Assembly: GCA_000960865.2 (NCBI GenBank)
Contig: JZWU02000002.1
Span: 1 to 32,000, forward strand
Direction of reading: 5' to 3'
Length of the DNA stretch: 32,000 nt
Origin: Vulcanisaeta sp. AZ3
Lineage (GTDB): Archaea; Thermoproteota; Thermoprotei; Thermoproteales; Thermocladiaceae
Shown here: piece by piece, positions 1 through 32,000 of the stretch
Position numbering within the stretch: position 1 is the stretch's first letter
Layout: the number at the start of each line of letters is the position of its first letter
Translations under genes and position numbers: made by a program
Notes under the pieces: generated by a model
What the model saw: the letters and a program-made list of their open reading frames with translations, nothing else
The model's database searches: none
What the model was told of the DNA's origin: nothing

Positions 1-98
1 AATGAACATTTAGCAATCGAGGTTACAAAATGCCTATCCTTACTCTGCAACCGATTAAGCAAATAATTAGCCAGGTCCATTATCTCCTCTAAACCCAT
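1..98 (-). CDS. hypothetical protein, N-terminal fragment (gene continues off the left edge)
   Basis: The ATG at 98-96 shares one base with the TAA of the upstream ORF (TAATG). The frame stays open to position 1 (MGLEEIMDLANYLLNRLQSKDRHFVTSIAKCS...). No motif recognised. Confidence 0.3.
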   Translation of the reverse strand, partial: MGLEEIMDLANYLLNRLQSKDRHFVTSIAKCS

Positions 99-928
99 TA
101 CCAAATCACCCTCACTCCAGCCTTTGTTAATTCCCGCTTCATATAATCCAAGTAATTCTCAAGCAATTCCTTCGCGGGTAAAATAGTCTCGTGCGAGCTC
201 CTAGACCTCATTACGCATATATCACTAAACCTACAGACTTTACATGAGGTCGTCTTAGTTACCAAGGCACCAATATCACCACCCTCCGCAGCCTTAACCC
301 AAATCTTAAAGGCATATATGACTGGATAACCAACCTCCGGAATCACCTCAATGGGTACTATATTACGTAATATACCATCATTAAGTACCATGTACATAAC
401 ATAGGTATTTTTCTTACCAGCAGCTGAGTAAAAACCAGCCTGTATGAGATCATGCAATAACCTTGTCTTTGTAACCCTACTAATCACAGTCTTAAATTCC
501 AAGTAATAATCACCACAATCCAAGTCCGGCTTCCCCCTCAATGTCCATGAACCATGCACATACATAACCTCAACCCCATCAATACACTTACCACTAAGCC
601 TATTCTTCACCTCCGTGACAGCCAAACTATGTATCATCTTACCTAATAGATGCATTACTATATCACCCCAATCAATACTTGGGGTCCTACCCATTAAATA
701 ATAACTCGGTATTAAGGAGCACTGCGTGAATAAGCCCACTGGCACATTGCCAGGACTTATCTTAACCATGGAGTCCCTTATCTCATTAAAAATAACCCTA
801 CTCAACCCAACCTCCCTATTAACTGCATCACCAACCTCTTTCATTATGCTCGTTATTGAATAACCCTCCCTTACCAATCTCGTTACTTCCCCAACAACAC
901 TCTTTAAGGTATCAGTTAATTGACTCAT
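98..928 (-). CDS. Cas4-like PD-(D/E)xK nuclease with 4Fe-4S cysteines (RecB/DUF83-type), stand-alone
   Basis: Motifs occur in the canonical order: N-terminal Cys (FTQCSLIPSYY), GKMIH, GKPDLD...YYLEFK (D...ExK), LIQAGFY (QxxxY), and C-terminal CKVCRFSDIC (C-x2-C-x5-C). The ORF track starts at GTG 949. I prefer the ATG at 928 because it lies about 28 nt downstream of a TTTAAATAT box. Confidence 0.6.
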   Translation of the reverse strand: MSQLTDTLKSVVGEVTRLVREGYSITSIMKEVGDAVNREVGLSRVIFNEIRDSMVKISPGNVPVGLFTQCSLIPSYYLMGRTPSIDWGDIVMHLLGKMIHSLAVTEVKNRLSGKCIDGVEVMYVHGSWTLRGKPDLDCGDYYLEFKTVISRVTKTRLLHDLIQAGFYSAAGKKNTYVMYMVLNDGILRNIVPIEVIPEVGYPVIYAFKIWVKAAEGGDIGALVTKTTSCKVCRFSDICVMRSRSSHETILPAKELLENYLDYMKRELTKAGVRVIW

Positions 929-951
929 AACGATAACATCGAAAGACACCC

Positions 952-960
952 TTTAAATAT
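952..960 (-). promoter_or_regulatory. TATA-like box for the Cas4-like gene
   Basis: TTTAAATAT in the 46-bp gap between genes, centred about 28 nt upstream of ATG 928. The spacing fits a leaderless crenarchaeal promoter. Confidence 0.35.
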
Positions 961-995
961 CTGTCTAGCTCTAGACTCAATAATATCAACGCCCA

Positions 996-3002
996 TTAAG
1001 TAAGAAAGTATGATCTCTTCATAAAATCCTCATACTGACTAAGCAACTCCTTACTCAATGACGGACGAACCCTACCCAAGGCATACTCAAAATCCTCCCT
1101 CTTAATCATAATCCTCTCATCACCACCCAAAACCCTATCTAAAGCTCTCATCTTAGCCTCCCTAACCAAAGCCGCAATATCCGCACCACAATAACCCTCA
1201 GTCCTATCAGCAATCCAATCAATAACCTCATCCTCAACCACGGCATTCCTAATATGAACCCTTAAAATCTCACGCCTAGCCTCACGATTAGGCGGCGGTA
1301 TATACACAACCTTATCAAACCTACCAGGCCTAAGAAGAGCAGGATCCACAGACCAAGGCCTATTAGTAGCAGCAATAACAATCACATTACCCAACCCCCT
1401 CAACCCATCCATCTCTGTCAATAACTGAGAAATCGCATTAGCCCAAACAATACCCATCGGCGAATCCCTCGGCGGCGCCACGGAATCAATCTCATCAATA
1501 AATACTATCGCCGGAGCATTCTCACGAGCCCTATTAAACGCATCCTTAATAATAGACGCTGCTCTCTCAGGACCCACCCTAGCCAACTCAGCACCACTCA
1601 ACTCCAGGAAATTCGCCTTTAGCATATTCGCCGTAGCCTTAGCCAACAAAGTCTTACCCACACCAGGAGGACCGAAAAAGAGTATCCCGTGAATAGGCTC
1701 AATACCCAACCTCTCCAGAACCTCCTTTTTCTGCATAGACGCAACAACGTACTTATTAATCAAAGCCTTAGCCTCCTCTAAGTCACCAACATCATCCCAA
1801 GTAACCTCCGGAATCCCAACCTGGGGCTTCTCATAAGTCCTAAGCCTATCATACTGAAGCCTAAAGGCTTCATACCTCTCGAGCATGTCATACGTAAGAC
1901 TCGGCTTATACTTACTAATAATTCTCTCAAGATCCTCCTGAGTTATTAACCTCCTCTCCTTAGCAGCCTCAAGAACTGCAGTCCTAACAACATTCATTAT
2001 ATCAGCACCCGTAAACCTATCCGTCAACTTAGCCAACTTAGCATAATCAATAACACCCTGAACAGGCTTCCCCCTAAGCAATGACTCAAATATCCTAGCC
2101 CTAACCTCCTCACTCGGTGGCGGTACGTAAATCACCTTATCAAACCTACCAGGCCTAAGAAGAGCAGGATCAAGTAGGTCTGGTTGATTAGTAGTACCTA
2201 TTATTAATATACTCTCATTACTCTTACTAACACCATCCATTTCACTAAGCAATATATTCAACAGCCTCGGCGTCACATCATCACTCACATACCTAGTCCT
2301 AGCCTTACCAATAGCATCAACCTCATCAATTATAACCACAGACGGCGCATACTCCCTAGCCACCCTAAACAACTCAGAAAGCCTATTCTCACTCTCACCA
2401 TAATACTTACTTAACAATTCACCTAAATTCATTATTATAGTCGTCCAACCCAACCTACCCGCCATCGCCCTAGCAAGCATTGACTTACCCACACCAGGCG
2501 GACCAAAGAATAACACCCCATGTATTGGCATCAACCCATACTTCTGCGATATATTAGCATTCCTAAGCGGCATTAACACTGAAGACTCAATCTCATTCTT
2601 AATATCATCAATCCCAACAGCACTATCCCAATCCCCAGCCATCACCTTTAACTCATCCTTATTCGATATCAATTGATAACCCCGCTCAAGCATTACCATA
2701 GATTTCTTCCTCTCCTCCTCAAACCTAATCTCCACAAGCCTGAAATGCATTATAATCGGGAGTATTGTTAAACTAAGCAGAAGGGCTGGGATCAAACCCA
2801 TAACCAAAGTATTAACATTAATACCCTGATAAAGACTGAAATATGGATTTACATAATAAAGAAGACCAGTTAACAAGGCATAAGCGCCCATAGTACCAAC
2901 AGCCGGTGCAAAAAACCTAACTACATAATTACCATGAGCCCTCAACCTACTCGAAACCACATAAGCGCCATAAGCCGCAAGCGCCATAAGCAGCGGCAAC
3001 AC
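996..3002 (-). CDS. membrane-anchored tandem AAA+ ATPase (CDC48/VCP-like D1-D2 without a CDC48 N-domain)
   Basis: There are two AAA modules with Walker A GPPGVGKS / GPPGVGKT and Walker B IIDEVD / FIDEID. Each is followed by TN..D(L/V)DPALLRPGRFDK(V)(I/V)Y(V/I)PPP. The first ~95 aa are hydrophobic helices (LLTGLLYYV..., LVMGLIPALLLSLTILPIIM). The start is uncertain: GTG 3002 overlaps the upstream ORF by 61 nt, and ATG 2891 is the alternative. Confidence 0.85.
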   Translation of the reverse strand: MLPLLMALAAYGAYVVSSRLRAHGNYVVRFFAPAVGTMGAYALLTGLLYYVNPYFSLYQGINVNTLVMGLIPALLLSLTILPIIMHFRLVEIRFEEERKKSMVMLERGYQLISNKDELKVMAGDWDSAVGIDDIKNEIESSVLMPLRNANISQKYGLMPIHGVLFFGPPGVGKSMLARAMAGRLGWTTIIMNLGELLSKYYGESENRLSELFRVAREYAPSVVIIDEVDAIGKARTRYVSDDVTPRLLNILLSEMDGVSKSNESILIIGTTNQPDLLDPALLRPGRFDKVIYVPPPSEEVRARIFESLLRGKPVQGVIDYAKLAKLTDRFTGADIMNVVRTAVLEAAKERRLITQEDLERIISKYKPSLTYDMLERYEAFRLQYDRLRTYEKPQVGIPEVTWDDVGDLEEAKALINKYVVASMQKKEVLERLGIEPIHGILFFGPPGVGKTLLAKATANMLKANFLELSGAELARVGPERAASIIKDAFNRARENAPAIVFIDEIDSVAPPRDSPMGIVWANAISQLLTEMDGLRGLGNVIVIAATNRPWSVDPALLRPGRFDKVVYIPPPNREARREILRVHIRNAVVEDEVIDWIADRTEGYCGADIAALVREAKMRALDRVLGGDERIMIKREDFEYALGRVRPSLSKELLSQYEDFMKRSYFLT

Positions 3003-3646
3003 ATAAGTACTAGTCCAAGTAGCAAAACCCTAACAGCCGCCTGCCCAAGCCCTGAGAAACCCAGGCTTAAACCACTCAAGGCATTACCCACACTGGCAGC
3101 CGTAAGCGTACTCAGCGGCTGTACTTGACCAGTCACATGGCCAAACCAAGGCATCACTGAGGCATCAGCATTGAGGAGTATTAGAGTCGGAATGTAAAGC
3201 ACTAGGAATGTTATTAATGACTTCAACGGCATCACCCTCCTAGTAACGCCAACCGTAAGACTTGGCGACGTCAGAATTACAGGTATGGACAACACATAGA
3301 ATGCATTAGGCACTATAGACAACTCCCAAGCAAGCATACCAACACCCACACCCAACCAATCAAAAGCCTCAATAAGCACAAGAAGAATCAAAATAAGCAA
3401 CAAAGCACCCAAAGCCGCATACCTATAAACATAGAGCAAAGCCGGTATTAAAATTACAACCATCACCGCAAAGGCAAGCTTCGTACGCCCTGAATAAGCC
3501 AAGGCCGTAGCGACAATAACTATTAACACAGCAACAGGCAATGGATAAAAAGGAAAATCCCACACCAAAGCCATCGCAGAGACTATTAAGTAAAGTACAG
3601 CCGTAAATAACCTCGACATTTCACGCAACGCCCTAGTACTAACCAC
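2942..3646 (-). CDS. polytopic integral membrane protein, unknown family
   Basis: 234-aa ORF with about 6 hydrophobic segments, lying directly upstream of and co-oriented with the AAA+ gene. The last ~20 aa (MCCRCLWRLRLMALMWFRVG) overlap the AAA+ frame and look non-native, so the true 3' end is uncertain. Confidence 0.55.
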   Translation of the reverse strand: MVSTRALREMSRLFTAVLYLIVSAMALVWDFPFYPLPVAVLIVIVATALAYSGRTKLAFAVMVVILIPALLYVYRYAALGALLLILILLVLIEAFDWLGVGVGMLAWELSIVPNAFYVLSIPVILTSPSLTVGVTRRVMPLKSLITFLVLYIPTLILLNADASVMPWFGHVTGQVQPLSTLTAASVGNALSGLSLGFSGLGQAAVRVLLLGLVLMCCRCLWRLRLMALMWFRVG

Positions 3647-3744
3647 ATCACTACCATTATGAGGACCCTTAATAAAATATCAATTAAAATCGCCAATTAC
3701 AACAAAACGAAAACCTCACCTTGAAGAACAAGGAAGAAACTAAC

Positions 3745-4050
3745 CTACTGCGCCTTCTTCTCAGCCCCCTTCTCCTCCGGAACGTTTAGGGTAACCTTCA
3801 CAGTACCATCACTATACTTCGTAACCTTAACCTCAACCCTCCTCGGCGGCTTCTCAATACTCCTCGACCAAACATAATTATTAACATCATTCTCAACCCT
3901 AACCTTACTAGGCTCAACCCTCATATGCCTAGCCACAAAACTCCTAATCAACCTAATGGCATAGGGAGACCTCTTAGTCCTAGAAACCTCCCTAGTCCTC
4001 CTAAGGTTAATCACATAAACTCTCTCAACCTCAACCTTAGCCTCACTCAT
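3745..4050 (-). CDS. rpl31e: 50S ribosomal protein L31e
   Basis: VYVINLRR...[17 protein letters not shown]...[27 protein letters not shown] is the typical L31e core. I prefer ATG 4050 (MSEAKVE) over the track start at 4071. Confidence 0.9.
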
Positions 4051-4083
4051 CAAGGCACAGGAAATGAGCAAGATTAATAAGCA

Positions 4084-4911
4084 TTATTTTTCCCTAAAAC
4101 CACTAAGCAACTCCAGAACCCCAGCCCTAACATAATCCTCATTACCGAACCCCATCACAGTCAATAATTCATAGAGAGACTTAACAGCTGAGGAAACAAC
4201 CAATGGAGTCCTCGTATCCCCAGCAGTCTTAACCGCATAATGCACATCCTTAGCAGCCAAGGCCAACGTGAATGACGGCGATGACCTAGGACTCACCATC
4301 CTATCCAAGTACTTCTCAGCAATCTCCCTAAACACAGTTCTCCTCAGAAGGTCCTTGAGGACACCATCATCAATACCGTAGGTCTTACCAAGCACAACAT
4401 ATTCGCCCAATAAAGCCATTGAACCTATAAGAAATGCATTATAGGCTAACTTCAATGCCATCGCAGACTCAGCAGTTGGCAATCTAATCACAGCACCCAA
4501 CTTATCAAAAACACCCTTAACCCCCTCATAAGTAGCCTCAGAACCCCCAACTAAATACACAGCCGTACCCTTCTCCACATCACCAGGTCCACCAACAACC
4601 GGCGCAGCCAAAAATCCAACACCCGCATCTCTAAGCCTAGCACTAAATGAAGCAACCGCAGCAACACTATATGTACCCGACAAGGCCACAACCTCACCAC
4701 CAACACCCCTAACCATACCTAACGCATTATCATCAGAGACAAAGACAAACACCAAACCCCTAGCTTGAGAAATATCATCAAGAGGCTTAGCCGGTAAGTC
4801 CTTAAGCTTCTCCTTCGTCCTATTCCACGCATACACAGTGAAGCCTTGACTAGCCAACCTCCTAACTAACGCACTACCCATCCTACCCGTACCAACCACA
4901 GTAACATCCAT
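4084..4911 (-). CDS. NAD(P)-dependent oxidoreductase, 3-hydroxyisobutyrate / 6-phosphogluconate dehydrogenase family
   Basis: N-terminal Rossmann motif VTVVGTGRMGSALVRRLASQGFTVYAWNRT. Length and the C-terminal helical domain pattern (ALKLAYN...) fit the family. Confidence 0.75.
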   Translation of the reverse strand: MDVTVVGTGRMGSALVRRLASQGFTVYAWNRTKEKLKDLPAKPLDDISQARGLVFVFVSDDNALGMVRGVGGEVVALSGTYSVAAVASFSARLRDAGVGFLAAPVVGGPGDVEKGTAVYLVGGSEATYEGVKGVFDKLGAVIRLPTAESAMALKLAYNAFLIGSMALLGEYVVLGKTYGIDDGVLKDLLRRTVFREIAEKYLDRMVSPRSSPSFTLALAAKDVHYAVKTAGDTRTPLVVSSAVKSLYELLTVMGFGNEDYVRAGVLELLSGFREK

Positions 4912-4957
4912 ACGATTAGTGAATTCTAGAGCCGAATTAAAAAGTATTATGAATGAA

Positions 4958-5506
4958 TTAACTATTTGATTCAGACCCTTGATTTAAGGATACATTAATC
5001 TTCATTAATGAGAATATATCATCCTCCCTAATCACACTAACACCCGTCGTGCTCGGAAAAACCTCCACCTGTATAACCTTATCAGGATTCTCAAGCCTAA
5101 CCTTATTACTAATCCTAGAGGCTATTGAATCTATAATATCCATCCTATCCAAATCAACACCCCTCTTCCTAACCTCAACCTTATACGTCTCACCAGCACC
5201 CAAGTACCTACCCGCCAAATCAACAGCAGCCTTCGCAATAGCATCCAAGTCCGTCCTAACAGTCCTCATTATAGGAACAACCTTAAGCACAAAACGAGGC
5301 ACATAACGACCACTAACCACTAACTCCTTAACTCTCCTCGTGAATTCCACAGGATCCCCATCAACATAACCAGTTATCAAACCATCAAACCCCGTAAATG
5401 ACGTCTGAGCAATCCTCATACCAATCATATCACCTATATACCTAATCTCATCAGCAGCCCTACCCTCCAACCTCCTCCCTGTGGATATCACAAGGTTAAA
5501 ATCCAT
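4958..5506 (-). CDS. THUMP domain-containing protein
   Basis: About 180 aa. The N-terminus NLVISTGRRLEGRAADEI and the C-terminal half YKVEVRKRG...DIIDSIASRI...ENPDKVIQVEVF match the stand-alone archaeal THUMP pattern. Confidence 0.6.
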   Translation of the reverse strand: MDFNLVISTGRRLEGRAADEIRYIGDMIGMRIAQTSFTGFDGLITGYVDGDPVEFTRRVKELVVSGRYVPRFVLKVVPIMRTVRTDLDAIAKAAVDLAGRYLGAGETYKVEVRKRGVDLDRMDIIDSIASRISNKVRLENPDKVIQVEVFPSTTGVSVIREDDIFSLMKINVSLNQGSESNS

Positions 5507-5609
5507 AACAAAAACTCAACACCCCAACCTAAACACTAATTTATAAACCACACCTATTTCGAGATTATTAACACCCTTAATCCTACAGCGAATCAACAAA
5601 AGGTAATGC

Positions 5610-5618
5610 TTTTAAGAT
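5610..5618 (+). promoter_or_regulatory. TATA-like box upstream of the acidic micro-ORF
   Basis: TTTTAAGAT centred about 31 nt upstream of ATG 5645, in an otherwise unassigned 289-bp intergenic region. Confidence 0.3.
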
Positions 5619-5644
5619 AAGCAATTAAGACTCAACGATCAAGC

Positions 5645-5752
5645 ATGAACAGACTACTTATGGAGGAAGAGGAATGGGGTGAAGGTGAAGGAGAAGGAGA
5701 AGAGGAAGAGGAATGGGAAGAATTCGAAGAGGAATGGGAGGAAGAATTATAA
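5645..5752 (+). CDS. candidate micro-protein (35 aa), extremely acidic: MNRLLMEEEEWGEGEGEGEEEEEWEEFEEEWEEEL
   Basis: ATG...TAA ORF below the ORF-track size cutoff, read by hand. It is a GAA/GAG/GGT-rich patch on a strand that is otherwise G-poor, with a TATA-like box at the right distance. It lies on the opposite strand to both neighbours. Confidence 0.3.
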   Translation: MNRLLMEEEEWGEGEGEGEEEEEWEEFEEEWEEEL

Positions 5753-5795
5753 TCATTATTAAACACAACCCATTAAAATAGAAAACCCACCCACT

Positions 5796-7001
5796 TCACA
5801 CCTCAGCATAACTCAATTGACTAAGCACATAAGCCCTAACATCACTATCACTCGGCATAGACTCAACAGCCTTACCATCCTCCACAAACCTCCTCAAAAG
5901 AGGCACAGGCCTAGAATTATCCGGACAAGGTGCAGGCTCCGAATCCCAGGGAACAACCTGATCATTAAGCGTATCCCCACACCTATAAACCTGCTTAAAG
6001 CCCGGCAACTTACCACGCTTTGTAATTGGAACCCAACGACTACTCTTCTCATCATAAGCCTCCACAATATCCATACTAATATCAACACTCGGCGGGAAGG
6101 CTATTGAAGTGCCAACGCCGAGCATATCCACAATATCCCTAAGCCTAACAACCTCATCCTCATCCACACCACCACTAACAACAATCTTAACATTCCTATA
6201 CCCAGCCAAATCAAGAGTCCACCTAACCTCACGCACAATAGCCTCCATACTACCACGCCTACTACTCGGCGTATCAAGCCTAACACCAAACAACCTATCA
6301 CCAAGCAACTTAGCAGCTAACATAGACTCTTCACGCTCGTCAAAGAAAGTATCAGCCAAAACAATCCTAGGAACACCACTCGGCATCACCTTATCAAACC
6401 ACACCCAAGCCATCGTATGATCCCCAACAGCATGCCTAAACACAATCATTAACGCATGAGGCATCGTACCACTCGGCTCAATACCAAGCAACTTAGCCCC
6501 AATCACACCCGCAACACCATCACAACCACCTATATACGCCGCCCTATCAACCATAGGCTGAACTGCTGGATGAACAACCCTAGCGCCAAAGAATAGACAG
6601 ACCTTATCACCAGCAAGCCTCTTTATCCTAGCAGCCTTAGTAGCCACTGAACTATAATGCCTCAATATACCTAGAAATGTAGTTTCATAAACAGCAAAAT
6701 CAACATAATTCCCCTCAACCACCATAACAGGCTCACCAGCCTTAAACAAAGTCCCCTCAGGCATCGCATATATAGTCACAGGCAACTCCTTAGCCGTCAC
6801 CAAATTAACAACCTCCCTCAAACCAGCAAAAACAGCCCACTTATAATCCCTGGGTAAATTAACAACATGAAACTCAGCCCTAACCCTAACCCTATCAAGA
6901 CCCGCAGCCTTAAGAACATCAACAGTCCTATTGAAATAAATATCCGTAGCCTCACCATTAAGAATCTCCTCATCCCTAGCAACATAAAACAACCTATCCA
7001 T
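5796..7001 (-). CDS. pncB: nicotinate phosphoribosyltransferase (archaeal type)
   Basis: [14 protein letters not shown]-terminus, [10 protein letters not shown] motif, [10 protein letters not shown] and VSGG(V/L)DE are typical of the NAPRTase family. I prefer ATG 7001 ([11 protein letters not shown]...); the Cys/Trp-rich track extension to 7112 looks non-coding. Confidence 0.8.
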
Positions 7002-7108
7002 TGATCGAAATAGGCACCAGCAAATTTTAAGCTCTACACTGCAAAAACTGCCATGACAAACAGAAACTGCACTATTAATTTTTAAGAAACAACCACCTAA
7101 CCACTCAA

Positions 7109-7294
7109 TCACGCAGCCTTATACTTCCCATCAGTCTTTACTACCTTCCCATCCTTCACTAACCTCGTCAACTGGGCCTTAACAACATTAAGCCTCTCCT
7201 CACCAACAGCCCTCGCTATCTCCTCAACAGCAAACTCCTTATCCTTATTACCCGTAAGATAATCCAGAATCTTCTTCTTTATACCCTCGACCAT
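7109..7294 (-). CDS. small winged-helix DNA-binding protein (61 aa)
   Basis: [47 protein letters not shown] has the helix-turn-helix plus wing pattern. It has its own TATA box (7317-7324). Confidence 0.5.
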
Positions 7295-7316
7295 ACAATA
7301 TGAAAGTATTTTCTAG

Positions 7317-7324
7317 TTTTTAAA
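7317..7324 (-). promoter_or_regulatory. TATA box for the wHTH gene
   Basis: TTTAAAAA on the minus strand, centred about 27 nt upstream of ATG 7294. Confidence 0.4.
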
Positions 7325-7464
7325 GACACCGCTTACATATTTTGTGAGACGCAATCCATAACTCATTAAACTAATTAATAATATAAATTAACATACTTCT
7401 AATTAAAAACCAGAAATTTACCGCAAAACCACTGCAACCCCCTCTATTAATAACACATAAACCC

Positions 7465-8580
7465 ATGAAAAATACCATAACCTCTACTCATTATTCACAT
7501 GTAAAAAGAGATTTACACAAGAGAGATTGCTTTTATATGCCCAAACTAGCACTCAAAACTGAAGTGCAAGAGTTCAGGGCATATTATGATAATGGAATTG
7601 TAATAGAATACAAAAGCAAGAAAATAATCATCGACTCACTAAAAAGACCAACAAAGCCATACGACGCAATACTAATAACCCACGGACACAAAGACCACGT
7701 AAACCCCAAAGCCCTCCACGGAGCCTACCCAATAATCATGAGCGAAGAAACAGCCACCATAATCAGAATCCGCGACAATGAAAGACTCAGGTACATAAAG
7801 GCCAACCCAGGCACTAAACTAACCATTAACGACATCACAATCGAAGCCTTCAACGCCGGACACATAATCGGCAGCCTATCCTACGTCCTCGACTTTAAAG
7901 ACCTTAGGATTGGAATCACTGGGGATTTTAACGTCGAATCCTCAATAATACTAAACGGCAACAAAAGCCTACCCGCAGACATCATAATAATGGAAGCAAC
8001 GTACGGAGACCCCGACTACGTATTCCCAAGCAGAGAAACAATATACAACGAATTAAAAACCATAATCGAGAACAACACAAAAAGCGGTAACGTACTCCTA
8101 ATGGGCCAACCACTAGGTAGAGGACAAGAACTAACCGCCCTGCTTAAGGACTACCCAATCTACATAGAACCCAACATAAAGATACTAAACAACGCACTCG
8201 GCCTCAAGTACGGCAAAGTACTCAGCGACTTACCCGAGACAGGCTCAATAATCATAACGGGCACACAAAAAAACTCCATGAATACAATCAACATACTAAA
8301 AACCAAATACAGCTTAACCAAAACCATTGCACTAAGCGGCATGTACGCAAGAGAATCAAGAACCAACAGACTTAGAGCCCTTGGCATTGAGGCAATCCCA
8401 CTAAGCAGCCACTCCGACTTCCCAGGCCTCGTGGATTTCGTACTCAATAGCGAGGCCAAATTCATCTACACTGTTTACGGAAACGCCGTAAAATTCGCCA
8501 AATACCTCAGGAAAGAGCTCAACATCATGGCAAGACCCCTCCCCACACCAAATCAATTAAGCATTGACTCCTTCCTATAA
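7465..8580 (+). CDS. MBL-fold metallo-hydrolase, beta-CASP-like
   Basis: HxHxDH motif (ILITHGHKDHV), later AGHIIGS and GDF, and a C-terminal SSHSDFPGL that resembles beta-CASP motif C. ATG 7537 (MPKLALK...) is an alternative start. Confidence 0.7.
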   Translation: MKNTITSTHYSHVKRDLHKRDCFYMPKLALKTEVQEFRAYYDNGIVIEYKSKKIIIDSLKRPTKPYDAILITHGHKDHVNPKALHGAYPIIMSEETATIIRIRDNERLRYIKANPGTKLTINDITIEAFNAGHIIGSLSYVLDFKDLRIGITGDFNVESSIILNGNKSLPADIIIMEATYGDPDYVFPSRETIYNELKTIIENNTKSGNVLLMGQPLGRGQELTALLKDYPIYIEPNIKILNNALGLKYGKVLSDLPETGSIIITGTQKNSMNTINILKTKYSLTKTIALSGMYARESRTNRLRALGIEAIPLSSHSDFPGLVDFVLNSEAKFIYTVYGNAVKFAKYLRKELNIMARPLPTPNQLSIDSFL

Positions 8581-8611
8581 ATTTAAAATCACCAATAAGG
8601 AGCAGGACCTA

Positions 8612-9418
8612 ATGAGTAGGGTAATAACACTACTCACAGACTTCGGTTATGAATCATACTTCGTACCATCAATGAAAGGCGTAATACTAAGCCTAAACCC
8701 AAACGCCACAATAATCGACATAACCCACGCAATACCACCCTACAACATAATAAAAGCAGCATTCACCCTATGGGCCTCGTATAAATACTTCCCAAGAGGC
8801 ACAATACACGTAGTAGTCGTAGACCCAGGCGTAGGCACCACAAGAAGAGCCATAACCATAAAAACAAGGAATTACTACTTCATAGGCCCAGACAACGGAG
8901 TCCTCATGATGGCAGCCGAAGACGACGGAATAGAAGAAATAAGAACCATTGAGGAGAAAGCCTTCATGAGGCCCGCAATTTCTAGTACATTCCATGGACG
9001 CGACATATTCGCACCAACAGCCGCATACCTAAGCCTCGGACTAGACCCATCACAACTAGGCCCCAGAATCACCGACCCAATAAGGCTACCCACACAAACA
9101 AACACCATAACCAAAGGACACGCAAAAACCCACATAATCTACATCGATCACTTCGGAAACACATACACAAACATAAAAACCAACGACCTACAAACACTAA
9201 ACCTCAACTACGGAGACACAATAAGCATAAACATCCCCAAGAAAAACATCGAAATCAAGGCCAAGTTCCTGAGAAGCTACGGATACGCAAACGAAGGCGA
9301 AACCCTAACCCTCATAAACAGCGAAGGATTCTTAGAACTATCAATCAATAAAGGCAACTTCGCAGGTAAATACGGCGTAGAGGAAGGCGACGAAGTAGAG
9401 CTCACAGTAATTAAGTAA
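8612..9418 (+). CDS. S-adenosyl-L-methionine hydroxide adenosyltransferase family protein (DUF62, chlorinase/fluorinase-like fold)
   Basis: VITLLTDFGYESYFVPSMKGVILSLNP...IIDITHAIPPYNI...GTIHVVVVDPGVGTTRRAI...DNGVL...FHGRDIFAP is the family signature. I prefer ATG 8612, which is preceded by GGAGCAGG, over track start 8564, which overlaps the MBL gene. Confidence 0.8.
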   Translation: MSRVITLLTDFGYESYFVPSMKGVILSLNPNATIIDITHAIPPYNIIKAAFTLWASYKYFPRGTIHVVVVDPGVGTTRRAITIKTRNYYFIGPDNGVLMMAAEDDGIEEIRTIEEKAFMRPAISSTFHGRDIFAPTAAYLSLGLDPSQLGPRITDPIRLPTQTNTITKGHAKTHIIYIDHFGNTYTNIKTNDLQTLNLNYGDTISINIPKKNIEIKAKFLRSYGYANEGETLTLINSEGFLELSINKGNFAGKYGVEEGDEVELTVIK

Positions 9419-9962
9419 CAACACCATGCGAAACCAACTCAAGCAACTCCCTAAAATTCCTAACCAAAATTGCATCATCAACAAAATACTGCCTAGGCAC
9501 CCTACCATTAACCACATTCACATTCTCCATCATAAGCAAACTCATCTTAACACGAACACCACCAATCGAATAACCACCCAACGAACCATCATTCCTAACA
9601 ACCCTATGACAAGGCACAATAACAGGCAACCTATTAGCACCAGCCAACCTACCCACAGCCCTAGGACTAGTATTCAACAACTTAGCAATCTGCGAATAAG
9701 CAGCAACCCTACCCTTAGGAATCGACAACATAGCCAACTGAATAAGACCAAGAAGCCCAGAACCCAACTCCACATACCTAACCAACTCCTGAGGCCCCAA
9801 CAAACCATCCAAATACCTCATTACCAAATCTATGAACTCATCACGAACATCAATACGCACACCATCAACACCAACCCTCAACCTAACCAACTGAATCCTA
9901 CCATCACTAGCACAAACCTCAAGCACACCAATCCCCCTAACCGGCAAAGCAACACAACGCAT
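9411..9962 (-). CDS. ogt: methylated-DNA--protein-cysteine methyltransferase
   Basis: Active-site motif IVPCHRVV, preceded by YSQIAKLLNTSPRAVGRLAGANRLPV. I prefer ATG 9962 over TTG 9980. The 3' end overlaps the convergent DUF62 gene by 8 nt. Confidence 0.85.
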   Translation of the reverse strand: MRCVALPVRGIGVLEVCASDGRIQLVRLRVGVDGVRIDVRDEFIDLVMRYLDGLLGPQELVRYVELGSGLLGLIQLAMLSIPKGRVAAYSQIAKLLNTSPRAVGRLAGANRLPVIVPCHRVVRNDGSLGGYSIGGVRVKMSLLMMENVNVVNGRVPRQYFVDDAILVRNFRELLELVSHGVVT

Positions 9963-10014
9963 CCACAGTACTTTTAGCAAAAAGCCCTTAAAAACCCTGA
10001 CCCGTTATTTAACT

Positions 10015-10296
10015 GTGATCGTTAAGGTTAAGCTCGTAGGAGTCCTCAAGGCATTAGCACTAGGCAAGGACCAACTAGAATTCAACAACATCAACAACAT
10101 TAGAGACATAATCAACAACTTAAGGACAATAAATGATAAATTATTCAAGAGAGTCCTCGACACCACAAGAGGCGAATTAATGCCAGACATCTACATAGCC
10201 ATCAACGACACAGACATAAGACTACTCAAAGGCCTAGACACACCAGTCAAAGACGGCGATGAGGTTTTAATACTAGCCTACATACACGGCGGATAA
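10015..10296 (+). CDS. MoaD/ThiS-family ubiquitin-fold protein with C-terminal diglycine
   Basis: 93 aa with a GTG start. The pattern KV(K)L...L...G.....E......VRDLI..L.........L...G.L.P.I.I.(V)N...I..L.GL.T.VKDGDEV.I.. ends in ...YIHGG followed by the stop codon. Confidence 0.7.
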   Translation: MIVKVKLVGVLKALALGKDQLEFNNINNIRDIINNLRTINDKLFKRVLDTTRGELMPDIYIAINDTDIRLLKGLDTPVKDGDEVLILAYIHGG

Positions 10297-10818
10297 ATGA
10301 ACAAAACAATCAAACTAACCAGCGACATCGGAGAACTAAAGATTTGGCTAGCAACCACAATACTAAACAAAGCACTAGACGAAGAAACCCTAAACAAAAT
10401 CAAAAACGCAACACAGAACTGCGAGGAAACACTAGTAACCATAGCACCAGCAAACAAAATCCTCAACGCATGGCACATGATATACCCAACATACCTAAGC
10501 CTAAGAGACCACATAAGAGGCACCACTAAATACAAAGACCCAAGCCTAGGCGCACTAGCATACATGGCAGGAACAACACAACTAAGAAAAGCACTAAACA
10601 CACTAAACCCCATAGGGCATAGAGAAATCACCATAATAATAATGGGCACCAAAGACTGCACAACAAACACCATCAAAGACGTACTAAACATCATAAAAGA
10701 AATCACCACAGACATAATACTAGGCGCCGGCGCATACAAAAAATACGAAGGAAACTACAAAACAATCGAAGAATACACAAACAAACTAATCAACGAATAC
10801 ATCAACACATACACATAA
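10297..10818 (+). CDS. hypothetical protein, possible Cgi121 (KEOPS subunit)
   Basis: The ATG immediately follows the TAA of the MoaD-like gene. The segment ANKILNAWHMIYPTYLSLRDHIRGTTKYKDPSLGALAYMAGTTQLRKALNTLNP parallels the Cgi121 core (..H...A...A.....k.ks...E.L...sG..QI..Ai...G). This comes from by-eye similarity only. Confidence 0.4.
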   Translation: MNKTIKLTSDIGELKIWLATTILNKALDEETLNKIKNATQNCEETLVTIAPANKILNAWHMIYPTYLSLRDHIRGTTKYKDPSLGALAYMAGTTQLRKALNTLNPIGHREITIIIMGTKDCTTNTIKDVLNIIKEITTDIILGAGAYKKYEGNYKTIEEYTNKLINEYINTYT

Positions 10819-10822
10819 CAAG

Positions 10823-10912
10823 CGGGCCCGGTGGGATTTGAACCCACGACCTACGGCTCTCTTCAAGGCACTTACCGGAGGCCGCCGCTCCACCAAGCTG
10901 AGCTACGGGCCC
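10823..10912 (-). tRNA. tRNA-Arg (anticodon CCG) with a 16-nt intron at the canonical 37/38 position (intron 10859-10874)
   Basis: The reverse complement folds as a cloverleaf. The acceptor stem is GGGCCCG/CGGGCCC, the D arm is GCTC-AGCTTGGTG-GAGC, and the anticodon stem is GCGGC/GCCGT with loop CT-CCG-G[TAAGTGCCTTGAAGAG]A. The variable region is AGGTC, the T arm is GTGGG-TTCAAAT-CCCAC, and the discriminator is G. CCA is not encoded. Confidence 0.9.
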
Positions 10913-10932
10913 AAACAAAATAAGTCATCCCC

Positions 10933-10939
10933 ATTTAAT
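10933..10939 (-). promoter_or_regulatory. TATA-like box for tRNA-Arg
   Basis: ATTAAAT on the minus strand, about 24 nt upstream of tRNA position 1. Confidence 0.35.
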
Positions 10940-10960
10940 CTATTTTTCTCCCCCACCTAA

Positions 10961-11854
10961 TCACACAAAATGACCCATCGCAATACCAACACCATACAAC
11001 AAACAAAAGAGCGTATAAAACCTACCAGTCCTCGCATCAATATCCGACACACCCAACCTAAAACTCCTAACAAGCCCAGGAACCAACACCACTGTTACTA
11101 AAGCTAACAAGGAGGTCACAGGCAACACACCAACCAAGGAAAGCACCACCGTAATCACAAGCGCCAAGACCAATGAAGAAACATAAATCACAAAACCAAA
11201 CCTACCCGTCAACATGGCAAGCGTTGTAATACCAGCCCTCCTATCATACTCCCTATCCCTATAATTATTAGAATAAATAATAGCCAACATCACAAGCATC
11301 GGCGGTATCGAAACCAGGAAAACACTAGGCACCAAAACACCCAAAGAAGCCACAACAAAAAACCCACCAATCAACAAGGGACCCCACGTCAACGCAACAA
11401 CAACCTCACCCAAAGCCCTATACTTCAAAACAAAAGGAGGCCCAGTATAGGCATAGACAAGAAACACACCAATCAAACCAAACACCAAAACCCACAAACC
11501 AACCACAAAAACCAAATACAAACCCAACAAAACACCACCAACCAACGCCACAAAACCAACAAACACAGCAGTCCTAAGCCCAACAACACCACTCAATATA
11601 GGATGCCTCCTATAAACAGCCGTAGGGGAACCAGGCGTATCAACCCCATGCCTAAAATCAAAATAATCATTAAGAACATTAACACTAACATGAAGCAACA
11701 ACACGCCTATAAGGGCAATCAAGGCATACAAAACACCAACACCACGCAACAAACCAAGAAAATAAGCATAACCAACACCAACCACAAAAACAGCCACCGT
11801 CATAAACAAACTCCAAGCCCTAACCAAACCCAAAAACTCGGAAATCCTCATCAC
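10961..11854 (-). CDS. UbiA-family prenyltransferase, MenA-like
   Basis: Multi-pass membrane protein with NVLNDYFDFRHGVD (NDxxDxxxGxD) and a second Asp-rich motif YSNNYRDREYDRRAGITTLA. Confidence 0.75.
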   Translation of the reverse strand: MMRISEFLGLVRAWSLFMTVAVFVVGVGYAYFLGLLRGVGVLYALIALIGVLLLHVSVNVLNDYFDFRHGVDTPGSPTAVYRRHPILSGVVGLRTAVFVGFVALVGGVLLGLYLVFVVGLWVLVFGLIGVFLVYAYTGPPFVLKYRALGEVVVALTWGPLLIGGFFVVASLGVLVPSVFLVSIPPMLVMLAIIYSNNYRDREYDRRAGITTLAMLTGRFGFVIYVSSLVLALVITVVLSLVGVLPVTSLLALVTVVLVPGLVRSFRLGVSDIDARTGRFYTLFCLLYGVGIAMGHFV

Positions 11855-11911
11855 AAAAACAATTAATCAAACATATTTAAACATAAATCAATGAATTCAG
11901 TTAAAATAAAA

Positions 11912-12604
11912 CTACAACGGAAGCAGCACCATAATAAGCTCAAGCCAAACAACATGAGTTATTATAGACGCCACCAAACCAACCCTATCCGCAAGTAAAC
12001 CATCAACCAAACCCACAACAAAAGCACCAGCCACCAAGGCAGGATTAAAAGTCAACACATGAACCAACGTATAATAAACCATAGAAACAACCCAAGGCTC
12101 CCTACCCAAAACACCCCCAACCAACCCCTGCAACCCACCCCTCCAATAAACCTCCTCCATAAACCCAATAAGAACAAGAACCACAGCCAACACATACCTA
12201 CCAGCCATGCCCCTCACCATAGCATAAACAAGAACCACATAACGCGACAAACCTAAATACGTAAGAAAAGCATAACCACCAATAAAAATAACATACATAA
12301 TAAAAGCAAAAACAACACCAATCAACACAACCAACAACCTACCAAACCTAAACCAACGAAGATAACCAGGAAACCAAACAAGCGTCAACAAACCAAGCAA
12401 CAACGTAGACAACGCCATACCATAAACAAAATACCTACTAAACACATCAAAAGACAAAGGCCAAAGCAACACCGGCAACACAACATACACAACCCTCCTA
12501 ACATCACCAAACATAAACAACCACAAAACCCAAACAAACACCACATAAATAAACCTACCGCAACAAACCAAAACACCAAAAAGAGAAAAACAAACCAAAA
12601 ACAC
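11912..12604 (-). CDS. CPBP-family intramembrane glutamic endopeptidase (CAAX protease-like)
   Basis: Polytopic membrane protein with motif 1 FMEEVYWRG (EExxxR) and downstream YYTLVHV and ITHVVWLE His motifs. The start is either GTG 12604 or ATG 12514. Confidence 0.65.
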   Translation of the reverse strand: MFLVCFSLFGVLVCCGRFIYVVFVWVLWLFMFGDVRRVVYVVLPVLLWPLSFDVFSRYFVYGMALSTLLLGLLTLVWFPGYLRWFRFGRLLVVLIGVVFAFIMYVIFIGGYAFLTYLGLSRYVVLVYAMVRGMAGRYVLAVVLVLIGFMEEVYWRGGLQGLVGGVLGREPWVVSMVYYTLVHVLTFNPALVAGAFVVGLVDGLLADRVGLVASIITHVVWLELIMVLLPL

Positions 12605-12711
12605 TATCGCAACTAATACACCAACTCATGATTCTACGCCAACAAAAAGAGTTCTTAAGAGATAGAAAGAAATCACCAAACCCTCAATAACACTTATTAA
12701 GAAGCTGAAAG

Positions 12712-12720
12712 TAATAAAAA
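12712..12720 (+). promoter_or_regulatory. TATA-like box for the pilin-like gene
   Basis: TAATAAAAA centred about 25 nt upstream of ATG 12741. Confidence 0.3.
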
Positions 12721-12740
12721 CGATGACCAAAATAAATAGA

Positions 12741-13277
12741 ATGAACAAAAGAGGTATCTCAAACGTAGTAGCCACAATAATACTCATCGCAGTAGCAATA
12801 GCACTAGCAGTAGCAGTAGCCGTCTGGGTCTTCGGACTAGCAGGAAGCGCAGCAAAAACAGCAACACTAACAATACAAGCCACCAGCCTCACCAACGTTT
12901 CCTCAGACAAGTCGGCTAATATTACATTCGTTGTTAGTAATCCATCTAGCTCAGGGGTAGGCATTAATGGTTTTACTCTCGGTAGCTTAACATGTACCTT
13001 TAGCCCACCAATCCAGGTCAGCGCAGGTACTCAAGGTGAGACAATAACATTTACACTAACCATTAGTCATAATGGTAATTTTACTGGTATTTCTGCAATC
13101 ATTGTTGGTAATACTCCAATTTACAGTAGTAAAGCGTCATCATCATCATCATCATCATCAACAACAACTCCTACATGTACTGGGATTCAGTCTGCAGCAG
13201 TTGGTGTTCAGTATAGTGGTTATTTAACTACTGCGACTGGCCAGACGTATCCGTTTACTGTGACTGCTAGTTCATAA
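12741..13277 (+). CDS. archaeal type IV pilin-like protein (class III signal peptide)
   Basis: MNKRG|ISNVVATIILIAVAIALAVAVAVWVFG is a classic prepilin-peptidase (PibD-type) signal followed by a hydrophobic helix. The C-terminal domain is Ser/Thr/Gly-rich and includes an S8-T3 linker. ATG 12741 gives the usual short leader; the track start is 12723. Confidence 0.75.
   Translation: MNKRGISNVVATIILIAVAIALAVAVAVWVFGLAGSAAKTATLTIQATSLTNVSSDKSANITFVVSNPSSSGVGINGFTLGSLTCTFSPPIQVSAGTQGETITFTLTISHNGNFTGISAIIVGNTPIYSSKASSSSSSSSTTTPTCTGIQSAAVGVQYSGYLTTATGQTYPFTVTASS
13137..13169 (+). repeat. trinucleotide microsatellite (TCA)8 followed by ACA ACA ACT
   Basis: Read directly from the sequence. It encodes the SSSSSSSSTTT linker of the pilin-like protein. 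Confidence 0.95.
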
Positions 13278-14315
13278 GTGTTTAGTTTTAATTGGTTTTA
13301 AATCAAAATTGTTTTGTTTTCCATGGTTCTTTTTGAACCATGGGGTTTCTACTTCGTCTAGTCTCCATCTTTGTTTTGTAACTGCCTCCGTGGGGTTTAT
13401 GGTTATGCCTTCTTTGTAGGCCAGGAGTCCTGTTAGGGCTATCATTGCTCCGTTGTCTCCTGCGTATTCTGGTGGTACTACGCTTATTTTTGTGTTGAAT
13501 TCATTGGCTATGTATTGCATGATTTCTCTTAGCCTCTTGCTTCTGGCTACTCCTCCTGCTATTAGTAGTTCTTTCTTTCCCGTGAGGGCTAGTCCTCTTT
13601 CTGTTACTTCGGCTAGCATTGCGTAGGTTGTTTCGATTAGGCTTAGGCAGACATTGGGTAGGGGTTCTCCTTTTTTGATTAGTCTTAGGGCTTCTTCTAT
13701 TATTCCTGAGAAGGATACGTCTTGGCCTTTTACTGTGTAGGGTAGTGGTATGTATTTTGTGCCTTTGGTTGCGCATTCTTCTATGTGTGGTACGCCTGGG
13801 TTTGGTAGTCCGACTTGTCTTGCGAATTGGTCTAGGGCGTTTCCTATGGCCATGTCTATTGTTTCTCCGAAGATTGCGTAGGTTCTTCCTGAGTGGGCTA
13901 TGACCATTGTGTGTCCGCCTGAGACGAGGAGTACTAGTGGGTCTTCGAAGCTTGATGCCCATCTGGCTATTTCTACGTGGGCTACCCCGTGGTGTACTGG
14001 TATGAGGGGTTTGTCGAACTTTATGGCGAGGGCTCTTGCTAGGGTTGCTCCTACTCTTAGTGTTGGTCCTAGTCCTGGTCCCATGGAGAAGGCTATTGCG
14101 TCTATGTCGTTAATGGTTAGGTTGGCTTTTCTCAGGGCTTCCCTGAGTACTCTTGGTCCTACTGTGACGTGGTGATCCGCGGCTATTCTTGGGTGTATTC
14201 CTATACCTTGTGGTGGTGTGTATGTGTCGTTAATATTCACGAGTATACCATCCTCATTGGCTATTCCCACGCCGAAGGTGTGTGCTGTGGATTCTATTCC
14301 GAGGATTAGCGTCAT
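13272..14315 (-). CDS. kae1: tRNA N6-adenosine threonylcarbamoyltransferase Kae1 (KEOPS catalytic subunit)
   Basis: ILGIESTAHTFGVGI..., HH..VHVE metal-binding region (PVHHGVAHVEIA), LLVSGGHT, and GGVARSKRLREI...PPEYAGDNGAMIA. It is not fused to Bud32. Confidence 0.9.
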   Translation of the reverse strand: MTLILGIESTAHTFGVGIANEDGILVNINDTYTPPQGIGIHPRIAADHHVTVGPRVLREALRKANLTINDIDAIAFSMGPGLGPTLRVGATLARALAIKFDKPLIPVHHGVAHVEIARWASSFEDPLVLLVSGGHTMVIAHSGRTYAIFGETIDMAIGNALDQFARQVGLPNPGVPHIEECATKGTKYIPLPYTVKGQDVSFSGIIEEALRLIKKGEPLPNVCLSLIETTYAMLAEVTERGLALTGKKELLIAGGVARSKRLREIMQYIANEFNTKISVVPPEYAGDNGAMIALTGLLAYKEGITINPTEAVTKQRWRLDEVETPWFKKNHGKQNNFDLKPIKTKHL

Positions 14316-14683
14316 TAATAAACACCCTCGTAGATTGTCTCTACCGCGTCTTCTAGTTCTTCGTCGTTTAGGCTTCCGTATTTATTAATTACGTAGTCAA
14401 TCGTTGAGTTTATTCTGTCTTTTAGCCAGCCGCAGTCTGGCTCGTAGTCGTTGTTCATGAGTATTATGAGGTTTTCTATTCTTTTTGTTGTGTTGTTACT
14501 CTCCATTTTTTCTATTAGGTCTAGGAATGTGGGGCTTGTTATTACTAAGTCTACCTTATCCCAGTCGAAGGCCTCGAACCCCCCGAGCCTATCTACTAGG
14601 AATGTTAGTCTGGCTAGCCTATCAATGCTCGTCCTGCCAATCCTCTTTAGAATGCTTATTACGATGCATTCTGTTAAGTCCAT
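14315..14683 (-). CDS. hypothetical protein (122 aa), translationally coupled to kae1
   Basis: Its TAA overlaps the kae1 ATG by 1 nt (TAATG). The composition is globular and acidic, and the N-terminal ILKRIGRTSIDRLARLTFLVD is helix-rich. No family recognised. Confidence 0.5.
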   Translation of the reverse strand: MDLTECIVISILKRIGRTSIDRLARLTFLVDRLGGFEAFDWDKVDLVITSPTFLDLIEKMESNNTTKRIENLIILMNNDYEPDCGWLKDRINSTIDYVINKYGSLNDEELEDAVETIYEGVY

Positions 14684-14729
14684 TGTTAAATGGCTTGGTT
14701 TGGCTTAATTAATAACTTTGGGTTTAATG

Positions 14730-14737
14730 TTTAAAAG
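14730..14737 (+). promoter_or_regulatory. TATA box for the isochorismatase-family gene
   Basis: TTTAAAAG centred about 28 nt upstream of ATG 14762. Confidence 0.4.
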
Positions 14738-14761
14738 GGGGATTTGTTGGGGTTTGGTTGT

Positions 14762-15328
14762 ATGGTTAGTCCTGATGTTCTTAGGGATGTTTTGAGGCCT
14801 GGTAATTCTGTTTTGGTTGTTTGGGATGTGCATAAGGCGTTATTCAATGGCATATTCAATAAGGATGAATTCCAAAGAGCCCTAAACACGGCTATAAGTG
14901 CTGCTCGGCGTGCCAACGTGCCGATAATCTTCACGAAGATAACCCCATACCCAAGCGGCTTCGAACCTGTTAATACGAAGATCATGCCGTGGAGAGGCGG
15001 TTTTAGGCCTGAGGATATGGAGCTTATTGTTCAGCCTCAACCTAATGACATTGTTATTAATAAGAATACTTGGTCCTTATTCGTGGGGACTAATGTTGAG
15101 CTTTTACTCCGCAATTCAGGTAGATATACTGTGGTTTTGACGGGCATTGCTACGGAGATTGGTGTTGAGACTACGGCTAGGCATGCCTACGCTCTGGGCT
15201 TCATACCAGTCATCATTAGTGACGCAGTCTCTTCGTACAATAGGGAGGCGCATGAGAGGTCTTTAACCAATATGAGAGCGTTCTTCCCAGTAATAACCGC
15301 TGAGGAATTATCAAAATACTGGTCGTGA
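14762..15328 (+). CDS. isochorismatase-family cysteine hydrolase (nicotinamidase-like)
   Basis: VLVVWDVHK..., PIIFTKI, KNTWSLFVGTNVELLLRNSG..TVVLTGIATEIGVETTARHAYALGF (catalytic Cys replaced or shifted, as in the I-A-T-E-I-G-V context). I prefer ATG 14762 over TTG 14744. Confidence 0.75.
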   Translation: MVSPDVLRDVLRPGNSVLVVWDVHKALFNGIFNKDEFQRALNTAISAARRANVPIIFTKITPYPSGFEPVNTKIMPWRGGFRPEDMELIVQPQPNDIVINKNTWSLFVGTNVELLLRNSGRYTVVLTGIATEIGVETTARHAYALGFIPVIISDAVSSYNREAHERSLTNMRAFFPVITAEELSKYWS

Positions 15329-15448
15329 GTTACTGCAGAGGTTACGCTCTACTTAAAATCATTAATTCCCTTTCCCCACCCTTAAGGGAGTTATATTTGA
15401 AGTGTGTATGTCGAAGGATTTTACAAGCTTATGGTGTTGTGGTTGTGT

Positions 15449-16804
15449 TTATTTGTGTGTTATTTCGCTTAGTAGTTCGTTGAATGTGTTTATTAGGTCT
15501 TGTGCTTGTTCTTTTGTGTGTATCATTGATGGTAGTAGGTGTGGCATGTGTTCTGTCATGTATAGTATGTTTTTTGTTCTCATGAATAAGTGTGCTAGGG
15601 TGTATAGGTTTTCGCTTGTCCTGCCTTCGTAGGCCATCCTAACGTTTGTGGGTCTTTCCTTGGTGAAGTGTATGCCTATCATGCTGCCGATGCCTGTTGC
15701 CCAGCATATTCTGTCGTGGTTTTCGCAGGCTTTGTTGAGTTCGTTTCTGGTCCAGTCCCAGAGTTGGTTGAAGTTTTCGTAGAGGGTTTTGTGTTGGTTT
15801 AGGTAGTTTATTGTTGTGTAGCCTGCTGTGAGTGTTATTGGGTTTCCTGTGAATGTTCCGCCGTGGAAGCTTCTGGATCTTGCGTTTGGTCTTTTTACTT
15901 GGTCTAGTAGTTCCATTATTTCTGTTCTTGATGCTATGGTTCCTGCTCCTGGGTAGCCGCCGCCGATTATCTTGCCTAGGGTTACTATGTCTGCCTTGAT
16001 GTTGAATCTCTCTTGGCCGCCGCCTAGGGCGAGTCTGAAGCCTGTTATTACTTCGTCGAGTATTAGTAGGGCTCCGTACTTGTCTGCTAATTCTCTAACG
16101 TTTTTTAGGTAGTTTTCCTTGGGTTCTATGCATCCTCCGGATCCTAGTACTGGTTCTGTTATTATGGCTGCTACGTCGAAGTTCCTGAGGACTTTTTCTA
16201 GGGATTCTGGGTCGTTGTAGGGGATTACTAGTGTGTATTTTATGTGGTCGGTTGGTAGGCCTAGGCTTTCGGGGCCTTCGAAGGGTGGGTTGACGCCGAC
16301 GTGTAGTCCGTCGTAGCCTCCGTGCCAGCCTCCCTCCATTTTTACGATGTATCTACGCCCGGTGTAGGCTCTGGCGAGTCTTACGGCGTACATGTTGGCT
16401 TCTGTGCCGCTGTTTGAGAATCTAATCATGTCTATGTTGGGTATGACTTTTGTTAGTAGTTCTGCGTATTCGACTTCTATTTCGTTTGGGTATCCGAGGT
16501 GTGTTCCGTTGTATGCTGCTTCGTTGACTGCTTTGATTACGAAGTCGGGTGAATGGCCGAGGATGTGTGTTCCGTGTCCCATCCAGTAGTCTACGTATTC
16601 GTTTCCGTCTAGGTCCCAGACCTTGGTGCCGCTTGCTTTCTTTATGTATATTGGGTATGGTGTGAAGTACCTGATTTGGTAAGTGGTTCCTCCGGGTAGT
16701 ACTTTCTTGGCTCTTTCGAAGAATTCCCTAGACTTACTGGTCTTCTCGATGTATATTTTTGTGTACTTGTTAATTAGTTCTTGAACTCTATCAGTGATGT
16801 TCAT
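15449..16804 (-). CDS. class III (PLP) aminotransferase, glutamate-1-semialdehyde 2,1-aminomutase-like
   Basis: AKKVLPGGTT..., VWDLDGNEYVDYWMGHGTHILGH, SGTEANMYAVRLARAYTGR, LILDEVITGFRLALGG, and TLGKIIGGGYP (PLP lysine). Confidence 0.8.
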   Translation of the reverse strand: MNITDRVQELINKYTKIYIEKTSKSREFFERAKKVLPGGTTYQIRYFTPYPIYIKKASGTKVWDLDGNEYVDYWMGHGTHILGHSPDFVIKAVNEAAYNGTHLGYPNEIEVEYAELLTKVIPNIDMIRFSNSGTEANMYAVRLARAYTGRRYIVKMEGGWHGGYDGLHVGVNPPFEGPESLGLPTDHIKYTLVIPYNDPESLEKVLRNFDVAAIITEPVLGSGGCIEPKENYLKNVRELADKYGALLILDEVITGFRLALGGGQERFNIKADIVTLGKIIGGGYPGAGTIASRTEIMELLDQVKRPNARSRSFHGGTFTGNPITLTAGYTTINYLNQHKTLYENFNQLWDWTRNELNKACENHDRICWATGIGSMIGIHFTKERPTNVRMAYEGRTSENLYTLAHLFMRTKNILYMTEHMPHLLPSMIHTKEQAQDLINTFNELLSEITHK

Positions 16805-16850
16805 CTTCTTCTCTGTGTTGCTTCACTTTATAAATAATGTACCTTTATCG

Positions 16851-17252
16851 TTATGGGAGTTTTACGAGGAATCCGTGGTTTTGCATTAGGTGCAGTAGTG
16901 CGTCTGTGAATCTGCTTGTTTTGTAACCGCATTTTGCGCATATGAAGTACCTGTGCTTGTGGAAGGAGTTTCTGGAGTAGGGTTGGGTGTTGACTCGTAG
17001 CCATTGTGCGTATTCCTTGGTTTTGATTATGTGGTCGTAGAGGCCGCCGTGGTGTTGTACAAAGCCTAGTTTGACTTGGTCTGTGTGTGGTGTTATGGTT
17101 AGTTTGAATTCTTTGTTTGTGAAGGGGCATTTGATGATGCCTTCTAGGAAGGCTTTATTGTCCTTCTTGGCTGTGTATATTACTAGGTCTACGTACTTTC
17201 CCTTGATCTCGTTGCTTTTTCTTAATCCGAGTAGCCCTAGGTCTGTGTTCAT
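16851..17252 (-). CDS. hypothetical protein with a C-terminal C2H2 zinc finger
   Basis: FICAKCGYKTSRFTDALLHLMQNH = C-x2-C-x12-H-x4-H (residues 105-126, nt 16875-16940). The rest is unassigned. Confidence 0.55.
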   Translation of the reverse strand: MNTDLGLLGLRKSNEIKGKYVDLVIYTAKKDNKAFLEGIIKCPFTNKEFKLTITPHTDQVKLGFVQHHGGLYDHIIKTKEYAQWLRVNTQPYSRNSFHKHRYFICAKCGYKTSRFTDALLHLMQNHGFLVKLP

Positions 17253-17297
17253 CGTGTTAGTTCATTGTAGTTGTGCTTTAAGCATTACTTTTCGAGC

Positions 17298-18020
17298 TTA
17301 TAATGTGTTGTGGTTTTTCATGATGTTTAGTAGGTCGTTAACGCAGTTAATTATGTGTGTTCTAACCTTGTTTGCTGTGTTTGATATTGTTTCGTTGAGT
17401 TCGTGGGGGTTCTTTGTTTGGGATATTATGAATAGTGATGAGGGTGATCTAATGTCTGTCTTGGCGATTATGTCTTCACAGACTCTTACTCTAACGATGC
17501 CTGTGGCTTTGCCCTCCGTGTATGTTATTACCTCTACTAAACTATTCTTGATTGGTTCGGTGATTAGATTTAGTGTTATGTTGTTGCCGCTGTATATGAT
17601 GAATATTTCGTCGGCTCCGGTTAGTACTTTGTTTGTCTTGCCGAGTTTGGCGTTGTCGAGTATTCTTCTCCAGCCGTCACCGATTGTCCTGAGGTATGTG
17701 TCGTGTAGGTTTAGTCTGGTGAGTAGGTATTTAATGGGGTCGTTGGTCTCGGTGTTCTTTAGGGTTATGTTGATTTTAAGTTCGTGGGATACGTTGAGTA
17801 GGAATTCGTCTAGTTTATCGAGTAGTGCCCTTAGGTAGTTAATGTTATTGCTTATTATTCTTATGGATTCCTCGTCATTAATCTCTAGGAGTCTTTCTTC
17901 GTAGGTGTTGTCAGGTCCGATGCCGATTAGGAAGAGGTGTTTCTCGTTAATGGATGCCTTGGTATTTATGAGGGTTCTATCCCTAACCTTAATGGTTCCC
18001 ATGGGTACTATGAACTCCAT
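17298..18020 (-). CDS. hypothetical protein (240 aa), no recognisable family
   Basis: Long ORF with a normal charged, globular composition (N/I/T/K-rich as expected for this strand). It is co-oriented with the zinc-finger ORF and the aminotransferase, with 45-nt and 46-nt gaps. Confidence 0.5.
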   Translation of the reverse strand: MEFIVPMGTIKVRDRTLINTKASINEKHLFLIGIGPDNTYEERLLEINDEESIRIISNNINYLRALLDKLDEFLLNVSHELKINITLKNTETNDPIKYLLTRLNLHDTYLRTIGDGWRRILDNAKLGKTNKVLTGADEIFIIYSGNNITLNLITEPIKNSLVEVITYTEGKATGIVRVRVCEDIIAKTDIRSPSSLFIISQTKNPHELNETISNTANKVRTHIINCVNDLLNIMKNHNTL

Positions 18021-18057
18021 AAGTACTACATTCTCTAGGCCTGTATGTCTCTCTTAA

Positions 18058-18066
18058 TTTTTATAA
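18058..18066 (+). promoter_or_regulatory. TATA box for the SDR gene
   Basis: TTTTTATAA centred about 31 nt upstream of ATG 18093. Confidence 0.4.
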
Positions 18067-18092
18067 GGTGGTAATTATTTGGCTTGTTTTGT

Positions 18093-18854
18093 ATGGGTGA
18101 GTTTGAGGGTCGTGTTGTTGTTGTGACTGGTGGTACTAGGGGTATTGGTAGGGCTATTGCGGAGGCGTTTCTTAGGGAGGGGGCTAGGGTTGCTGTAACC
18201 TTTGTGAAGAGTGATGAGAAGGGTAGGGAGTTGGAGAGGGAGGGTATTTTGGCTATTAAGTGTGATGTTTCTAATAGGGATGAGGTTAGGAGGGCTGTGG
18301 AGCTTGTTCGTGAGAAGCTTGGTGATGTTAGTATTCTCGTTAATAATGCGGGTATAATGCCTTTGATGTCTTTTGAGGATTATAATGAGGAGGTGTTTGA
18401 TAGGATGTTTGCTATTAATGTTAAGGGTATAATTTACACAACCCTTGAGTTTTTGCCTCAGTTAAAGAGGACTAGGGGTGTGATTATTAACATAGCCTCG
18501 AATGCGGGTATTGGTACGGCCTTTGAGGGGACTACTTATTACGCGATTACGAAGGCTTCCGTGATTATACTTACTAAGAGGATGGCTTTTGAGTTGGGTA
18601 AGTATGGTATTAGGGTTAATGCTGTGGCTCCGGGTTGGGTGGAGACGGACATGACTACTGGGGGTAGGTCGAAGGAGGAGGTGGAGAGGACGAAGAGTAT
18701 GCTTAGGTCTAGGACTGTGTTAGGTATGACTGGTGTTCCCAGTGACATAGCTAATGTTGTTTTGTTCCTCGCTAGTGATAAGGCTAGGTACATGACTGGG
18801 CAGACTGTGGTGGTTGATGGTGGTAGAATAGATTATCTAACTCATGGGATTTAG
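18093..18854 (+). CDS. short-chain dehydrogenase/reductase (FabG-like SDR)
   Basis: VVVVTGGTRGIGRAIA (TGxxxGxG), NNAG, the catalytic YAITKAS (YxxxK), and PGWVETDM. I prefer ATG 18093 over TTG 18084. Confidence 0.85.
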   Translation: MGEFEGRVVVVTGGTRGIGRAIAEAFLREGARVAVTFVKSDEKGRELEREGILAIKCDVSNRDEVRRAVELVREKLGDVSILVNNAGIMPLMSFEDYNEEVFDRMFAINVKGIIYTTLEFLPQLKRTRGVIINIASNAGIGTAFEGTTYYAITKASVIILTKRMAFELGKYGIRVNAVAPGWVETDMTTGGRSKEEVERTKSMLRSRTVLGMTGVPSDIANVVLFLASDKARYMTGQTVVVDGGRIDYLTHGI

Positions 18855-18863
18855 TGAGGTTAG

Positions 18864-18871
18864 TTTTTAAA
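18864..18871 (+). promoter_or_regulatory. TATA box for the permease gene
   Basis: TTTTTAAA centred about 31 nt upstream of ATG 18898. Confidence 0.4.
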
Positions 18872-18897
18872 CGTCTTGGGATTAATTTATTATTGAA

Positions 18898-20589
18898 ATG
18901 TTGGAATTAACCTTTGGGCAGTATTATGTGTTGGCTGTGCTTATTCTTGCGATTATATTGCTTTTAACGCGAGTTGTTAGGCATGATATTGTGGGTGCCT
19001 TGGTTTTAATACTCCTCGTGTTGGGTGGGGTGTTGAGTCTTGGGAGGGCTTTGGAGTTTTTTGTGTCTTCTACGGTGGTGGTGCTTGGTAGCTTGTTGTT
19101 AATTAGTAGGACCCTTGAGGAGTCGGGGTTTTTGGACAGGCTTGCTGAGGATTTGAGTAGGTTGATTAGGAATGAGTATGTGCTTCTGGTCATTGTTTTA
19201 TTCATGGTGGCGTTGACCTCGGGTTTTATGAGCGATGTGGCTCTTGTTGCCATATTTATGCCATTTATGTATGCATTATCTAGTATACATAAGAGGAGAT
19301 TGTCTAAGTATTTAATGCCTCTTTCGTATGCTGCAATACTTGGCGGTAGGTATACGATTTTTGGGACGAGTACGAATTTAATAGTTAATCAGTTTTGGTA
19401 TGAAAGTTTCCATAGGTATTTATCCGTGTTTCAATTTCTGTGGGTGGGTCTTGCTATACTCTTTGTTGGGTTGCCGGTGCTTCTGTTAATATACGTGTTG
19501 TTACCAAGTAGGGAGAATGTGGTTAAGTCAATAGATGATTTGAAGATTGGTGAGTATGTGATTGAGGCTAAGGTTAATGAGGGTTGTGAGTGGGTTGGTA
19601 GGCGTAGGCGTGATGTTGAGAGGGAGTATGGTGTTAAGATAGTTACTGTATTGCCCAGAAGGTTTCTTAGGTCGGGTGTTATTAATGAGGGATCTACGTT
19701 ATTAATGAGGGTTCCTACGGATAAGTTGCCTGTTATATCTTCAATTAAGGGTTTGTCATTGGCGTCTATGGAGCAGGTTGAGGGTGGGGAGGTTATTGAG
19801 GCTCTTGTGACTAGTAGTTCGTCTCTTGTTAATAATACGATAGCTAATGCTGATGTTCTTAATAGGTATGGTGTTAGGATTGTTGGGATATCCACAGGTG
19901 GTAGGAGAATTTACGGTGCAATAGAACATACGTCACTGAGGCCTGGTGATGCATTGTTGTTACTTGGTGAGGAGGGGGATGTGACTAGGCTTATGAGGGA
20001 CTTTGGGTTGATGCCTTTGAGGACTACGGGGGTTAGGCTTTTTAATGTTAGGAAGGGTGTTGTGTCTATTGCTGTTTTGGTTGGGGCTACTGTGGCGTCA
20101 TTGCTTGGTGTGGATATTTCATTGGCTTTCTTGATTGCTGCTGTGTTGCTTGTGCTTACGGGTGCTATTAATTATAGGAGGGTTTATCAGTATGTTGATT
20201 GGTCTGTGCTTGTGTTCATAGCCTCATTCTTATCCTTAGGTTATGCTATGAGTGTTAGTGGTTTGTCTGATGTGATTTCTCATGTGTTGCCAGCCTCGCC
20301 AGTATTATTATTCCTAATAACGGTTTTGATTGCGAACTTCGTTAATAATGTTTCGGCGGCTGCCATAATGACTCCAATAGCGTTAACGTACCCGAATCCG
20401 CTTGCTGCGGTTACTGTGGTGGCTATGGCATCCTCAACCACCTTCCTAACACCTTTTAGTCATCCAGCAAACCTACTTATTTATAGTCCAGGGGGCTATA
20501 GGGTGAGGGATTATTTAGTTATGGGTGCCCTAATTGTGCTTACGGTATTTATAGTAACTATGGTGTTCACGGGCTCACTGAAGATATGA
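18898..20589 (+). CDS. DASS/SLC13-type (ArsB/NhaD superfamily) anion permease with two central TrkA-C (RCK_C) domains
   Basis: Hydrophobic N- and C-terminal halves flank two soluble repeats (IGEYVIEAKVNEGCEWVGRRRRDVEREYGVKIVTV... and EVIEALVTSSSSLVNNTIANADVLNRYGVRIVGI...GD.LLLLG). Confidence 0.7.
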   Translation: MLELTFGQYYVLAVLILAIILLLTRVVRHDIVGALVLILLVLGGVLSLGRALEFFVSSTVVVLGSLLLISRTLEESGFLDRLAEDLSRLIRNEYVLLVIVLFMVALTSGFMSDVALVAIFMPFMYALSSIHKRRLSKYLMPLSYAAILGGRYTIFGTSTNLIVNQFWYESFHRYLSVFQFLWVGLAILFVGLPVLLLIYVLLPSRENVVKSIDDLKIGEYVIEAKVNEGCEWVGRRRRDVEREYGVKIVTVLPRRFLRSGVINEGSTLLMRVPTDKLPVISSIKGLSLASMEQVEGGEVIEALVTSSSSLVNNTIANADVLNRYGVRIVGISTGGRRIYGAIEHTSLRPGDALLLLGEEGDVTRLMRDFGLMPLRTTGVRLFNVRKGVVSIAVLVGATVASLLGVDISLAFLIAAVLLVLTGAINYRRVYQYVDWSVLVFIASFLSLGYAMSVSGLSDVISHVLPASPVLLFLITVLIANFVNNVSAAAIMTPIALTYPNPLAAVTVVAMASSTTFLTPFSHPANLLIYSPGGYRVRDYLVMGALIVLTVFIVTMVFTGSLKI

Positions 20590-20670
20590 TAGATGAAGAG
20601 AGTTCATACTCTTATTTCCTTACCTCTCCTTACTCATTCCTCTACTAGCTAAGATAATGTGGGCATAAGG

Positions 20671-20678
20671 TTTAAAAA
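20671..20678 (+). promoter_or_regulatory. TATA box for the 20706 gene
   Basis: TTTAAAAA centred about 31 nt upstream of ATG 20706. Confidence 0.4.
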
Positions 20679-20690
20679 TGAGTATCTGAT

Positions 20691-20700
20691 TCGATATCGA
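20691..20700. promoter_or_regulatory. 10-bp perfect palindrome TCGATATCGA between the TATA box and the start codon (possible operator)
   Basis: Read directly from the sequence. It would overlap the expected transcription start. Confidence 0.25.
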
Positions 20701-20705
20701 TAAAT

Positions 20706-21380
20706 ATGAAAGTAATAGTTGCGCCGGGGCCTGTCTCATACCCATTAATAATGGCTACTAGGGTGATTAGGGATTTGGAGCTTGTTTTTGGTAAGGAGGG
20801 TAAGGATGCCTATGCTGTGGCTGATTCCCTTGTATCTCTGGCAAGGAGGGGTCTTAGGCCGAGTGTGGTGACTGTTAGGAGGTTATTAGTAATATACCCG
20901 GAGCTTAGGGGTCCGAATGTTGGTGTTTGGCGTAGGGGTAGTGCGGCTGATGTGTTGATTAGGGCGTATGCGGATAGACTTGGGTTTGGTGGGTTGAATT
21001 TTGTGTATGCTGATGATTGGTATTCATTAAATGATATGTTTAGGTCTGGGCAGGTTCAAAGTGTGGTTCTCAATAAGGCTCTTGTGGATGGTGGCTTGTC
21101 TCTTGAGGATGCCTTAGATTTACCGGGTGCCTGTGGTATATATGTAAATGGTGATTTGCAATACATAATCGATGCGTATGAGGCGGGTATTGAGTTGGTT
21201 AGGGAGGATCCGGAGGGATCTGCTGAGTATATTGCTAGTAAGTTGCCGATTAGGATTCCAAGGGAGTTTATTGTGAATGTACTTAGGAGGGTTGAGTATG
21301 GAATATTTAAACCGAGTATAGATAGTGTGGATAGGTTAATAAGTATTGTTAATAGGTATGGCGTCACCGGGTATGAGTAG
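20706..21380 (+). CDS. hypothetical soluble protein, possibly a periplasmic-binding-protein-like fold
   Basis: 224-aa ORF with normal composition whose 3' end overlaps the MFS gene. No catalytic motif recognised, and the fold suggestion is weak. Confidence 0.5.
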   Translation: MKVIVAPGPVSYPLIMATRVIRDLELVFGKEGKDAYAVADSLVSLARRGLRPSVVTVRRLLVIYPELRGPNVGVWRRGSAADVLIRAYADRLGFGGLNFVYADDWYSLNDMFRSGQVQSVVLNKALVDGGLSLEDALDLPGACGIYVNGDLQYIIDAYEAGIELVREDPEGSAEYIASKLPIRIPREFIVNVLRRVEYGIFKPSIDSVDRLISIVNRYGVTGYE

Positions 21381-22545
21381 GGGGCAGTTTTATGCTGGTT
21401 TGCTTCAGGCCTTGTTGGTGATTGTGCCTCTTACTATTGCTATTAGGGCTTCTAATAATATGTTATTAACGACTATACCTCTCTTGGCTAGGTATGATTT
21501 TCACTTCACGAATGCTCTTATAGGTGTAATTTCGGCTTTAACGTCGTTTGTGACATTCATAAGTAGTGGTATAATTAATGCGAGGCTTAGTAGTGAATTG
21601 AGGAGGGTTGCATTTATAGTTTCGTCCGTGGTCTACGCAGGTGTGTTTCCGCTTTTTGCGTTTTCTAGTGCGTTGACGATTTGGTTGTTGTCGGCCGTGG
21701 CTGGTTTTGTGCTTGGGTTTTTGATGCCTAATGTGATAACGTCGGCTAGTTTATTGCCGAGTAGGACTGATAGGGAGAGGCTTTTGAATATTTATACTTT
21801 GTCCTTGAGTACGGCGTTGGTTGTGGGGCCTGCGATAGAGTCCTTGATACTTAAGTACTTTAGTCTTAGGGAGTCCTTCATTTTCTTCACCATATTCCCA
21901 ATAGTAAGTGTAGTAACGGCGTTTATGTTGAAGTTTCCAGAGGAGCGGGGTAATCGTAATGGCATTGATTTTGGTGTGGTTGTTCATAATCCTGGCTTTA
22001 TAACTGCTGTTCTTAATATAGCGACGTATAACATAGTCTTCTCCTTCTTAATGGCGTTTGGTGGTATTTATGCTAGGGAGGCCTTTGGTATGGATTATTC
22101 TGAGATTGAGATTTTATTCTCTGTATTCTTTGTGGCCTCCTTCCTCGGTAGGTTGTATTTGTCGATTAGGCCTGCGGTGAGGCTTTGGCCTTATATGGCG
22201 TTGGCTGTTATGATGACTGTTACGGGCGTACTCGTGATAGCCCTCACTAATAATCCGTTGGTATATGCTGCGGCTTTGCTTGTGTTGGGTGTTCCGCATG
22301 GTACTACGTACCCGTTGTCCGTGGTCTCCATATCTAGGTCTTTTAAGCCTGAGGAGAGGAATGCTGCGAATAGTATATTCTTCTCCTTCATGATGCTTAT
22401 AGGTATAGTGACGCCTACGGTGACTGGTTATTTGGCTGATTTAATTGGTATTAGGAATACGTTTATTGTCTTGGCGCCGCCGATCATTCTAATCCTACTC
22501 CTAATGCGTAGGTATGTGGTTGCAGTCGATAGGCCGAGGGATTAA
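21358..22545 (+). CDS. MFS transporter
   Basis: About 12 hydrophobic segments in two halves separated by a charged loop (KFPEERGNRNGID). Possible starts are TTG 21346, ATG 21358 and ATG 21373, and all overlap the upstream gene. Confidence 0.7.
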   Translation: MASPGMSRGQFYAGLLQALLVIVPLTIAIRASNNMLLTTIPLLARYDFHFTNALIGVISALTSFVTFISSGIINARLSSELRRVAFIVSSVVYAGVFPLFAFSSALTIWLLSAVAGFVLGFLMPNVITSASLLPSRTDRERLLNIYTLSLSTALVVGPAIESLILKYFSLRESFIFFTIFPIVSVVTAFMLKFPEERGNRNGIDFGVVVHNPGFITAVLNIATYNIVFSFLMAFGGIYAREAFGMDYSEIEILFSVFFVASFLGRLYLSIRPAVRLWPYMALAVMMTVTGVLVIALTNNPLVYAAALLVLGVPHGTTYPLSVVSISRSFKPEERNAANSIFFSFMMLIGIVTPTVTGYLADLIGIRNTFIVLAPPIILILLLMRRYVVAVDRPRD

Positions 22546-22578
22546 TAATTATCTTTACATCAGTGATTCTTTGTGTCA

Positions 22579-23271
22579 ATGCTTGGTTATGTGGTTAGGA
22601 GGCCTGATGTTGTTGGTGTGTTTGTGAGGAGGTTGAATAGGTTTGTGGGTGTTGCTGTTATTAATGGTGAGGAGGTTATGGTTCATATTCATGACCCGGG
22701 TAGGTTGCAGGAATTATTGAGGCCTGGTGTTAGGATTTATGCCTATGAGAAGAGTGGTGGTAAGACTAGGTATTACTTAGTGGCTGTGGATTTAGGTGAT
22801 GAACTTGTGCTTGTGAATTCGGCGATACATAATGACATCGCGTCCTGGCTTATTAGTAATGGTTTTGTCTTGAGGGATTATCGAGTGGTTAGGAGGGAGC
22901 CTGTGTTTGGTTCGGGTAGGTTTGATTTATTGTTAAGGTCGCCAATGGGTATGGATGCCTTTGTTGAGGTTAAGGGTGTTACATTGGAGGTGAATGGTAT
23001 TGCCGAGTTCCCTGACGCTCCTACGCAACGTGGTGCCCGTCACATGATGGAGTTGGCGAGGGCTGTGGGGCTTGGTTATGAGGCTTATGTGTTATTTCTC
23101 GTGCTTAGGTCGAGGGCTTTTGTGTTTAGGCCTAATGAGGCGCTTGATTCTAGGTTTGCTGAGGCGTTTAGGTTTGCGATGAGCCATGGTGTGAATGCAG
23201 TGGCTTATAAGTTAGTCTTGGGTCGGGATTGGGTGTTGAGGCCTGTGGGGCCCTTGAGGGTTGAGTTTTAG
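22579..23271 (+). CDS. sfsA: SfsA-family nuclease (sugar fermentation stimulation protein homologue)
   Basis: [76 protein letters not shown]. The start is ATG 22579 or GTG 22573. Confidence 0.85.
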
Positions 23272-24609
23272 TTATTTAGCTTCGGGGGTGAGTATGTAGG
23301 TGTTTACGTTGGTTCTTGGAGATAATTCGTTGGAGATTGGTGTTAGCATTAATCTCTTAACCTCATTCATATCTCTTGTTTGTGCTAAGACCCATGATAA
23401 CTTAACAAATGCTACCTCTGGTATCATGTCTTCGGCTGGTATTACGCCTAGCGTTAGTAATTCTACGCCTCTTCTGTATACGTTTAGGTTTACTCTTCCG
23501 AATATTGTTTGACTCGTTATAACTATGGGTATGCCATTCTCGATGGCTCTCCTTATTGGATCGAGTAGGGGTTCTCTAACGTGGCCGAACCCTGTGCCTT
23601 CAATGACGATTCCGTGGTATCCCTTATCAATTAGGTGGTGAAGTATTTCTGGGTCCATGCCTGGGTAGAATTTGATTAGTGCGACTTTATCGTCGAATTT
23701 ATTCATGAGTATTGTATCCTCAGCCTTGGACTTGACTTGGTAATTGTTTGTATTGAGTTTGATCTCGAGTTTGTTAATGTCTACGTAGGCCACGGGCTCA
23801 TCATTAATACTTATGAACGCGTCTCTCCTTGAGGTGTGCATTTTCCTAACCCTGGTACCCCTATGCACTGCTATTAAGCCATCATTGGTTGAGGCATGCA
23901 TAATCACGAAGGAGCCTGCAAAGGGGGCGCGGGCGCCCACAAGCACAGCTGCAAGCATATTCTCAAAGGCATCGCTGGATGGCCTATCACTACTCCTCTG
24001 GGAGCCGACCAGTGCGATGGGGCCTGCTGGATTTCTAATGGCAAATGAGAGAGCCGCTGCTGTGTAGTGCATTGTGTCTGTTCCGTGGAGTATAACCACG
24101 CCGGACACGCCTTCCATGAAGGCCTTGTATGTGGCTTCTGCGATTTGGCTCCATCCCTGTGGTGTCATGTCCTCGCTGAAAATTGCCATTAGGTTTAGTA
24201 GCTCCACGTCCGCGATGCTCCTAATCTCTGGGTACATGGCGTATAGGTCCTCGAGGCTGAAGCTTGGGTAGACGGCGCCTGTCCTATAATCGACCTTAGA
24301 CATTATTGTGCCGCCGGTTGCCACTAGTCTAACCCTGGGTAATCCCGTGCTTTCAGCCTTTATGAAATGGCCAATGGGTATTGATGTAACGCCCTTGGAT
24401 TCAATGTGTCTCATTATTTCAACTCTATCGATATTGCTTACGTGAATACCTACGTTATAGCCATTATCGAGCTTGAGAACCATTATGTTAGGATCACCAA
24501 CACCTGGTTTTGGCAGGACAATGCCTCTTAGTGTTGTGCCGTCCTTTAGGTGAATATTAATGTCGTCAAACTCCCTAATCCCGTGCTTGTCAAGGAATTC
24601 ATTAAGCAC
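23272..24609 (-). CDS. gatD: Glu-tRNA(Gln) amidotransferase subunit D
   Basis: An N-terminal GatD-specific domain is followed by an asparaginase fold: ATGGTIMSKVDYRTGAV, ILHGTDTMHYTAAALSF, GSQRSSDRPSSDA, IVIEGTGFGHV. No gatE is adjacent. Confidence 0.85.
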   Translation of the reverse strand: MLNEFLDKHGIREFDDINIHLKDGTTLRGIVLPKPGVGDPNIMVLKLDNGYNVGIHVSNIDRVEIMRHIESKGVTSIPIGHFIKAESTGLPRVRLVATGGTIMSKVDYRTGAVYPSFSLEDLYAMYPEIRSIADVELLNLMAIFSEDMTPQGWSQIAEATYKAFMEGVSGVVILHGTDTMHYTAAALSFAIRNPAGPIALVGSQRSSDRPSSDAFENMLAAVLVGARAPFAGSFVIMHASTNDGLIAVHRGTRVRKMHTSRRDAFISINDEPVAYVDINKLEIKLNTNNYQVKSKAEDTILMNKFDDKVALIKFYPGMDPEILHHLIDKGYHGIVIEGTGFGHVREPLLDPIRRAIENGIPIVITSQTIFGRVNLNVYRRGVELLTLGVIPAEDMIPEVAFVKLSWVLAQTRDMNEVKRLMLTPISNELSPRTNVNTYILTPEAK

Positions 24610-24641
24610 GGTATTCCTATCATGGCAATTGGTTAATAATT

Positions 24642-25007
24642 TTACTCATTTGGTGCTAGGTCTAGTAGCATGTTTATGACCTTGTTGTCGCGCTCTGTTG
24701 AGTGTCTGGTGATTATTATGTACTTGAGTTTGGATAGGGCGTAATCGCTGAGTAGGCCGAAGCCGTTACGTGAGATGCATAGGACTTTTTTACCACTGGC
24801 TAGGGCGTAATCAACCTCTGTCTGATCGCCCACATTTCTCAGTATTATTACATTTACGCCATCTTGTTCGACCACGAGTTCATCATCCTTAACAAGTAGT
24901 AGTGCGCATTCGCCAGGTTTTAGGTCTATTAATACTTTGTCTAGGTCGTTGTAATCGTTTATTCTGACGATCCTAACCATACCGAGACTTATGTACGGAC
25001 TAAGCAT
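24642..25007 (-). CDS. hypothetical protein (112-121 aa)
   Basis: ORF with globular composition directly upstream of gatD (32-nt gap). ATG 24980 (MVRIVRINDY...) is an alternative start. No family recognised. Confidence 0.45.
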   Translation of the reverse strand: MLSPYISLGMVRIVRINDYNDLDKVLIDLKPGECALLLVKDDELVVEQDGVNVIILRNVGDQTEVDYALASGKKVLCISRNGFGLLSDYALSKLKYIIITRHSTERDNKVINMLLDLAPNE

Positions 25008-25080
25008 TTAGTACCCATACTCAAAATAACTAGTAAGCCTAATAACCCACTGATGGCCTTAAAAGGAAACATGATGAGTA

Positions 25081-25536
25081 ATGACCTCAACACTTTGTAA
25101 AGTGCCTGTGAGGTATGAGTATGGTGAGCACACGGCGGATATTTCCGTGATAGCCTATGGATGTACTCTAGAGGAGGCATTTGTGAATGCAGCTTTGGGT
25201 GTTGCGAACTTGACGTATTATACAGATAGGGTTGAGCCTAGGGAGTATGTGGAGGTTAGGGTTAGTGGTGATGATTTAGAGCAACTTCTTTTTAATTGGA
25301 TAGATGAGTATATATTTTTGTTTGACGGTAGGAAATTTGCCTATGGGGATTATTTTAAGGATATTGCGTTAGAAGGGAGTGGGCCTTATAGTATTAGGGC
25401 TTTGGTTGGTGGTGAGCATTTCGATATTAATAAGCATGGTTATAGGGGCTTGATTGTTAAGGCTATGACTTACAATATGATGGAGATAAGGAAAATTAAT
25501 GATTATTGGAGGCTCGTATTTGTGGTGGATATATAA
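25081..25536 (+). CDS. archease
   Basis: [30 protein letters not shown]..., [22 protein letters not shown], and [12 protein letters not shown]...WRLVFVVDI match the family signature end to end. Confidence 0.9.
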
Positions 25537-25545
25537 TAAGGTTAA

Positions 25546-25560
25546 TTTTAAATTTTTATA
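25546..25560 (+). promoter_or_regulatory. A/T-rich TATA region for the small-membrane-protein operon
   Basis: TTTTAAATTTTTATA lies 21-35 nt upstream of ATG 25581, just after the archease stop codon. Confidence 0.35.
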
Positions 25561-25580
25561 CGGTGATTATTACTTCAAAT

Positions 25581-25808
25581 ATGAAGCGAGAGGTTAGTAT
25601 TGCTTTGATTATTATTGGTGTTGCTCTTCTTCTATTTGCATCTGTACTTGCATATTATGAGTTAATCCAGGGAGTGACTATACCACAGCCGCCAAGTCTT
25701 GAGAGTGTTTTGTATGTGCTTGCTGTGGTTACGTATAAGGTTGCGTTTATATCCGTAATAGCTTGGTCTGGTGCGTTATTGATTACTAGGGGGTTGCAGA
25801 ACTTATGA
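25581..25808 (+). CDS. small membrane protein (75 aa, 2 TM)
   Basis: MKREVSIALIIIGVALLLFASVLAYY... plus a second helix VAFISVIAWSGALLI. I prefer ATG 25581 over the track start at 25506, which lies inside archease. Confidence 0.5.
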   Translation: MKREVSIALIIIGVALLLFASVLAYYELIQGVTIPQPPSLESVLYVLAVVTYKVAFISVIAWSGALLITRGLQNL

Positions 25809-26146
25809 GGGTTGTCATATTCCTGGCCTTATTGGCGTTGATTATAACTATCGTTGTCTTGGTGATGTCTGTATCTATGATTAATAGTTTCGGGAGTTAT
25901 GTTAGGGCTGGTGTTTACTCGATGGGTAATAGGTATTATTTATCGCTTAATGTGACTAATCCATTACCACTGCCAATAATATTGGCAATAGTCCAGGGGA
26001 ATGAGTCTATGCAGGTAGTGATACAGCCGTATGGGCATGGTAATGTGGATTTTCCGCTGGTGAGTTTAGAAATTCCTTTAAGGGTGATGATTGAGGTGCC
26101 TGGTGTCTTTAATGCCACGTATGTGGTGACTCTCAATGAGGGTTAG
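25805..26146 (+). CDS. membrane-anchored protein (113 aa, N-terminal TM plus beta-rich ectodomain with NxT/S sequons)
   Basis: ATGA overlap with the upstream ORF. N-terminal anchor VVIFLALLALIITIVVLVMSV; sequons NVT, NES and NAT. Confidence 0.5.
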   Translation: MRVVIFLALLALIITIVVLVMSVSMINSFGSYVRAGVYSMGNRYYLSLNVTNPLPLPIILAIVQGNESMQVVIQPYGHGNVDFPLVSLEIPLRVMIEVPGVFNATYVVTLNEG

Positions 26147-26537
26147 GGATAGGTTAATTAATGGTGCATTTAATGCGGTTACTGACCTTCTATTCCTAAT
26201 ACTAATGCTCATACTATATGCCTTACTAAGCTCATTCCTAATGCACACAACACCAAACATACTAGCGCTAATTCAAGAGTACATTGTGTTAATATTGGCT
26301 TTTGCGATCATAGCCTTCCTTAGGGGTGCTTTGGCGGGGCACGTGTTGGTTTACCCAGTGTTACTTGGGGAGTTTATGTTGGTGACTGCGATTTTTGTCT
26401 CTGTGCCAAGCACAATGATTGTTCATGGGGTTTTGGTGAATGTACAGCCAATAATTTATTTTGTATGGGCTATTGAGGCTGCGTGGATTGTGTACTCAGT
26501 AATCAATCAACTTAATGAAATGATTAAAGATCCCTAA
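26136..26537 (+). CDS. small membrane protein (133 aa, about 4 TM)
   Basis: Overlaps the upstream ORF by 11 nt and has four hydrophobic segments. Confidence 0.5.
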   Translation: MRVRDRLINGAFNAVTDLLFLILMLILYALLSSFLMHTTPNILALIQEYIVLILAFAIIAFLRGALAGHVLVYPVLLGEFMLVTAIFVSVPSTMIVHGVLVNVQPIIYFVWAIEAAWIVYSVINQLNEMIKDP

Positions 26538-26538
26538 C

Positions 26539-27764
26539 TCAACGTAGTGCCTCCTCAATCCTTAACGCCAAATCCTTAATCAACTTACTCATTAGGAATT
26601 GTGAAGCCCTTTCCCTGGCATTTCTACTCATTGCGTCTCTCTCCTCTGGGTGGTCGAGGAGTCTCTCCACAGCTTTGGCGGCGCCCTCAATATCGTCAAG
26701 TCCATTGACGTGTATTCCATCAATGCCATCCCTAATAACCCATTTCTGTCCGTAAATGGCTGATGTTATTACTGGAACGCCGCCGTACATGAACTCTAGT
26801 TGTGTTAGGCCTAGGGCTTCCATTTTACTCATTATTATGTTGACGTAGGATTCCTTAATCAATTTCTTCTTATCCTCAACACTTAACTCGTTTGTTAATG
26901 TGACGTTGCTTAACCCACGGGATTCCCTAACAACCTCATTCCATTGATCGCCTGGCTTGCCTGCAATTACGAAGTGAACATCGCGTCTATGCCTAAGTAT
27001 TTTAGCAACTTGAACAACAGCTAGTGGGTTTTTCTTTCTTCCACTGTACCTAGGTATGCAATGATTTTGTCATCATCTGGTATTCTATACTTAATTCTAA
27101 AGTCGCTCGAGTCAATTGCTCCCAGGTCGGAAACCTCATCATCGTCGATGCCTCCTGGAAATACGTATATCTGCTCAGGCCTAGCGCCCATCCTAACCAT
27201 CTCCTCACCCTCAATGGGTGTAACGCATAGGATTAAGTTGGCGGCCTTGAATATCTCGGGGAATGCCATGTGGTTCCAAGCAAGTCTATACGTCCTCTCC
27301 ACAACATCATACCTAGTTGGGTCTGGTGGCTGGTAATGACTCATATGTGCATAGAATATACTGCCGGACTCTAGACTAAAGGTTGTTAGCATTCTCCTCC
27401 ACATTACGTACTTAGCAGTGTCCTCGGGGCCGTTCCATAGTGTTGAGTGTGTTATTAAGGCATTGACGTTAAAGTTCTCGTTAATCCTCCTAAGTATGTC
27501 CACGAAATTCTTAAACATTATTCTCCTGGGAGGCCATTTGGCCATGTAACTATCAACCCTAATGGTGGGTAGGTTTATGGTTCTATCCTTTTCTTGAAAT
27601 ATGTAGCCCTCGAGTGATGTCTCTACAAGTCTTCTCTTAATGGCTTCATTACCATCATGATAAATGCTCGTTATTAAGTAAGCCTCATACCCAAGCCTAA
27701 GAAACCACTTAACCATCCTCTGGGCCACTAGTTCCTGCCCCTTGGAGTTACTTGTTTGATACAT
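26539..27764 (-). pseudogene. GT1/GT4-family glycosyltransferase interrupted by a single-base frameshift
   Basis: The N-terminal ORF (27021..27839, likely ATG 27764) ends ...IIAYLGTVEERKTH*. The C-terminal frame is open from about 27060 and reads ...KKNPLAVVQVAKILRHRRDVHFVIAGKPGDQ...EALGLTQLEFMYGGVPVITS...DGIDGIHV. Adding one A to the A5 run (T5 at 27029-27033 on +) gives the continuous sequence ...GTVEERKNPLAVV..., which is the normal GT4 junction. Confidence 0.7.
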
Positions 27765-27783
27765 TATTACTCCAACAATCGGC

Positions 27784-28497
27784 TTAACCACCACTCCCAC
27801 CTTCCTTACCCTTTTGTTGCCGACCCCACTCCTGCTCAAGGAATCTCCTTAGGGGTTCTCTGAGGGGTACTGCGAGGACGAGGCCAATGGCTACGCCAAG
27901 CCCTATGGCGACTGCCCAGGCGAGTCCTTGGGCGAATATGTAGAGTATTTCTACGTTAACCTTCATTACGCTTAGGGCTATGGTTATCACCATGTAGTAA
28001 AGAATGAATCTAAAGGCATCGCCAACAAAGTTCAGTAGTGTTTGGGTGTATTGATCATTAGTTGGGTAACTGCGTTTGAAGTAGTCGCTTATCCAATCAA
28101 CCATTATTAAACCAATAATTAAAATTATAATACCAGACACGAGGTATGGTAGGTATGAGAGAACACTTCTTGATGTGTCGTAGAGAAATGATAGATTTGG
28201 ACTTATGTATGATAGTTCGAGGAGTGCGTAGAAAATGGCAGCTATGTAAATAATCCACTTAACAAAGAGGCCTAGGAAGTCACCTGCTGTATAACCGCTC
28301 CTCAGGAGTGCGCGGCCTACGGAGGTTTTCCTAAAGAAGGCATCTAGGCCTGTGGTGTAGGAGATCTTCTTTATGAGTATTTCCACTAGTCTGCCGATTA
28401 CATAACCGACAATGATTATTATGACCGCGGTTAATACAGTGTAGAATGTGCCTTGCGGGATGAAGCCTAATATTCCTGTTGTTTGATTTGTGCTCAT
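27784..28497 (-). CDS. integral membrane protein with repeated TM-helix modules (MscS-N-terminal-like 'conserved TM helix' type)
   Basis: Four or five TM segments alternate with amphipathic loops, and the tail is basic and Gly-rich. The family call is weak. Confidence 0.45.
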   Translation of the reverse strand: MSTNQTTGILGFIPQGTFYTVLTAVIIIIVGYVIGRLVEILIKKISYTTGLDAFFRKTSVGRALLRSGYTAGDFLGLFVKWIIYIAAIFYALLELSYISPNLSFLYDTSRSVLSYLPYLVSGIIILIIGLIMVDWISDYFKRSYPTNDQYTQTLLNFVGDAFRFILYYMVITIALSVMKVNVEILYIFAQGLAWAVAIGLGVAIGLVLAVPLREPLRRFLEQEWGRQQKGKEGGSGG

Positions 28498-28582
28498 TTA
28501 TTAATTAATTATTCATTGTCCTTTTAAGGCTTCCATACGTATTAACAATATTACCGCTATTGAGGCTAATTTTAAGGGAAAA

Positions 28583-30010
28583 TCAAGCTTTCTCGCCAGC
28601 CATATATCCCGAGGCTTTCTTAATGGCCTTAATAATGTTGATGTAACCTGTGCATCTACAAATATTCTTTACACTAAGCCTTATGGTTTCATCATTAGCT
28701 GTGGGGTCAATATTCGTTAGGTAGTCGTAGGTGGTCATCATGAAACCATGCGTACAATAACCGCATTGCATAGCATACTCCTCGAGAAAAGCCCTCTGAA
28801 TGGGATGAAGCTCACTGCCCTTGCCTAAACCCTTCACCGTTGTTATGTAATGCCCTGATGCCCTAGCCACAGGTATCATACATGACTTAACAGCCCTGCC
28901 ATCCAGTAATACTGTGCATGCACCGCACTTACCCTCATCACAACCCCTCCTAACCTCCCTAAAACCATGCCTCCTAAGGAAGTCGAGGAGTAGGAGCCTA
29001 GGTTCGATGATGTCTTCAATCCACTGACCATTTACATTAATCCTAACCCTAACTAAGCCGCCAACGTACTCTAGCTTCTCCTCGGGGTTTCTCCACTCAA
29101 TTAAATTATCCCTAATGGGTAGCTTGGACCGTGTTATTCCCCTAGAGATGCTCATTAGTGCGTTTGTGAGTAGGTTTTTGGCAACCCTAACTTTATAATC
29201 GCTGGGTGCGTGGGTGTCCTCGAGGGGTGTTGCCTCTATTGATGTGAATATAGAATTAACAATCTCATTAACCTTATTCCCAACCTCCTTAACGCTCATG
29301 CCCGTGAGGTTATCCTTAATAAGCACGGGCTCTGGGTAAACAGCACCTATTGATATCCTGGAACTCCCTATAACGCCATCTTTCTCCTGGTAAGTAACCG
29401 CTACAATAACCGTCGGAAATGACGCCCCACCCCTCCTAAAGAATTGATAAACACCCTCATAACCACTGATCGGTATTCTAACCTCAGTTATTAATTCATT
29501 GGGGCCAAGGTCCACGGTGTACGGCCCCTTGTATAGATCAGATACCTTAACAATTCTCTCGGTACCAATACCCCTAATTACGACCTCCGCATCAAGGGCT
29601 ATTAAGGCTGGGTAATAGTTAGCAGCTGGGTCTGCATGGGCTAGACTGCCGCCTATTGTTCCTAGATTCCTAACTTGTATATCGGCTATGTGCCAGGCGG
29701 ATTCACTAAGTATGCTTGCATTCTCATTGATTAGCCTATTCATGGCAATATCATTATGCGTTACCAAGGCGCCAATCTTTAGATAATCGTCATCAACCTT
29801 AACATACCTTAATTCATTAATGCCAAGTATATCGATTAAATACTTAACCTCCGACATCCTGAGCTTAAGCATAGGCATTAAGCTCATACCGCCGGCCAAA
29901 ACCTTAGCCTCACCATACTCACTCAATAGCTTCAGGGCTTCATCAATGGTGGAAGCCCTAACGTAATTAAAGCCCCTTGGTATGCCTAGTGCATACGCCA
30001 TGCCCATCAC
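28583..30010 (-). CDS. molybdenum hydroxylase medium (FAD-binding, CoxM/CutB-like) subunit fused to the small [2Fe-2S] (CoxS/CutC-like) subunit
   Basis: The N-terminal half is the FAD-binding part: FNYVRASTIDEALKLL...AKVLAGGMSLMPMLKLR, NLGTIGGSLAHADPAA. The C-terminal ~160 aa carry the two 2Fe-2S clusters: RGCDEGKCGACTVLLDG..VKSC and CGYCTHGF...NICRCTGY. The start (GTG 30010 or ATG 30007) overlaps the large-subunit TGA. Confidence 0.85.
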   Translation of the reverse strand: MMGMAYALGIPRGFNYVRASTIDEALKLLSEYGEAKVLAGGMSLMPMLKLRMSEVKYLIDILGINELRYVKVDDDYLKIGALVTHNDIAMNRLINENASILSESAWHIADIQVRNLGTIGGSLAHADPAANYYPALIALDAEVVIRGIGTERIVKVSDLYKGPYTVDLGPNELITEVRIPISGYEGVYQFFRRGGASFPTVIVAVTYQEKDGVIGSSRISIGAVYPEPVLIKDNLTGMSVKEVGNKVNEIVNSIFTSIEATPLEDTHAPSDYKVRVAKNLLTNALMSISRGITRSKLPIRDNLIEWRNPEEKLEYVGGLVRVRINVNGQWIEDIIEPRLLLLDFLRRHGFREVRRGCDEGKCGACTVLLDGRAVKSCMIPVARASGHYITTVKGLGKGSELHPIQRAFLEEYAMQCGYCTHGFMMTTYDYLTNIDPTANDETIRLSVKNICRCTGYINIIKAIKKASGYMAGEKA

Positions 30011-32000
30011 CCCTCAATGGCCCTCATGATTTTGTATGGTCGAAGTGGTAAATCTGTGATCGCCTTATTAATTATTGATGCCAAGGCATTAACAATGGCA
30101 GCTGGAACTCCCATCATAGCCCCCTCACCAATACCATGAGCCCCTGAAGGTAAGATTTTACTTGGCGTTTCAAAGTGAATAAACTCTACATCTATACCCA
30201 CAGCCTCGGCTAGAGTTGGCGTTTCATAAATATCGAGACTTGTCGTCATTGGGTTTCCTTGATCGTCATACATCAACTCCTCGTATAATGTGAGCGCAAG
30301 ACCATGCATTAAACCGCCCATTAATTGCCCATCGGCAAACTCCTTCTTAAGTATCCTGCCCGAGTCATGTGCAATTACGTACTTCCTAACCTTAATGTCG
30401 TACGTGTTAGGGTCAAGTTCAATAACAGCCAGTTGTGCTTGGATTGCATATGTGGCTGATGAGTTTATTTTATCACCCTCTGCAGCTTTAACTGTGGGTG
30501 GTTGATAAAAGACCGTGACATTAAGCGATGCATCAACACCCTCCGGAAATGATCCAGGATCCCAACTAACCGAGGATGCCAATCTCCTAATATCAACCTT
30601 CTTACTTGGATTATTCATATCGTAGAATTGCCCATTCTCAAAACCCACCTTCTCAGTACCGAGCACAGCCATGGCCAACCTAGTCAACTTCTCCCTCAAT
30701 TGCCTAGCCGCGAGTACTGCTGCACTAACAACTATTGGTGAGAAACGACTTGAGTAACTACCATCGGATAAAGCCCACACCTTTGTAGTGTCTATCCTAT
30801 TCTCAACAACCACCATTGATGGGTCAACCCCAAGCTCAGACGCCACAACCTCAGCAAGTGTGGTCTCATGGCCGAGGCCCTCATTGGTACCATTAACGAA
30901 AACCTTAATGAAACCGCTCATGTCAATACCTATCGTTACGTAGGAACCAGAACCAGAATGCGGGTACTTACGCTTACTCGGTTCTATGGCTAGGTCTGTG
31001 TAGCCTAAGTTTGTGCCGCTGGGTTCGGCGATTACCGAAATCCCTACACCAATGTATGGATTTTTATTATGTTCCTCAAGCCAGCGCCTATATTCAGGTT
31101 CGATAGCTCTAACAACCCTCTCATAATCCTGCTTTGGATAAAGCCCGCCGGTTATTGTTTCGTAGAAGTACTCATCACCAATCTTCTTCGGGAACTCTCT
31201 AATCAAATTCTTAATCCTTAATTCAAGCGGATCAATGCCTAATTCACGGGCTAACTCATTCACGGCAACTTCAAGCATGTAATAGAATGGCGGCCCTCCA
31301 TAAGCTCTATTAAGGCCTGTGGGTAATTTATTCGTCACAACGACATAATCCTCAACCTCAATGGCTCTAACATCATATGCACCATTCATATTACCATGAA
31401 CCCTAAATAAGACACCGGGATCCGGCGGTCTTGGGTATGCACCAACATCCTCATAGAAGGTATACCTAAGGCCTTTGATTATGCCGTCCTTTGTTGCTGC
31501 AACCTCAACAATGCCCTTCCTAGCTCCACCTGAGTTACTCCCAACTAGGTGTTCAGTCCTGGATTCAATCCACTTCACAGGACTTCCACTGAGTATTGAT
31601 GCGGCAGCTGCCAACGTGATGTAGGGATAAAGTGAGTATTTCGAGCCAAAACTGCCGCCAACATCCCTTGGCGAGAATAACTTAACGCTGCCTAGGGGGA
31701 TCCCTAATGCCCTACTAACGAAGTAAACTATCAACATAGGTCCTTGTGCATTAACCCATACGTTCAATTCACCACCAACATAATGAGTAAGCACACCGTA
31801 TGTCTCGAGAGGCATTGCATTATGCTTCTGGTAATTAAATTCCCTCTTAATGACTATTGGTGATTCAGAGAAGACCTTATCCACATTACCAAATTTCATA
31901 TGCCTATGCATAGCCACATTAGACCCAAGCTCCTCATGAACAAGAGAATCACCCCTCAATGCATCATCAAAAGTGAGCACAGGCTTGAGGGGCTCAAAAT
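30007..32000 (-). CDS. molybdopterin-binding large subunit of an aldehyde oxidase/xanthine dehydrogenase-family enzyme (CoxL/CutA-like), 5' end outside the window
   Basis: Long ORF open to position 32000 (...FEPLKPVLTFDDALRG...). Family motifs are MPLETYGV, GGSFGSK, GLNRAYGGPP and HGIGEGAMMG. It lacks the form I CO-dehydrogenase loop VAYRCSFR. Confidence 0.85.
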   Translation of the reverse strand, partial: FEPLKPVLTFDDALRGDSLVHEELGSNVAMHRHMKFGNVDKVFSESPIVIKREFNYQKHNAMPLETYGVLTHYVGGELNVWVNAQGPMLIVYFVSRALGIPLGSVKLFSPRDVGGSFGSKYSLYPYITLAAAASILSGSPVKWIESRTEHLVGSNSGGARKGIVEVAATKDGIIKGLRYTFYEDVGAYPRPPDPGVLFRVHGNMNGAYDVRAIEVEDYVVVTNKLPTGLNRAYGGPPFYYMLEVAVNELARELGIDPLELRIKNLIREFPKKIGDEYFYETITGGLYPKQDYERVVRAIEPEYRRWLEEHNKNPYIGVGISVIAEPSGTNLGYTDLAIEPSKRKYPHSGSGSYVTIGIDMSGFIKVFVNGTNEGLGHETTLAEVVASELGVDPSMVVVENRIDTTKVWALSDGSYSSRFSPIVVSAAVLAARQLREKLTRLAMAVLGTEKVGFENGQFYDMNNPSKKVDIRRLASSVSWDPGSFPEGVDASLNVTVFYQPPTVKAAEGDKINSSATYAIQAQLAVIELDPNTYDIKVRKYVIAHDSGRILKKEFADGQLMGGLMHGLALTLYEELMYDDQGNPMTTSLDIYETPTLAEAVGIDVEFIHFETPSKILPSGAHGIGEGAMMGVPAAIVNALASIINKAITDLPLRPYKIMRAIEG

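What the first reader, a model, noticed from the sequence alone, without database searches (positions are those of the whole stretch)
1..28500. Extreme, orientation-independent strand asymmetry: + strand A/C-rich on the left, G/T-rich on the right
I counted bases by hand in 60-nt samples, given as A/C/G/T. On the left: 481-540 = 20/20/5/15; 2001-2060 = 20/20/5/15; 8001-8060 (a + strand gene) = 27/15/8/10; 11461-11520 (a - strand gene) = 35/22/1/2. On the right: 15421-15480 (- strand gene) = 8/5/16/31; 19021-19080 (+ strand gene) = 4/5/26/25; 22601-22660 = 7/3/25/25; 24701-24760 = 13/7/20/20. Sample GC skews therefore run from about -0.3 to -0.9 on the left and from about +0.5 to +0.8 on the right, far above what prokaryotic chromosomes normally show. 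The sign is the same for genes of both orientations, so this is not coding-strand purine loading. It changes the proteins. Genes whose sense strand is the G/T-rich one (UbiA, CPBP, Ogt, SDR, SfsA, the permease) are V/G/L/R/F-rich. Genes on the A/C-rich sense strand (MBL, DUF62, MoaD-like, aminotransferase, 17298-18020) are N/K/T/I/P/H-rich. Joint depletion of C and A on one strand is the signature of deamination (C to U, A to hypoxanthine) on a strand that spends time single-stranded. Vertebrate mtDNA shows this, and bacterial leading strands show it more weakly. At hyperthermophilic temperatures the effect could be very strong. A practical consequence is that the T-poor strand has few stop codons, so the ORF track contains dozens of long spurious antisense ORFs.
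Basis: partly seen in the sequence, partly recalled or inferred. Interest (0 to 1): 0.75.

Follow-up and report, generated by a model that had tools for sequence, protein, structure and literature searches.

The report
Local extreme strand-skew domain, archaeal chromosome
In the hot-spring archaeon Vulcanisaeta sp. AZ3, about 30 kb of ordinary housekeeping genes has had its neutral sites driven almost entirely to G/T on whichever strand runs outward from one exact point inside a gene, a mitochondrion-like mutational footprint that I found described for no archaeal chromosome and that probably marks a fixed start site of DNA synthesis.

Summary
At fourfold-degenerate sites the + strand is 11% G+T from 1 to 12.9 kb and 84% G+T from 12.9 to 23 kb, whichever strand the genes are on. 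The sign flips within about 20 nt at position 12,897, inside an intact pilin-like gene.

It is not a chromosome-arm property. The skew fades to nothing by about 30 kb on the right and is already weakening at the left end. The next 6.5 kb, read from a sister contig, is unskewed.

The source is the MAG Vulcanisaeta sp. AZ3. Six relatives with the same gene order show no such skew, so the domain arose in this lineage. Three assemblies carry it, so it is not an artefact.

AZ3-branch changes are mostly C>T and A>G on the outward strand, with A>T and C>G also in excess and no sequence-context preference. Orthologous proteins have shifted in amino-acid composition.

Best reading (about 0.5): a fixed, origin-like initiation point whose outward 5'->3' strand is repeatedly left single-stranded at high temperature and damaged. 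No ORB repeats or Orc1/Cdc6 gene lie in the window, but V. moutnovskia synteny places one about 17 kb away.

I found no literature report of such a domain.

The parts
1..12897 (.). Left arm. The + strand is A/C-rich, so the - strand, which runs 5'->3' away from the centre, is G/T-rich. The core runs from about 1 kb to 12.9 kb and weakens in the leftmost 1 kb.
   Evidence: Fourfold G+T fraction on the + strand is 0.04-0.22 per kb from 1-13 kb and 0.34 in kb 1. It is 0.32-0.36 in the 1.3 kb beyond the window on sister contig L065.
12895..12914 (.). Switch point of the asymmetry (best estimate 12,897).
   Evidence: Likelihood change-point on all sites, 2-lnL support 12,895-12,914. Third codon positions of the host gene are 54/60 A/C before it and mostly T after it.
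12723..13277 (+). Archaeal type IV pilin-like gene that contains the switch. It is intact and conserved in relatives.
   Evidence: Pfam Pilin_N and NCBIfam archaellin/pilin N-terminal domain. It aligns with the V. distributa and ENA-contig orthologues, and its promoter region is conserved.
12605..12722 (.). Divergent intergenic region between the CPBP and pilin-like genes. AZ3 lacks about 1.7 kb here (a Zn-ADH gene plus a small membrane-protein gene) that relatives carry.
   Evidence: ORF and gene tables of L001, L002, L148, L149 and L150.
12898..23271 (.). Right arm core. The + strand is G/T-rich.
   Evidence: Fourfold G+T 0.836 overall, peaking at 0.93 at 16-18 kb, with - strand genes at 0.929 and + strand genes at 0.782.
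23272..30000 (.). Right arm tail, a gradual decay to parity.
   Evidence: Per-kb fourfold G+T of 0.81, 0.74, 0.73, 0.69, 0.68, 0.63, 0.53.
30001..32000 (.). Unskewed flank, which serves as the internal control.
   Evidence: Fourfold G+T of 0.45-0.46. It continues unskewed for 6.5 kb more on the sister contig L066.
15429..15432 (.). Site where the sister strain (JGI contig) carries a 2.4-kb insertion that is not skewed, although it sits in the most skewed zone.
   Evidence: Alignment of the window to L064 and the L064 composition (GC skew -0.01 to -0.09, AT skew about -0.06 across the insert).
7465..10818 (.). Five-gene block (MBL, DUF62, Ogt, MoaD-like, Cgi121-like) inverted relative to V. moutnovskia, yet carrying the skew of the arm it now sits in.
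   Evidence: Gene order in L152 compared with the window; fourfold counts.
10822..10912 (-). tRNA-Thr (GGU), probably intron-containing, 2 kb from the switch. Its sequence is conserved despite the skew.
   Evidence: Rfam and ARAGORN; 79% identity to V. distributa.

Best explanation
The domain is a mutational footprint. Shown: a roughly 30-kb domain, specific to the AZ3 lineage, in which neutral sites have drifted almost to fixation for G/T on whichever strand runs 5'->3' away from position 12,897. Both arms are about 15-17 kb long and fade smoothly. Inferred: DNA synthesis starts recurrently at that point and moves outward in both directions. This could be an origin-like initiation site, either a true chromosomal origin or a non-canonical initiation (strand-displacement, recombination-primed or RNA-primed). 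The strand that runs 5'->3' outward is the lagging-strand template or the displaced strand. It is left single-stranded long enough at about 85-90 C to suffer cytosine and adenine deamination and depurination. Copying the damaged strand fixes C>T, A>G, A>T and related changes on it. The effect fades with distance either because the outward synthesis stops at variable distances, or because fork direction becomes less certain further from the start point. The process appears to be still running.
For: Geometry: a knife-sharp sign change at 12,897, with two arms of similar length that decay monotonically. Polarity: the G/T-rich strand is the 5'->3'-outward strand on both sides. That is the strand exposed at outward-moving forks, and it matches the polarity at bacterial origins and of the displaced mtDNA H strand (established knowledge). 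Neutral-site origin and orientation independence. Spectrum on the AZ3 branch at codon positions 1+2, written on the G/T-rich strand: C>T 225 vs G>A 77, A>G 150 vs T>C 63, A>T 59 vs T>A 23, C>G 55 vs G>C 28. At third positions 70-72% of ancestral C and A have changed against 23-25% of G and T. There is no neighbour-base preference, which argues against a targeted deaminase and for spontaneous damage. Time dependence: a recent 2.4-kb insertion is unskewed, and the most conserved gene, probably recently replaced (isochorismatase, 87-90% identical to V. distributa), is the least skewed in the core. Ongoing activity: among polarised singletons in three AZ3 strains, 9 are A/C to G/T and 5 are the reverse, a per-site ratio of 3.0, p=0.04. 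Origin context: in V. moutnovskia the syntenic left arm runs on to an Orc1/Cdc6 gene that would lie about 17 kb from the switch. In the Thermoproteales species Pyrobaculum calidifontis only one of the four mapped origins is placed next to a cdc6 gene, and origins in Thermoprotei are often next to tRNA genes (PMC4009838). A tRNA lies 2 kb from the switch.
Against: No Orc1/Cdc6 or WhiP gene, ORB-like repeats, AT-rich unwinding element or notable inverted repeats lie at the centre. The switch is inside a coding sequence, which is unusual for an archaeal origin. A normal origin should give asymmetry over hundreds of kb rather than 15 kb, so an extra assumption is needed: abortive or short-range synthesis, or otherwise random fork direction. 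Nothing was inserted at the centre in AZ3 that could explain why this lineage alone shows the effect; the only nearby change is a 1.7-kb deletion. Single-strandedness and initiation are inferred, not observed. Skew polarity relative to replication is not uniform in archaea: it is reversed at third codon positions in Haloferax volcanii (PMC12999951).
Confidence: 0.5

Rival explanations
1. Recombination or break hot spot. A site-specific double-strand break or paired nicks at about 12,897 is repaired again and again. Long 5' resection is followed by fill-in of the outward 5'->3' strand by a low-fidelity polymerase with a G.T-mispair bias, or break-induced replication leaves the nascent outward strand single-stranded.
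For: The sharp point and the two decaying arms resemble a tract-length distribution. The resynthesised or nascent strand is the G/T-rich one. SNP clusters that look like recombination tracts, a 1.7-kb deletion and an insertion polymorphism all lie in the domain.
Against: If damage to the surviving 3' tail after ordinary 5' resection were the cause, the polarity would be the opposite of what is seen (inference). The asymmetry in A>T is not what G.T mispairing predicts. No endonuclease, homing element or palindromic target lies at the site.
Confidence: 0.13
2. Import. The roughly 30-kb segment was brought in by homologous recombination from an unsampled Vulcanisaeta lineage whose whole genome is hyper-skewed around an origin at this locus. 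The domain looks local only because the flanks are native.
For: There are step-like changes at some gene boundaries, for example 0.12 to 0.34 at about 975. Recombination tracts are visible between strains.
Against: A search of 5.8 billion proteins found nothing between the AZ3 cluster (100%) and the unskewed OSP_8 lineage (83%) for the aminotransferase. The in-domain proteins place AZ3 normally within Vulcanisaeta, with a branch only about 15% longer than that of V. distributa. The decay on the right arm is smooth over 12 kb. This reading only moves the unexplained hyper-skew to another genome. My attempt to compare out-of-domain proteins failed.
Confidence: 0.1
3. Two-way replication fork barrier or fixed termination point at 12,897, in an organism where the mutational skew has the reverse polarity to bacteria.
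For: A sharp switch is also typical of termini and dif sites. Reversed third-position skew at an origin is reported for Haloferax volcanii (PMC12999951). A probable orc1/cdc6 gene sits at about the left edge of the domain.
Against: The chemistry of single-strand damage fixes the polarity as outward, not inward. The skew is weakest, not strongest, toward the putative cdc6 side. No dif-like inverted repeat is present.
Confidence: 0.07
4. Whole-replichore asymmetry of a generally skewed hyperthermophile genome with its origin at 12.9 kb, which is what the first reader implied.
For: The polarity and the sharp switch.
Against: The skew vanishes by about 30 kb and stays absent to 38.5 kb. It is already halved at the left end. 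Relatives at similar growth temperatures lack it.
Confidence: 0.05
5. Transcription or R-loop driven asymmetry from the divergent CPBP and pilin promoters, or selection for polar sequence motifs, or an assembly or sequencing artefact.
For: The non-template strand of outward transcription would be the G/T-rich one. About two thirds of the coding length points away from the centre.
Against: Genes on the opposite strand carry the same or stronger skew. The first 175 nt of the pilin gene, downstream of its promoter, still carry the left-arm composition. The T-rich + strand of the right arm should terminate archaeal transcription (inference). Saturation at fourfold sites is not what motif selection gives. 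Three assemblies, intact ORFs and conserved synteny exclude an artefact.
Confidence: 0.05

Closest known systems
Replication-associated GC/TA skew switching at bacterial and some archaeal origins (Lobry-type skew; Pyrococcus oriC)
   Same: The sign change occurs at a point. The sequence of the outward (leading) strand is G- and T-rich. The skew is visible at synonymous sites.
   Different: The magnitude is close to saturation (fourfold G+T 0.04-0.11 against 0.93). The extent is only about 15-17 kb per side instead of a whole replichore. It is confined to one lineage of a genus. No ORB or Orc1 gene is adjacent, and the switch is inside a gene.
Vertebrate mitochondrial H/L strand asymmetry (strand-displacement replication, gradient with time spent single-stranded)
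   Same: C and A are jointly depleted on the exposed strand. Fourfold sites are almost saturated. The skew declines with position. Encoded proteins shift in amino-acid composition (compare PMC2779903).
   Different: This is a segment of a cellular archaeal chromosome, it is bidirectional from an internal point, and it is embedded in unskewed DNA.
Skew jumps and N-domains at eukaryotic replication origins (human, yeast; compare PMC3459929)
   Same: An abrupt upward jump occurs at an initiation site, and the skew decays as fork direction becomes less certain over tens of kb.
   Different: Eukaryotic amplitudes are far smaller (from my own knowledge). Here only a single isolated domain is seen.
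Strand-coordinated mutation clusters at breaks and break-induced replication (kataegis; PMC6786661)
   Same: Damage to long single-stranded DNA, with a strand switch at the initiating lesion and tracts of many kb.
   Different: Those are single somatic events with a deaminase sequence context. Here there is an evolutionary steady state and no context preference. The polarity is opposite to that expected from ordinary resection.
Transcription-associated mutational asymmetry (G+T excess on the coding strand)
   Same: The same base classes are enriched.
   Different: That asymmetry follows gene orientation. This one does not.

Membership tests
Archaeal chromosomal replication origin (oriC) | Initiator gene (orc1/cdc6 or whiP) adjacent to the site | tested here: not met
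   No such domain was found in any ORF of the window. An Orc1/Cdc6 gene lies about 17 kb away by V. moutnovskia synteny, which could not be verified in AZ3. Adjacency is not universal in Thermoprotei (PMC4009838).
Archaeal chromosomal replication origin (oriC) | ORB or mini-ORB repeats flanking an AT-rich unwinding element in an intergenic region | tested here: not met
   There is no enrichment of the Sulfolobus mini-ORB consensus (3 hits against 9.7 expected, none near the centre). No meaningful direct or inverted repeats lie around 12.9 kb. The switch lies in coding DNA. The Vulcanisaeta ORB sequence is unknown, so this test is weak.
Archaeal chromosomal replication origin (oriC) | Skew polarity switch of origin type | tested here: met
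   The cumulative keto and GC skew minima fall at about 13.17 kb and the AT skew maximum at 12,895. The likelihood change-point is at 12,897.
Archaeal chromosomal replication origin (oriC) | Copy-number peak or initiation intermediates (marker frequency, 2D gels, RIP mapping) | not testable with these tools
   This needs read mapping or a culture.
mtDNA-like single-strand-exposure asymmetry | C and A both depleted on one strand at fourfold sites, irrespective of gene orientation | tested here: met
mtDNA-like single-strand-exposure asymmetry | Excess of C>T and A>G on the exposed strand | tested here: met
   The per-site excess is 2.8-fold for both transitions at codon positions 1+2. Transversions toward G/T are also in excess.
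mtDNA-like single-strand-exposure asymmetry | Skew graded with position (exposure time) | tested here: met
   There is a monotonic decline on the right arm and weakening at the left edge. The form of the gradient is confounded by gene-specific codon usage.
Transcription-associated strand asymmetry | The sign of the skew follows the transcribed strand of each gene | tested here: not met
   Genes of both orientations share the sign of their arm.
Enzymatic (AID/APOBEC-like) targeted deamination | A neighbour-base motif at mutated C | tested here: not met
   C>T frequency is 0.45-0.73 in all 5' and 3' contexts, and TC is among the lowest.
Assembly chimera or sequencing artefact | The junction is unsupported by other assemblies or by synteny | tested here: not met
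   The same sequence occurs in the NCBI MAG, a JGI metagenome contig and Logan contigs at 99.5-99.9% identity. Gene order across the switch is conserved in V. distributa, JCM 14467 and the ENA contig L149, and OSP_8 keeps Kae1 next to the Zn-ADH gene.

The most novel reading that the evidence does not exclude
AZ3 has evolved a site-specific process that repeatedly generates 10-15 kb of single-stranded DNA in both directions from one nucleotide position in its chromosome. Candidates are a cryptic or hyperactive origin that fires abortively, strand-displacement or recombination-primed initiation, or initiation driven in trans by an extrachromosomal element. At hyperthermophilic temperature this turns the locus into a mitochondrion-like mutational domain. 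Such a process has not been described for cellular chromosomes, and here it is recorded at nucleotide resolution in the sequence itself.
Probability: 0.35. Interest if true: 0.9.

Novelty: new variant of a known kind. Interest (0 to 1): 0.8.

Why it matters
Mutational strand asymmetry is weak or absent at neutral sites in most archaeal chromosomes (PMC12999951). This has made archaeal origins hard to see and has left the intrinsic strand asymmetry of archaeal DNA synthesis unmeasured.

This locus shows that in a hyperthermophile the asymmetry can reach the level seen in animal mitochondria. It starts at a single nucleotide-resolution point and ends within about 15 kb.

If the cause is an initiation site, the sequence gives the start point, the polarity and the range of a DNA-synthesis process in an uncultured archaeon. 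It also gives a natural experiment on heat damage to single-stranded DNA and on how far mutation pressure can remodel essential proteins such as Kae1, GatD and UbiA.

There are practical consequences too. Such domains produce spurious antisense ORFs, distort codon-usage and composition-based binning, and can mislead phylogenies built from the affected genes.

Tried and rejected
1. A genome-contig scan and a metagenome-contig scan with Kae1 found no close relative of AZ3. The nearest was 78-86% identical and unskewed.

2. Polarising fourfold-site changes with two outgroups failed because the sites are saturated: the derived base is independent of the ancestral base. I used codon positions 1+2 instead.

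3. L003, an archaeal MAG with AT skew of +0.5 next to Kae1, looked like a second case. It is ordinary A-rich coding-strand bias with all genes on one strand.

4. Weak skew around Kae1 and the pilin-like gene in relatives is gene-specific codon usage, not a positional effect.

5. Searches for Sulfolobus mini-ORB, dif-like palindromes, long flanking repeats that could allow excision, and Rfam families found nothing relevant.

6. PHROGs and NCBIfam scans of the hypothetical proteins found no replication or mobile-element function.

As a result the AZ3 orc1/cdc6 locus and out-of-domain divergence could not be examined.

8. A viral-contig scan with the switch sequence found no match.

9. SNP density between strains is about 4-5 times higher inside the domain than outside, but the numbers are too small and are confounded by recombination clusters.
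Full report
**Observation**

The sliding profile shows GC skew of -0.2 to -0.56 and AT skew up to +0.61 on the left. The signs are opposite on the right, and the change falls near 12.9 kb.

I built a gene model from ORFs and Pfam hits. The genes are ordinary crenarchaeal housekeeping genes: a CDC48-like AAA ATPase, L31e, THUMP, NAPRT, an MBL-fold protein, DUF62, Ogt, a MoaD-like protein, UbiA, CPBP, a pilin-like protein, Kae1, isochorismatase, a class-III aminotransferase, SDR, CitMHS, DUF3834, MFS, SfsA, GatD, archease and CoxLMS.

At fourfold-degenerate sites the asymmetry is close to saturation, and it follows position rather than gene orientation:
- Left core (996-12,897): A964 C461 G81 T103.
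- Right core (12,898-23,271): A128 C116 G461 T783.
- Left arm G+T fraction: + genes 0.077, - genes 0.127.
- Right arm G+T fraction: + genes 0.782, - genes 0.929.

Intergenic DNA shows the same direction of skew.

**Shape of the domain**

A likelihood change-point places the switch at 12,897, with 2-lnL support of 12,895-12,914. This is inside the pilin-like gene at 12,723-13,277. Its third codon positions are 54/60 A/C before that point and mostly T after it.

The per-kb fourfold G+T fraction on the + strand runs as follows:
- 0.04-0.22 from 1 to 13 kb, and 0.34 in the first kb.
- 0.82-0.93 from 13 to 19 kb.
- Then 0.84, 0.76, 0.78, 0.79, 0.81, 0.74, 0.73, 0.69, 0.68, 0.63, 0.53, 0.45 and 0.46.

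A sister contig extends the right flank to about 38.5 kb and shows no consistent skew there. Another extends the left side by 1.3 kb and gives intermediate values of 0.32-0.36.

The feature is therefore a bounded, roughly symmetric domain of about 15-17 kb on each side. It is not a pair of chromosome arms.

**Source and authenticity**

Exact protein look-ups identify the MAG Vulcanisaeta sp. AZ3, on a contig of 96,655 bp. Near-identical DNA (99.5-99.9%) is present in a 78-kb JGI metagenome contig and in Logan assemblies of SRR18215007.

The JGI strain carries a 2.4-kb insertion at 15,429-15,432, in the most skewed zone, and that insertion is unskewed. This excludes a sequencing or assembly cause. 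It also shows that the skew is acquired with residence time.

**Lineage specificity**

The locus is syntenic in V. distributa JCM 11216, V. sp. JCM 14467, V. distributa DSM 14429, Vulcanisaeta sp. OSP_8, an ENA contig and partly V. thermophila. The left arm is syntenic in V. moutnovskia.

None of these is hyper-skewed:
- Per-gene fourfold G+T on the locus + strand is 0.25-0.74, and the variation tracks the kind of gene (for example membrane proteins) rather than position.
- The largest 1-kb |GC skew| is 0.30 and the largest |AT skew| is 0.31.

The nearest relative in 5.8 billion proteins is 83% identical. Nothing is inserted at the centre in AZ3. The only local difference is the loss of about 1.7 kb (a Zn-ADH gene and a small membrane-protein gene) between the pilin-like gene and CPBP.

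**Substitution pattern**

Fourfold sites are saturated against outgroups. I therefore used sites where all relatives agree and AZ3 differs, writing bases on the strand that is G/T-rich in AZ3.

| Codon positions 1+2 | Count | Complementary change | Count |
|---|---|---|---|
| C>T | 225 (14.6% of C) | G>A | 77 (5.1% of G) |
| A>G | 150 (8.9% of A) | T>C | 63 (3.2% of T) |
| A>T | 59 | T>A | 23 |
| C>G | 55 | G>C | 28 |
| G>T | 47 | C>A | 31 |

At third positions 70-72% of ancestral C and A have changed, against 23-25% of G and T.

C>T shows no neighbour-base preference. The spectrum fits spontaneous damage to an exposed strand: deamination, plus depurination followed by bypass of the abasic site. 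It fits a sequence-specific deaminase or simple G.T misincorporation less well.

Proteins have shifted accordingly. UbiA is 56% FLVGCW against 37% in V. distributa. Kae1 is 29% KNTPHQ against 21%.

The AZ3 amino-acid branch is only about 15% longer than that of V. distributa. This is expected once neutral sites are at equilibrium, because flux is then limited by the slow reverse rate.

Among three AZ3 strains, polarised singleton differences in 19.3-26.5 kb are 9 toward G/T and 5 away from it. That is a per-site ratio of 3.0 with p=0.04, so the process is probably still active.

**Mechanism**

On both arms the damaged strand runs 5'->3' away from 12,897. Several outward-moving processes expose that strand:
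- the lagging-strand template of outward forks;
- the displaced strand of outward strand-displacement synthesis;
- the nascent strand of break-induced replication;
- the non-template strand of outward transcription.

Transcription is excluded for two reasons. The skew is independent of gene orientation, and the first 175 nt of the pilin gene keep the left-arm composition.

Ordinary 5' resection at a break predicts the opposite polarity if damage to the surviving tail is the cause. It can be rescued only by assuming error-prone fill-in synthesis.

I therefore favour a fixed, origin-like initiation point with short-range or abortive outward synthesis. An alternative version is a site where fork direction is certain only locally. 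My confidence is about 0.5.

Context for the origin reading:
- In V. moutnovskia the left-arm gene order continues to an Orc1/Cdc6 gene. That would place it about 17 kb from the switch, near the left edge of the domain.
- In Pyrobaculum calidifontis (Thermoproteales) only one of the four mapped origins is placed next to a cdc6 gene, and origins in Thermoprotei are often next to tRNA genes (PMC4009838). A tRNA-Thr lies 2 kb from the switch.

Evidence against the origin reading:
- There are no ORB-like repeats, no unwinding element and no initiator gene in the window.
- The switch lies in coding DNA.
- There is no explanation of why only AZ3 shows the effect.

**Rivals kept open**
- A break or recombination hot spot.
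- Import of the segment from an unsampled hyper-skewed donor.
- A two-way fork barrier with reversed skew polarity, as reported for third positions in Haloferax volcanii (PMC12999951).

The replichore-wide reading, transcription, selection and artefact are contradicted by the data above.

**Novelty**

Full-text searches on Vulcanisaeta and skew, AZ3, archaeal strand asymmetry, strand-coordinated hypermutation and fourfold-site skew found no description of such a domain. A 2026 survey of archaeal skews reports that third-position and non-coding skews correlate poorly with gene-strand bias in archaea, unlike in bacteria (PMC12999951).

The kind of phenomenon is known: strand asymmetry around an initiation point caused by damage to single-stranded DNA. 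Its local, near-saturated and lineage-specific form in a cellular chromosome is new. I class it as a new variant of a known kind and score interest at 0.8.

**Limits**
- I could not read the rest of the AZ3 contig or MAG, so I do not know whether other such domains exist or whether orc1/cdc6 is really adjacent.
- Read depth and population variants were not available.
- One homologue search was wasted.

Noticed in passing
window 15429-15432; L064 6570-8886: The JGI sister strain carries a 2.4-kb insertion (MFS-like 237 aa plus two small ORFs) between the aminotransferase and isochorismatase genes. It is unskewed. Relatives carry a TPR gene at the same spot, so this intergenic site is a hot spot for gene turnover.
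   Followed up: partly
window 12605-12722: AZ3 lacks the Zn-dependent alcohol dehydrogenase and a small membrane-protein gene that sit between the pilin-like gene and CPBP in four other Vulcanisaeta genomes. The deletion junction is within about 300 bp of the skew switch.
   Followed up: partly
L152 13834-15027 (V. moutnovskia CP002529): An Orc1/Cdc6 gene (397 aa) lies four genes beyond the orthologue of the gene just left of the window. By synteny it would be about 17 kb from the switch in AZ3.
   Followed up: partly
window 5645-5752 (+): A 35-aa acidic ORF (MNRLLMEEEEWGEGEGEGEEEEEWEEFEEEWEEEL) lies over a purine-rich tandem repeat. It is G-rich on the strand that is otherwise G-depleted, so it resists the local skew. 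It is indel-polymorphic between strains, and a gene was called here on the JGI contig.
   Followed up: no
window 996-3646 (-): The CDC48-like AAA ATPase is split into two overlapping ORFs in different frames: a 234-aa membrane N-terminal part and a 668-aa AAA part. V. moutnovskia has a single 885-aa protein, so AZ3 has a frameshift or pseudogene at about 2,942-3,002.
   Followed up: no
window 26539-27839 (-): A glycosyltransferase is split into an N-terminal GT4 fragment and a C-terminal GT1 fragment, so it is probably a pseudogene. A dense SNP cluster between strains lies at 27,069-27,320.
   Followed up: no
window 4168-4456 and 15112-15404: There are dense clusters of differences from the JGI strain (14 and 22 SNPs), almost all transitions, against a background of about 1 per kb. 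They look like recombination tracts.
   Followed up: partly
window 14744-15328 (+): Isochorismatase is the least skewed gene in the core (fourfold A9 C16 G21 T41) and the most similar to V. distributa (87-90% amino-acid identity). This is consistent with recent replacement by recombination.
   Followed up: partly
window 7465-10818: The block MBL, DUF62, Ogt, MoaD-like and hyp173 is inverted relative to V. moutnovskia but carries the skew of its present arm. Either the inversion predates the build-up of the skew, or it happened in the V. moutnovskia lineage.
   Followed up: partly
window 10297-10818 (+) and 13272-14315 (-): The 173-aa hypothetical protein weakly matches the KEOPS subunit Cgi121 (NCBIfam E=6e-6, below the curated cutoff). 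It lies 2.5 kb from Kae1, the catalytic KEOPS subunit.
   Followed up: no
window 13321-13343: A perfect 9-bp hairpin (CCATGGTTC TTTTT GAACCATGG) followed by T-rich sequence lies just downstream of the pilin-like gene and inside the 3' end of Kae1. It is terminator-like.
   Followed up: no
window 98-949 (-) and L065 1110-2015: These two conserved Cys-rich hypothetical proteins (283 and 301 aa) sit at the left edge of the domain and are less skewed than their neighbours. The 283-aa protein weakly resembles Cas4-type nucleases (PHROG E=5e-4).
   Followed up: no
L003 1-4000: An unrelated archaeal MAG contig next to its Kae1 gene has AT skew of +0.5 to +0.6. This is ordinary A-rich coding-strand bias with all genes on one strand, not the phenomenon described here.
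   Followed up: yes

Follow-up and report, generated by a model that had tools for sequence, protein, structure and literature searches.

Our study addresses why the two DNA strands of a short archaeal chromosome segment differ extremely in base composition, and why the sign of this difference reverses within the segment. The segment analyzed (hereafter, the window) comprises the 32,000 nucleotides at positions 1–32,000 of contig JZWU02000002.1 of Vulcanisaeta sp. AZ3. We also surveyed the whole 1.5-Mb metagenome-assembled genome of this Vulcanisaeta-related hyperthermophile, which consists of 55 contigs (labeled C2 for the window contig, C3, C6, C10, etc.). The first-pass annotation had described a plus strand rich in A and C on the left and in G and T on the right, and had proposed deamination of single-stranded DNA at high temperature as the cause. 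A literature search found nothing specific on such a skew in Vulcanisaeta or Thermoproteales.

Results

Recounting of the 60-nt samples reproduced the earlier values, for example, A/C/G/T of 35/22/1/2 at 11461–11520 and 4/5/26/25 at 19021–19080. The plus strand of the left block (1–12,700) contains 37.5% A, 30.1% C, 12.9% G, and 19.5% T, the minus strand being keto-rich (G/T), while the plus strand of the right block (13,300–26,000) is itself keto-rich, with 19.9% A, 16.4% C, 27.2% G, and 36.5% T. In 2-kb windows, the GC skew is negative on the left (−0.35 to −0.44 across 1–12.7 kb) and positive on the right (+0.15 to +0.47 across 13.3–26 kb), and it dies away past 26 kb. Both blocks lie tens of standard deviations off the chance expectation (binomial SD of approximately 0.05 per 1-kb window). 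The absolute keto skew reaches 0.25–0.53 in the blocks, compared with a 99th percentile of 0.18 in 2-kb windows of the complete relative G008, in agreement with the earlier claim that the asymmetry is far above ordinary chromosome levels.

The skew is determined by the strand and not by the gene, as the first-pass annotation had held. Fourfold-degenerate sites in 24 Pfam-confirmed genes of the window showed an extreme keto skew rather than values near zero, with one plus-strand sign per block for both gene orientations. In the left block, it was −0.5 to −1.0 (CDC48, HIBADH, THUMP, NadC, MBL, SAM_HAT, Ogt, UbiA, and CPBP), and in the right block, it was +0.4 to +0.97 (Kae1, isochorismatase, class-III aminotransferase, the open reading frame at 17298–18020, SDR, CitMHS, DUF3834, MFS, SfsA, GatD, and archease). 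It was approximately 0 at 26,000–32,000, a neutral region that encodes GT4, MscS, CoxM/S-like, and CoxL-like molybdopterin oxidoreductase proteins and has its G008 counterpart at a different locus (~0.4 Mb). Intergenic DNA also carries the skew, which indicates that the cause is mutational rather than selection on coding. Genome-wide, the composition of 182 ortholog-anchored genes tracked that of the flanking DNA (r = 0.72), alike for plus- and minus-strand genes (r = 0.72 and 0.70), and was unrelated to the orientation of the gene (r = −0.07).

The pattern does not follow chromosome arms, although a comparison with bacterial leading strands had been drawn. Instead, the genome is a patchwork in which skewed blocks of 5–27 kb, some of them one-sided, occupy approximately 13–17% of the sequence and the intervening DNA is neutral. 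The skew showed no relation to distance from contig ends, and block edges showed no asymmetry between the origin side and the terminus side; thus, there is no sign of an assembly-edge artifact or of origin repeats breaking the contigs.

Within the polarity switch of the window (12,700–13,300), the cumulative keto curve reaches its minimum at 13,175, where the genes for an archaeal pilin (12723–13277, plus strand) and Kae1 (13272–14315, minus strand) converge at their 3′ ends with no intergenic space. The change of sign at the switch is of the origin type, as expected if synthesis heads outward, and no Orc1/Cdc6 gene was found near 13.2 kb. The switch falls within a segment of conserved gene order: UbiA-CPBP-pilin-Kae1-isochorismatase-aminotransferase-SDR-CitMHS-MFS-SfsA-GatD retain their order and relative orientations in V. 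distributa, V. sp. JCM 14467, G006, and G008. This synteny in four relatives disposes of the suspected chimeric join at 12.9 kb. Origin-like switches also occur at approximately 45.5 kb of C3, 10–11.5 kb of C10, and 43 kb of C6, and terminus-like switches at approximately 21 kb of C15 and 35.5 kb of C12; the ratio of origin-like to terminus-like switches is about 4:2. Comparison of the contexts on C2 (convergent gene ends), C3 (between genes of one operon), and C10 (a divergent intergenic region) revealed no common feature, and no 12–14-mer (ORB-like) motif was shared across five switch points. Orc1/Cdc6 is present as a single copy in AZ3 and in every relative; the AZ3 gene is located at the end of contig C14, away from the switches.

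Counterparts of three G008 regions are joined as a mosaic in the window. A tRNA-Thr(GGT) gene (10822–10912, minus strand), itself weakly skewed, lies at the junction of a rearrangement specific to the AZ3 genome, and the stretch from CDC48 to Ogt is found in G008 at a different location and inverted. The skew block is uniform across this junction. The syntenic regions of G006, G008, and Vulcanisaeta spp. are without skew, showing that it is specific to the AZ3 lineage, and a strong replichore skew was seen in no relative examined. Being absent from syntenic relatives yet unbroken across the AZ3-specific junction, the skew is set by present genome position and was not inherited with the genes. 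Independent hot-spring metagenome runs contain the same sequence at 95–99% identity. Among strain differences in Logan contigs, which are unpolarized and come from contigs that drop rare variants, consensus transitions predominate (103 of 115 in X2).

Substitutions polarized with two outgroups revealed 102 amino-to-keto changes on the keto strand against 17 in reverse, comprising C→T, A→G, A→T, and G→T. This spectrum fits heat damage to single-stranded DNA, in which deamination is more than 100-fold faster than in duplex DNA (Xia 2012, PMC3269012). The transversions A→T and G→T were as frequent as the transitions C→T and A→G, indicating that deamination is not the sole process and pointing also to depurination with the A-rule and to 8-oxoG. 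The earlier proposal is supported as regards single-stranded damage in a hyperthermophile, which AZ3 is judged to be from its reverse gyrase gene, but not as regards deamination alone. Temperature is not a full explanation, since relatives living at similar temperatures are without the skew. A check for lost uracil or hypoxanthine repair, which had been suggested, covered UDG and EndoV and found no loss; AZ3 has two UDG genes and EndoV, as in its relatives, and loss of these genes is rejected as a cause. A Y-family polymerase was absent from all Thermoproteales searched and hence cannot set AZ3 apart. Localized hypermutation of the APOBEC-like type (kataegis), which produces mostly C→T in preferred sequence contexts and in recent clusters, was also rejected on the spectrum and age of the changes; those in AZ3 include A→G and the transversions A→T and G→T, and are old and saturating.

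Protein replacements go with the same strand bias, as had been claimed. Relative to G008 orthologs, AZ3 genes with a keto-rich coding strand gained 315 F/L/V/G/W/C residues and lost 150, while genes coded on the A/C-rich strand gained 222 K/N/T/P/H/Q residues and lost 48. The claim of dozens of spurious antisense open reading frames is only partly right: stop trinucleotides are approximately 15–20% rarer on the A/C-rich strand and long stop-to-stop frames are commoner there, with 17 frames of at least 100 amino acids on this strand of the right block and nine on the other.

Discussion

Our results demonstrate that the AZ3 skew is real, determined by strand and not by gene, specific to one lineage, set by position, and accompanied by a polarized, damage-type spectrum. 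We consider it probable that, in the AZ3 lineage, one strand has been repeatedly single-stranded and heat-damaged during DNA synthesis that passes through each block in a fixed direction. We infer this direction, and the sites at which synthesis starts, from the polarity of the blocks. In the host, a Vulcanisaeta-related hyperthermophilic crenarchaeon (Thermoproteaceae), some segments of 5–27 kb would be recopied always in one direction over evolutionary time, so that one strand would be left in a long-lived single-stranded state, whether as the template of the lagging strand or as a nascent strand that has been displaced. Above 80 °C, the exposed strand would suffer deamination of C and A (C→T, A→G), depurination followed by the A-rule (A→T, G→T), and guanine oxidation (G→T). 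With time, its fourfold sites would be driven nearly wholly to T and G, and non-synonymous sites would be pushed as well, toward amino acids whose codons are GT-rich for genes coded on the exposed strand and toward K/N/T/P/H/Q for those coded on the other. The polarity switches would be the start sites of synthesis, which from 13,175 would proceed leftward through the left block and rightward through the right block. The block map may thus be a fossil of fixed initiation sites, whether these are several origins of replication or recurrent starts of recombination-dependent (break-induced) replication.

The AZ3 skew can be compared with known systems. Bacterial replication skew has a magnitude of approximately 2–5% and keeps one sign per replichore (hundreds of kilobases), switching at oriC and ter. 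The AZ3 skew is about 10–30 times stronger (fourfold keto skew of 0.5–0.97 against a typical GC skew of ~2.5%), occurs in short blocks rather than replichores, is missing in syntenic relatives, and switches at sites without origin or terminus features. In bacteria, the strand of leading sense is rich in G and T, and deamination of the lagging-strand template while it is single-stranded is thought to be the reason (PMC3269012, PMC8941118). The AZ3 skew is likewise independent of gene orientation, and, assuming outward synthesis from 13,175, the keto strand is the one of leading sense, with G>C and T>A. This agreement with the bacterial convention supports outward synthesis. In vertebrate mitochondrial DNA, C and A are deaminated on the strand that is long single-stranded (PMC3269012). 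This system, which replicates by strand displacement, shares with AZ3 an extreme skew and a protein composition shaped by strand; in contrast, the AZ3 skew is chromosomal, forms many blocks, and has a spectrum in which the transversions A→T and G→T are abundant. We know of no strand-displacement replication in archaea. As in Sulfolobus (three origins) and Haloferax, several polarity switches occur per chromosome, but AZ3 has far more of them, a much stronger skew, and neither Orc1/Cdc6 nor ORB-like motifs at the switches. The amino acid composition of Borrelia and Chlamydia proteins also differs by template strand, following replichores; the effect in AZ3 is stronger and follows short blocks.

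The nature of the start sites can be read in two ways. Multiple bona fide origins, perhaps 15–30 of them, may fire efficiently at fixed sites as in eukaryotes, with skewed blocks adjoining efficient origins and neutral DNA reflecting variable fork direction. The polarity of the four origin-like switches agrees with this reading, several origins are common in archaea, and skew depth may vary with differential origin usage (PMC3269012). However, the single Orc1/Cdc6 gene, the lack of ORB-like motifs shared among the five switch points, the imperfect alternation of switches, and the position of the C2 switch at abutting coding 3′ ends, which is atypical of origins, make it doubtful. Alternatively, replication may restart from recurrent double-strand breaks or collapsed forks, long conservative synthesis leaving nascent strands single-stranded. 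Both ends of a break would then copy outward, giving origin-like pairs and one-sided blocks of 5–25 kb. The observed block lengths, the one-sided blocks, the switches devoid of origin features, and the convergent genes at 13,175, a plausible site of conflict or breakage, suit this reading. Nevertheless, nothing in the data points directly to breaks or recombination at the switches, and to our knowledge break-induced mutagenesis has not been documented in archaea; we regard this alternative as rather unlikely.

The remaining explanations fare worse, and the cause is neither an artifact nor transcription. Mutation of an exposed non-template strand during transcription would produce the damage types seen on the favored strand, but the correlations with orientation and flanking DNA and the skew of intergenic DNA already refute it, barring pervasive one-directional transcription along whole blocks; we give it very little credence. 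A mosaic formed by rearrangement of a once strong whole-chromosome replichore skew, with moved or inverted segments retaining or flipping it, agrees with the origin of the window from three G008 regions. It is improbable, as the skew continues unbroken across the tRNA-Thr junction and reverses its sign within a conserved segment, no relative has a strong replichore skew, and approximately 85% of the genome is neutral. The fragmented assembly leaves room for a chimeric join or strand-specific consensus errors. The chance of this is negligible, given the conserved order across the switch, the lack of relation to contig ends, the presence of the sequence in independent metagenomes, and the full-length intact Pfam domains with systematic amino acid shifts, which demand real evolution.

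Three points count against synthesis in a fixed direction, the explanation we favor. The switches have no origin hallmarks (Orc1/Cdc6 or ORB-like motifs) and no common feature; the roughly 4:2 ratio of origin-like to terminus-like switches departs from the alternation expected of a simple multi-origin map; and UDG, EndoV, and Orc1, being the same as in relatives, do not account for the restriction to the AZ3 lineage. More tentatively, we propose that the chromosome may be copied from a large number of fixed start sites, which could be dozens of origins or else recurrent sites of break-induced or recombination-dependent replication, and that ssDNA heat damage has made the strand-bias blocks a readable fossil of this program. 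One to four origins are known in crenarchaea.

In practice, gene callers will over-predict antisense open reading frames on the T-poor strand, and the blocks may mislead binning or detection of horizontal gene transfer that relies on composition. With synonymous sites nearly fully rewritten and whole-protein composition shifted, AZ3 provides a clear example in nature in which mutation pressure has overridden selection on protein sequence. Since the blocks occur in one lineage only and are tied to genome position, they are expected to mark the regions of fixed-direction DNA synthesis. If so, the number of initiation sites, recombination-dependent replication, and the exposure of single-stranded DNA at high temperature would become questions of archaeal replication that can be tested from sequence.

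Results

The G000 assembly is an archaeal MAG (1.51 Mb, 55 contigs, ~90% complete), and the window, the first 32 kb of its contig C2, carries the archaeal genes CDC48, Kae1/TsaD, GatD, archease and an archaeal type IV pilin, together with Ogt, UbiA, CPBP and a SAM hydroxide adenosyltransferase (called DUF62 in the first-pass annotation). A molybdopterin oxidoreductase at 28583-31980 (-), which combines a CoxL-like molybdopterin-binding large subunit with a fused FAD/2Fe-2S (CoxM/S-like) subunit, is predicted to be of the aldehyde/CO-dehydrogenase type. Kae1 is 78-82% identical to those of Vulcanisaeta distributa, V. sp. JCM 14467 and complete genus relatives. Reverse gyrase is present at full length, which marks the organism as a hyperthermophile.

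In 1-kb windows, GC skew was -0.3 to -0.5 and AT skew +0.1 to +0.56 over 1-12.7 kb, while from 12.7 to ~26 kb they were +0.1 to +0.48 and -0.2 to -0.42, respectively; beyond ~26 kb both were near zero. The + strand contained 37.5% A, 30.1% C, 12.9% G and 19.5% T in the left block (1-12.7 kb), and 19.9% A, 16.4% C, 27.2% G and 36.5% T in the right block (13.3-26 kb). Our recount of the 60-nt samples in the first-pass annotation gave the same values. Cumulative keto (G/T versus A/C) skew reached its minimum at 13,175, where the pilin gene and the Kae1 gene converge at their 3′ termini; T homopolymer indels at 13216-13329 break read-data contigs exactly at this switch. Long spurious antisense ORFs lie on the T-poor strand opposite Ogt (9426-9977, +) and Kae1 (13501-13962, -), with low-complexity translations rich in Q/N/H/P or R/H/P/T.

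At fourfold-degenerate sites of 24 Pfam-confirmed window genes, + strand keto skew was -0.5 to -1.0 in all left genes and +0.4 to +0.97 in all right genes, irrespective of gene strand. Intergenic DNA was likewise skewed (left -0.31, right +0.21), and the tRNA-Thr inside the left block was only weakly so. Among 182 G000 genes anchored on orthologues from a 400-kb sample of the complete relative G008, fourfold + strand keto skew followed that of the flanking DNA, own gene left out (r=0.72; + genes 0.72, - genes 0.70), whereas coding-strand skew had no relation to gene strand (r=-0.07). The sign of the flank was matched by 22 of 23 genes in strong regions. Thus, the orientation independence of the strand-specific skew described from the window is general in G000.

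Skewed blocks, defined by |keto| >0.12-0.15 across ≥5 kb, numbered ~27-42, measured 5-27 kb each and covered ~13-17% of the genome, with neutral DNA in between; across G000 they showed no association with contig ends. The skew was indeed far above normal, but it forms a lineage-specific patchwork rather than the chromosome-arm effect first proposed. The p90 of |keto| was 0.19 in G000, against 0.08-0.17 in sampled relative genomes. Identity to G008 was slightly lower for strong-block genes (71.6% vs 74.8%).

The gene order UbiA-CPBP-pilin-Kae1-isochorismatase-aminotransferase-orf240-SDR-CitMHS-DUF3834-MFS-SfsA-GatD and its relative orientations are kept over the switch in V. distributa, V. sp. 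JCM 14467, G008 and a further relative, G006; the domains of the window proteins are full-length, and the same sequence occurs at 95-99% identity in hot-spring metagenome runs of another study. An assembly artefact is thereby ruled out. In the relatives, syntenic genes had small and incoherent fourfold skews: Kae1 was -0.85 in G000 vs -0.24 in G008, AT3 -0.92 vs +0.01, and the orthologous stretch of G006 stayed within ±0.1 throughout. Elsewhere in G006, two loci (L107, L110) contained a few moderate blocks, with keto skew of -0.16 to -0.19 over ~6 kb.

Compared with the G008 genome, the window has a mosaic structure, with CDC48..Ogt inverted and ~90 kb away in G008. The junction of this G000-specific rearrangement lies at tRNA-Thr(GGT) (10822-10912, -), where all three runs had loose contig ends at ~4× depth; the read data indicate a repeat, or a tRNA-associated element. 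Since left-block skew is uniform through this junction and the 13,175 switch lies within a segment conserved among relatives, the skew, which is lineage-specific, is dictated by the present position of the segment, not transported with the genes.

Taking as ancestral the state on which G006 and G008 agree, 157 of 289 right-block fourfold sites were altered on the G000 lineage. Changes on the keto (+) strand were C→T 35, A→G 30, G→T 28, A→T 28, T→G 10 and C→G 9, with only ~17 amino-ward changes; an unpolarised comparison of the left block gave the mirror-image spectrum on the - strand.

Proteins were reshaped by the skew, as had been claimed. In replacements relative to G008, genes with the keto strand as coding strand gained 315 and lost 150 F/L/V/G/W/C residues, and gained 88 and lost 171 K/N/T/P/H/Q; genes coded on the A/C-rich strand showed the reverse trend (K/N/T/P/H/Q gained 222, lost 48), and replacements in neutral-region genes were balanced.

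Discussion

The spectrum is that of lesions which arise spontaneously in single-stranded DNA: deamination of cytosine and of adenine, depurination with the A-rule, and 8-oxoguanine. Depurination and guanine oxidation are fastest in single strands, and all these lesions are fastest at high temperature. Deamination is also faster in single-stranded DNA (PMC3269012). The earlier attribution to deamination captured the damage-like character but was incomplete, as transversions matter just as much as the transitions that deamination causes. High temperature alone is insufficient, since relatives living at similar temperatures lack the skew, and the suggested check of uracil/hypoxanthine repair revealed no gene loss in G000 (two UDG and EndoV are present). 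Transcription as the cause is contradicted because the skew does not follow the strand of the genes; the data likewise contradict selection, donor segments and rearrangement relics.

The fixed strand within each block, the polarity switches at defined points, the irrelevance of gene orientation, the intergenic skew and the single-strand damage spectrum fit DNA synthesis of constant direction, in which one strand per block would be left single-stranded for long. In the window, synthesis would diverge from 13,175, running leftward through the left block and rightward through the right block, with the keto strand in the leading-strand sense. Given this direction, the keto strand follows the same convention as the bacterial leading strand, in which G exceeds C and T exceeds A (PMC3269012, PMC8941118), suggesting by analogy that this position acts as an initiation point would. 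Two variants of fixed-direction synthesis remain: many efficient origins, or recurrent recombination-dependent or break-induced synthesis at fixed break sites, both ends copying outward. The sole Orc1/Cdc6 gene of G000 (C14:33175-34128, -) is cut off by a contig end, so the main origin region likely lies outside the assembly; each relative also has one Orc1/Cdc6. Comparison of five switch points yielded no common 12-14-mer motif, and the contexts of the switches differ: convergent gene ends (C2), the interior of an oligopeptide ABC operon (C3) and a divergent intergenic region (C10). The C3 switch (C3:44389-48309) falls between co-directional permease and solute-binding protein genes.

In a more distant archaeon (MAG archaeon SMBSF43, JAIOSL010000031; Kae1 46% identical), an 8.4-kb contig is strongly skewed, with AT skew of +0.3 to +0.6 and median |keto| of 0.31. 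The strand-skew phenomenon may occur in other lineages too.

Follow-up and report, generated by a model that had tools for sequence, protein, structure and literature searches.

The strand asymmetry around 12.9 kb in the DNA analysed here is real and lineage-specific, and it constitutes a mutational footprint that extends from a centre outwards. At silent sites G and T make up about 95-99% of one strand, and this asymmetry is confined to local islands. To our knowledge, no comparable silent-site strand asymmetry is known from any cellular chromosome. The analysed stretch (the window) comprises 32,000 nucleotides, + strand positions 1-32,000 of contig JZWU02000002.1, and belongs to the metagenome-assembled genome (MAG) of the hot-spring archaeon Vulcanisaeta sp. 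AZ3 (GCA_000960865.2; 55 contigs, 1.51 Mb). As the cause we favour, with a probability of about 0.42, DNA synthesis whose polarity is fixed from the centre outwards, the centre being a putative bidirectional initiation zone.

Strand asymmetry in the window

Asymmetry was quantified as K4, the + strand keto skew at fourfold-degenerate sites, (G+T-A-C)/N. An earlier note on this DNA had counted bases in eight 60-nt samples and claimed an asymmetry independent of gene orientation. On recount, six of these counts were exact and the other two were off by no more than two bases, and the asymmetry itself was found to be stronger than claimed and to be present at fourfold sites as well.

In the left arm (1-12750) the + strand is A/C-rich, and therefore the - strand, which runs 5' to 3' away from the centre, is G/T-rich. 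Bulk composition at 1-12722 is 37.6% A, 30.0% C, 12.9% G and 19.5% T, with a GC skew of -0.40, an AT skew of +0.32 and a keto skew K of -0.35 (z=-40 vs parity). The right arm (13250-25600) is G/T-rich on the + strand in genes of both orientations, with 19.9% A, 16.4% C, 27.2% G and 36.5% T at 13278-25600, a GC skew of +0.25, an AT skew of -0.30 and K=+0.27 (z=+30 vs parity). The extremes of GC skew at 1-kb resolution are -0.56 on the left and +0.48 on the right. Intergenic DNA has the sign of the neighbouring genes, although weaker (K=-0.27 left, +0.15 right).

Left of 12.6 kb, K4 is between -0.67 and -0.97 in 11 of 11 Pfam-verified genes, and the sign is common to + strand genes (MBL, SAM-HAT and ThiS) and - strand genes. 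Along the arm K4 goes from -0.97 near the centre to about -0.7 at 1-7 kb and -0.32 at 98-949; past the start of the window (L242) values near -0.3 continue through a further 1.26 kb or more. Genes of both orientations at 13.3-25.5 kb have K4 of +0.43 to +0.92, the values being mostly +0.85 to +0.92 between 13.3 and 18 kb and +0.5 to +0.8 from there to 25.5 kb. The fourfold sites of AT-III (A7, C1, G71, T111) and CPBP (A82, C32, G2, T0) give an idea of the amplitude. When the right arm was fitted with a logistic curve, its half-decay was 10.1 kb, at a slope length of 3.9 kb.

The right arm fades out at 25600-28500, where K4 goes from +0.5 to about 0, and is followed by an unskewed flank (28500-32000) that served as a control, with CoxM/S and CoxL-type genes at K4 +0.04 and -0.10. 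The right boundary of the extent given in the earlier note (1-28500) is not sharp: K4 fades gradually to about 0 by 28.5 kb; on either side of the centre K4 is back to 0 within ~15 kb. The skew had also been held responsible for an abundance of long spurious antisense ORFs, on the argument that a T-poor strand has few stop codons. The island has 34 such ORFs of at least 60 aa and 9 of at least 100 aa, but only about half of them read on the A/C-rich strand.

The switch zone and its neighbourhood

The centre of this butterfly-shaped pattern is a switch zone at 12750-13250, located within a pilin-like gene (12723-13277, + strand; weak Pilin_N match, E=4e-4) whose first ~170 nt are A/C-rich and whose remainder is mixed. 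The change of sign from - to + in both G-C and T-A skew is completed within 0.5 kb, fourfold sites included, and the cumulative keto skew reaches its minimum at 13175. The polarity of the switch is that of a replication origin. Archaeal origins have an AT-rich intergenic region with repeated ORB elements and usually adjoin orc1/cdc6. This anatomy was not found at the switch, where the nearest intergenic stretch is 118 bp. Each Vulcanisaeta genome has one Orc1/Cdc6 gene, and synteny places orc1 ~15 kb to the left of the switch, at the fading end of the left arm.

Relatives have two extra genes at the switch locus, and strain-level variants lie beside the switch, namely an additional segment of 39 letters at 12563-12570 and the skipping of 12844-12922. 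An intron-bearing tRNA gene (10822-10912, - strand), 2 kb from the centre, is a synteny breakpoint with respect to V. distributa, and the contigs of four out of four public runs branch there. In the right arm, the isochorismatase gene (14744-15431, + strand) is less skewed (K4 +0.43) and, at 87%, has the highest identity to relatives. It adjoins a recombination junction, with 21 transitions between two strains within 15112-15431, and the JGI strain carries a 2,317-bp unskewed cassette inserted at 15429. Across the island all 41 differences between the two strains are transitions; taken unpolarised, they show no clear direction (21 vs 15 in the right arm). The island has a SNP density of 0.17%, vs 0.075% outside (P=0.05), on too few sites to carry weight.

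Integrity of the junction

That the pattern is an artefact is scarcely credible, be it a chimeric join at 12.9 kb, a binning mixture, sequencing or assembly damage, or introgression from a wholly skewed donor. The fragmentation of the MAG into 55 contigs, and the branching of public-run contigs at the tRNA gene and within the pilin N-terminus, could be taken in its favour. However, the switch is crossed by an independent 78-kb JGI contig that is 99.6-99.9% identical and extends over 1.9-36.5 kb, the runs of two studies gave near-identical sequence, and the CPBP-pilin-Kae1 order across the switch is kept in three relatives (G008, G004 and OSP_8). The synteny and the independent contig together rule out the chimera at 12.9 kb that the earlier note had named as a possible refutation. 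In addition, the skew of fourfold sites far exceeds that of codon positions 1 and 2, and proteins have kept their identity, indicating that the changes passed through selection; purifying selection persists on the proteins of the island. Neither mixtures nor introgression would predict gradients together with a uniform - to + polarity. An inversion of the 1-12.9 kb block was considered and rejected, since G008 and G004 share the order of genes that leads outward from orc1.

Skew islands across the genome and in relatives

Genome-wide analysis showed at least 10 butterfly islands (about a dozen) of 10-50 kb, all of which switch from - to +, in a genome that is mostly unskewed (|K4|<0.2). The arms have half-decays of ~10-25 kb, and the C1 arm extends over ~45 kb. 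Sharp K4 steps (|dK4|>0.8) go up in 14 cases vs down in 3 (P=0.006). The skew otherwise declines gradually, and where it does switch downwards, which is rare, the tails of neighbouring islands meet. The autocorrelation of per-gene K4 is 0.61 in this genome vs 0.14 in V. distributa. The earlier view of a skew that follows chromosome arms, or replichores, is therefore not sustained: the window contains a local island of ~15 kb on either side of its centre, one of at least 10, and the rest is unskewed.

The 188 strongly skewed genes are divided between 101 co-oriented with the outward direction and 87 opposed to it. Centres lie at synteny breaks in 7 of 14 cases vs a background of 11% (P=4e-4) and at tRNA genes in 3 of 12 (P=0.005), and they also coincide with unskewed cassettes of surface/glycosylation-type genes and with dead-end contig ends. 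The arms of C10, C17, C27, C29 and C1 start abruptly at full strength beside such cassettes. Among 12 centres no shared motif was detected except for tRNA T-arm words, and pilin paralogues are not general to centres.

At the same syntenic genes, no such skew was found in V. distributa or in the closest lineage outside, and the weak steps in skew that V. distributa has do not coincide with the centres of this genome. The earlier note had suggested that the effect could be very strong at hyperthermophilic temperatures, but hyperthermophily does not bring it about in general: complete genomes of congeners and the closest outside lineage have no such skew at the syntenic genes. A scan of metagenome contigs with Kae1 detected no close relative, the best full-length match being 52%. 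Runs composed only of A and C were tried as a survey marker and dropped, since they do not separate this genome from V. distributa.

Substitutions, proteins and repair genes

The depletion of C and A that had been seen in the sequence corresponds to lineage-specific C>T and A>G changes on the G/T-enriched strand. At codon position 3 of this strand, C>T amounts to 0.65 and A>G to 0.51 per ancestral base, with reverse changes of 0.03 and 0.02. At positions 1 and 2, favoured changes occur at about 2x and reverse changes at about 0.5x the level of unskewed genes, and total substitutions are raised by 35-47%, as polarised with two relatives and no outgroup.

The two favoured changes share one strand and follow a spatial gradient, as would be the case for deamination of single-stranded DNA, in which C deaminates more than 100x faster than in double-stranded DNA (PMC3269012). 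Plain hydrolytic deamination favours C, and C>T would then be expected clearly above A>G (PMC3269012). This was not observed, the excess over baseline at position 1 being 0.10 for C>T vs 0.09 for A>G; differential repair could mask a difference. The same pair of changes is known from NucS/MMR-deficient bacteria, where on the leading strand A>G outnumbers T>C, and C>T outnumbers G>A, about 3-fold; it results from uncorrected G.T replication mispairs, and transitions represent 97% of substitutions (PMC11109965). The lesion could be deamination of an exposed template or, equally, uncorrected G.T mispairs in the strand synthesised outwards.

According to the orientation of their genes, proteins have moved towards V/G/R/F or towards I/T/K/N, and the shift in amino-acid usage suggested by the earlier note was borne out across the genome by comparison with V. 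distributa orthologues. Proteins of the most skewed genes are 71% identical to those of V. distributa, vs 75.6% for unskewed ones; selection has filtered the changes, and the total rate is at most modestly raised. On the same values, hypermutation (kataegis, or episodes of deaminase activity or damage) was rejected as the main cause. Protein constraint could hide part of a raised mutation load.

Of the repair genes whose presence had been proposed as a check, two UDG genes and EndoV were found, in the same numbers as in relatives. NucS, ThermoDBP-RP and two PolB genes are also present, and the census of these five families revealed no difference from relatives. A Y-family polymerase was not found in any of five genomes.

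Possible causes of the asymmetry

On both sides of the centre, C>T and A>G have accumulated almost solely on the strand that runs 5' to 3' away from it, and silent sites of that strand are now about 95% G/T. Under centre-out DNA synthesis, putative bidirectional initiation at the centre implies that, within ~10-15 kb, one strand would nearly always be the lagging-strand template, that is, the leading-strand sequence, and elsewhere in the genome fork direction would vary and the asymmetry would cancel. The orientation-independent fourfold skew and the switch of sign within 0.5 kb are consistent with an initiation zone. So is the N-domain-type profile of the genome, with sharp upward jumps and gradual declines at many sites per chromosome, as predicted where initiation zones set up gradients of fork polarity (PMC3320577, PMC2764438).

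Other observations are difficult to accommodate with an initiation zone. A decay over 10-25 kb is unlike that of any replichore, and fork direction would have to be unfixed over most of the genome. The single Orc1/Cdc6 gene is ~15 kb off, at the fade-out of the left arm and not at the centre, the switch is inside a coding gene, and the centres share no motif but tRNA T-arms. Skewed genes are not co-oriented outwards (101 vs 87), no relative has the pattern, and no difference was found in the repair and polymerase genes surveyed. Moreover, the location of centres at synteny breaks, tRNA genes, cassettes and dead-end contigs indicates recombination at least as much.

A strong rival, although a less probable one, is that the asymmetry is linked to recombination and that homologous recombination keeps exchanging the content of the loci at the centres. 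Resection of a linear donor in the 5' to 3' direction would leave 3' tails that are the enriched strands (- on the left, + on the right), and the bias would come from damage to the tails, from error-prone outward repair synthesis, or from asymmetric correction of G.T vs A.C heteroduplexes. Asymmetric correction would act as a fixation bias similar to biased gene conversion, with a butterfly that decays with tract length; the ~2x and ~0.5x levels of favoured and disfavoured changes fit such a bias, and the decay lengths are on the kilobase scale. Unskewed cassettes and tRNA genes at centres, the enrichment of synteny breaks, and full-strength arms directly beside cassettes in the five cases named above also argue for recombination, and island contigs end in dead ends as population-variable loci would. 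Cassette exchange is seen in the window itself, where a 99.9%-identical strain has the 2.3-kb unskewed insertion at 15429 and 21 transitions in the adjacent 320 bp. However, 95% G/T over 10-45 kb would need very frequent events or a strong conversion bias, the ~45-kb arm of C1 is long for conversion tracts, and the same variable loci (Kae1-pilin-TM-ADH-CPBP) are unskewed in relatives. A recurrent double-strand break in the chromosome with 5' to 3' resection was rejected, because by derivation the polarity that it predicts is the opposite one.

The remaining explanations are less probable. The model of the earlier note, a replicon-wide leading/lagging skew driven by heat deamination of C and A, under which the 12.9 kb switch would be the chromosomal origin, accounts for the polarity and for both substitution types and agrees with the >100x faster deamination of C in single-stranded DNA (PMC3269012), yet it is quite improbable: the skew is confined to islands and |K4| stays below 0.2 over most of the genome, the centres number at least 10, hyperthermophilic congeners are unskewed, the A>G excess is about that of C>T although C deamination is the commoner reaction, and the genome has both UDG and EndoV. 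Divergent transcription that reads through from the centre, exposing the non-template strand, would produce the observed polarity, which matches transcription-associated asymmetry, and some centres have tRNA and pilin-type genes for which high expression is likely. It is nonetheless very unlikely as the cause, given that would-be antisense genes are equally skewed (Kae1 +0.85, AT-III +0.92), that 87 of the 188 strongly skewed genes point inward and that the arms extend for 10-45 kb. Mobile elements often integrate at tRNA genes, and an element at the centre, since decayed or excised, could have driven repeated outward replication from an in-situ or captured origin, or strand displacement, and so have skewed the flanks. 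The tRNA genes, foreign-looking cassettes and enriched synteny breaks at centres, as well as the restriction of the feature to one lineage, suggest such an element, which we regard as improbable: the first residues of the centre ORFs, from which alone these were judged, did not point to an integrase, Rep or initiator, and the centre in this window is a pilin-like gene only.

Comparison with known systems

The islands resemble the GC/TA skew at bacterial oriC in that the strand running 5' to 3' away from the switch is G/T-rich, independently of orientation at silent sites and through C>T and A>G changes. They differ in being local (half-decay 10-25 kb) instead of replichore-wide, in occurring at a dozen sites, in their far greater strength (K4 up to 0.97), in the lack of skew in congeners and in not being tied to an initiator gene. 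Their amplitude is also much larger than that of mammalian skew N-domains. With these domains the islands share sharp upward jumps, gradual declines and many centres (PMC2764438, PMC3320577), but they span kilobases rather than megabases and belong to an archaeon with a single Orc1/Cdc6. In NucS/MMR-deficient bacteria, leading-strand A>G and C>T likewise exceed their complements and nearly all changes are transitions, although the bias is ~3-fold and genome-wide (PMC11109965), whereas in the islands it is local and ~30-fold at silent sites, in a genome where NucS is present. The H/L asymmetry of vertebrate mtDNA has a similar joint depletion of C and A, a gradient and an effect on proteins (PMC3269012). 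Vertebrate mtDNA replicates by strand displacement, of which the island gives no sign; unlike mtDNA, the island is in a cellular chromosome, has two mirror-image arms per centre and shows an A>G excess about equal to that of C>T.

Replacement-type flexible genomic islands have variable cassettes of surface/glycosylation-type genes and flanks marked by recombination. Such cassettes are found at the centres here, and the marks of recombination in the flanks of flexible islands also decay with distance. We know of no description of strand-asymmetric composition in those flanks.

Significance

We suggest tentatively that the butterflies may be either a sequence-encoded map of a dozen or more outward-synthesis sites in an archaeon with a single Orc1/Cdc6, or the product of a new strand-asymmetric biased gene conversion around variable-cassette and tRNA loci. 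If the map of outward synthesis is true, replication at these loci would start independently of Orc or depend on recombination, with fork-polarity gradients like those of eukaryotes. If the centres are recombination hot spots, a new strand-asymmetric process of conversion or damage would be at work. In both cases neighbouring genes are under opposite mutational pressures and amino-acid usage is visibly altered, and the skewed genes mislead gene callers, codon-usage measures, compositional binning and phylogenies. If the centres are initiation zones, the sequence of this uncultured Thermoproteales archaeon would reveal directly how its replication is programmed, with many sites and one initiator gene, and either reading, if true, would mean a new process that shapes archaeal genomes and proteins.

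Strand asymmetry across the window

The + strand contains A 37.6, C 30.0, G 12.9 and T 19.5% between positions 1 and 12722, and A 19.9, C 16.4, G 27.2 and T 36.5% between 13278 and 25600. The keto skew K, (G+T-A-C)/N, is thus -0.35 on the left and +0.27 on the right, departing from parity by 40 and 30 standard errors, respectively, and GC skew per 1 kb reaches extremes of -0.56 and +0.48. A recount of the eight samples counted by hand in the earlier note found six exact and two within two bases.

Genes were mapped by Pfam matches and homologues in relatives, and skew was scored at fourfold-degenerate third positions on the + strand (K4). All 11 verified genes left of 12.6 kb gave K4 values of -0.67 to -0.97, a range common to + strand genes (MBL, SAM-HAT and ThiS) and - strand genes, while genes of both orientations at 13.3-25.5 kb ranged from +0.43 to +0.92. 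The extreme cases were the CPBP gene (fourfold sites A82 C32 G2 T0) and the class-III aminotransferase gene (A7 C1 G71 T111). The asymmetry is therefore independent of gene orientation, as the earlier note had proposed: fourfold skew is strong, neither near zero nor following gene orientation, and has one sign per arm.

The sign switches between 12.75 and 13.25 kb, within a pilin-like gene (12723-13277). The left arm keeps K4 at about -0.7 to -0.97 as far as 1 kb, falls to -0.32 at 98-949, and in a Logan contig persists 1.26 kb past the window start (K4 -0.37 and -0.27). This skewed region, or island, is roughly symmetric, with about 15 kb on each side of the centre. It contains many antisense ORFs, as anticipated (34 of at least 60 aa, 9 of at least 100 aa), but only about half of them lie on the A/C-rich strand, which makes the scarcity of T-initial stop codons only a partial reason for them.

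Conserved gene order and independent assemblies

The contig belongs to a metagenome-assembled genome (MAG) of 1.51 Mb in 55 contigs, and the window is the contig start. A chimeric join at 12.9 kb had been raised as an alternative. The gene order from UbiA, CPBP, pilin and Kae1 through hyp24642 is kept across the switch in V. distributa and in the Vulcanisaeta genome G004, and also in a contig of Vulcanisaeta sp. OSP_8, the nearest lineage outside the species, whose aminotransferase is 83% identical to that of AZ3. An independent JGI metagenome assembly (sample 3300049624) contains a 78-kb contig, 99.6-99.9% identical to the window over 1.9-36.5 kb, which crosses both the tRNA gene (10.8 kb) and the switch (12.9 kb) unbroken, and public runs from two studies contain near-identical sequence. 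The skew at fourfold sites far exceeds that at the first two codon positions, and proteins of the most skewed genes are 71% identical to their V. distributa counterparts, vs 75.6% for unskewed genes, indicating that the changes were filtered by purifying selection in a living lineage. Conserved synteny, the spanning contig and the action of selection rule out, for practical purposes, a chimeric join, a damage artefact or a binning mixture.

Gene content at the centre and neighbouring loci

Relatives carry two extra genes next to the pilin-like gene, encoding a Zn-ADH-like protein and a small membrane protein, which are missing from AZ3. The missing pair maps to the exact island centre, between CPBP and pilin (12604-12723 in the window, 2272964-2274534 in V. 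distributa and 10939-12516 in the OSP_8 locus L240), and G004 has a similar-sized gap between the CPBP and pilin genes. Contigs of the public metagenome runs vary here. Run X1 has a joint from 12570 to 12563 with 39 extra A/C-rich letters, at the N-terminus of the CPBP protease gene, beside the switch; one contig of run X2 skips 77 nt inside the pilin-like gene (12844-12922), and seven X2 contigs overlap position 12727. A (TCA)n repeat at 13129-13176, which encodes a serine run in the pilin-like protein, is a place where public-run contigs are cut.

An intron-bearing tRNA gene of 91 nt lies on the - strand at 10822-10912; ARAGORN assigns it to Thr(GGT), but to Trp(CCA) when introns are allowed. 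Contigs from all four public runs branch at this gene, with a depth of about 60 vs about 20 nearby, and it marks a synteny break relative to V. distributa. On the right, a GT4-type glycosyltransferase on the - strand is split into a C-terminal (26539-26862, Glycos_transf_1) and an N-terminal part (27021-27839, Glyco_transf_4), 158 bp apart, and may be a frameshifted or decaying gene; gene calls in the JGI strain differ here (59 aa and 196 aa).

Local extent and restriction to one lineage

A 2-kb keto-skew map of all AZ3 contigs had a median |K| of 0.064, most of the genome being unskewed, with islands of up to 0.51. The skew is thus local, and not the property of a chromosome arm that the earlier note had taken it to be. 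The whole V. distributa chromosome was compared through 1,454 reciprocal-best orthologue pairs, with K4 scored per gene. The 95th and 99th percentiles of |K4| were 0.68 and 0.91 in AZ3 vs 0.37 and 0.53 in V. distributa, the autocorrelation of K4 between neighbouring genes was 0.61 vs 0.14, and the five-gene mean exceeded 0.3 in 15% vs 0.1% of windows (maximum 0.30 in V. distributa). Comparable skew was absent from the orthologous regions of three complete congeners, from eleven 4-kb Kae1 loci and from the OSP_8 contig, so the skewed state originated within this species' lineage. Since congeners lack such skew at orthologous regions, high temperature, suggested earlier as something that could make the effect very strong, is by itself an insufficient explanation.

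The MAG, at about 90% marker completeness, is smaller than the complete congeners (2.3-2.4 Mb); either the genome is reduced or its flexible part, possibly including island centres, was lost in assembly or binning.

Substitutions and protein composition

Ancestral states were taken from sites where V. distributa and G004 agree, and changes on the AZ3 side were counted. Third positions of the left arm changed on the + strand, per ancestral base, by G>A 0.65 and T>C 0.53 vs C>T 0.04 and A>G 0.03; in the right arm the favoured and disfavoured changes are swapped (C>T 0.52 and A>G 0.42 vs 0.08 and 0.05). Among 322 gene trios, position 1 was symmetric in unskewed genes (C>T 0.11, G>A 0.10, A>G 0.09, T>C 0.09), while genes with |K4|>0.75 showed, on the enriched strand, C>T 0.21 and A>G 0.18 vs G>A 0.05 and T>C 0.05, a "2x" rise of favoured and "0.5x" fall of disfavoured changes that is approximate, as with two relatives and no outgroup the changes on the relatives' stem count reversed. 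It is safe to say that the drivers are C>T and A>G transitions on the strand running 5' to 3' outward from the centre, that the A>G excess about equals the C>T excess, and that the islands are no zones of massive hypermutation, total change per site being only modestly raised from unskewed to skewed genes (0.153 to 0.206 at position 1, 0.091 to 0.134 at position 2).

Differences between strains are in line with a transition-dominated regime: between the window (7767-26804) and the JGI strain (locus L241) all 41 differences were transitions, with no transversions and no indels besides a cassette, and in run X2 transitions outnumbered transversions about 10:1.

The skew alters proteins, as the earlier note had read from the genes. 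Those with a G/T-rich sense strand gain V (+3.3 points), G (+1.6), R (+1.1) and F (+0.9) and lose I (-2.5), K (-1.3), N (-1.3) and T (-1.1); genes with an A/C-rich sense strand shift in the opposite direction, and in unskewed genes no difference exceeds 0.6 points.

Islands in the rest of the genome

Minus-to-plus islands were also found on contigs C6 (~42 kb), C3 (~45.5 kb), C7 (20.7 kb), C10 (7.6-11.9 kb), C12 (1.9 and 26.5 kb) and C17 (2-7 kb). Half-islands sit at contig ends or cassette borders. The clearest is on C1, where K4 deepens from -0.2 (53 kb) to -0.97 (99 kb) before the skew ends suddenly, with K4 about 0; others of this form are on C18, C19, C22, C15, C27 and C29. Steps between adjacent genes were mostly upward (14 up vs 3 down for |dK4|>0.8, P=0.006; 35 vs 16 for |dK4|>0.6), and the few that go down, as on C18, sit where tails of two neighbouring islands meet. 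Logistic fits gave half-decay distances of 10.1 kb for the window's right arm, 9.7 for C29, 10.8 for C18, 12 for C17 and 25 kb for C1.

DNA synthesis and recombination as possible sources of the skew

The enriched strand corresponds to the leading-strand sequence, i.e. the lagging-strand template, of a bidirectional origin, and sharp upward jumps with gradual declines are the shape described for mammalian genomes at initiation zones that have fork-polarity gradients (PMC2764438, PMC3320577). From this polarity and shape we infer, as the explanation ranked first, that DNA synthesis around island centres would have a fixed centre-out polarity. The lesion could be the classical one, deamination of C and A in the exposed template; C deaminates >100 times faster when the DNA is single-stranded, and more often than A does (PMC3269012). 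It could also be uncorrected G.T replication mispairs: on the leading strand of NucS/MMR-deficient bacteria these give nearly equal excesses of A>G and C>T, as seen here, with A>G exceeding T>C 3-fold, C>T exceeding G>A 2.6-fold and 97% of changes being transitions (PMC11109965). A check for uracil and hypoxanthine repair genes, suggested earlier, found UDG (x2) and EndoV in AZ3, which also has NucS, ThermoDBP-RP and two PolB genes, as do its relatives; searches of five genomes turned up no Y-family polymerase. No difference among the repair and replication genes compared with relatives accounts for this lineage's skew. The endonuclease V gene (C17:9508-10077) itself lies within a strongly skewed arm.

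Of the 188 strongly skewed genes, 87 point against the outward direction and are equally skewed, which makes divergent read-through transcription from the centre unlikely. A recurrent chromosomal double-strand break with 5' to 3' resection would, by our own derivation, give the opposite polarity. Recombination-linked asymmetry at variable loci carries about two-thirds of the weight of centre-out synthesis. Resection at both ends of a linear donor duplex would expose exactly the enriched strands, or strand-asymmetric handling of G.T vs A.C heteroduplex mismatches would act as a fixation bias, which is also compatible with favoured changes going up and disfavoured ones down. Synteny breaks relative to V. 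distributa occur at 7 of 14 upward steps, against a background of 11% of gene junctions (P=4e-4), and 3 of 12 centres contain a tRNA gene (0.34 expected, P=0.005); the island in the window has one 2 kb from its centre. Contig ends at islands lack 115-nt overlaps of the kind that join 24 other end pairs, which fits population-level variability. Several centres contain cassettes with K4 about 0, such as the four genes at C10:7771-11354, placed exactly between the minus and plus arms beside tRNA-Asp, with hydrophobic, signal-like N-termini and only 33-37% identity to their best V. distributa matches, where the flanking genes are neighbours. Judged only from first residues, centre ORFs on C17 and at the end of C1 are glycosyltransferase-like, and those on C3 and C27 resemble secreted proteins. 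Between the isochorismatase and aminotransferase genes, at position 15429, the JGI strain has a 2,317-bp cassette (L243 13423-15860) with K4 about 0, made up of an MFS transporter gene and two small ORFs; of the 41 strain differences, 21, all transitions, cluster within 320 bp on its left side. No gene of the right arm is less skewed (+0.43) or closer to relatives (87% identity) than the isochorismatase gene next to this cassette. With these cassettes and clustered differences, recombination at these loci is directly visible. Against it as the source of the skew, these loci are present but unskewed in relatives, and the arm on C1 reaches 45 kb.

Comparison with known origins and skews

A single Orc1/Cdc6 gene was found in all four Vulcanisaeta genomes searched (AZ3, V. 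distributa, G004 and G011), the AZ3 copy at C14:33175-34128. By synteny with V. distributa and G004, genes beyond the window's left arm lead to this gene, at the cut end of C14, where K4 is -0.44, dropping to about 0 further on. C14 and the window's contig are thus probably adjacent, which would place the initiator gene at the island's left edge, away from the centre. Upstream of orc1 in V. distributa (1-1800 and 2370000-2374137) there is an intergenic spacer of about 85 bp with no obvious repeated elements. With one orc1 and so short a spacer lacking obvious repeats, the canonical layout of an origin next to orc1 is not evident in the genus.

We found no report of local extreme skew in archaea in the literature searched. 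A 2026 survey calls archaeal skews generally weak, with no mention of Thermoproteales (PMC12999951), and for GC skew or replication origins in Vulcanisaeta only genome notes and one chromosome-conformation preprint were found. The island acts like a replication-type strand asymmetry, but fails the classical description of origin skew in extent, origin anatomy and conservation. The underlying process may itself be new, in the form of Orc-independent initiation at multiple sites or of a biased conversion that is strand-asymmetric.

Follow-up and report, generated by a model that had tools for sequence, protein, structure and literature searches.

The DNA analysed here, referred to as the window, is a 32,000-nucleotide stretch of Vulcanisaeta sp. 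AZ3 taken from a metagenome-assembled genome; together with a JGI metagenome contig, the total span seen in the AZ3 lineage is about 38 kb. An archaeal type IV pilin-like gene on the plus strand (12,741–13,277, with an alternative start at 12,723) was assigned from profile matches and orthologs, with a score of 40.2 bits against TIGR02537 (cut-off 20) and of 21.9 bits against Pfam Pilin_N, which is under the cut-off of 25.2. The product has the class III signal peptide and the hydrophobic N-terminal helix of a pilin-like protein. Residues 5–50 are invariant in 10 orthologs of the genus, and the whole protein can be aligned with its orthologs in 10 taxa. The pilin gene is convergent with the gene for Kae1/TsaD on the minus strand (13,272–14,315), and on its other side lies the gene for an Rce1-like CAAX protease, also on the minus strand (11,912–12,604), whose product is extremely rich in Val, Gly, Leu, and Phe and whose ORF can be aligned with relatives only from residue 30. 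Domain scans identified a two-domain Cdc48-like ATPase (996–3,002) as the sole AAA+ protein, and the non-coding RNA search yielded one tRNA-Thr only. Look-ups with the pilin from the ATG at 12,741, with the V. thermophila pilin (P0003), and with the truncated ORF at 30,007–31,980 returned nothing.

Comparison of the gene order around the pilin revealed a conserved arrangement consisting of UbiA, the Rce1-like protein, the pilin, Kae1, a 122-aa gene, isochorismatase, an aminotransferase, a 133-aa gene, a 240-aa gene, SDR, CitMHS, and DUF3834. The same order is kept in three relatives, Vulcanisaeta sp. JCM 16161, V. distributa, and JCM 14467. An integrase adjoining UbiA is present only in the relative JCM 16161.

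Analysis of codon endings along the pilin gene revealed an abrupt change in base composition. The first-pass annotation had described a nucleotide-sharp flip at about 12,897, and the codon counts that it gave are exact: counted from the ATG at 12,741, the first 52 codons include 49 with A or C in third position (all but ATG, GGT, and TGG), and 26 of the following 52 end in G or T (49/3 versus 26/26, p = 5e-7, Fisher's exact test). The maximum-likelihood change point of the G+T fraction lies after base 12,896 (2-lnL interval 12,894–12,913) and is unchanged for analysis regions of 2, 4, and 10 kb, while segmentation of third codon positions places the boundary between 12,896 and 12,899. The sharp position stood, but the flip proved to consist of two switches. 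The first, located by change-point analyses and codon listing at 12,896–12,917 (pilin codon 53), is the one seen at first pass; here, pyrimidine third positions change from C to T, with the T fraction rising from 0.07 to 0.83. The second, located by change-point analyses at 13,118–13,184, about 220–290 nt to the right, changes purine third positions from A to G, with the G fraction likewise rising from 0.07 to 0.83. Both switches are contained in the pilin gene.

The transition zone between the two switches (12,897–13,175) is T-rich as the right arm and G-poor as the left arm. Its third-position GC is 0.23–0.25, compared with 0.37–0.41 in the flanking genes, and its overall GC is 0.32–0.46. 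In comparison to 30 relatives, T/(T+C) in the zone is 0.73 versus 0.44 (p = 1e-5), and G/(G+A) is 0.23 versus 0.38 (p = 0.16), so that the G depletion alone is not significant. At the right edge of the zone, a microsatellite, (TCA)8(ACA)2 on the plus strand (13,137–13,166), encodes the Ser/Thr linker of the pilin; the second switch persists when this repeat is removed. The transition zone might have been imported recently from an unskewed relative, but no donor with >90% nucleotide identity was found among about 70 fetched loci. One locus (L114), tried as a relative with about 92% identity, matches only in the invariant N-terminus and is frameshifted beyond it.

The flip had also been placed at the boundary between a constant and a variable domain of the pilin. 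The first switch does lie in the first variable loop, just past the invariant N-terminal helix, but the C-terminal part is conserved and orthologous genus-wide, and no variable cassette is present. One explanation on offer had been a junction made by recombination or inversion, or a switch of pilin cassettes, that joined segments evolved in opposite replication orientation; it would fit a sharp switch at the end of the invariant helix. This explanation fell with the comparative data, and we regard it as almost certainly wrong: the pilin is a full-length ortholog in the 10 taxa, gene order across the flip is the same in the three relatives, and these relatives are unskewed. Because they are unskewed, no source of oppositely skewed DNA is available, and the symmetric grading of the skew on both sides is unexpected for a simple junction. 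In addition, blastn and tblastn searches with both halves of the pilin gene against 38 kb, which looked for extra pilin modules, recovered the gene itself only; domain scans of the window genes revealed no recombinase; and long or flanking inverted repeats were not found at the flip. Pilin variation by inversion or cassette recombination is well established, as in shufflons and in Neisseria pilE/pilS. The AZ3 locus resembles these systems only in having its switch within a pilin gene past the conserved N-terminal helix, and differs from them in that no silent cassettes were found alongside it.

On the two sides of 12.9 kb, the window carries skews of opposite sign, in agreement with the more than 10 kb each way reported at first pass. 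From base 1 to 12.9 kb, the GC skew is −0.22 to −0.56 and the AT skew is up to +0.61, with the opposite signs rightward, and the cumulative GC skew within the window reaches its minimum at 12.5–13.5 kb. In the left arm (1–12,896), the minus strand is G/T-rich and the plus strand A/C-rich, with a plus-strand G+T fraction at four-fold sites of 0.02–0.05 beside the flip (0.02 in the Rce1-like gene, the last gene of this arm), 0.12–0.17 at 1–7 kb, and 0.34 at 98–949. This arm extends 1.25 kb past the window start, with values of 0.32–0.36. In the right arm (13,176–28,495), the plus strand is G/T-rich, with four-fold G+T of 0.93–0.96 at 13.3–18 kb (0.93 in Kae1, the first gene lying fully in this arm), about 0.75–0.8 at 19–26 kb, and 0.57–0.8 at 26–28.5 kb. 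The DNA at 28,496–32,000 is unskewed baseline (0.45–0.52), which runs on to about 37 kb in the JGI contig (0.38–0.53). On the outward strand, the G+T fraction at third positions is 0.94–0.96 near the centre and decreases to 0.81 (left) and 0.72 (right) at 10–13 kb; further out on the right it is 0.57 at 13–16 kb and 0.42–0.46 beyond, and on the left the four-fold value is down to 0.64–0.68 at 12–14 kb. The bias forms a local, roughly symmetric peak, which on the right has faded to baseline by about 28.5 kb and on the left has clearly weakened by 12–14 kb.

Genes in both orientations are skewed alike (e.g., 0.91 and 0.89 at 1.5–3 kb left of the flip), and intergenic DNA has a skew of the same sign as the genes, which rules out a gene-orientation effect as the cause. 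A candidate parallel, an A-rich stretch adjoining Kae1 in an unrelated archaeon (L003), is merely a run of plus-strand genes. Comparison of the strains revealed an extra 2,317 bp in the JGI strain at site 15,429, consisting of MFS transporter fragments. This JGI-only insert is unskewed (four-fold G+T 0.45–0.60) amid neighbours at 0.72–0.95, showing that the bias depends on location and residence time. The gene order at the right edge of the domain is common to V. thermophila and a metagenome contig (L139), both unskewed; the order is ancestral, which rules out a rearrangement or insertion boundary there. Direct repeats flanking the domain, as for an excisable element, were not found.

The window derives from a metagenome-assembled genome, and a contig misjoin had been named as an alternative from the outset. 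The sequence is matched at 99.5–99.9% identity by the JGI metagenome contig and two Logan contigs, and private SNPs and one indel separate the AZ3 assembly, JGI 3300049624, and Logan SRR18215007. The concordance of three independent assemblies rules out a fold-back or misjoin. Beyond that, the reading frames are unbroken, their products are conserved proteins, and the skewed DNA contains an unskewed insert, so that an artefact of assembly, amplification, or sequencing (a chimeric join or damage-induced base conversion) is scarcely credible. The SNPs among the three strains are about 90% transitions, and their clustering at the locus indicates active homologous recombination.

The skew is present in all three near-identical, independently assembled sequences of the AZ3 lineage, and no comparable skew was found at about 50 related pilin loci. 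The strand bias is restricted to this one Vulcanisaeta lineage. To describe the changes on the AZ3 branch, we used two-outgroup parsimony, counting sites at which two outgroups agree and AZ3 differs; of these counts, those at codon positions 1+2 deserve more trust, because synonymous sites are saturated between species. In the right arm, on the plus strand, C>T changes number 145 at positions 1+2 and 160 at position 3, against 11 and 8 for G>A; A>G changes number 48 and 91, against 38 and 4 for T>C; and G>T changes number 32 and 49. The left arm is the mirror image, with 40 and 63 G>A and 31 and 29 T>C changes. On the strand with its 5' end toward the flip, the ranking is C>T, then A>G, then G>T, which is the mitochondrial type of single-stranded-DNA damage spectrum, present on one strand only and mirrored across the start. 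The cause of the bias is clearly mutational rather than coding. Judged from its base changes, the spectrum would fit lesions at C and A on one strand or at G and T on the other. Local hypermutation in the form of faster protein evolution was rejected: a relative-rate test of Kae1 amino acids against an outgroup indicated no acceleration (10 versus 16 unique changes), and the excess of AZ3-unique changes in three-taxon counts arises because of the phylogeny. The XDH large subunit gene, tried as a rate control outside the domain, is missing in the two outgroups used.

The pattern has the properties of a replication-type skew, namely a sign change in GC and keto skew with a G/T-rich leading strand, at synonymous sites and independently of gene strand. 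An origin-type skew jump was the other explanation in the first-pass annotation, and its polarity and strand-specific mutational cause are borne out by the mirrored, gene-strand-independent spectrum. Its scale is not: the right side is at baseline from about 28.5 to 37 kb and the left side is weakening, so the skew does not have replichore length, and it is confined to one lineage. A canonical archaeal oriC contains an AT-rich unwinding element flanked by ORB or mini-ORB repeats and adjoins orc1/cdc6 or whiP (PMC4010727). The first-pass annotation had seen no orc1/cdc6 and no ORB-like repeats, and this held in our searches. Pfam and NCBIfam scans of the window genes and Pfam calls for 38 kb of the JGI contig revealed no Orc1/Cdc6 or WhiP gene. 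The ORB-like motif TCCANNGGAAA, with one mismatch allowed, has 5 matches versus 8.5 expected, none of them closer than 900 nt to the flip; Thermoproteales may have ORB motifs of another sequence. The repeat search at 11.8–14.4 kb gave low-complexity matches only, and no hairpin or cruciform at the flip exceeded shuffled controls. The AT-rich intergenic stretch closest by (12,600–12,750, GC 0.31) corresponds to the pilin promoter region, and other parts of the window have a lower GC. The central zone lies inside the pilin coding sequence, as had been pointed out for the flip. A canonical chromosomal origin with ordinary replication skew, of the bacterial oriC type or of the archaeal type with Orc1/Cdc6, would explain the polarity, the cumulative-skew minimum, and the mirrored substitution asymmetry, but is unlikely given the return to baseline within 13–16 kb, the lack of an initiator gene and of ORB repeats in these searches, the unskewed syntenic relatives, and the report that skews in archaea are for the most part weak and set by the orientation of genes (PMC12999951).

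We propose instead that strand-asymmetric DNA synthesis starts bidirectionally at the flip, in a fixed zone that is present only in the AZ3 lineage and is origin-like without the canonical parts, a reading to which we give an even chance of being right. Synthesis would begin within a stretch of about 250 bp of the pilin gene (12,897 to about 13,175) and run outward in both directions, and the parental strand with its 5' end toward the zone would repeatedly be single-stranded for up to about 13–16 kb on each side. The exposed strand would be the plus strand on the right and the minus strand on the left, as lagging-strand template or displaced strand. At 85–90°C, cytosine and adenine exposed in this way may deaminate and guanine may oxidise, so that C>T, A>G, and G>T changes would be limited to that strand. 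Accumulating along the long AZ3 branch, such damage would have driven synonymous sites nearly to saturation and altered the composition of the proteins. We propose the central zone as an initiation or bubble zone, where both strands would be exposed and the faster deamination of C would prevail on both; on this proposal, the zone is AT-enriched and the C/T switch is offset from the A/G switch because both strands are exposed and C deaminates faster. The start-zone model needs an extra assumption, because an ordinary origin gives a replichore-long skew and not a fade over about 15 kb; uncoupled or strand-displacement synthesis, aborted forks, or break-induced replication could each supply it. 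Against the model stand the findings that neither Orc1/Cdc6 nor WhiP, nor ORB enrichment, nor meaningful repeats or hairpins were detected, that the zone is inside a coding sequence, and that syntenic relatives lack any indication of an origin at this place. We regard the pilin gene as most probably a bystander, and it is speculation that its transcription could help to open the DNA.

The decay with distance also bears on a recurrent site-specific break or staggered nick in the pilin gene, whose repair would involve break-induced or recombination-dependent replication, or else long strand-displacement synthesis, and would leave the extruded or displaced strands single-stranded over variable tracts. 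A spread of tract lengths would account for the decay over about 13–16 kb, and the predicted polarity is the observed one, since the 5' ends of nascent or displaced strands lie at the break. Neither Orc1 nor ORB would be necessary, and recombination-dependent initiation of replication is reported to be possible in archaea (PMC11005403). We consider such a break rather unlikely, since the scans found no gene for a nuclease, a homing endonuclease, a transposase, or a recombinase in the neighbourhood, the 3' tails from 5'-to-3' resection would show the opposite polarity, which is not seen, selection would be expected against a long-recurring break in a conserved gene, and the pilin is intact.

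Transcription would likewise predict that the strand pointing 5' to 3' away from the flip is enriched in G+T, if long divergent transcripts or R-loops from the flip left the non-template strand exposed to deamination; a unique palindromic TATA-like sequence, TAATATTA, occurs at 12,917, and the pilin gene is probably highly transcribed. The equal skew of genes on either strand for about 15 kb each way argues against this, as do the transcribed 5' part of the pilin gene (12,741–12,896), which is biased opposite to the prediction from its own transcription, and the same gene in 30 relatives, equally transcribed and unbiased, so that we find a transcriptional cause very doubtful. Still less probable is the transfer of single-stranded DNA between cells from a fixed nick (Hfr-like or oriT-like), in which damaged incoming strands recombine along a transfer gradient. 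A strand entering 5' end first would give the observed polarity and distance decay, and the SNP clusters indicate that homologous recombination is active, but two opposed transfer origins about 250 bp apart would be required, and the AZ3-lineage sequence examined contains no relaxase or conjugation genes.

Returning to the start zone of DNA synthesis, its footprint can be compared with several known systems. The sign of the switch and the cumulative-skew minimum at a point are as in bacterial GC and keto skew with its G/T-rich leading strand, and bacterial replication skew shares the mirrored, C>T-dominated asymmetry at synonymous sites independent of gene orientation. The AZ3 case differs in being archaeal and confined to one lineage, with an amplitude near saturation (four-fold G+T of 0.02 and 0.96) over only about 13–16 kb per arm. 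The inferred bidirectional start at a fixed position would be shared with a canonical archaeal oriC, from which the AZ3 site differs in that its central zone is coding sequence in which the defining sequence features were not found. Strand-coordinated mutation clusters arise in yeast and cancer on single-stranded DNA at resected breaks or during break-induced replication. They resemble the AZ3 locus in their C-centred changes, in the strand switch at a point, and in tracts of kilobases to tens of kilobases; they are single somatic events, whereas in AZ3 an evolutionary steady state is seen, tied to one nucleotide position and fixed in a natural population.

Strand-displacement replication is not known for crenarchaeal chromosomes. 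It is the mode of replication behind the vertebrate mitochondrial heavy strand, where C>T and A>G changes scale with single-stranded time (compare PMC8565317 and PMC3269012). The one-strand ranking of C>T, A>G, and G>T, the near-saturated synonymous sites, and the position dependence are alike in AZ3, with the differences that the AZ3 pattern is bidirectional from a central zone, lies in a cellular chromosome, and declines with distance from the start. A more specific form of the start zone, which we advance only tentatively, would be a persistent initiation site in a crenarchaeal pilin gene that is independent of Orc1 and ORB (e.g., R-loop- or recombination-primed) and gives rise to strand-displacement-like synthesis, leaving about 13–16 kb single-stranded on each side, saturating the synonymous sites, and yielding a footprint that maps the zone to about 20 nucleotides.

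In our literature searches, neither this locus nor any local domain of saturated skew in an archaeon was found described. The AZ3 locus has a mutational strand bias at the saturation level of mitochondria over only about 30 kb in one archaeal lineage, which contrasts with surveys reporting weak archaeal skews. If the initiation of DNA synthesis is the cause, the sequence records the positions at which strand exposure starts (12,897 and about 13,150) and how far it reaches, and non-canonical or uncoupled replication in hyperthermophiles would become directly testable. The locus also makes visible the compositional drift of housekeeping proteins (Kae1, UbiA, the Rce1-like protein, and the Cdc48-like ATPase) under one-sided mutation pressure. 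For gene callers it carries a warning, as the bias deletes stop codons and produces long false ORFs on the opposite strand.

The switch in G+T polarity (the flip) lies inside the archaeal type IV pilin-like gene (12741..13277, +; alternative start 12723), where maximum likelihood locates the change point in G+T fraction just after base 12,896 (2-lnL interval 12,894–12,913) and segmentation by third codon position places the boundary between 12,896 and 12,899. The first-pass annotation had counted 49 A- or C-ending codons among the first 52 of pilin and 26 G- or T-ending ones among the 52 that follow; both counts are correct, and the contrast is strong (Fisher p = 5e-7). Just left of the flip, the GC skew reaches -0.56 and the AT skew +0.61, with the signs reversed on the right, and the cumulative GC skew across the window has its minimum at 12.5–13.5 kb. 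The change point agrees with the single sharp flip reported earlier, but it proved to be the first of two offset switches. At pyrimidine third positions, C gives way to T between 12,896 and 12,917 (T fraction rising from 0.07 to 0.83); at purine third positions, A gives way to G only between 13,118 and 13,184 (G fraction likewise rising from 0.07 to 0.83), and this second switch holds once a (TCA)8(ACA)2 repeat is taken out. The central zone between them is T-rich as in the right arm (13176..28495) and G-poor as in the left arm (1..12896), with a third-position GC of 0.23–0.25 versus 0.37–0.41 in the flanking genes. Its T enrichment relative to the relatives is highly significant (p = 1e-5). 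Since the accompanying G depletion falls short of significance (p = 0.16), the reading of this zone as two strand-specific exposure domains overlapping by about 220–290 bp is plausible and not proven; with both strands exposed there, the faster cytosine deamination would prevail on each, leaving the zone AT-enriched. The only copy of the palindromic TATA-like octamer TAATATTA in the 32 kb lies at 12917–12924, 20 nt right of the first switch. It arises from the AZ3-specific codons Asn-Ile-Thr, and its position may be due to chance.

Vulcanisaeta are hyperthermophilic crenarchaea within the Thermoproteales, and the AZ3 genome is metagenome-assembled; one of its proteins matches the pilin encoded at 12723–13277 with 100% identity. 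A 78-kb JGI metagenome contig (sample 3300049624) matches window positions 2716–32000, including the flip, at 99.5–99.9% identity, and two Logan contigs from run SRR18215007 span 19.3–28.5 kb and the window's left end. These independent assemblies agree while each carries its own differences (about 90 SNPs and a few indels in all), and the sequence is therefore not misassembled; a contig misjoin, which would have undone the earlier interpretation, is ruled out. About 90% of the polymorphisms among the three strains are transitions. The JGI strain carries a single 2,317-bp insertion at 15429 (L065 12708–15024), containing two MFS-transporter fragments (237 and 180 aa) and a 63-aa ORF. This insert is unskewed (four-fold G+T 0.45–0.60) amid skewed neighbours (0.72 and 0.95), and thus the bias was acquired by DNA long resident here. 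A dense cluster of 24 SNPs in 320 bp (15112–15431) adjoins the insert, which suggests a recent recombination import. Further SNP clusters at 4168–4456 and 27069–27540, between strains otherwise 99.9% identical, look like homologous-recombination tracts, and the cluster at 26.2–27.8 kb overlaps a patch of reduced skew.

Comparison with relatives excluded a rearrangement at the flip. The order UbiA, Rce1-like protease, pilin, Kae1, 122-aa gene, isochorismatase, aminotransferase, 133-aa gene, 240-aa gene, SDR, CitMHS, DUF3834 and MFS is common to JCM 16161, V. distributa and JCM 14467, and the pilin aligns end to end with its orthologs from ten taxa. In this alignment, residues 5–50 are invariant and the flip coincides with the first variable loop; its placement at a boundary between constant and variable domains holds to that extent, but the C-terminal domain is conserved as well. 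No second copy of either pilin half was found in 38 kb, and neither a recombinase gene among the window genes nor a long inverted repeat in the repeat search. Given these absences and the shared gene order, the proposal of an inversion junction or pilin cassette switch is unsupported, and the feature does not class with pilin switching systems. Between the Rce1-like gene and pilin, relatives hold a zinc alcohol dehydrogenase and a 120-aa gene (L068 8212–9792, the JCM 16161 locus), both missing from the AZ3 lineage, in which the gap from the Rce1-like gene (11912–12604) to pilin is about 140–230 bp. Leftward synteny stops at UbiA and the adjoining tRNA-Thr(GGT) gene (10822–10912, -; 91 nt), which probably contains an intron. 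This site looks like an integration hot spot, because UbiA in JCM 16161 has an integrase beside it, along with an integrated element (ParA, T2SSE-type ATPase; L068 5125–6423).

The strand bias is mutational rather than coding. Plus-strand four-fold G+T is 0.02–0.03 in the Rce1-like gene, the 173-aa ORF (10297–10818) and the first 52 pilin codons, and reaches 0.93 in Kae1 and 0.96 in the class-III aminotransferase. At equal distance from the flip, genes on both strands are biased alike, and intergenic DNA is biased with the same sign. Divergent transcription or R-loops are disfavoured as the source, because the bias is independent of gene orientation and runs, in the transcribed 5' stretch of pilin, opposite to what that gene's own transcription predicts. 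The substitution spectrum was obtained from sites at which AZ3 departs from a state common to two outgroups (codon positions 1+2 / position 3). In the right arm, in the plus-strand sense, C>T numbered 145 / 160 versus 11 / 8 for the reverse-complement G>A, A>G 48 / 91 versus 38 / 4 for T>C, and G>T 32 / 49 versus 9 / 5 for C>A; in the left arm, G>A numbered 40 / 63 versus 5 / 3 for C>T, and T>C 31 / 29 versus 6 / 0 for A>G. On single-stranded DNA, deamination of cytosine and adenine together with guanine oxidation would be expected to give this ranking, and the mitochondrial heavy strand shows it too. On either side, the affected strand is always that with its 5' end toward the flip; where forks diverge from a point, this strand is the lagging-strand template or displaced strand. 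Since the Kae1 protein is not accelerated compared with relatives (10 versus 16 unique changes relative to an outgroup), the sequence comparisons show a biased spectrum acting across a long branch, without proving that the mutation rate was raised.

In the AZ3 lineage, the bias forms a local peak. Third-position G+T of the outward-running strand on the left is 0.94 (0–0.3 kb from the flip), 0.96 (0.3–1.5), 0.90 (1.5–3), 0.87 (3–5), 0.89 (5–7.5), 0.82 (7.5–10) and 0.81 (10–13). Values on the right over the same intervals are 0.54, 0.86, 0.76, 0.86, 0.83, 0.77 and 0.72, followed by 0.57 (13–16), 0.42 (16–19) and 0.46 (19–25), distances with no data on the left. In a Logan contig reaching 1.25 kb past the left end of the window, the outward-strand four-fold value is 0.64–0.68. 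Synteny is not broken at the right edge (about 28.5 kb): V. thermophila and another metagenome contig, both unskewed, share with AZ3 the order archease, small genes, glycosyltransferase, MscS-like gene, CoxM/S, XDH, Tsr3, HhH-GPD, Spt4 and S24e. The flip locus is likewise unskewed in V. distributa, JCM 14467, JCM 16161 and about 50 metagenomic Vulcanisaeta and Thermocladium contigs. Pilin third-position G+T over codons 1–52, 53–145 and 146–178 is 0.49, 0.41 and 0.38 in 30 relatives, and 0.06, 0.52 and 0.85 in AZ3.

The simplest account of the flip is a fixed, bidirectional, lineage-peculiar start zone of DNA synthesis. A zone of roughly 250 bp would open on both strands, outgoing synthesis would leave one parental strand single-stranded for up to 13–16 kb per side, and the exposed strand would be deaminated at 85–90 °C. 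The polarity is origin-like, opposite to that of a terminus, in keeping with the origin-type skew jump first proposed; against that proposal, no canonical origin parts were found and the skew fades within 15 kb. Of the features that define archaeal origins (PMC4010727), neither an orc1/cdc6 nor a whiP gene was found in 38 kb, nor were ORB-like repeats or a clear intergenic unwinding element, and the central zone lies in coding sequence. The feature thus falls outside canonical archaeal origins, and the earlier remarks on missing orc1/cdc6 and ORB-like repeats and on a flip within a CDS were borne out. Because an ordinary origin would not give skew fading within 15 kb, a start zone requires the extra assumption of uncoupled, strand-displacement, abortive or break-induced synthesis. 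A possible alternative is a site-specific break that recurs and is followed by break-induced replication, which would give the same polarity along with decay by tract length. Strand-specific DNA transfer would need two opposed nick sites, as well as conjugation genes, of which none were seen. In its behaviour, the feature resembles a replication-type skew switch with a mitochondrial-type gradient of single-strand damage added to it. Archaeal skews are put down mainly to gene orientation in recent surveys (PMC12999951), and our literature search found no local, saturated, bipolar domain described in archaea.

Proteins have changed under the bias; in the Rce1-like protease, for example, Val, Gly, Leu and Phe predominate. 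The bias also strips stop codons off the opposite strand, and the long ORFs opposite real genes at 9426–9977 (+), 13501–13962 (-), 16828–17130 (-), 17071–17838 (+) and 10278–10739 (-) are therefore almost certainly spurious; all five are of very low complexity, rich in Thr, Asn, Pro, His, Gln or in Val, Phe, Ser, Leu. The glycosyltransferase at 26539–27839 (-) is probably a pseudogene in the AZ3 lineage, since it is split there into 107-aa and 272-aa ORFs and is intact in V. thermophila and contig L139 as a single gene of 418–432 aa. The 173-aa protein (10297–10818, +) weakly matches the NCBIfam model of KEOPS subunit Cgi121 (26 bits versus a cut-off of 40); its gene adjoins a Urm1/ThiS-like gene and lies just 2.5 kb from Kae1 (13272–14315, -), the KEOPS catalytic subunit. 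A two-domain Cdc48-like AAA ATPase (996–3002, -) has an unusual N-terminal hydrophobic, membrane-like extension, and the ORF upstream of it (2942–3646) is highly hydrophobic with no family match. Inside the otherwise G-depleted left arm, a purine-rich GAGGAAGAGGAA-type tandem repeat (5663–5740) differs by 9 nt in length between strains, and JGI annotates a 33-aa ORF there.
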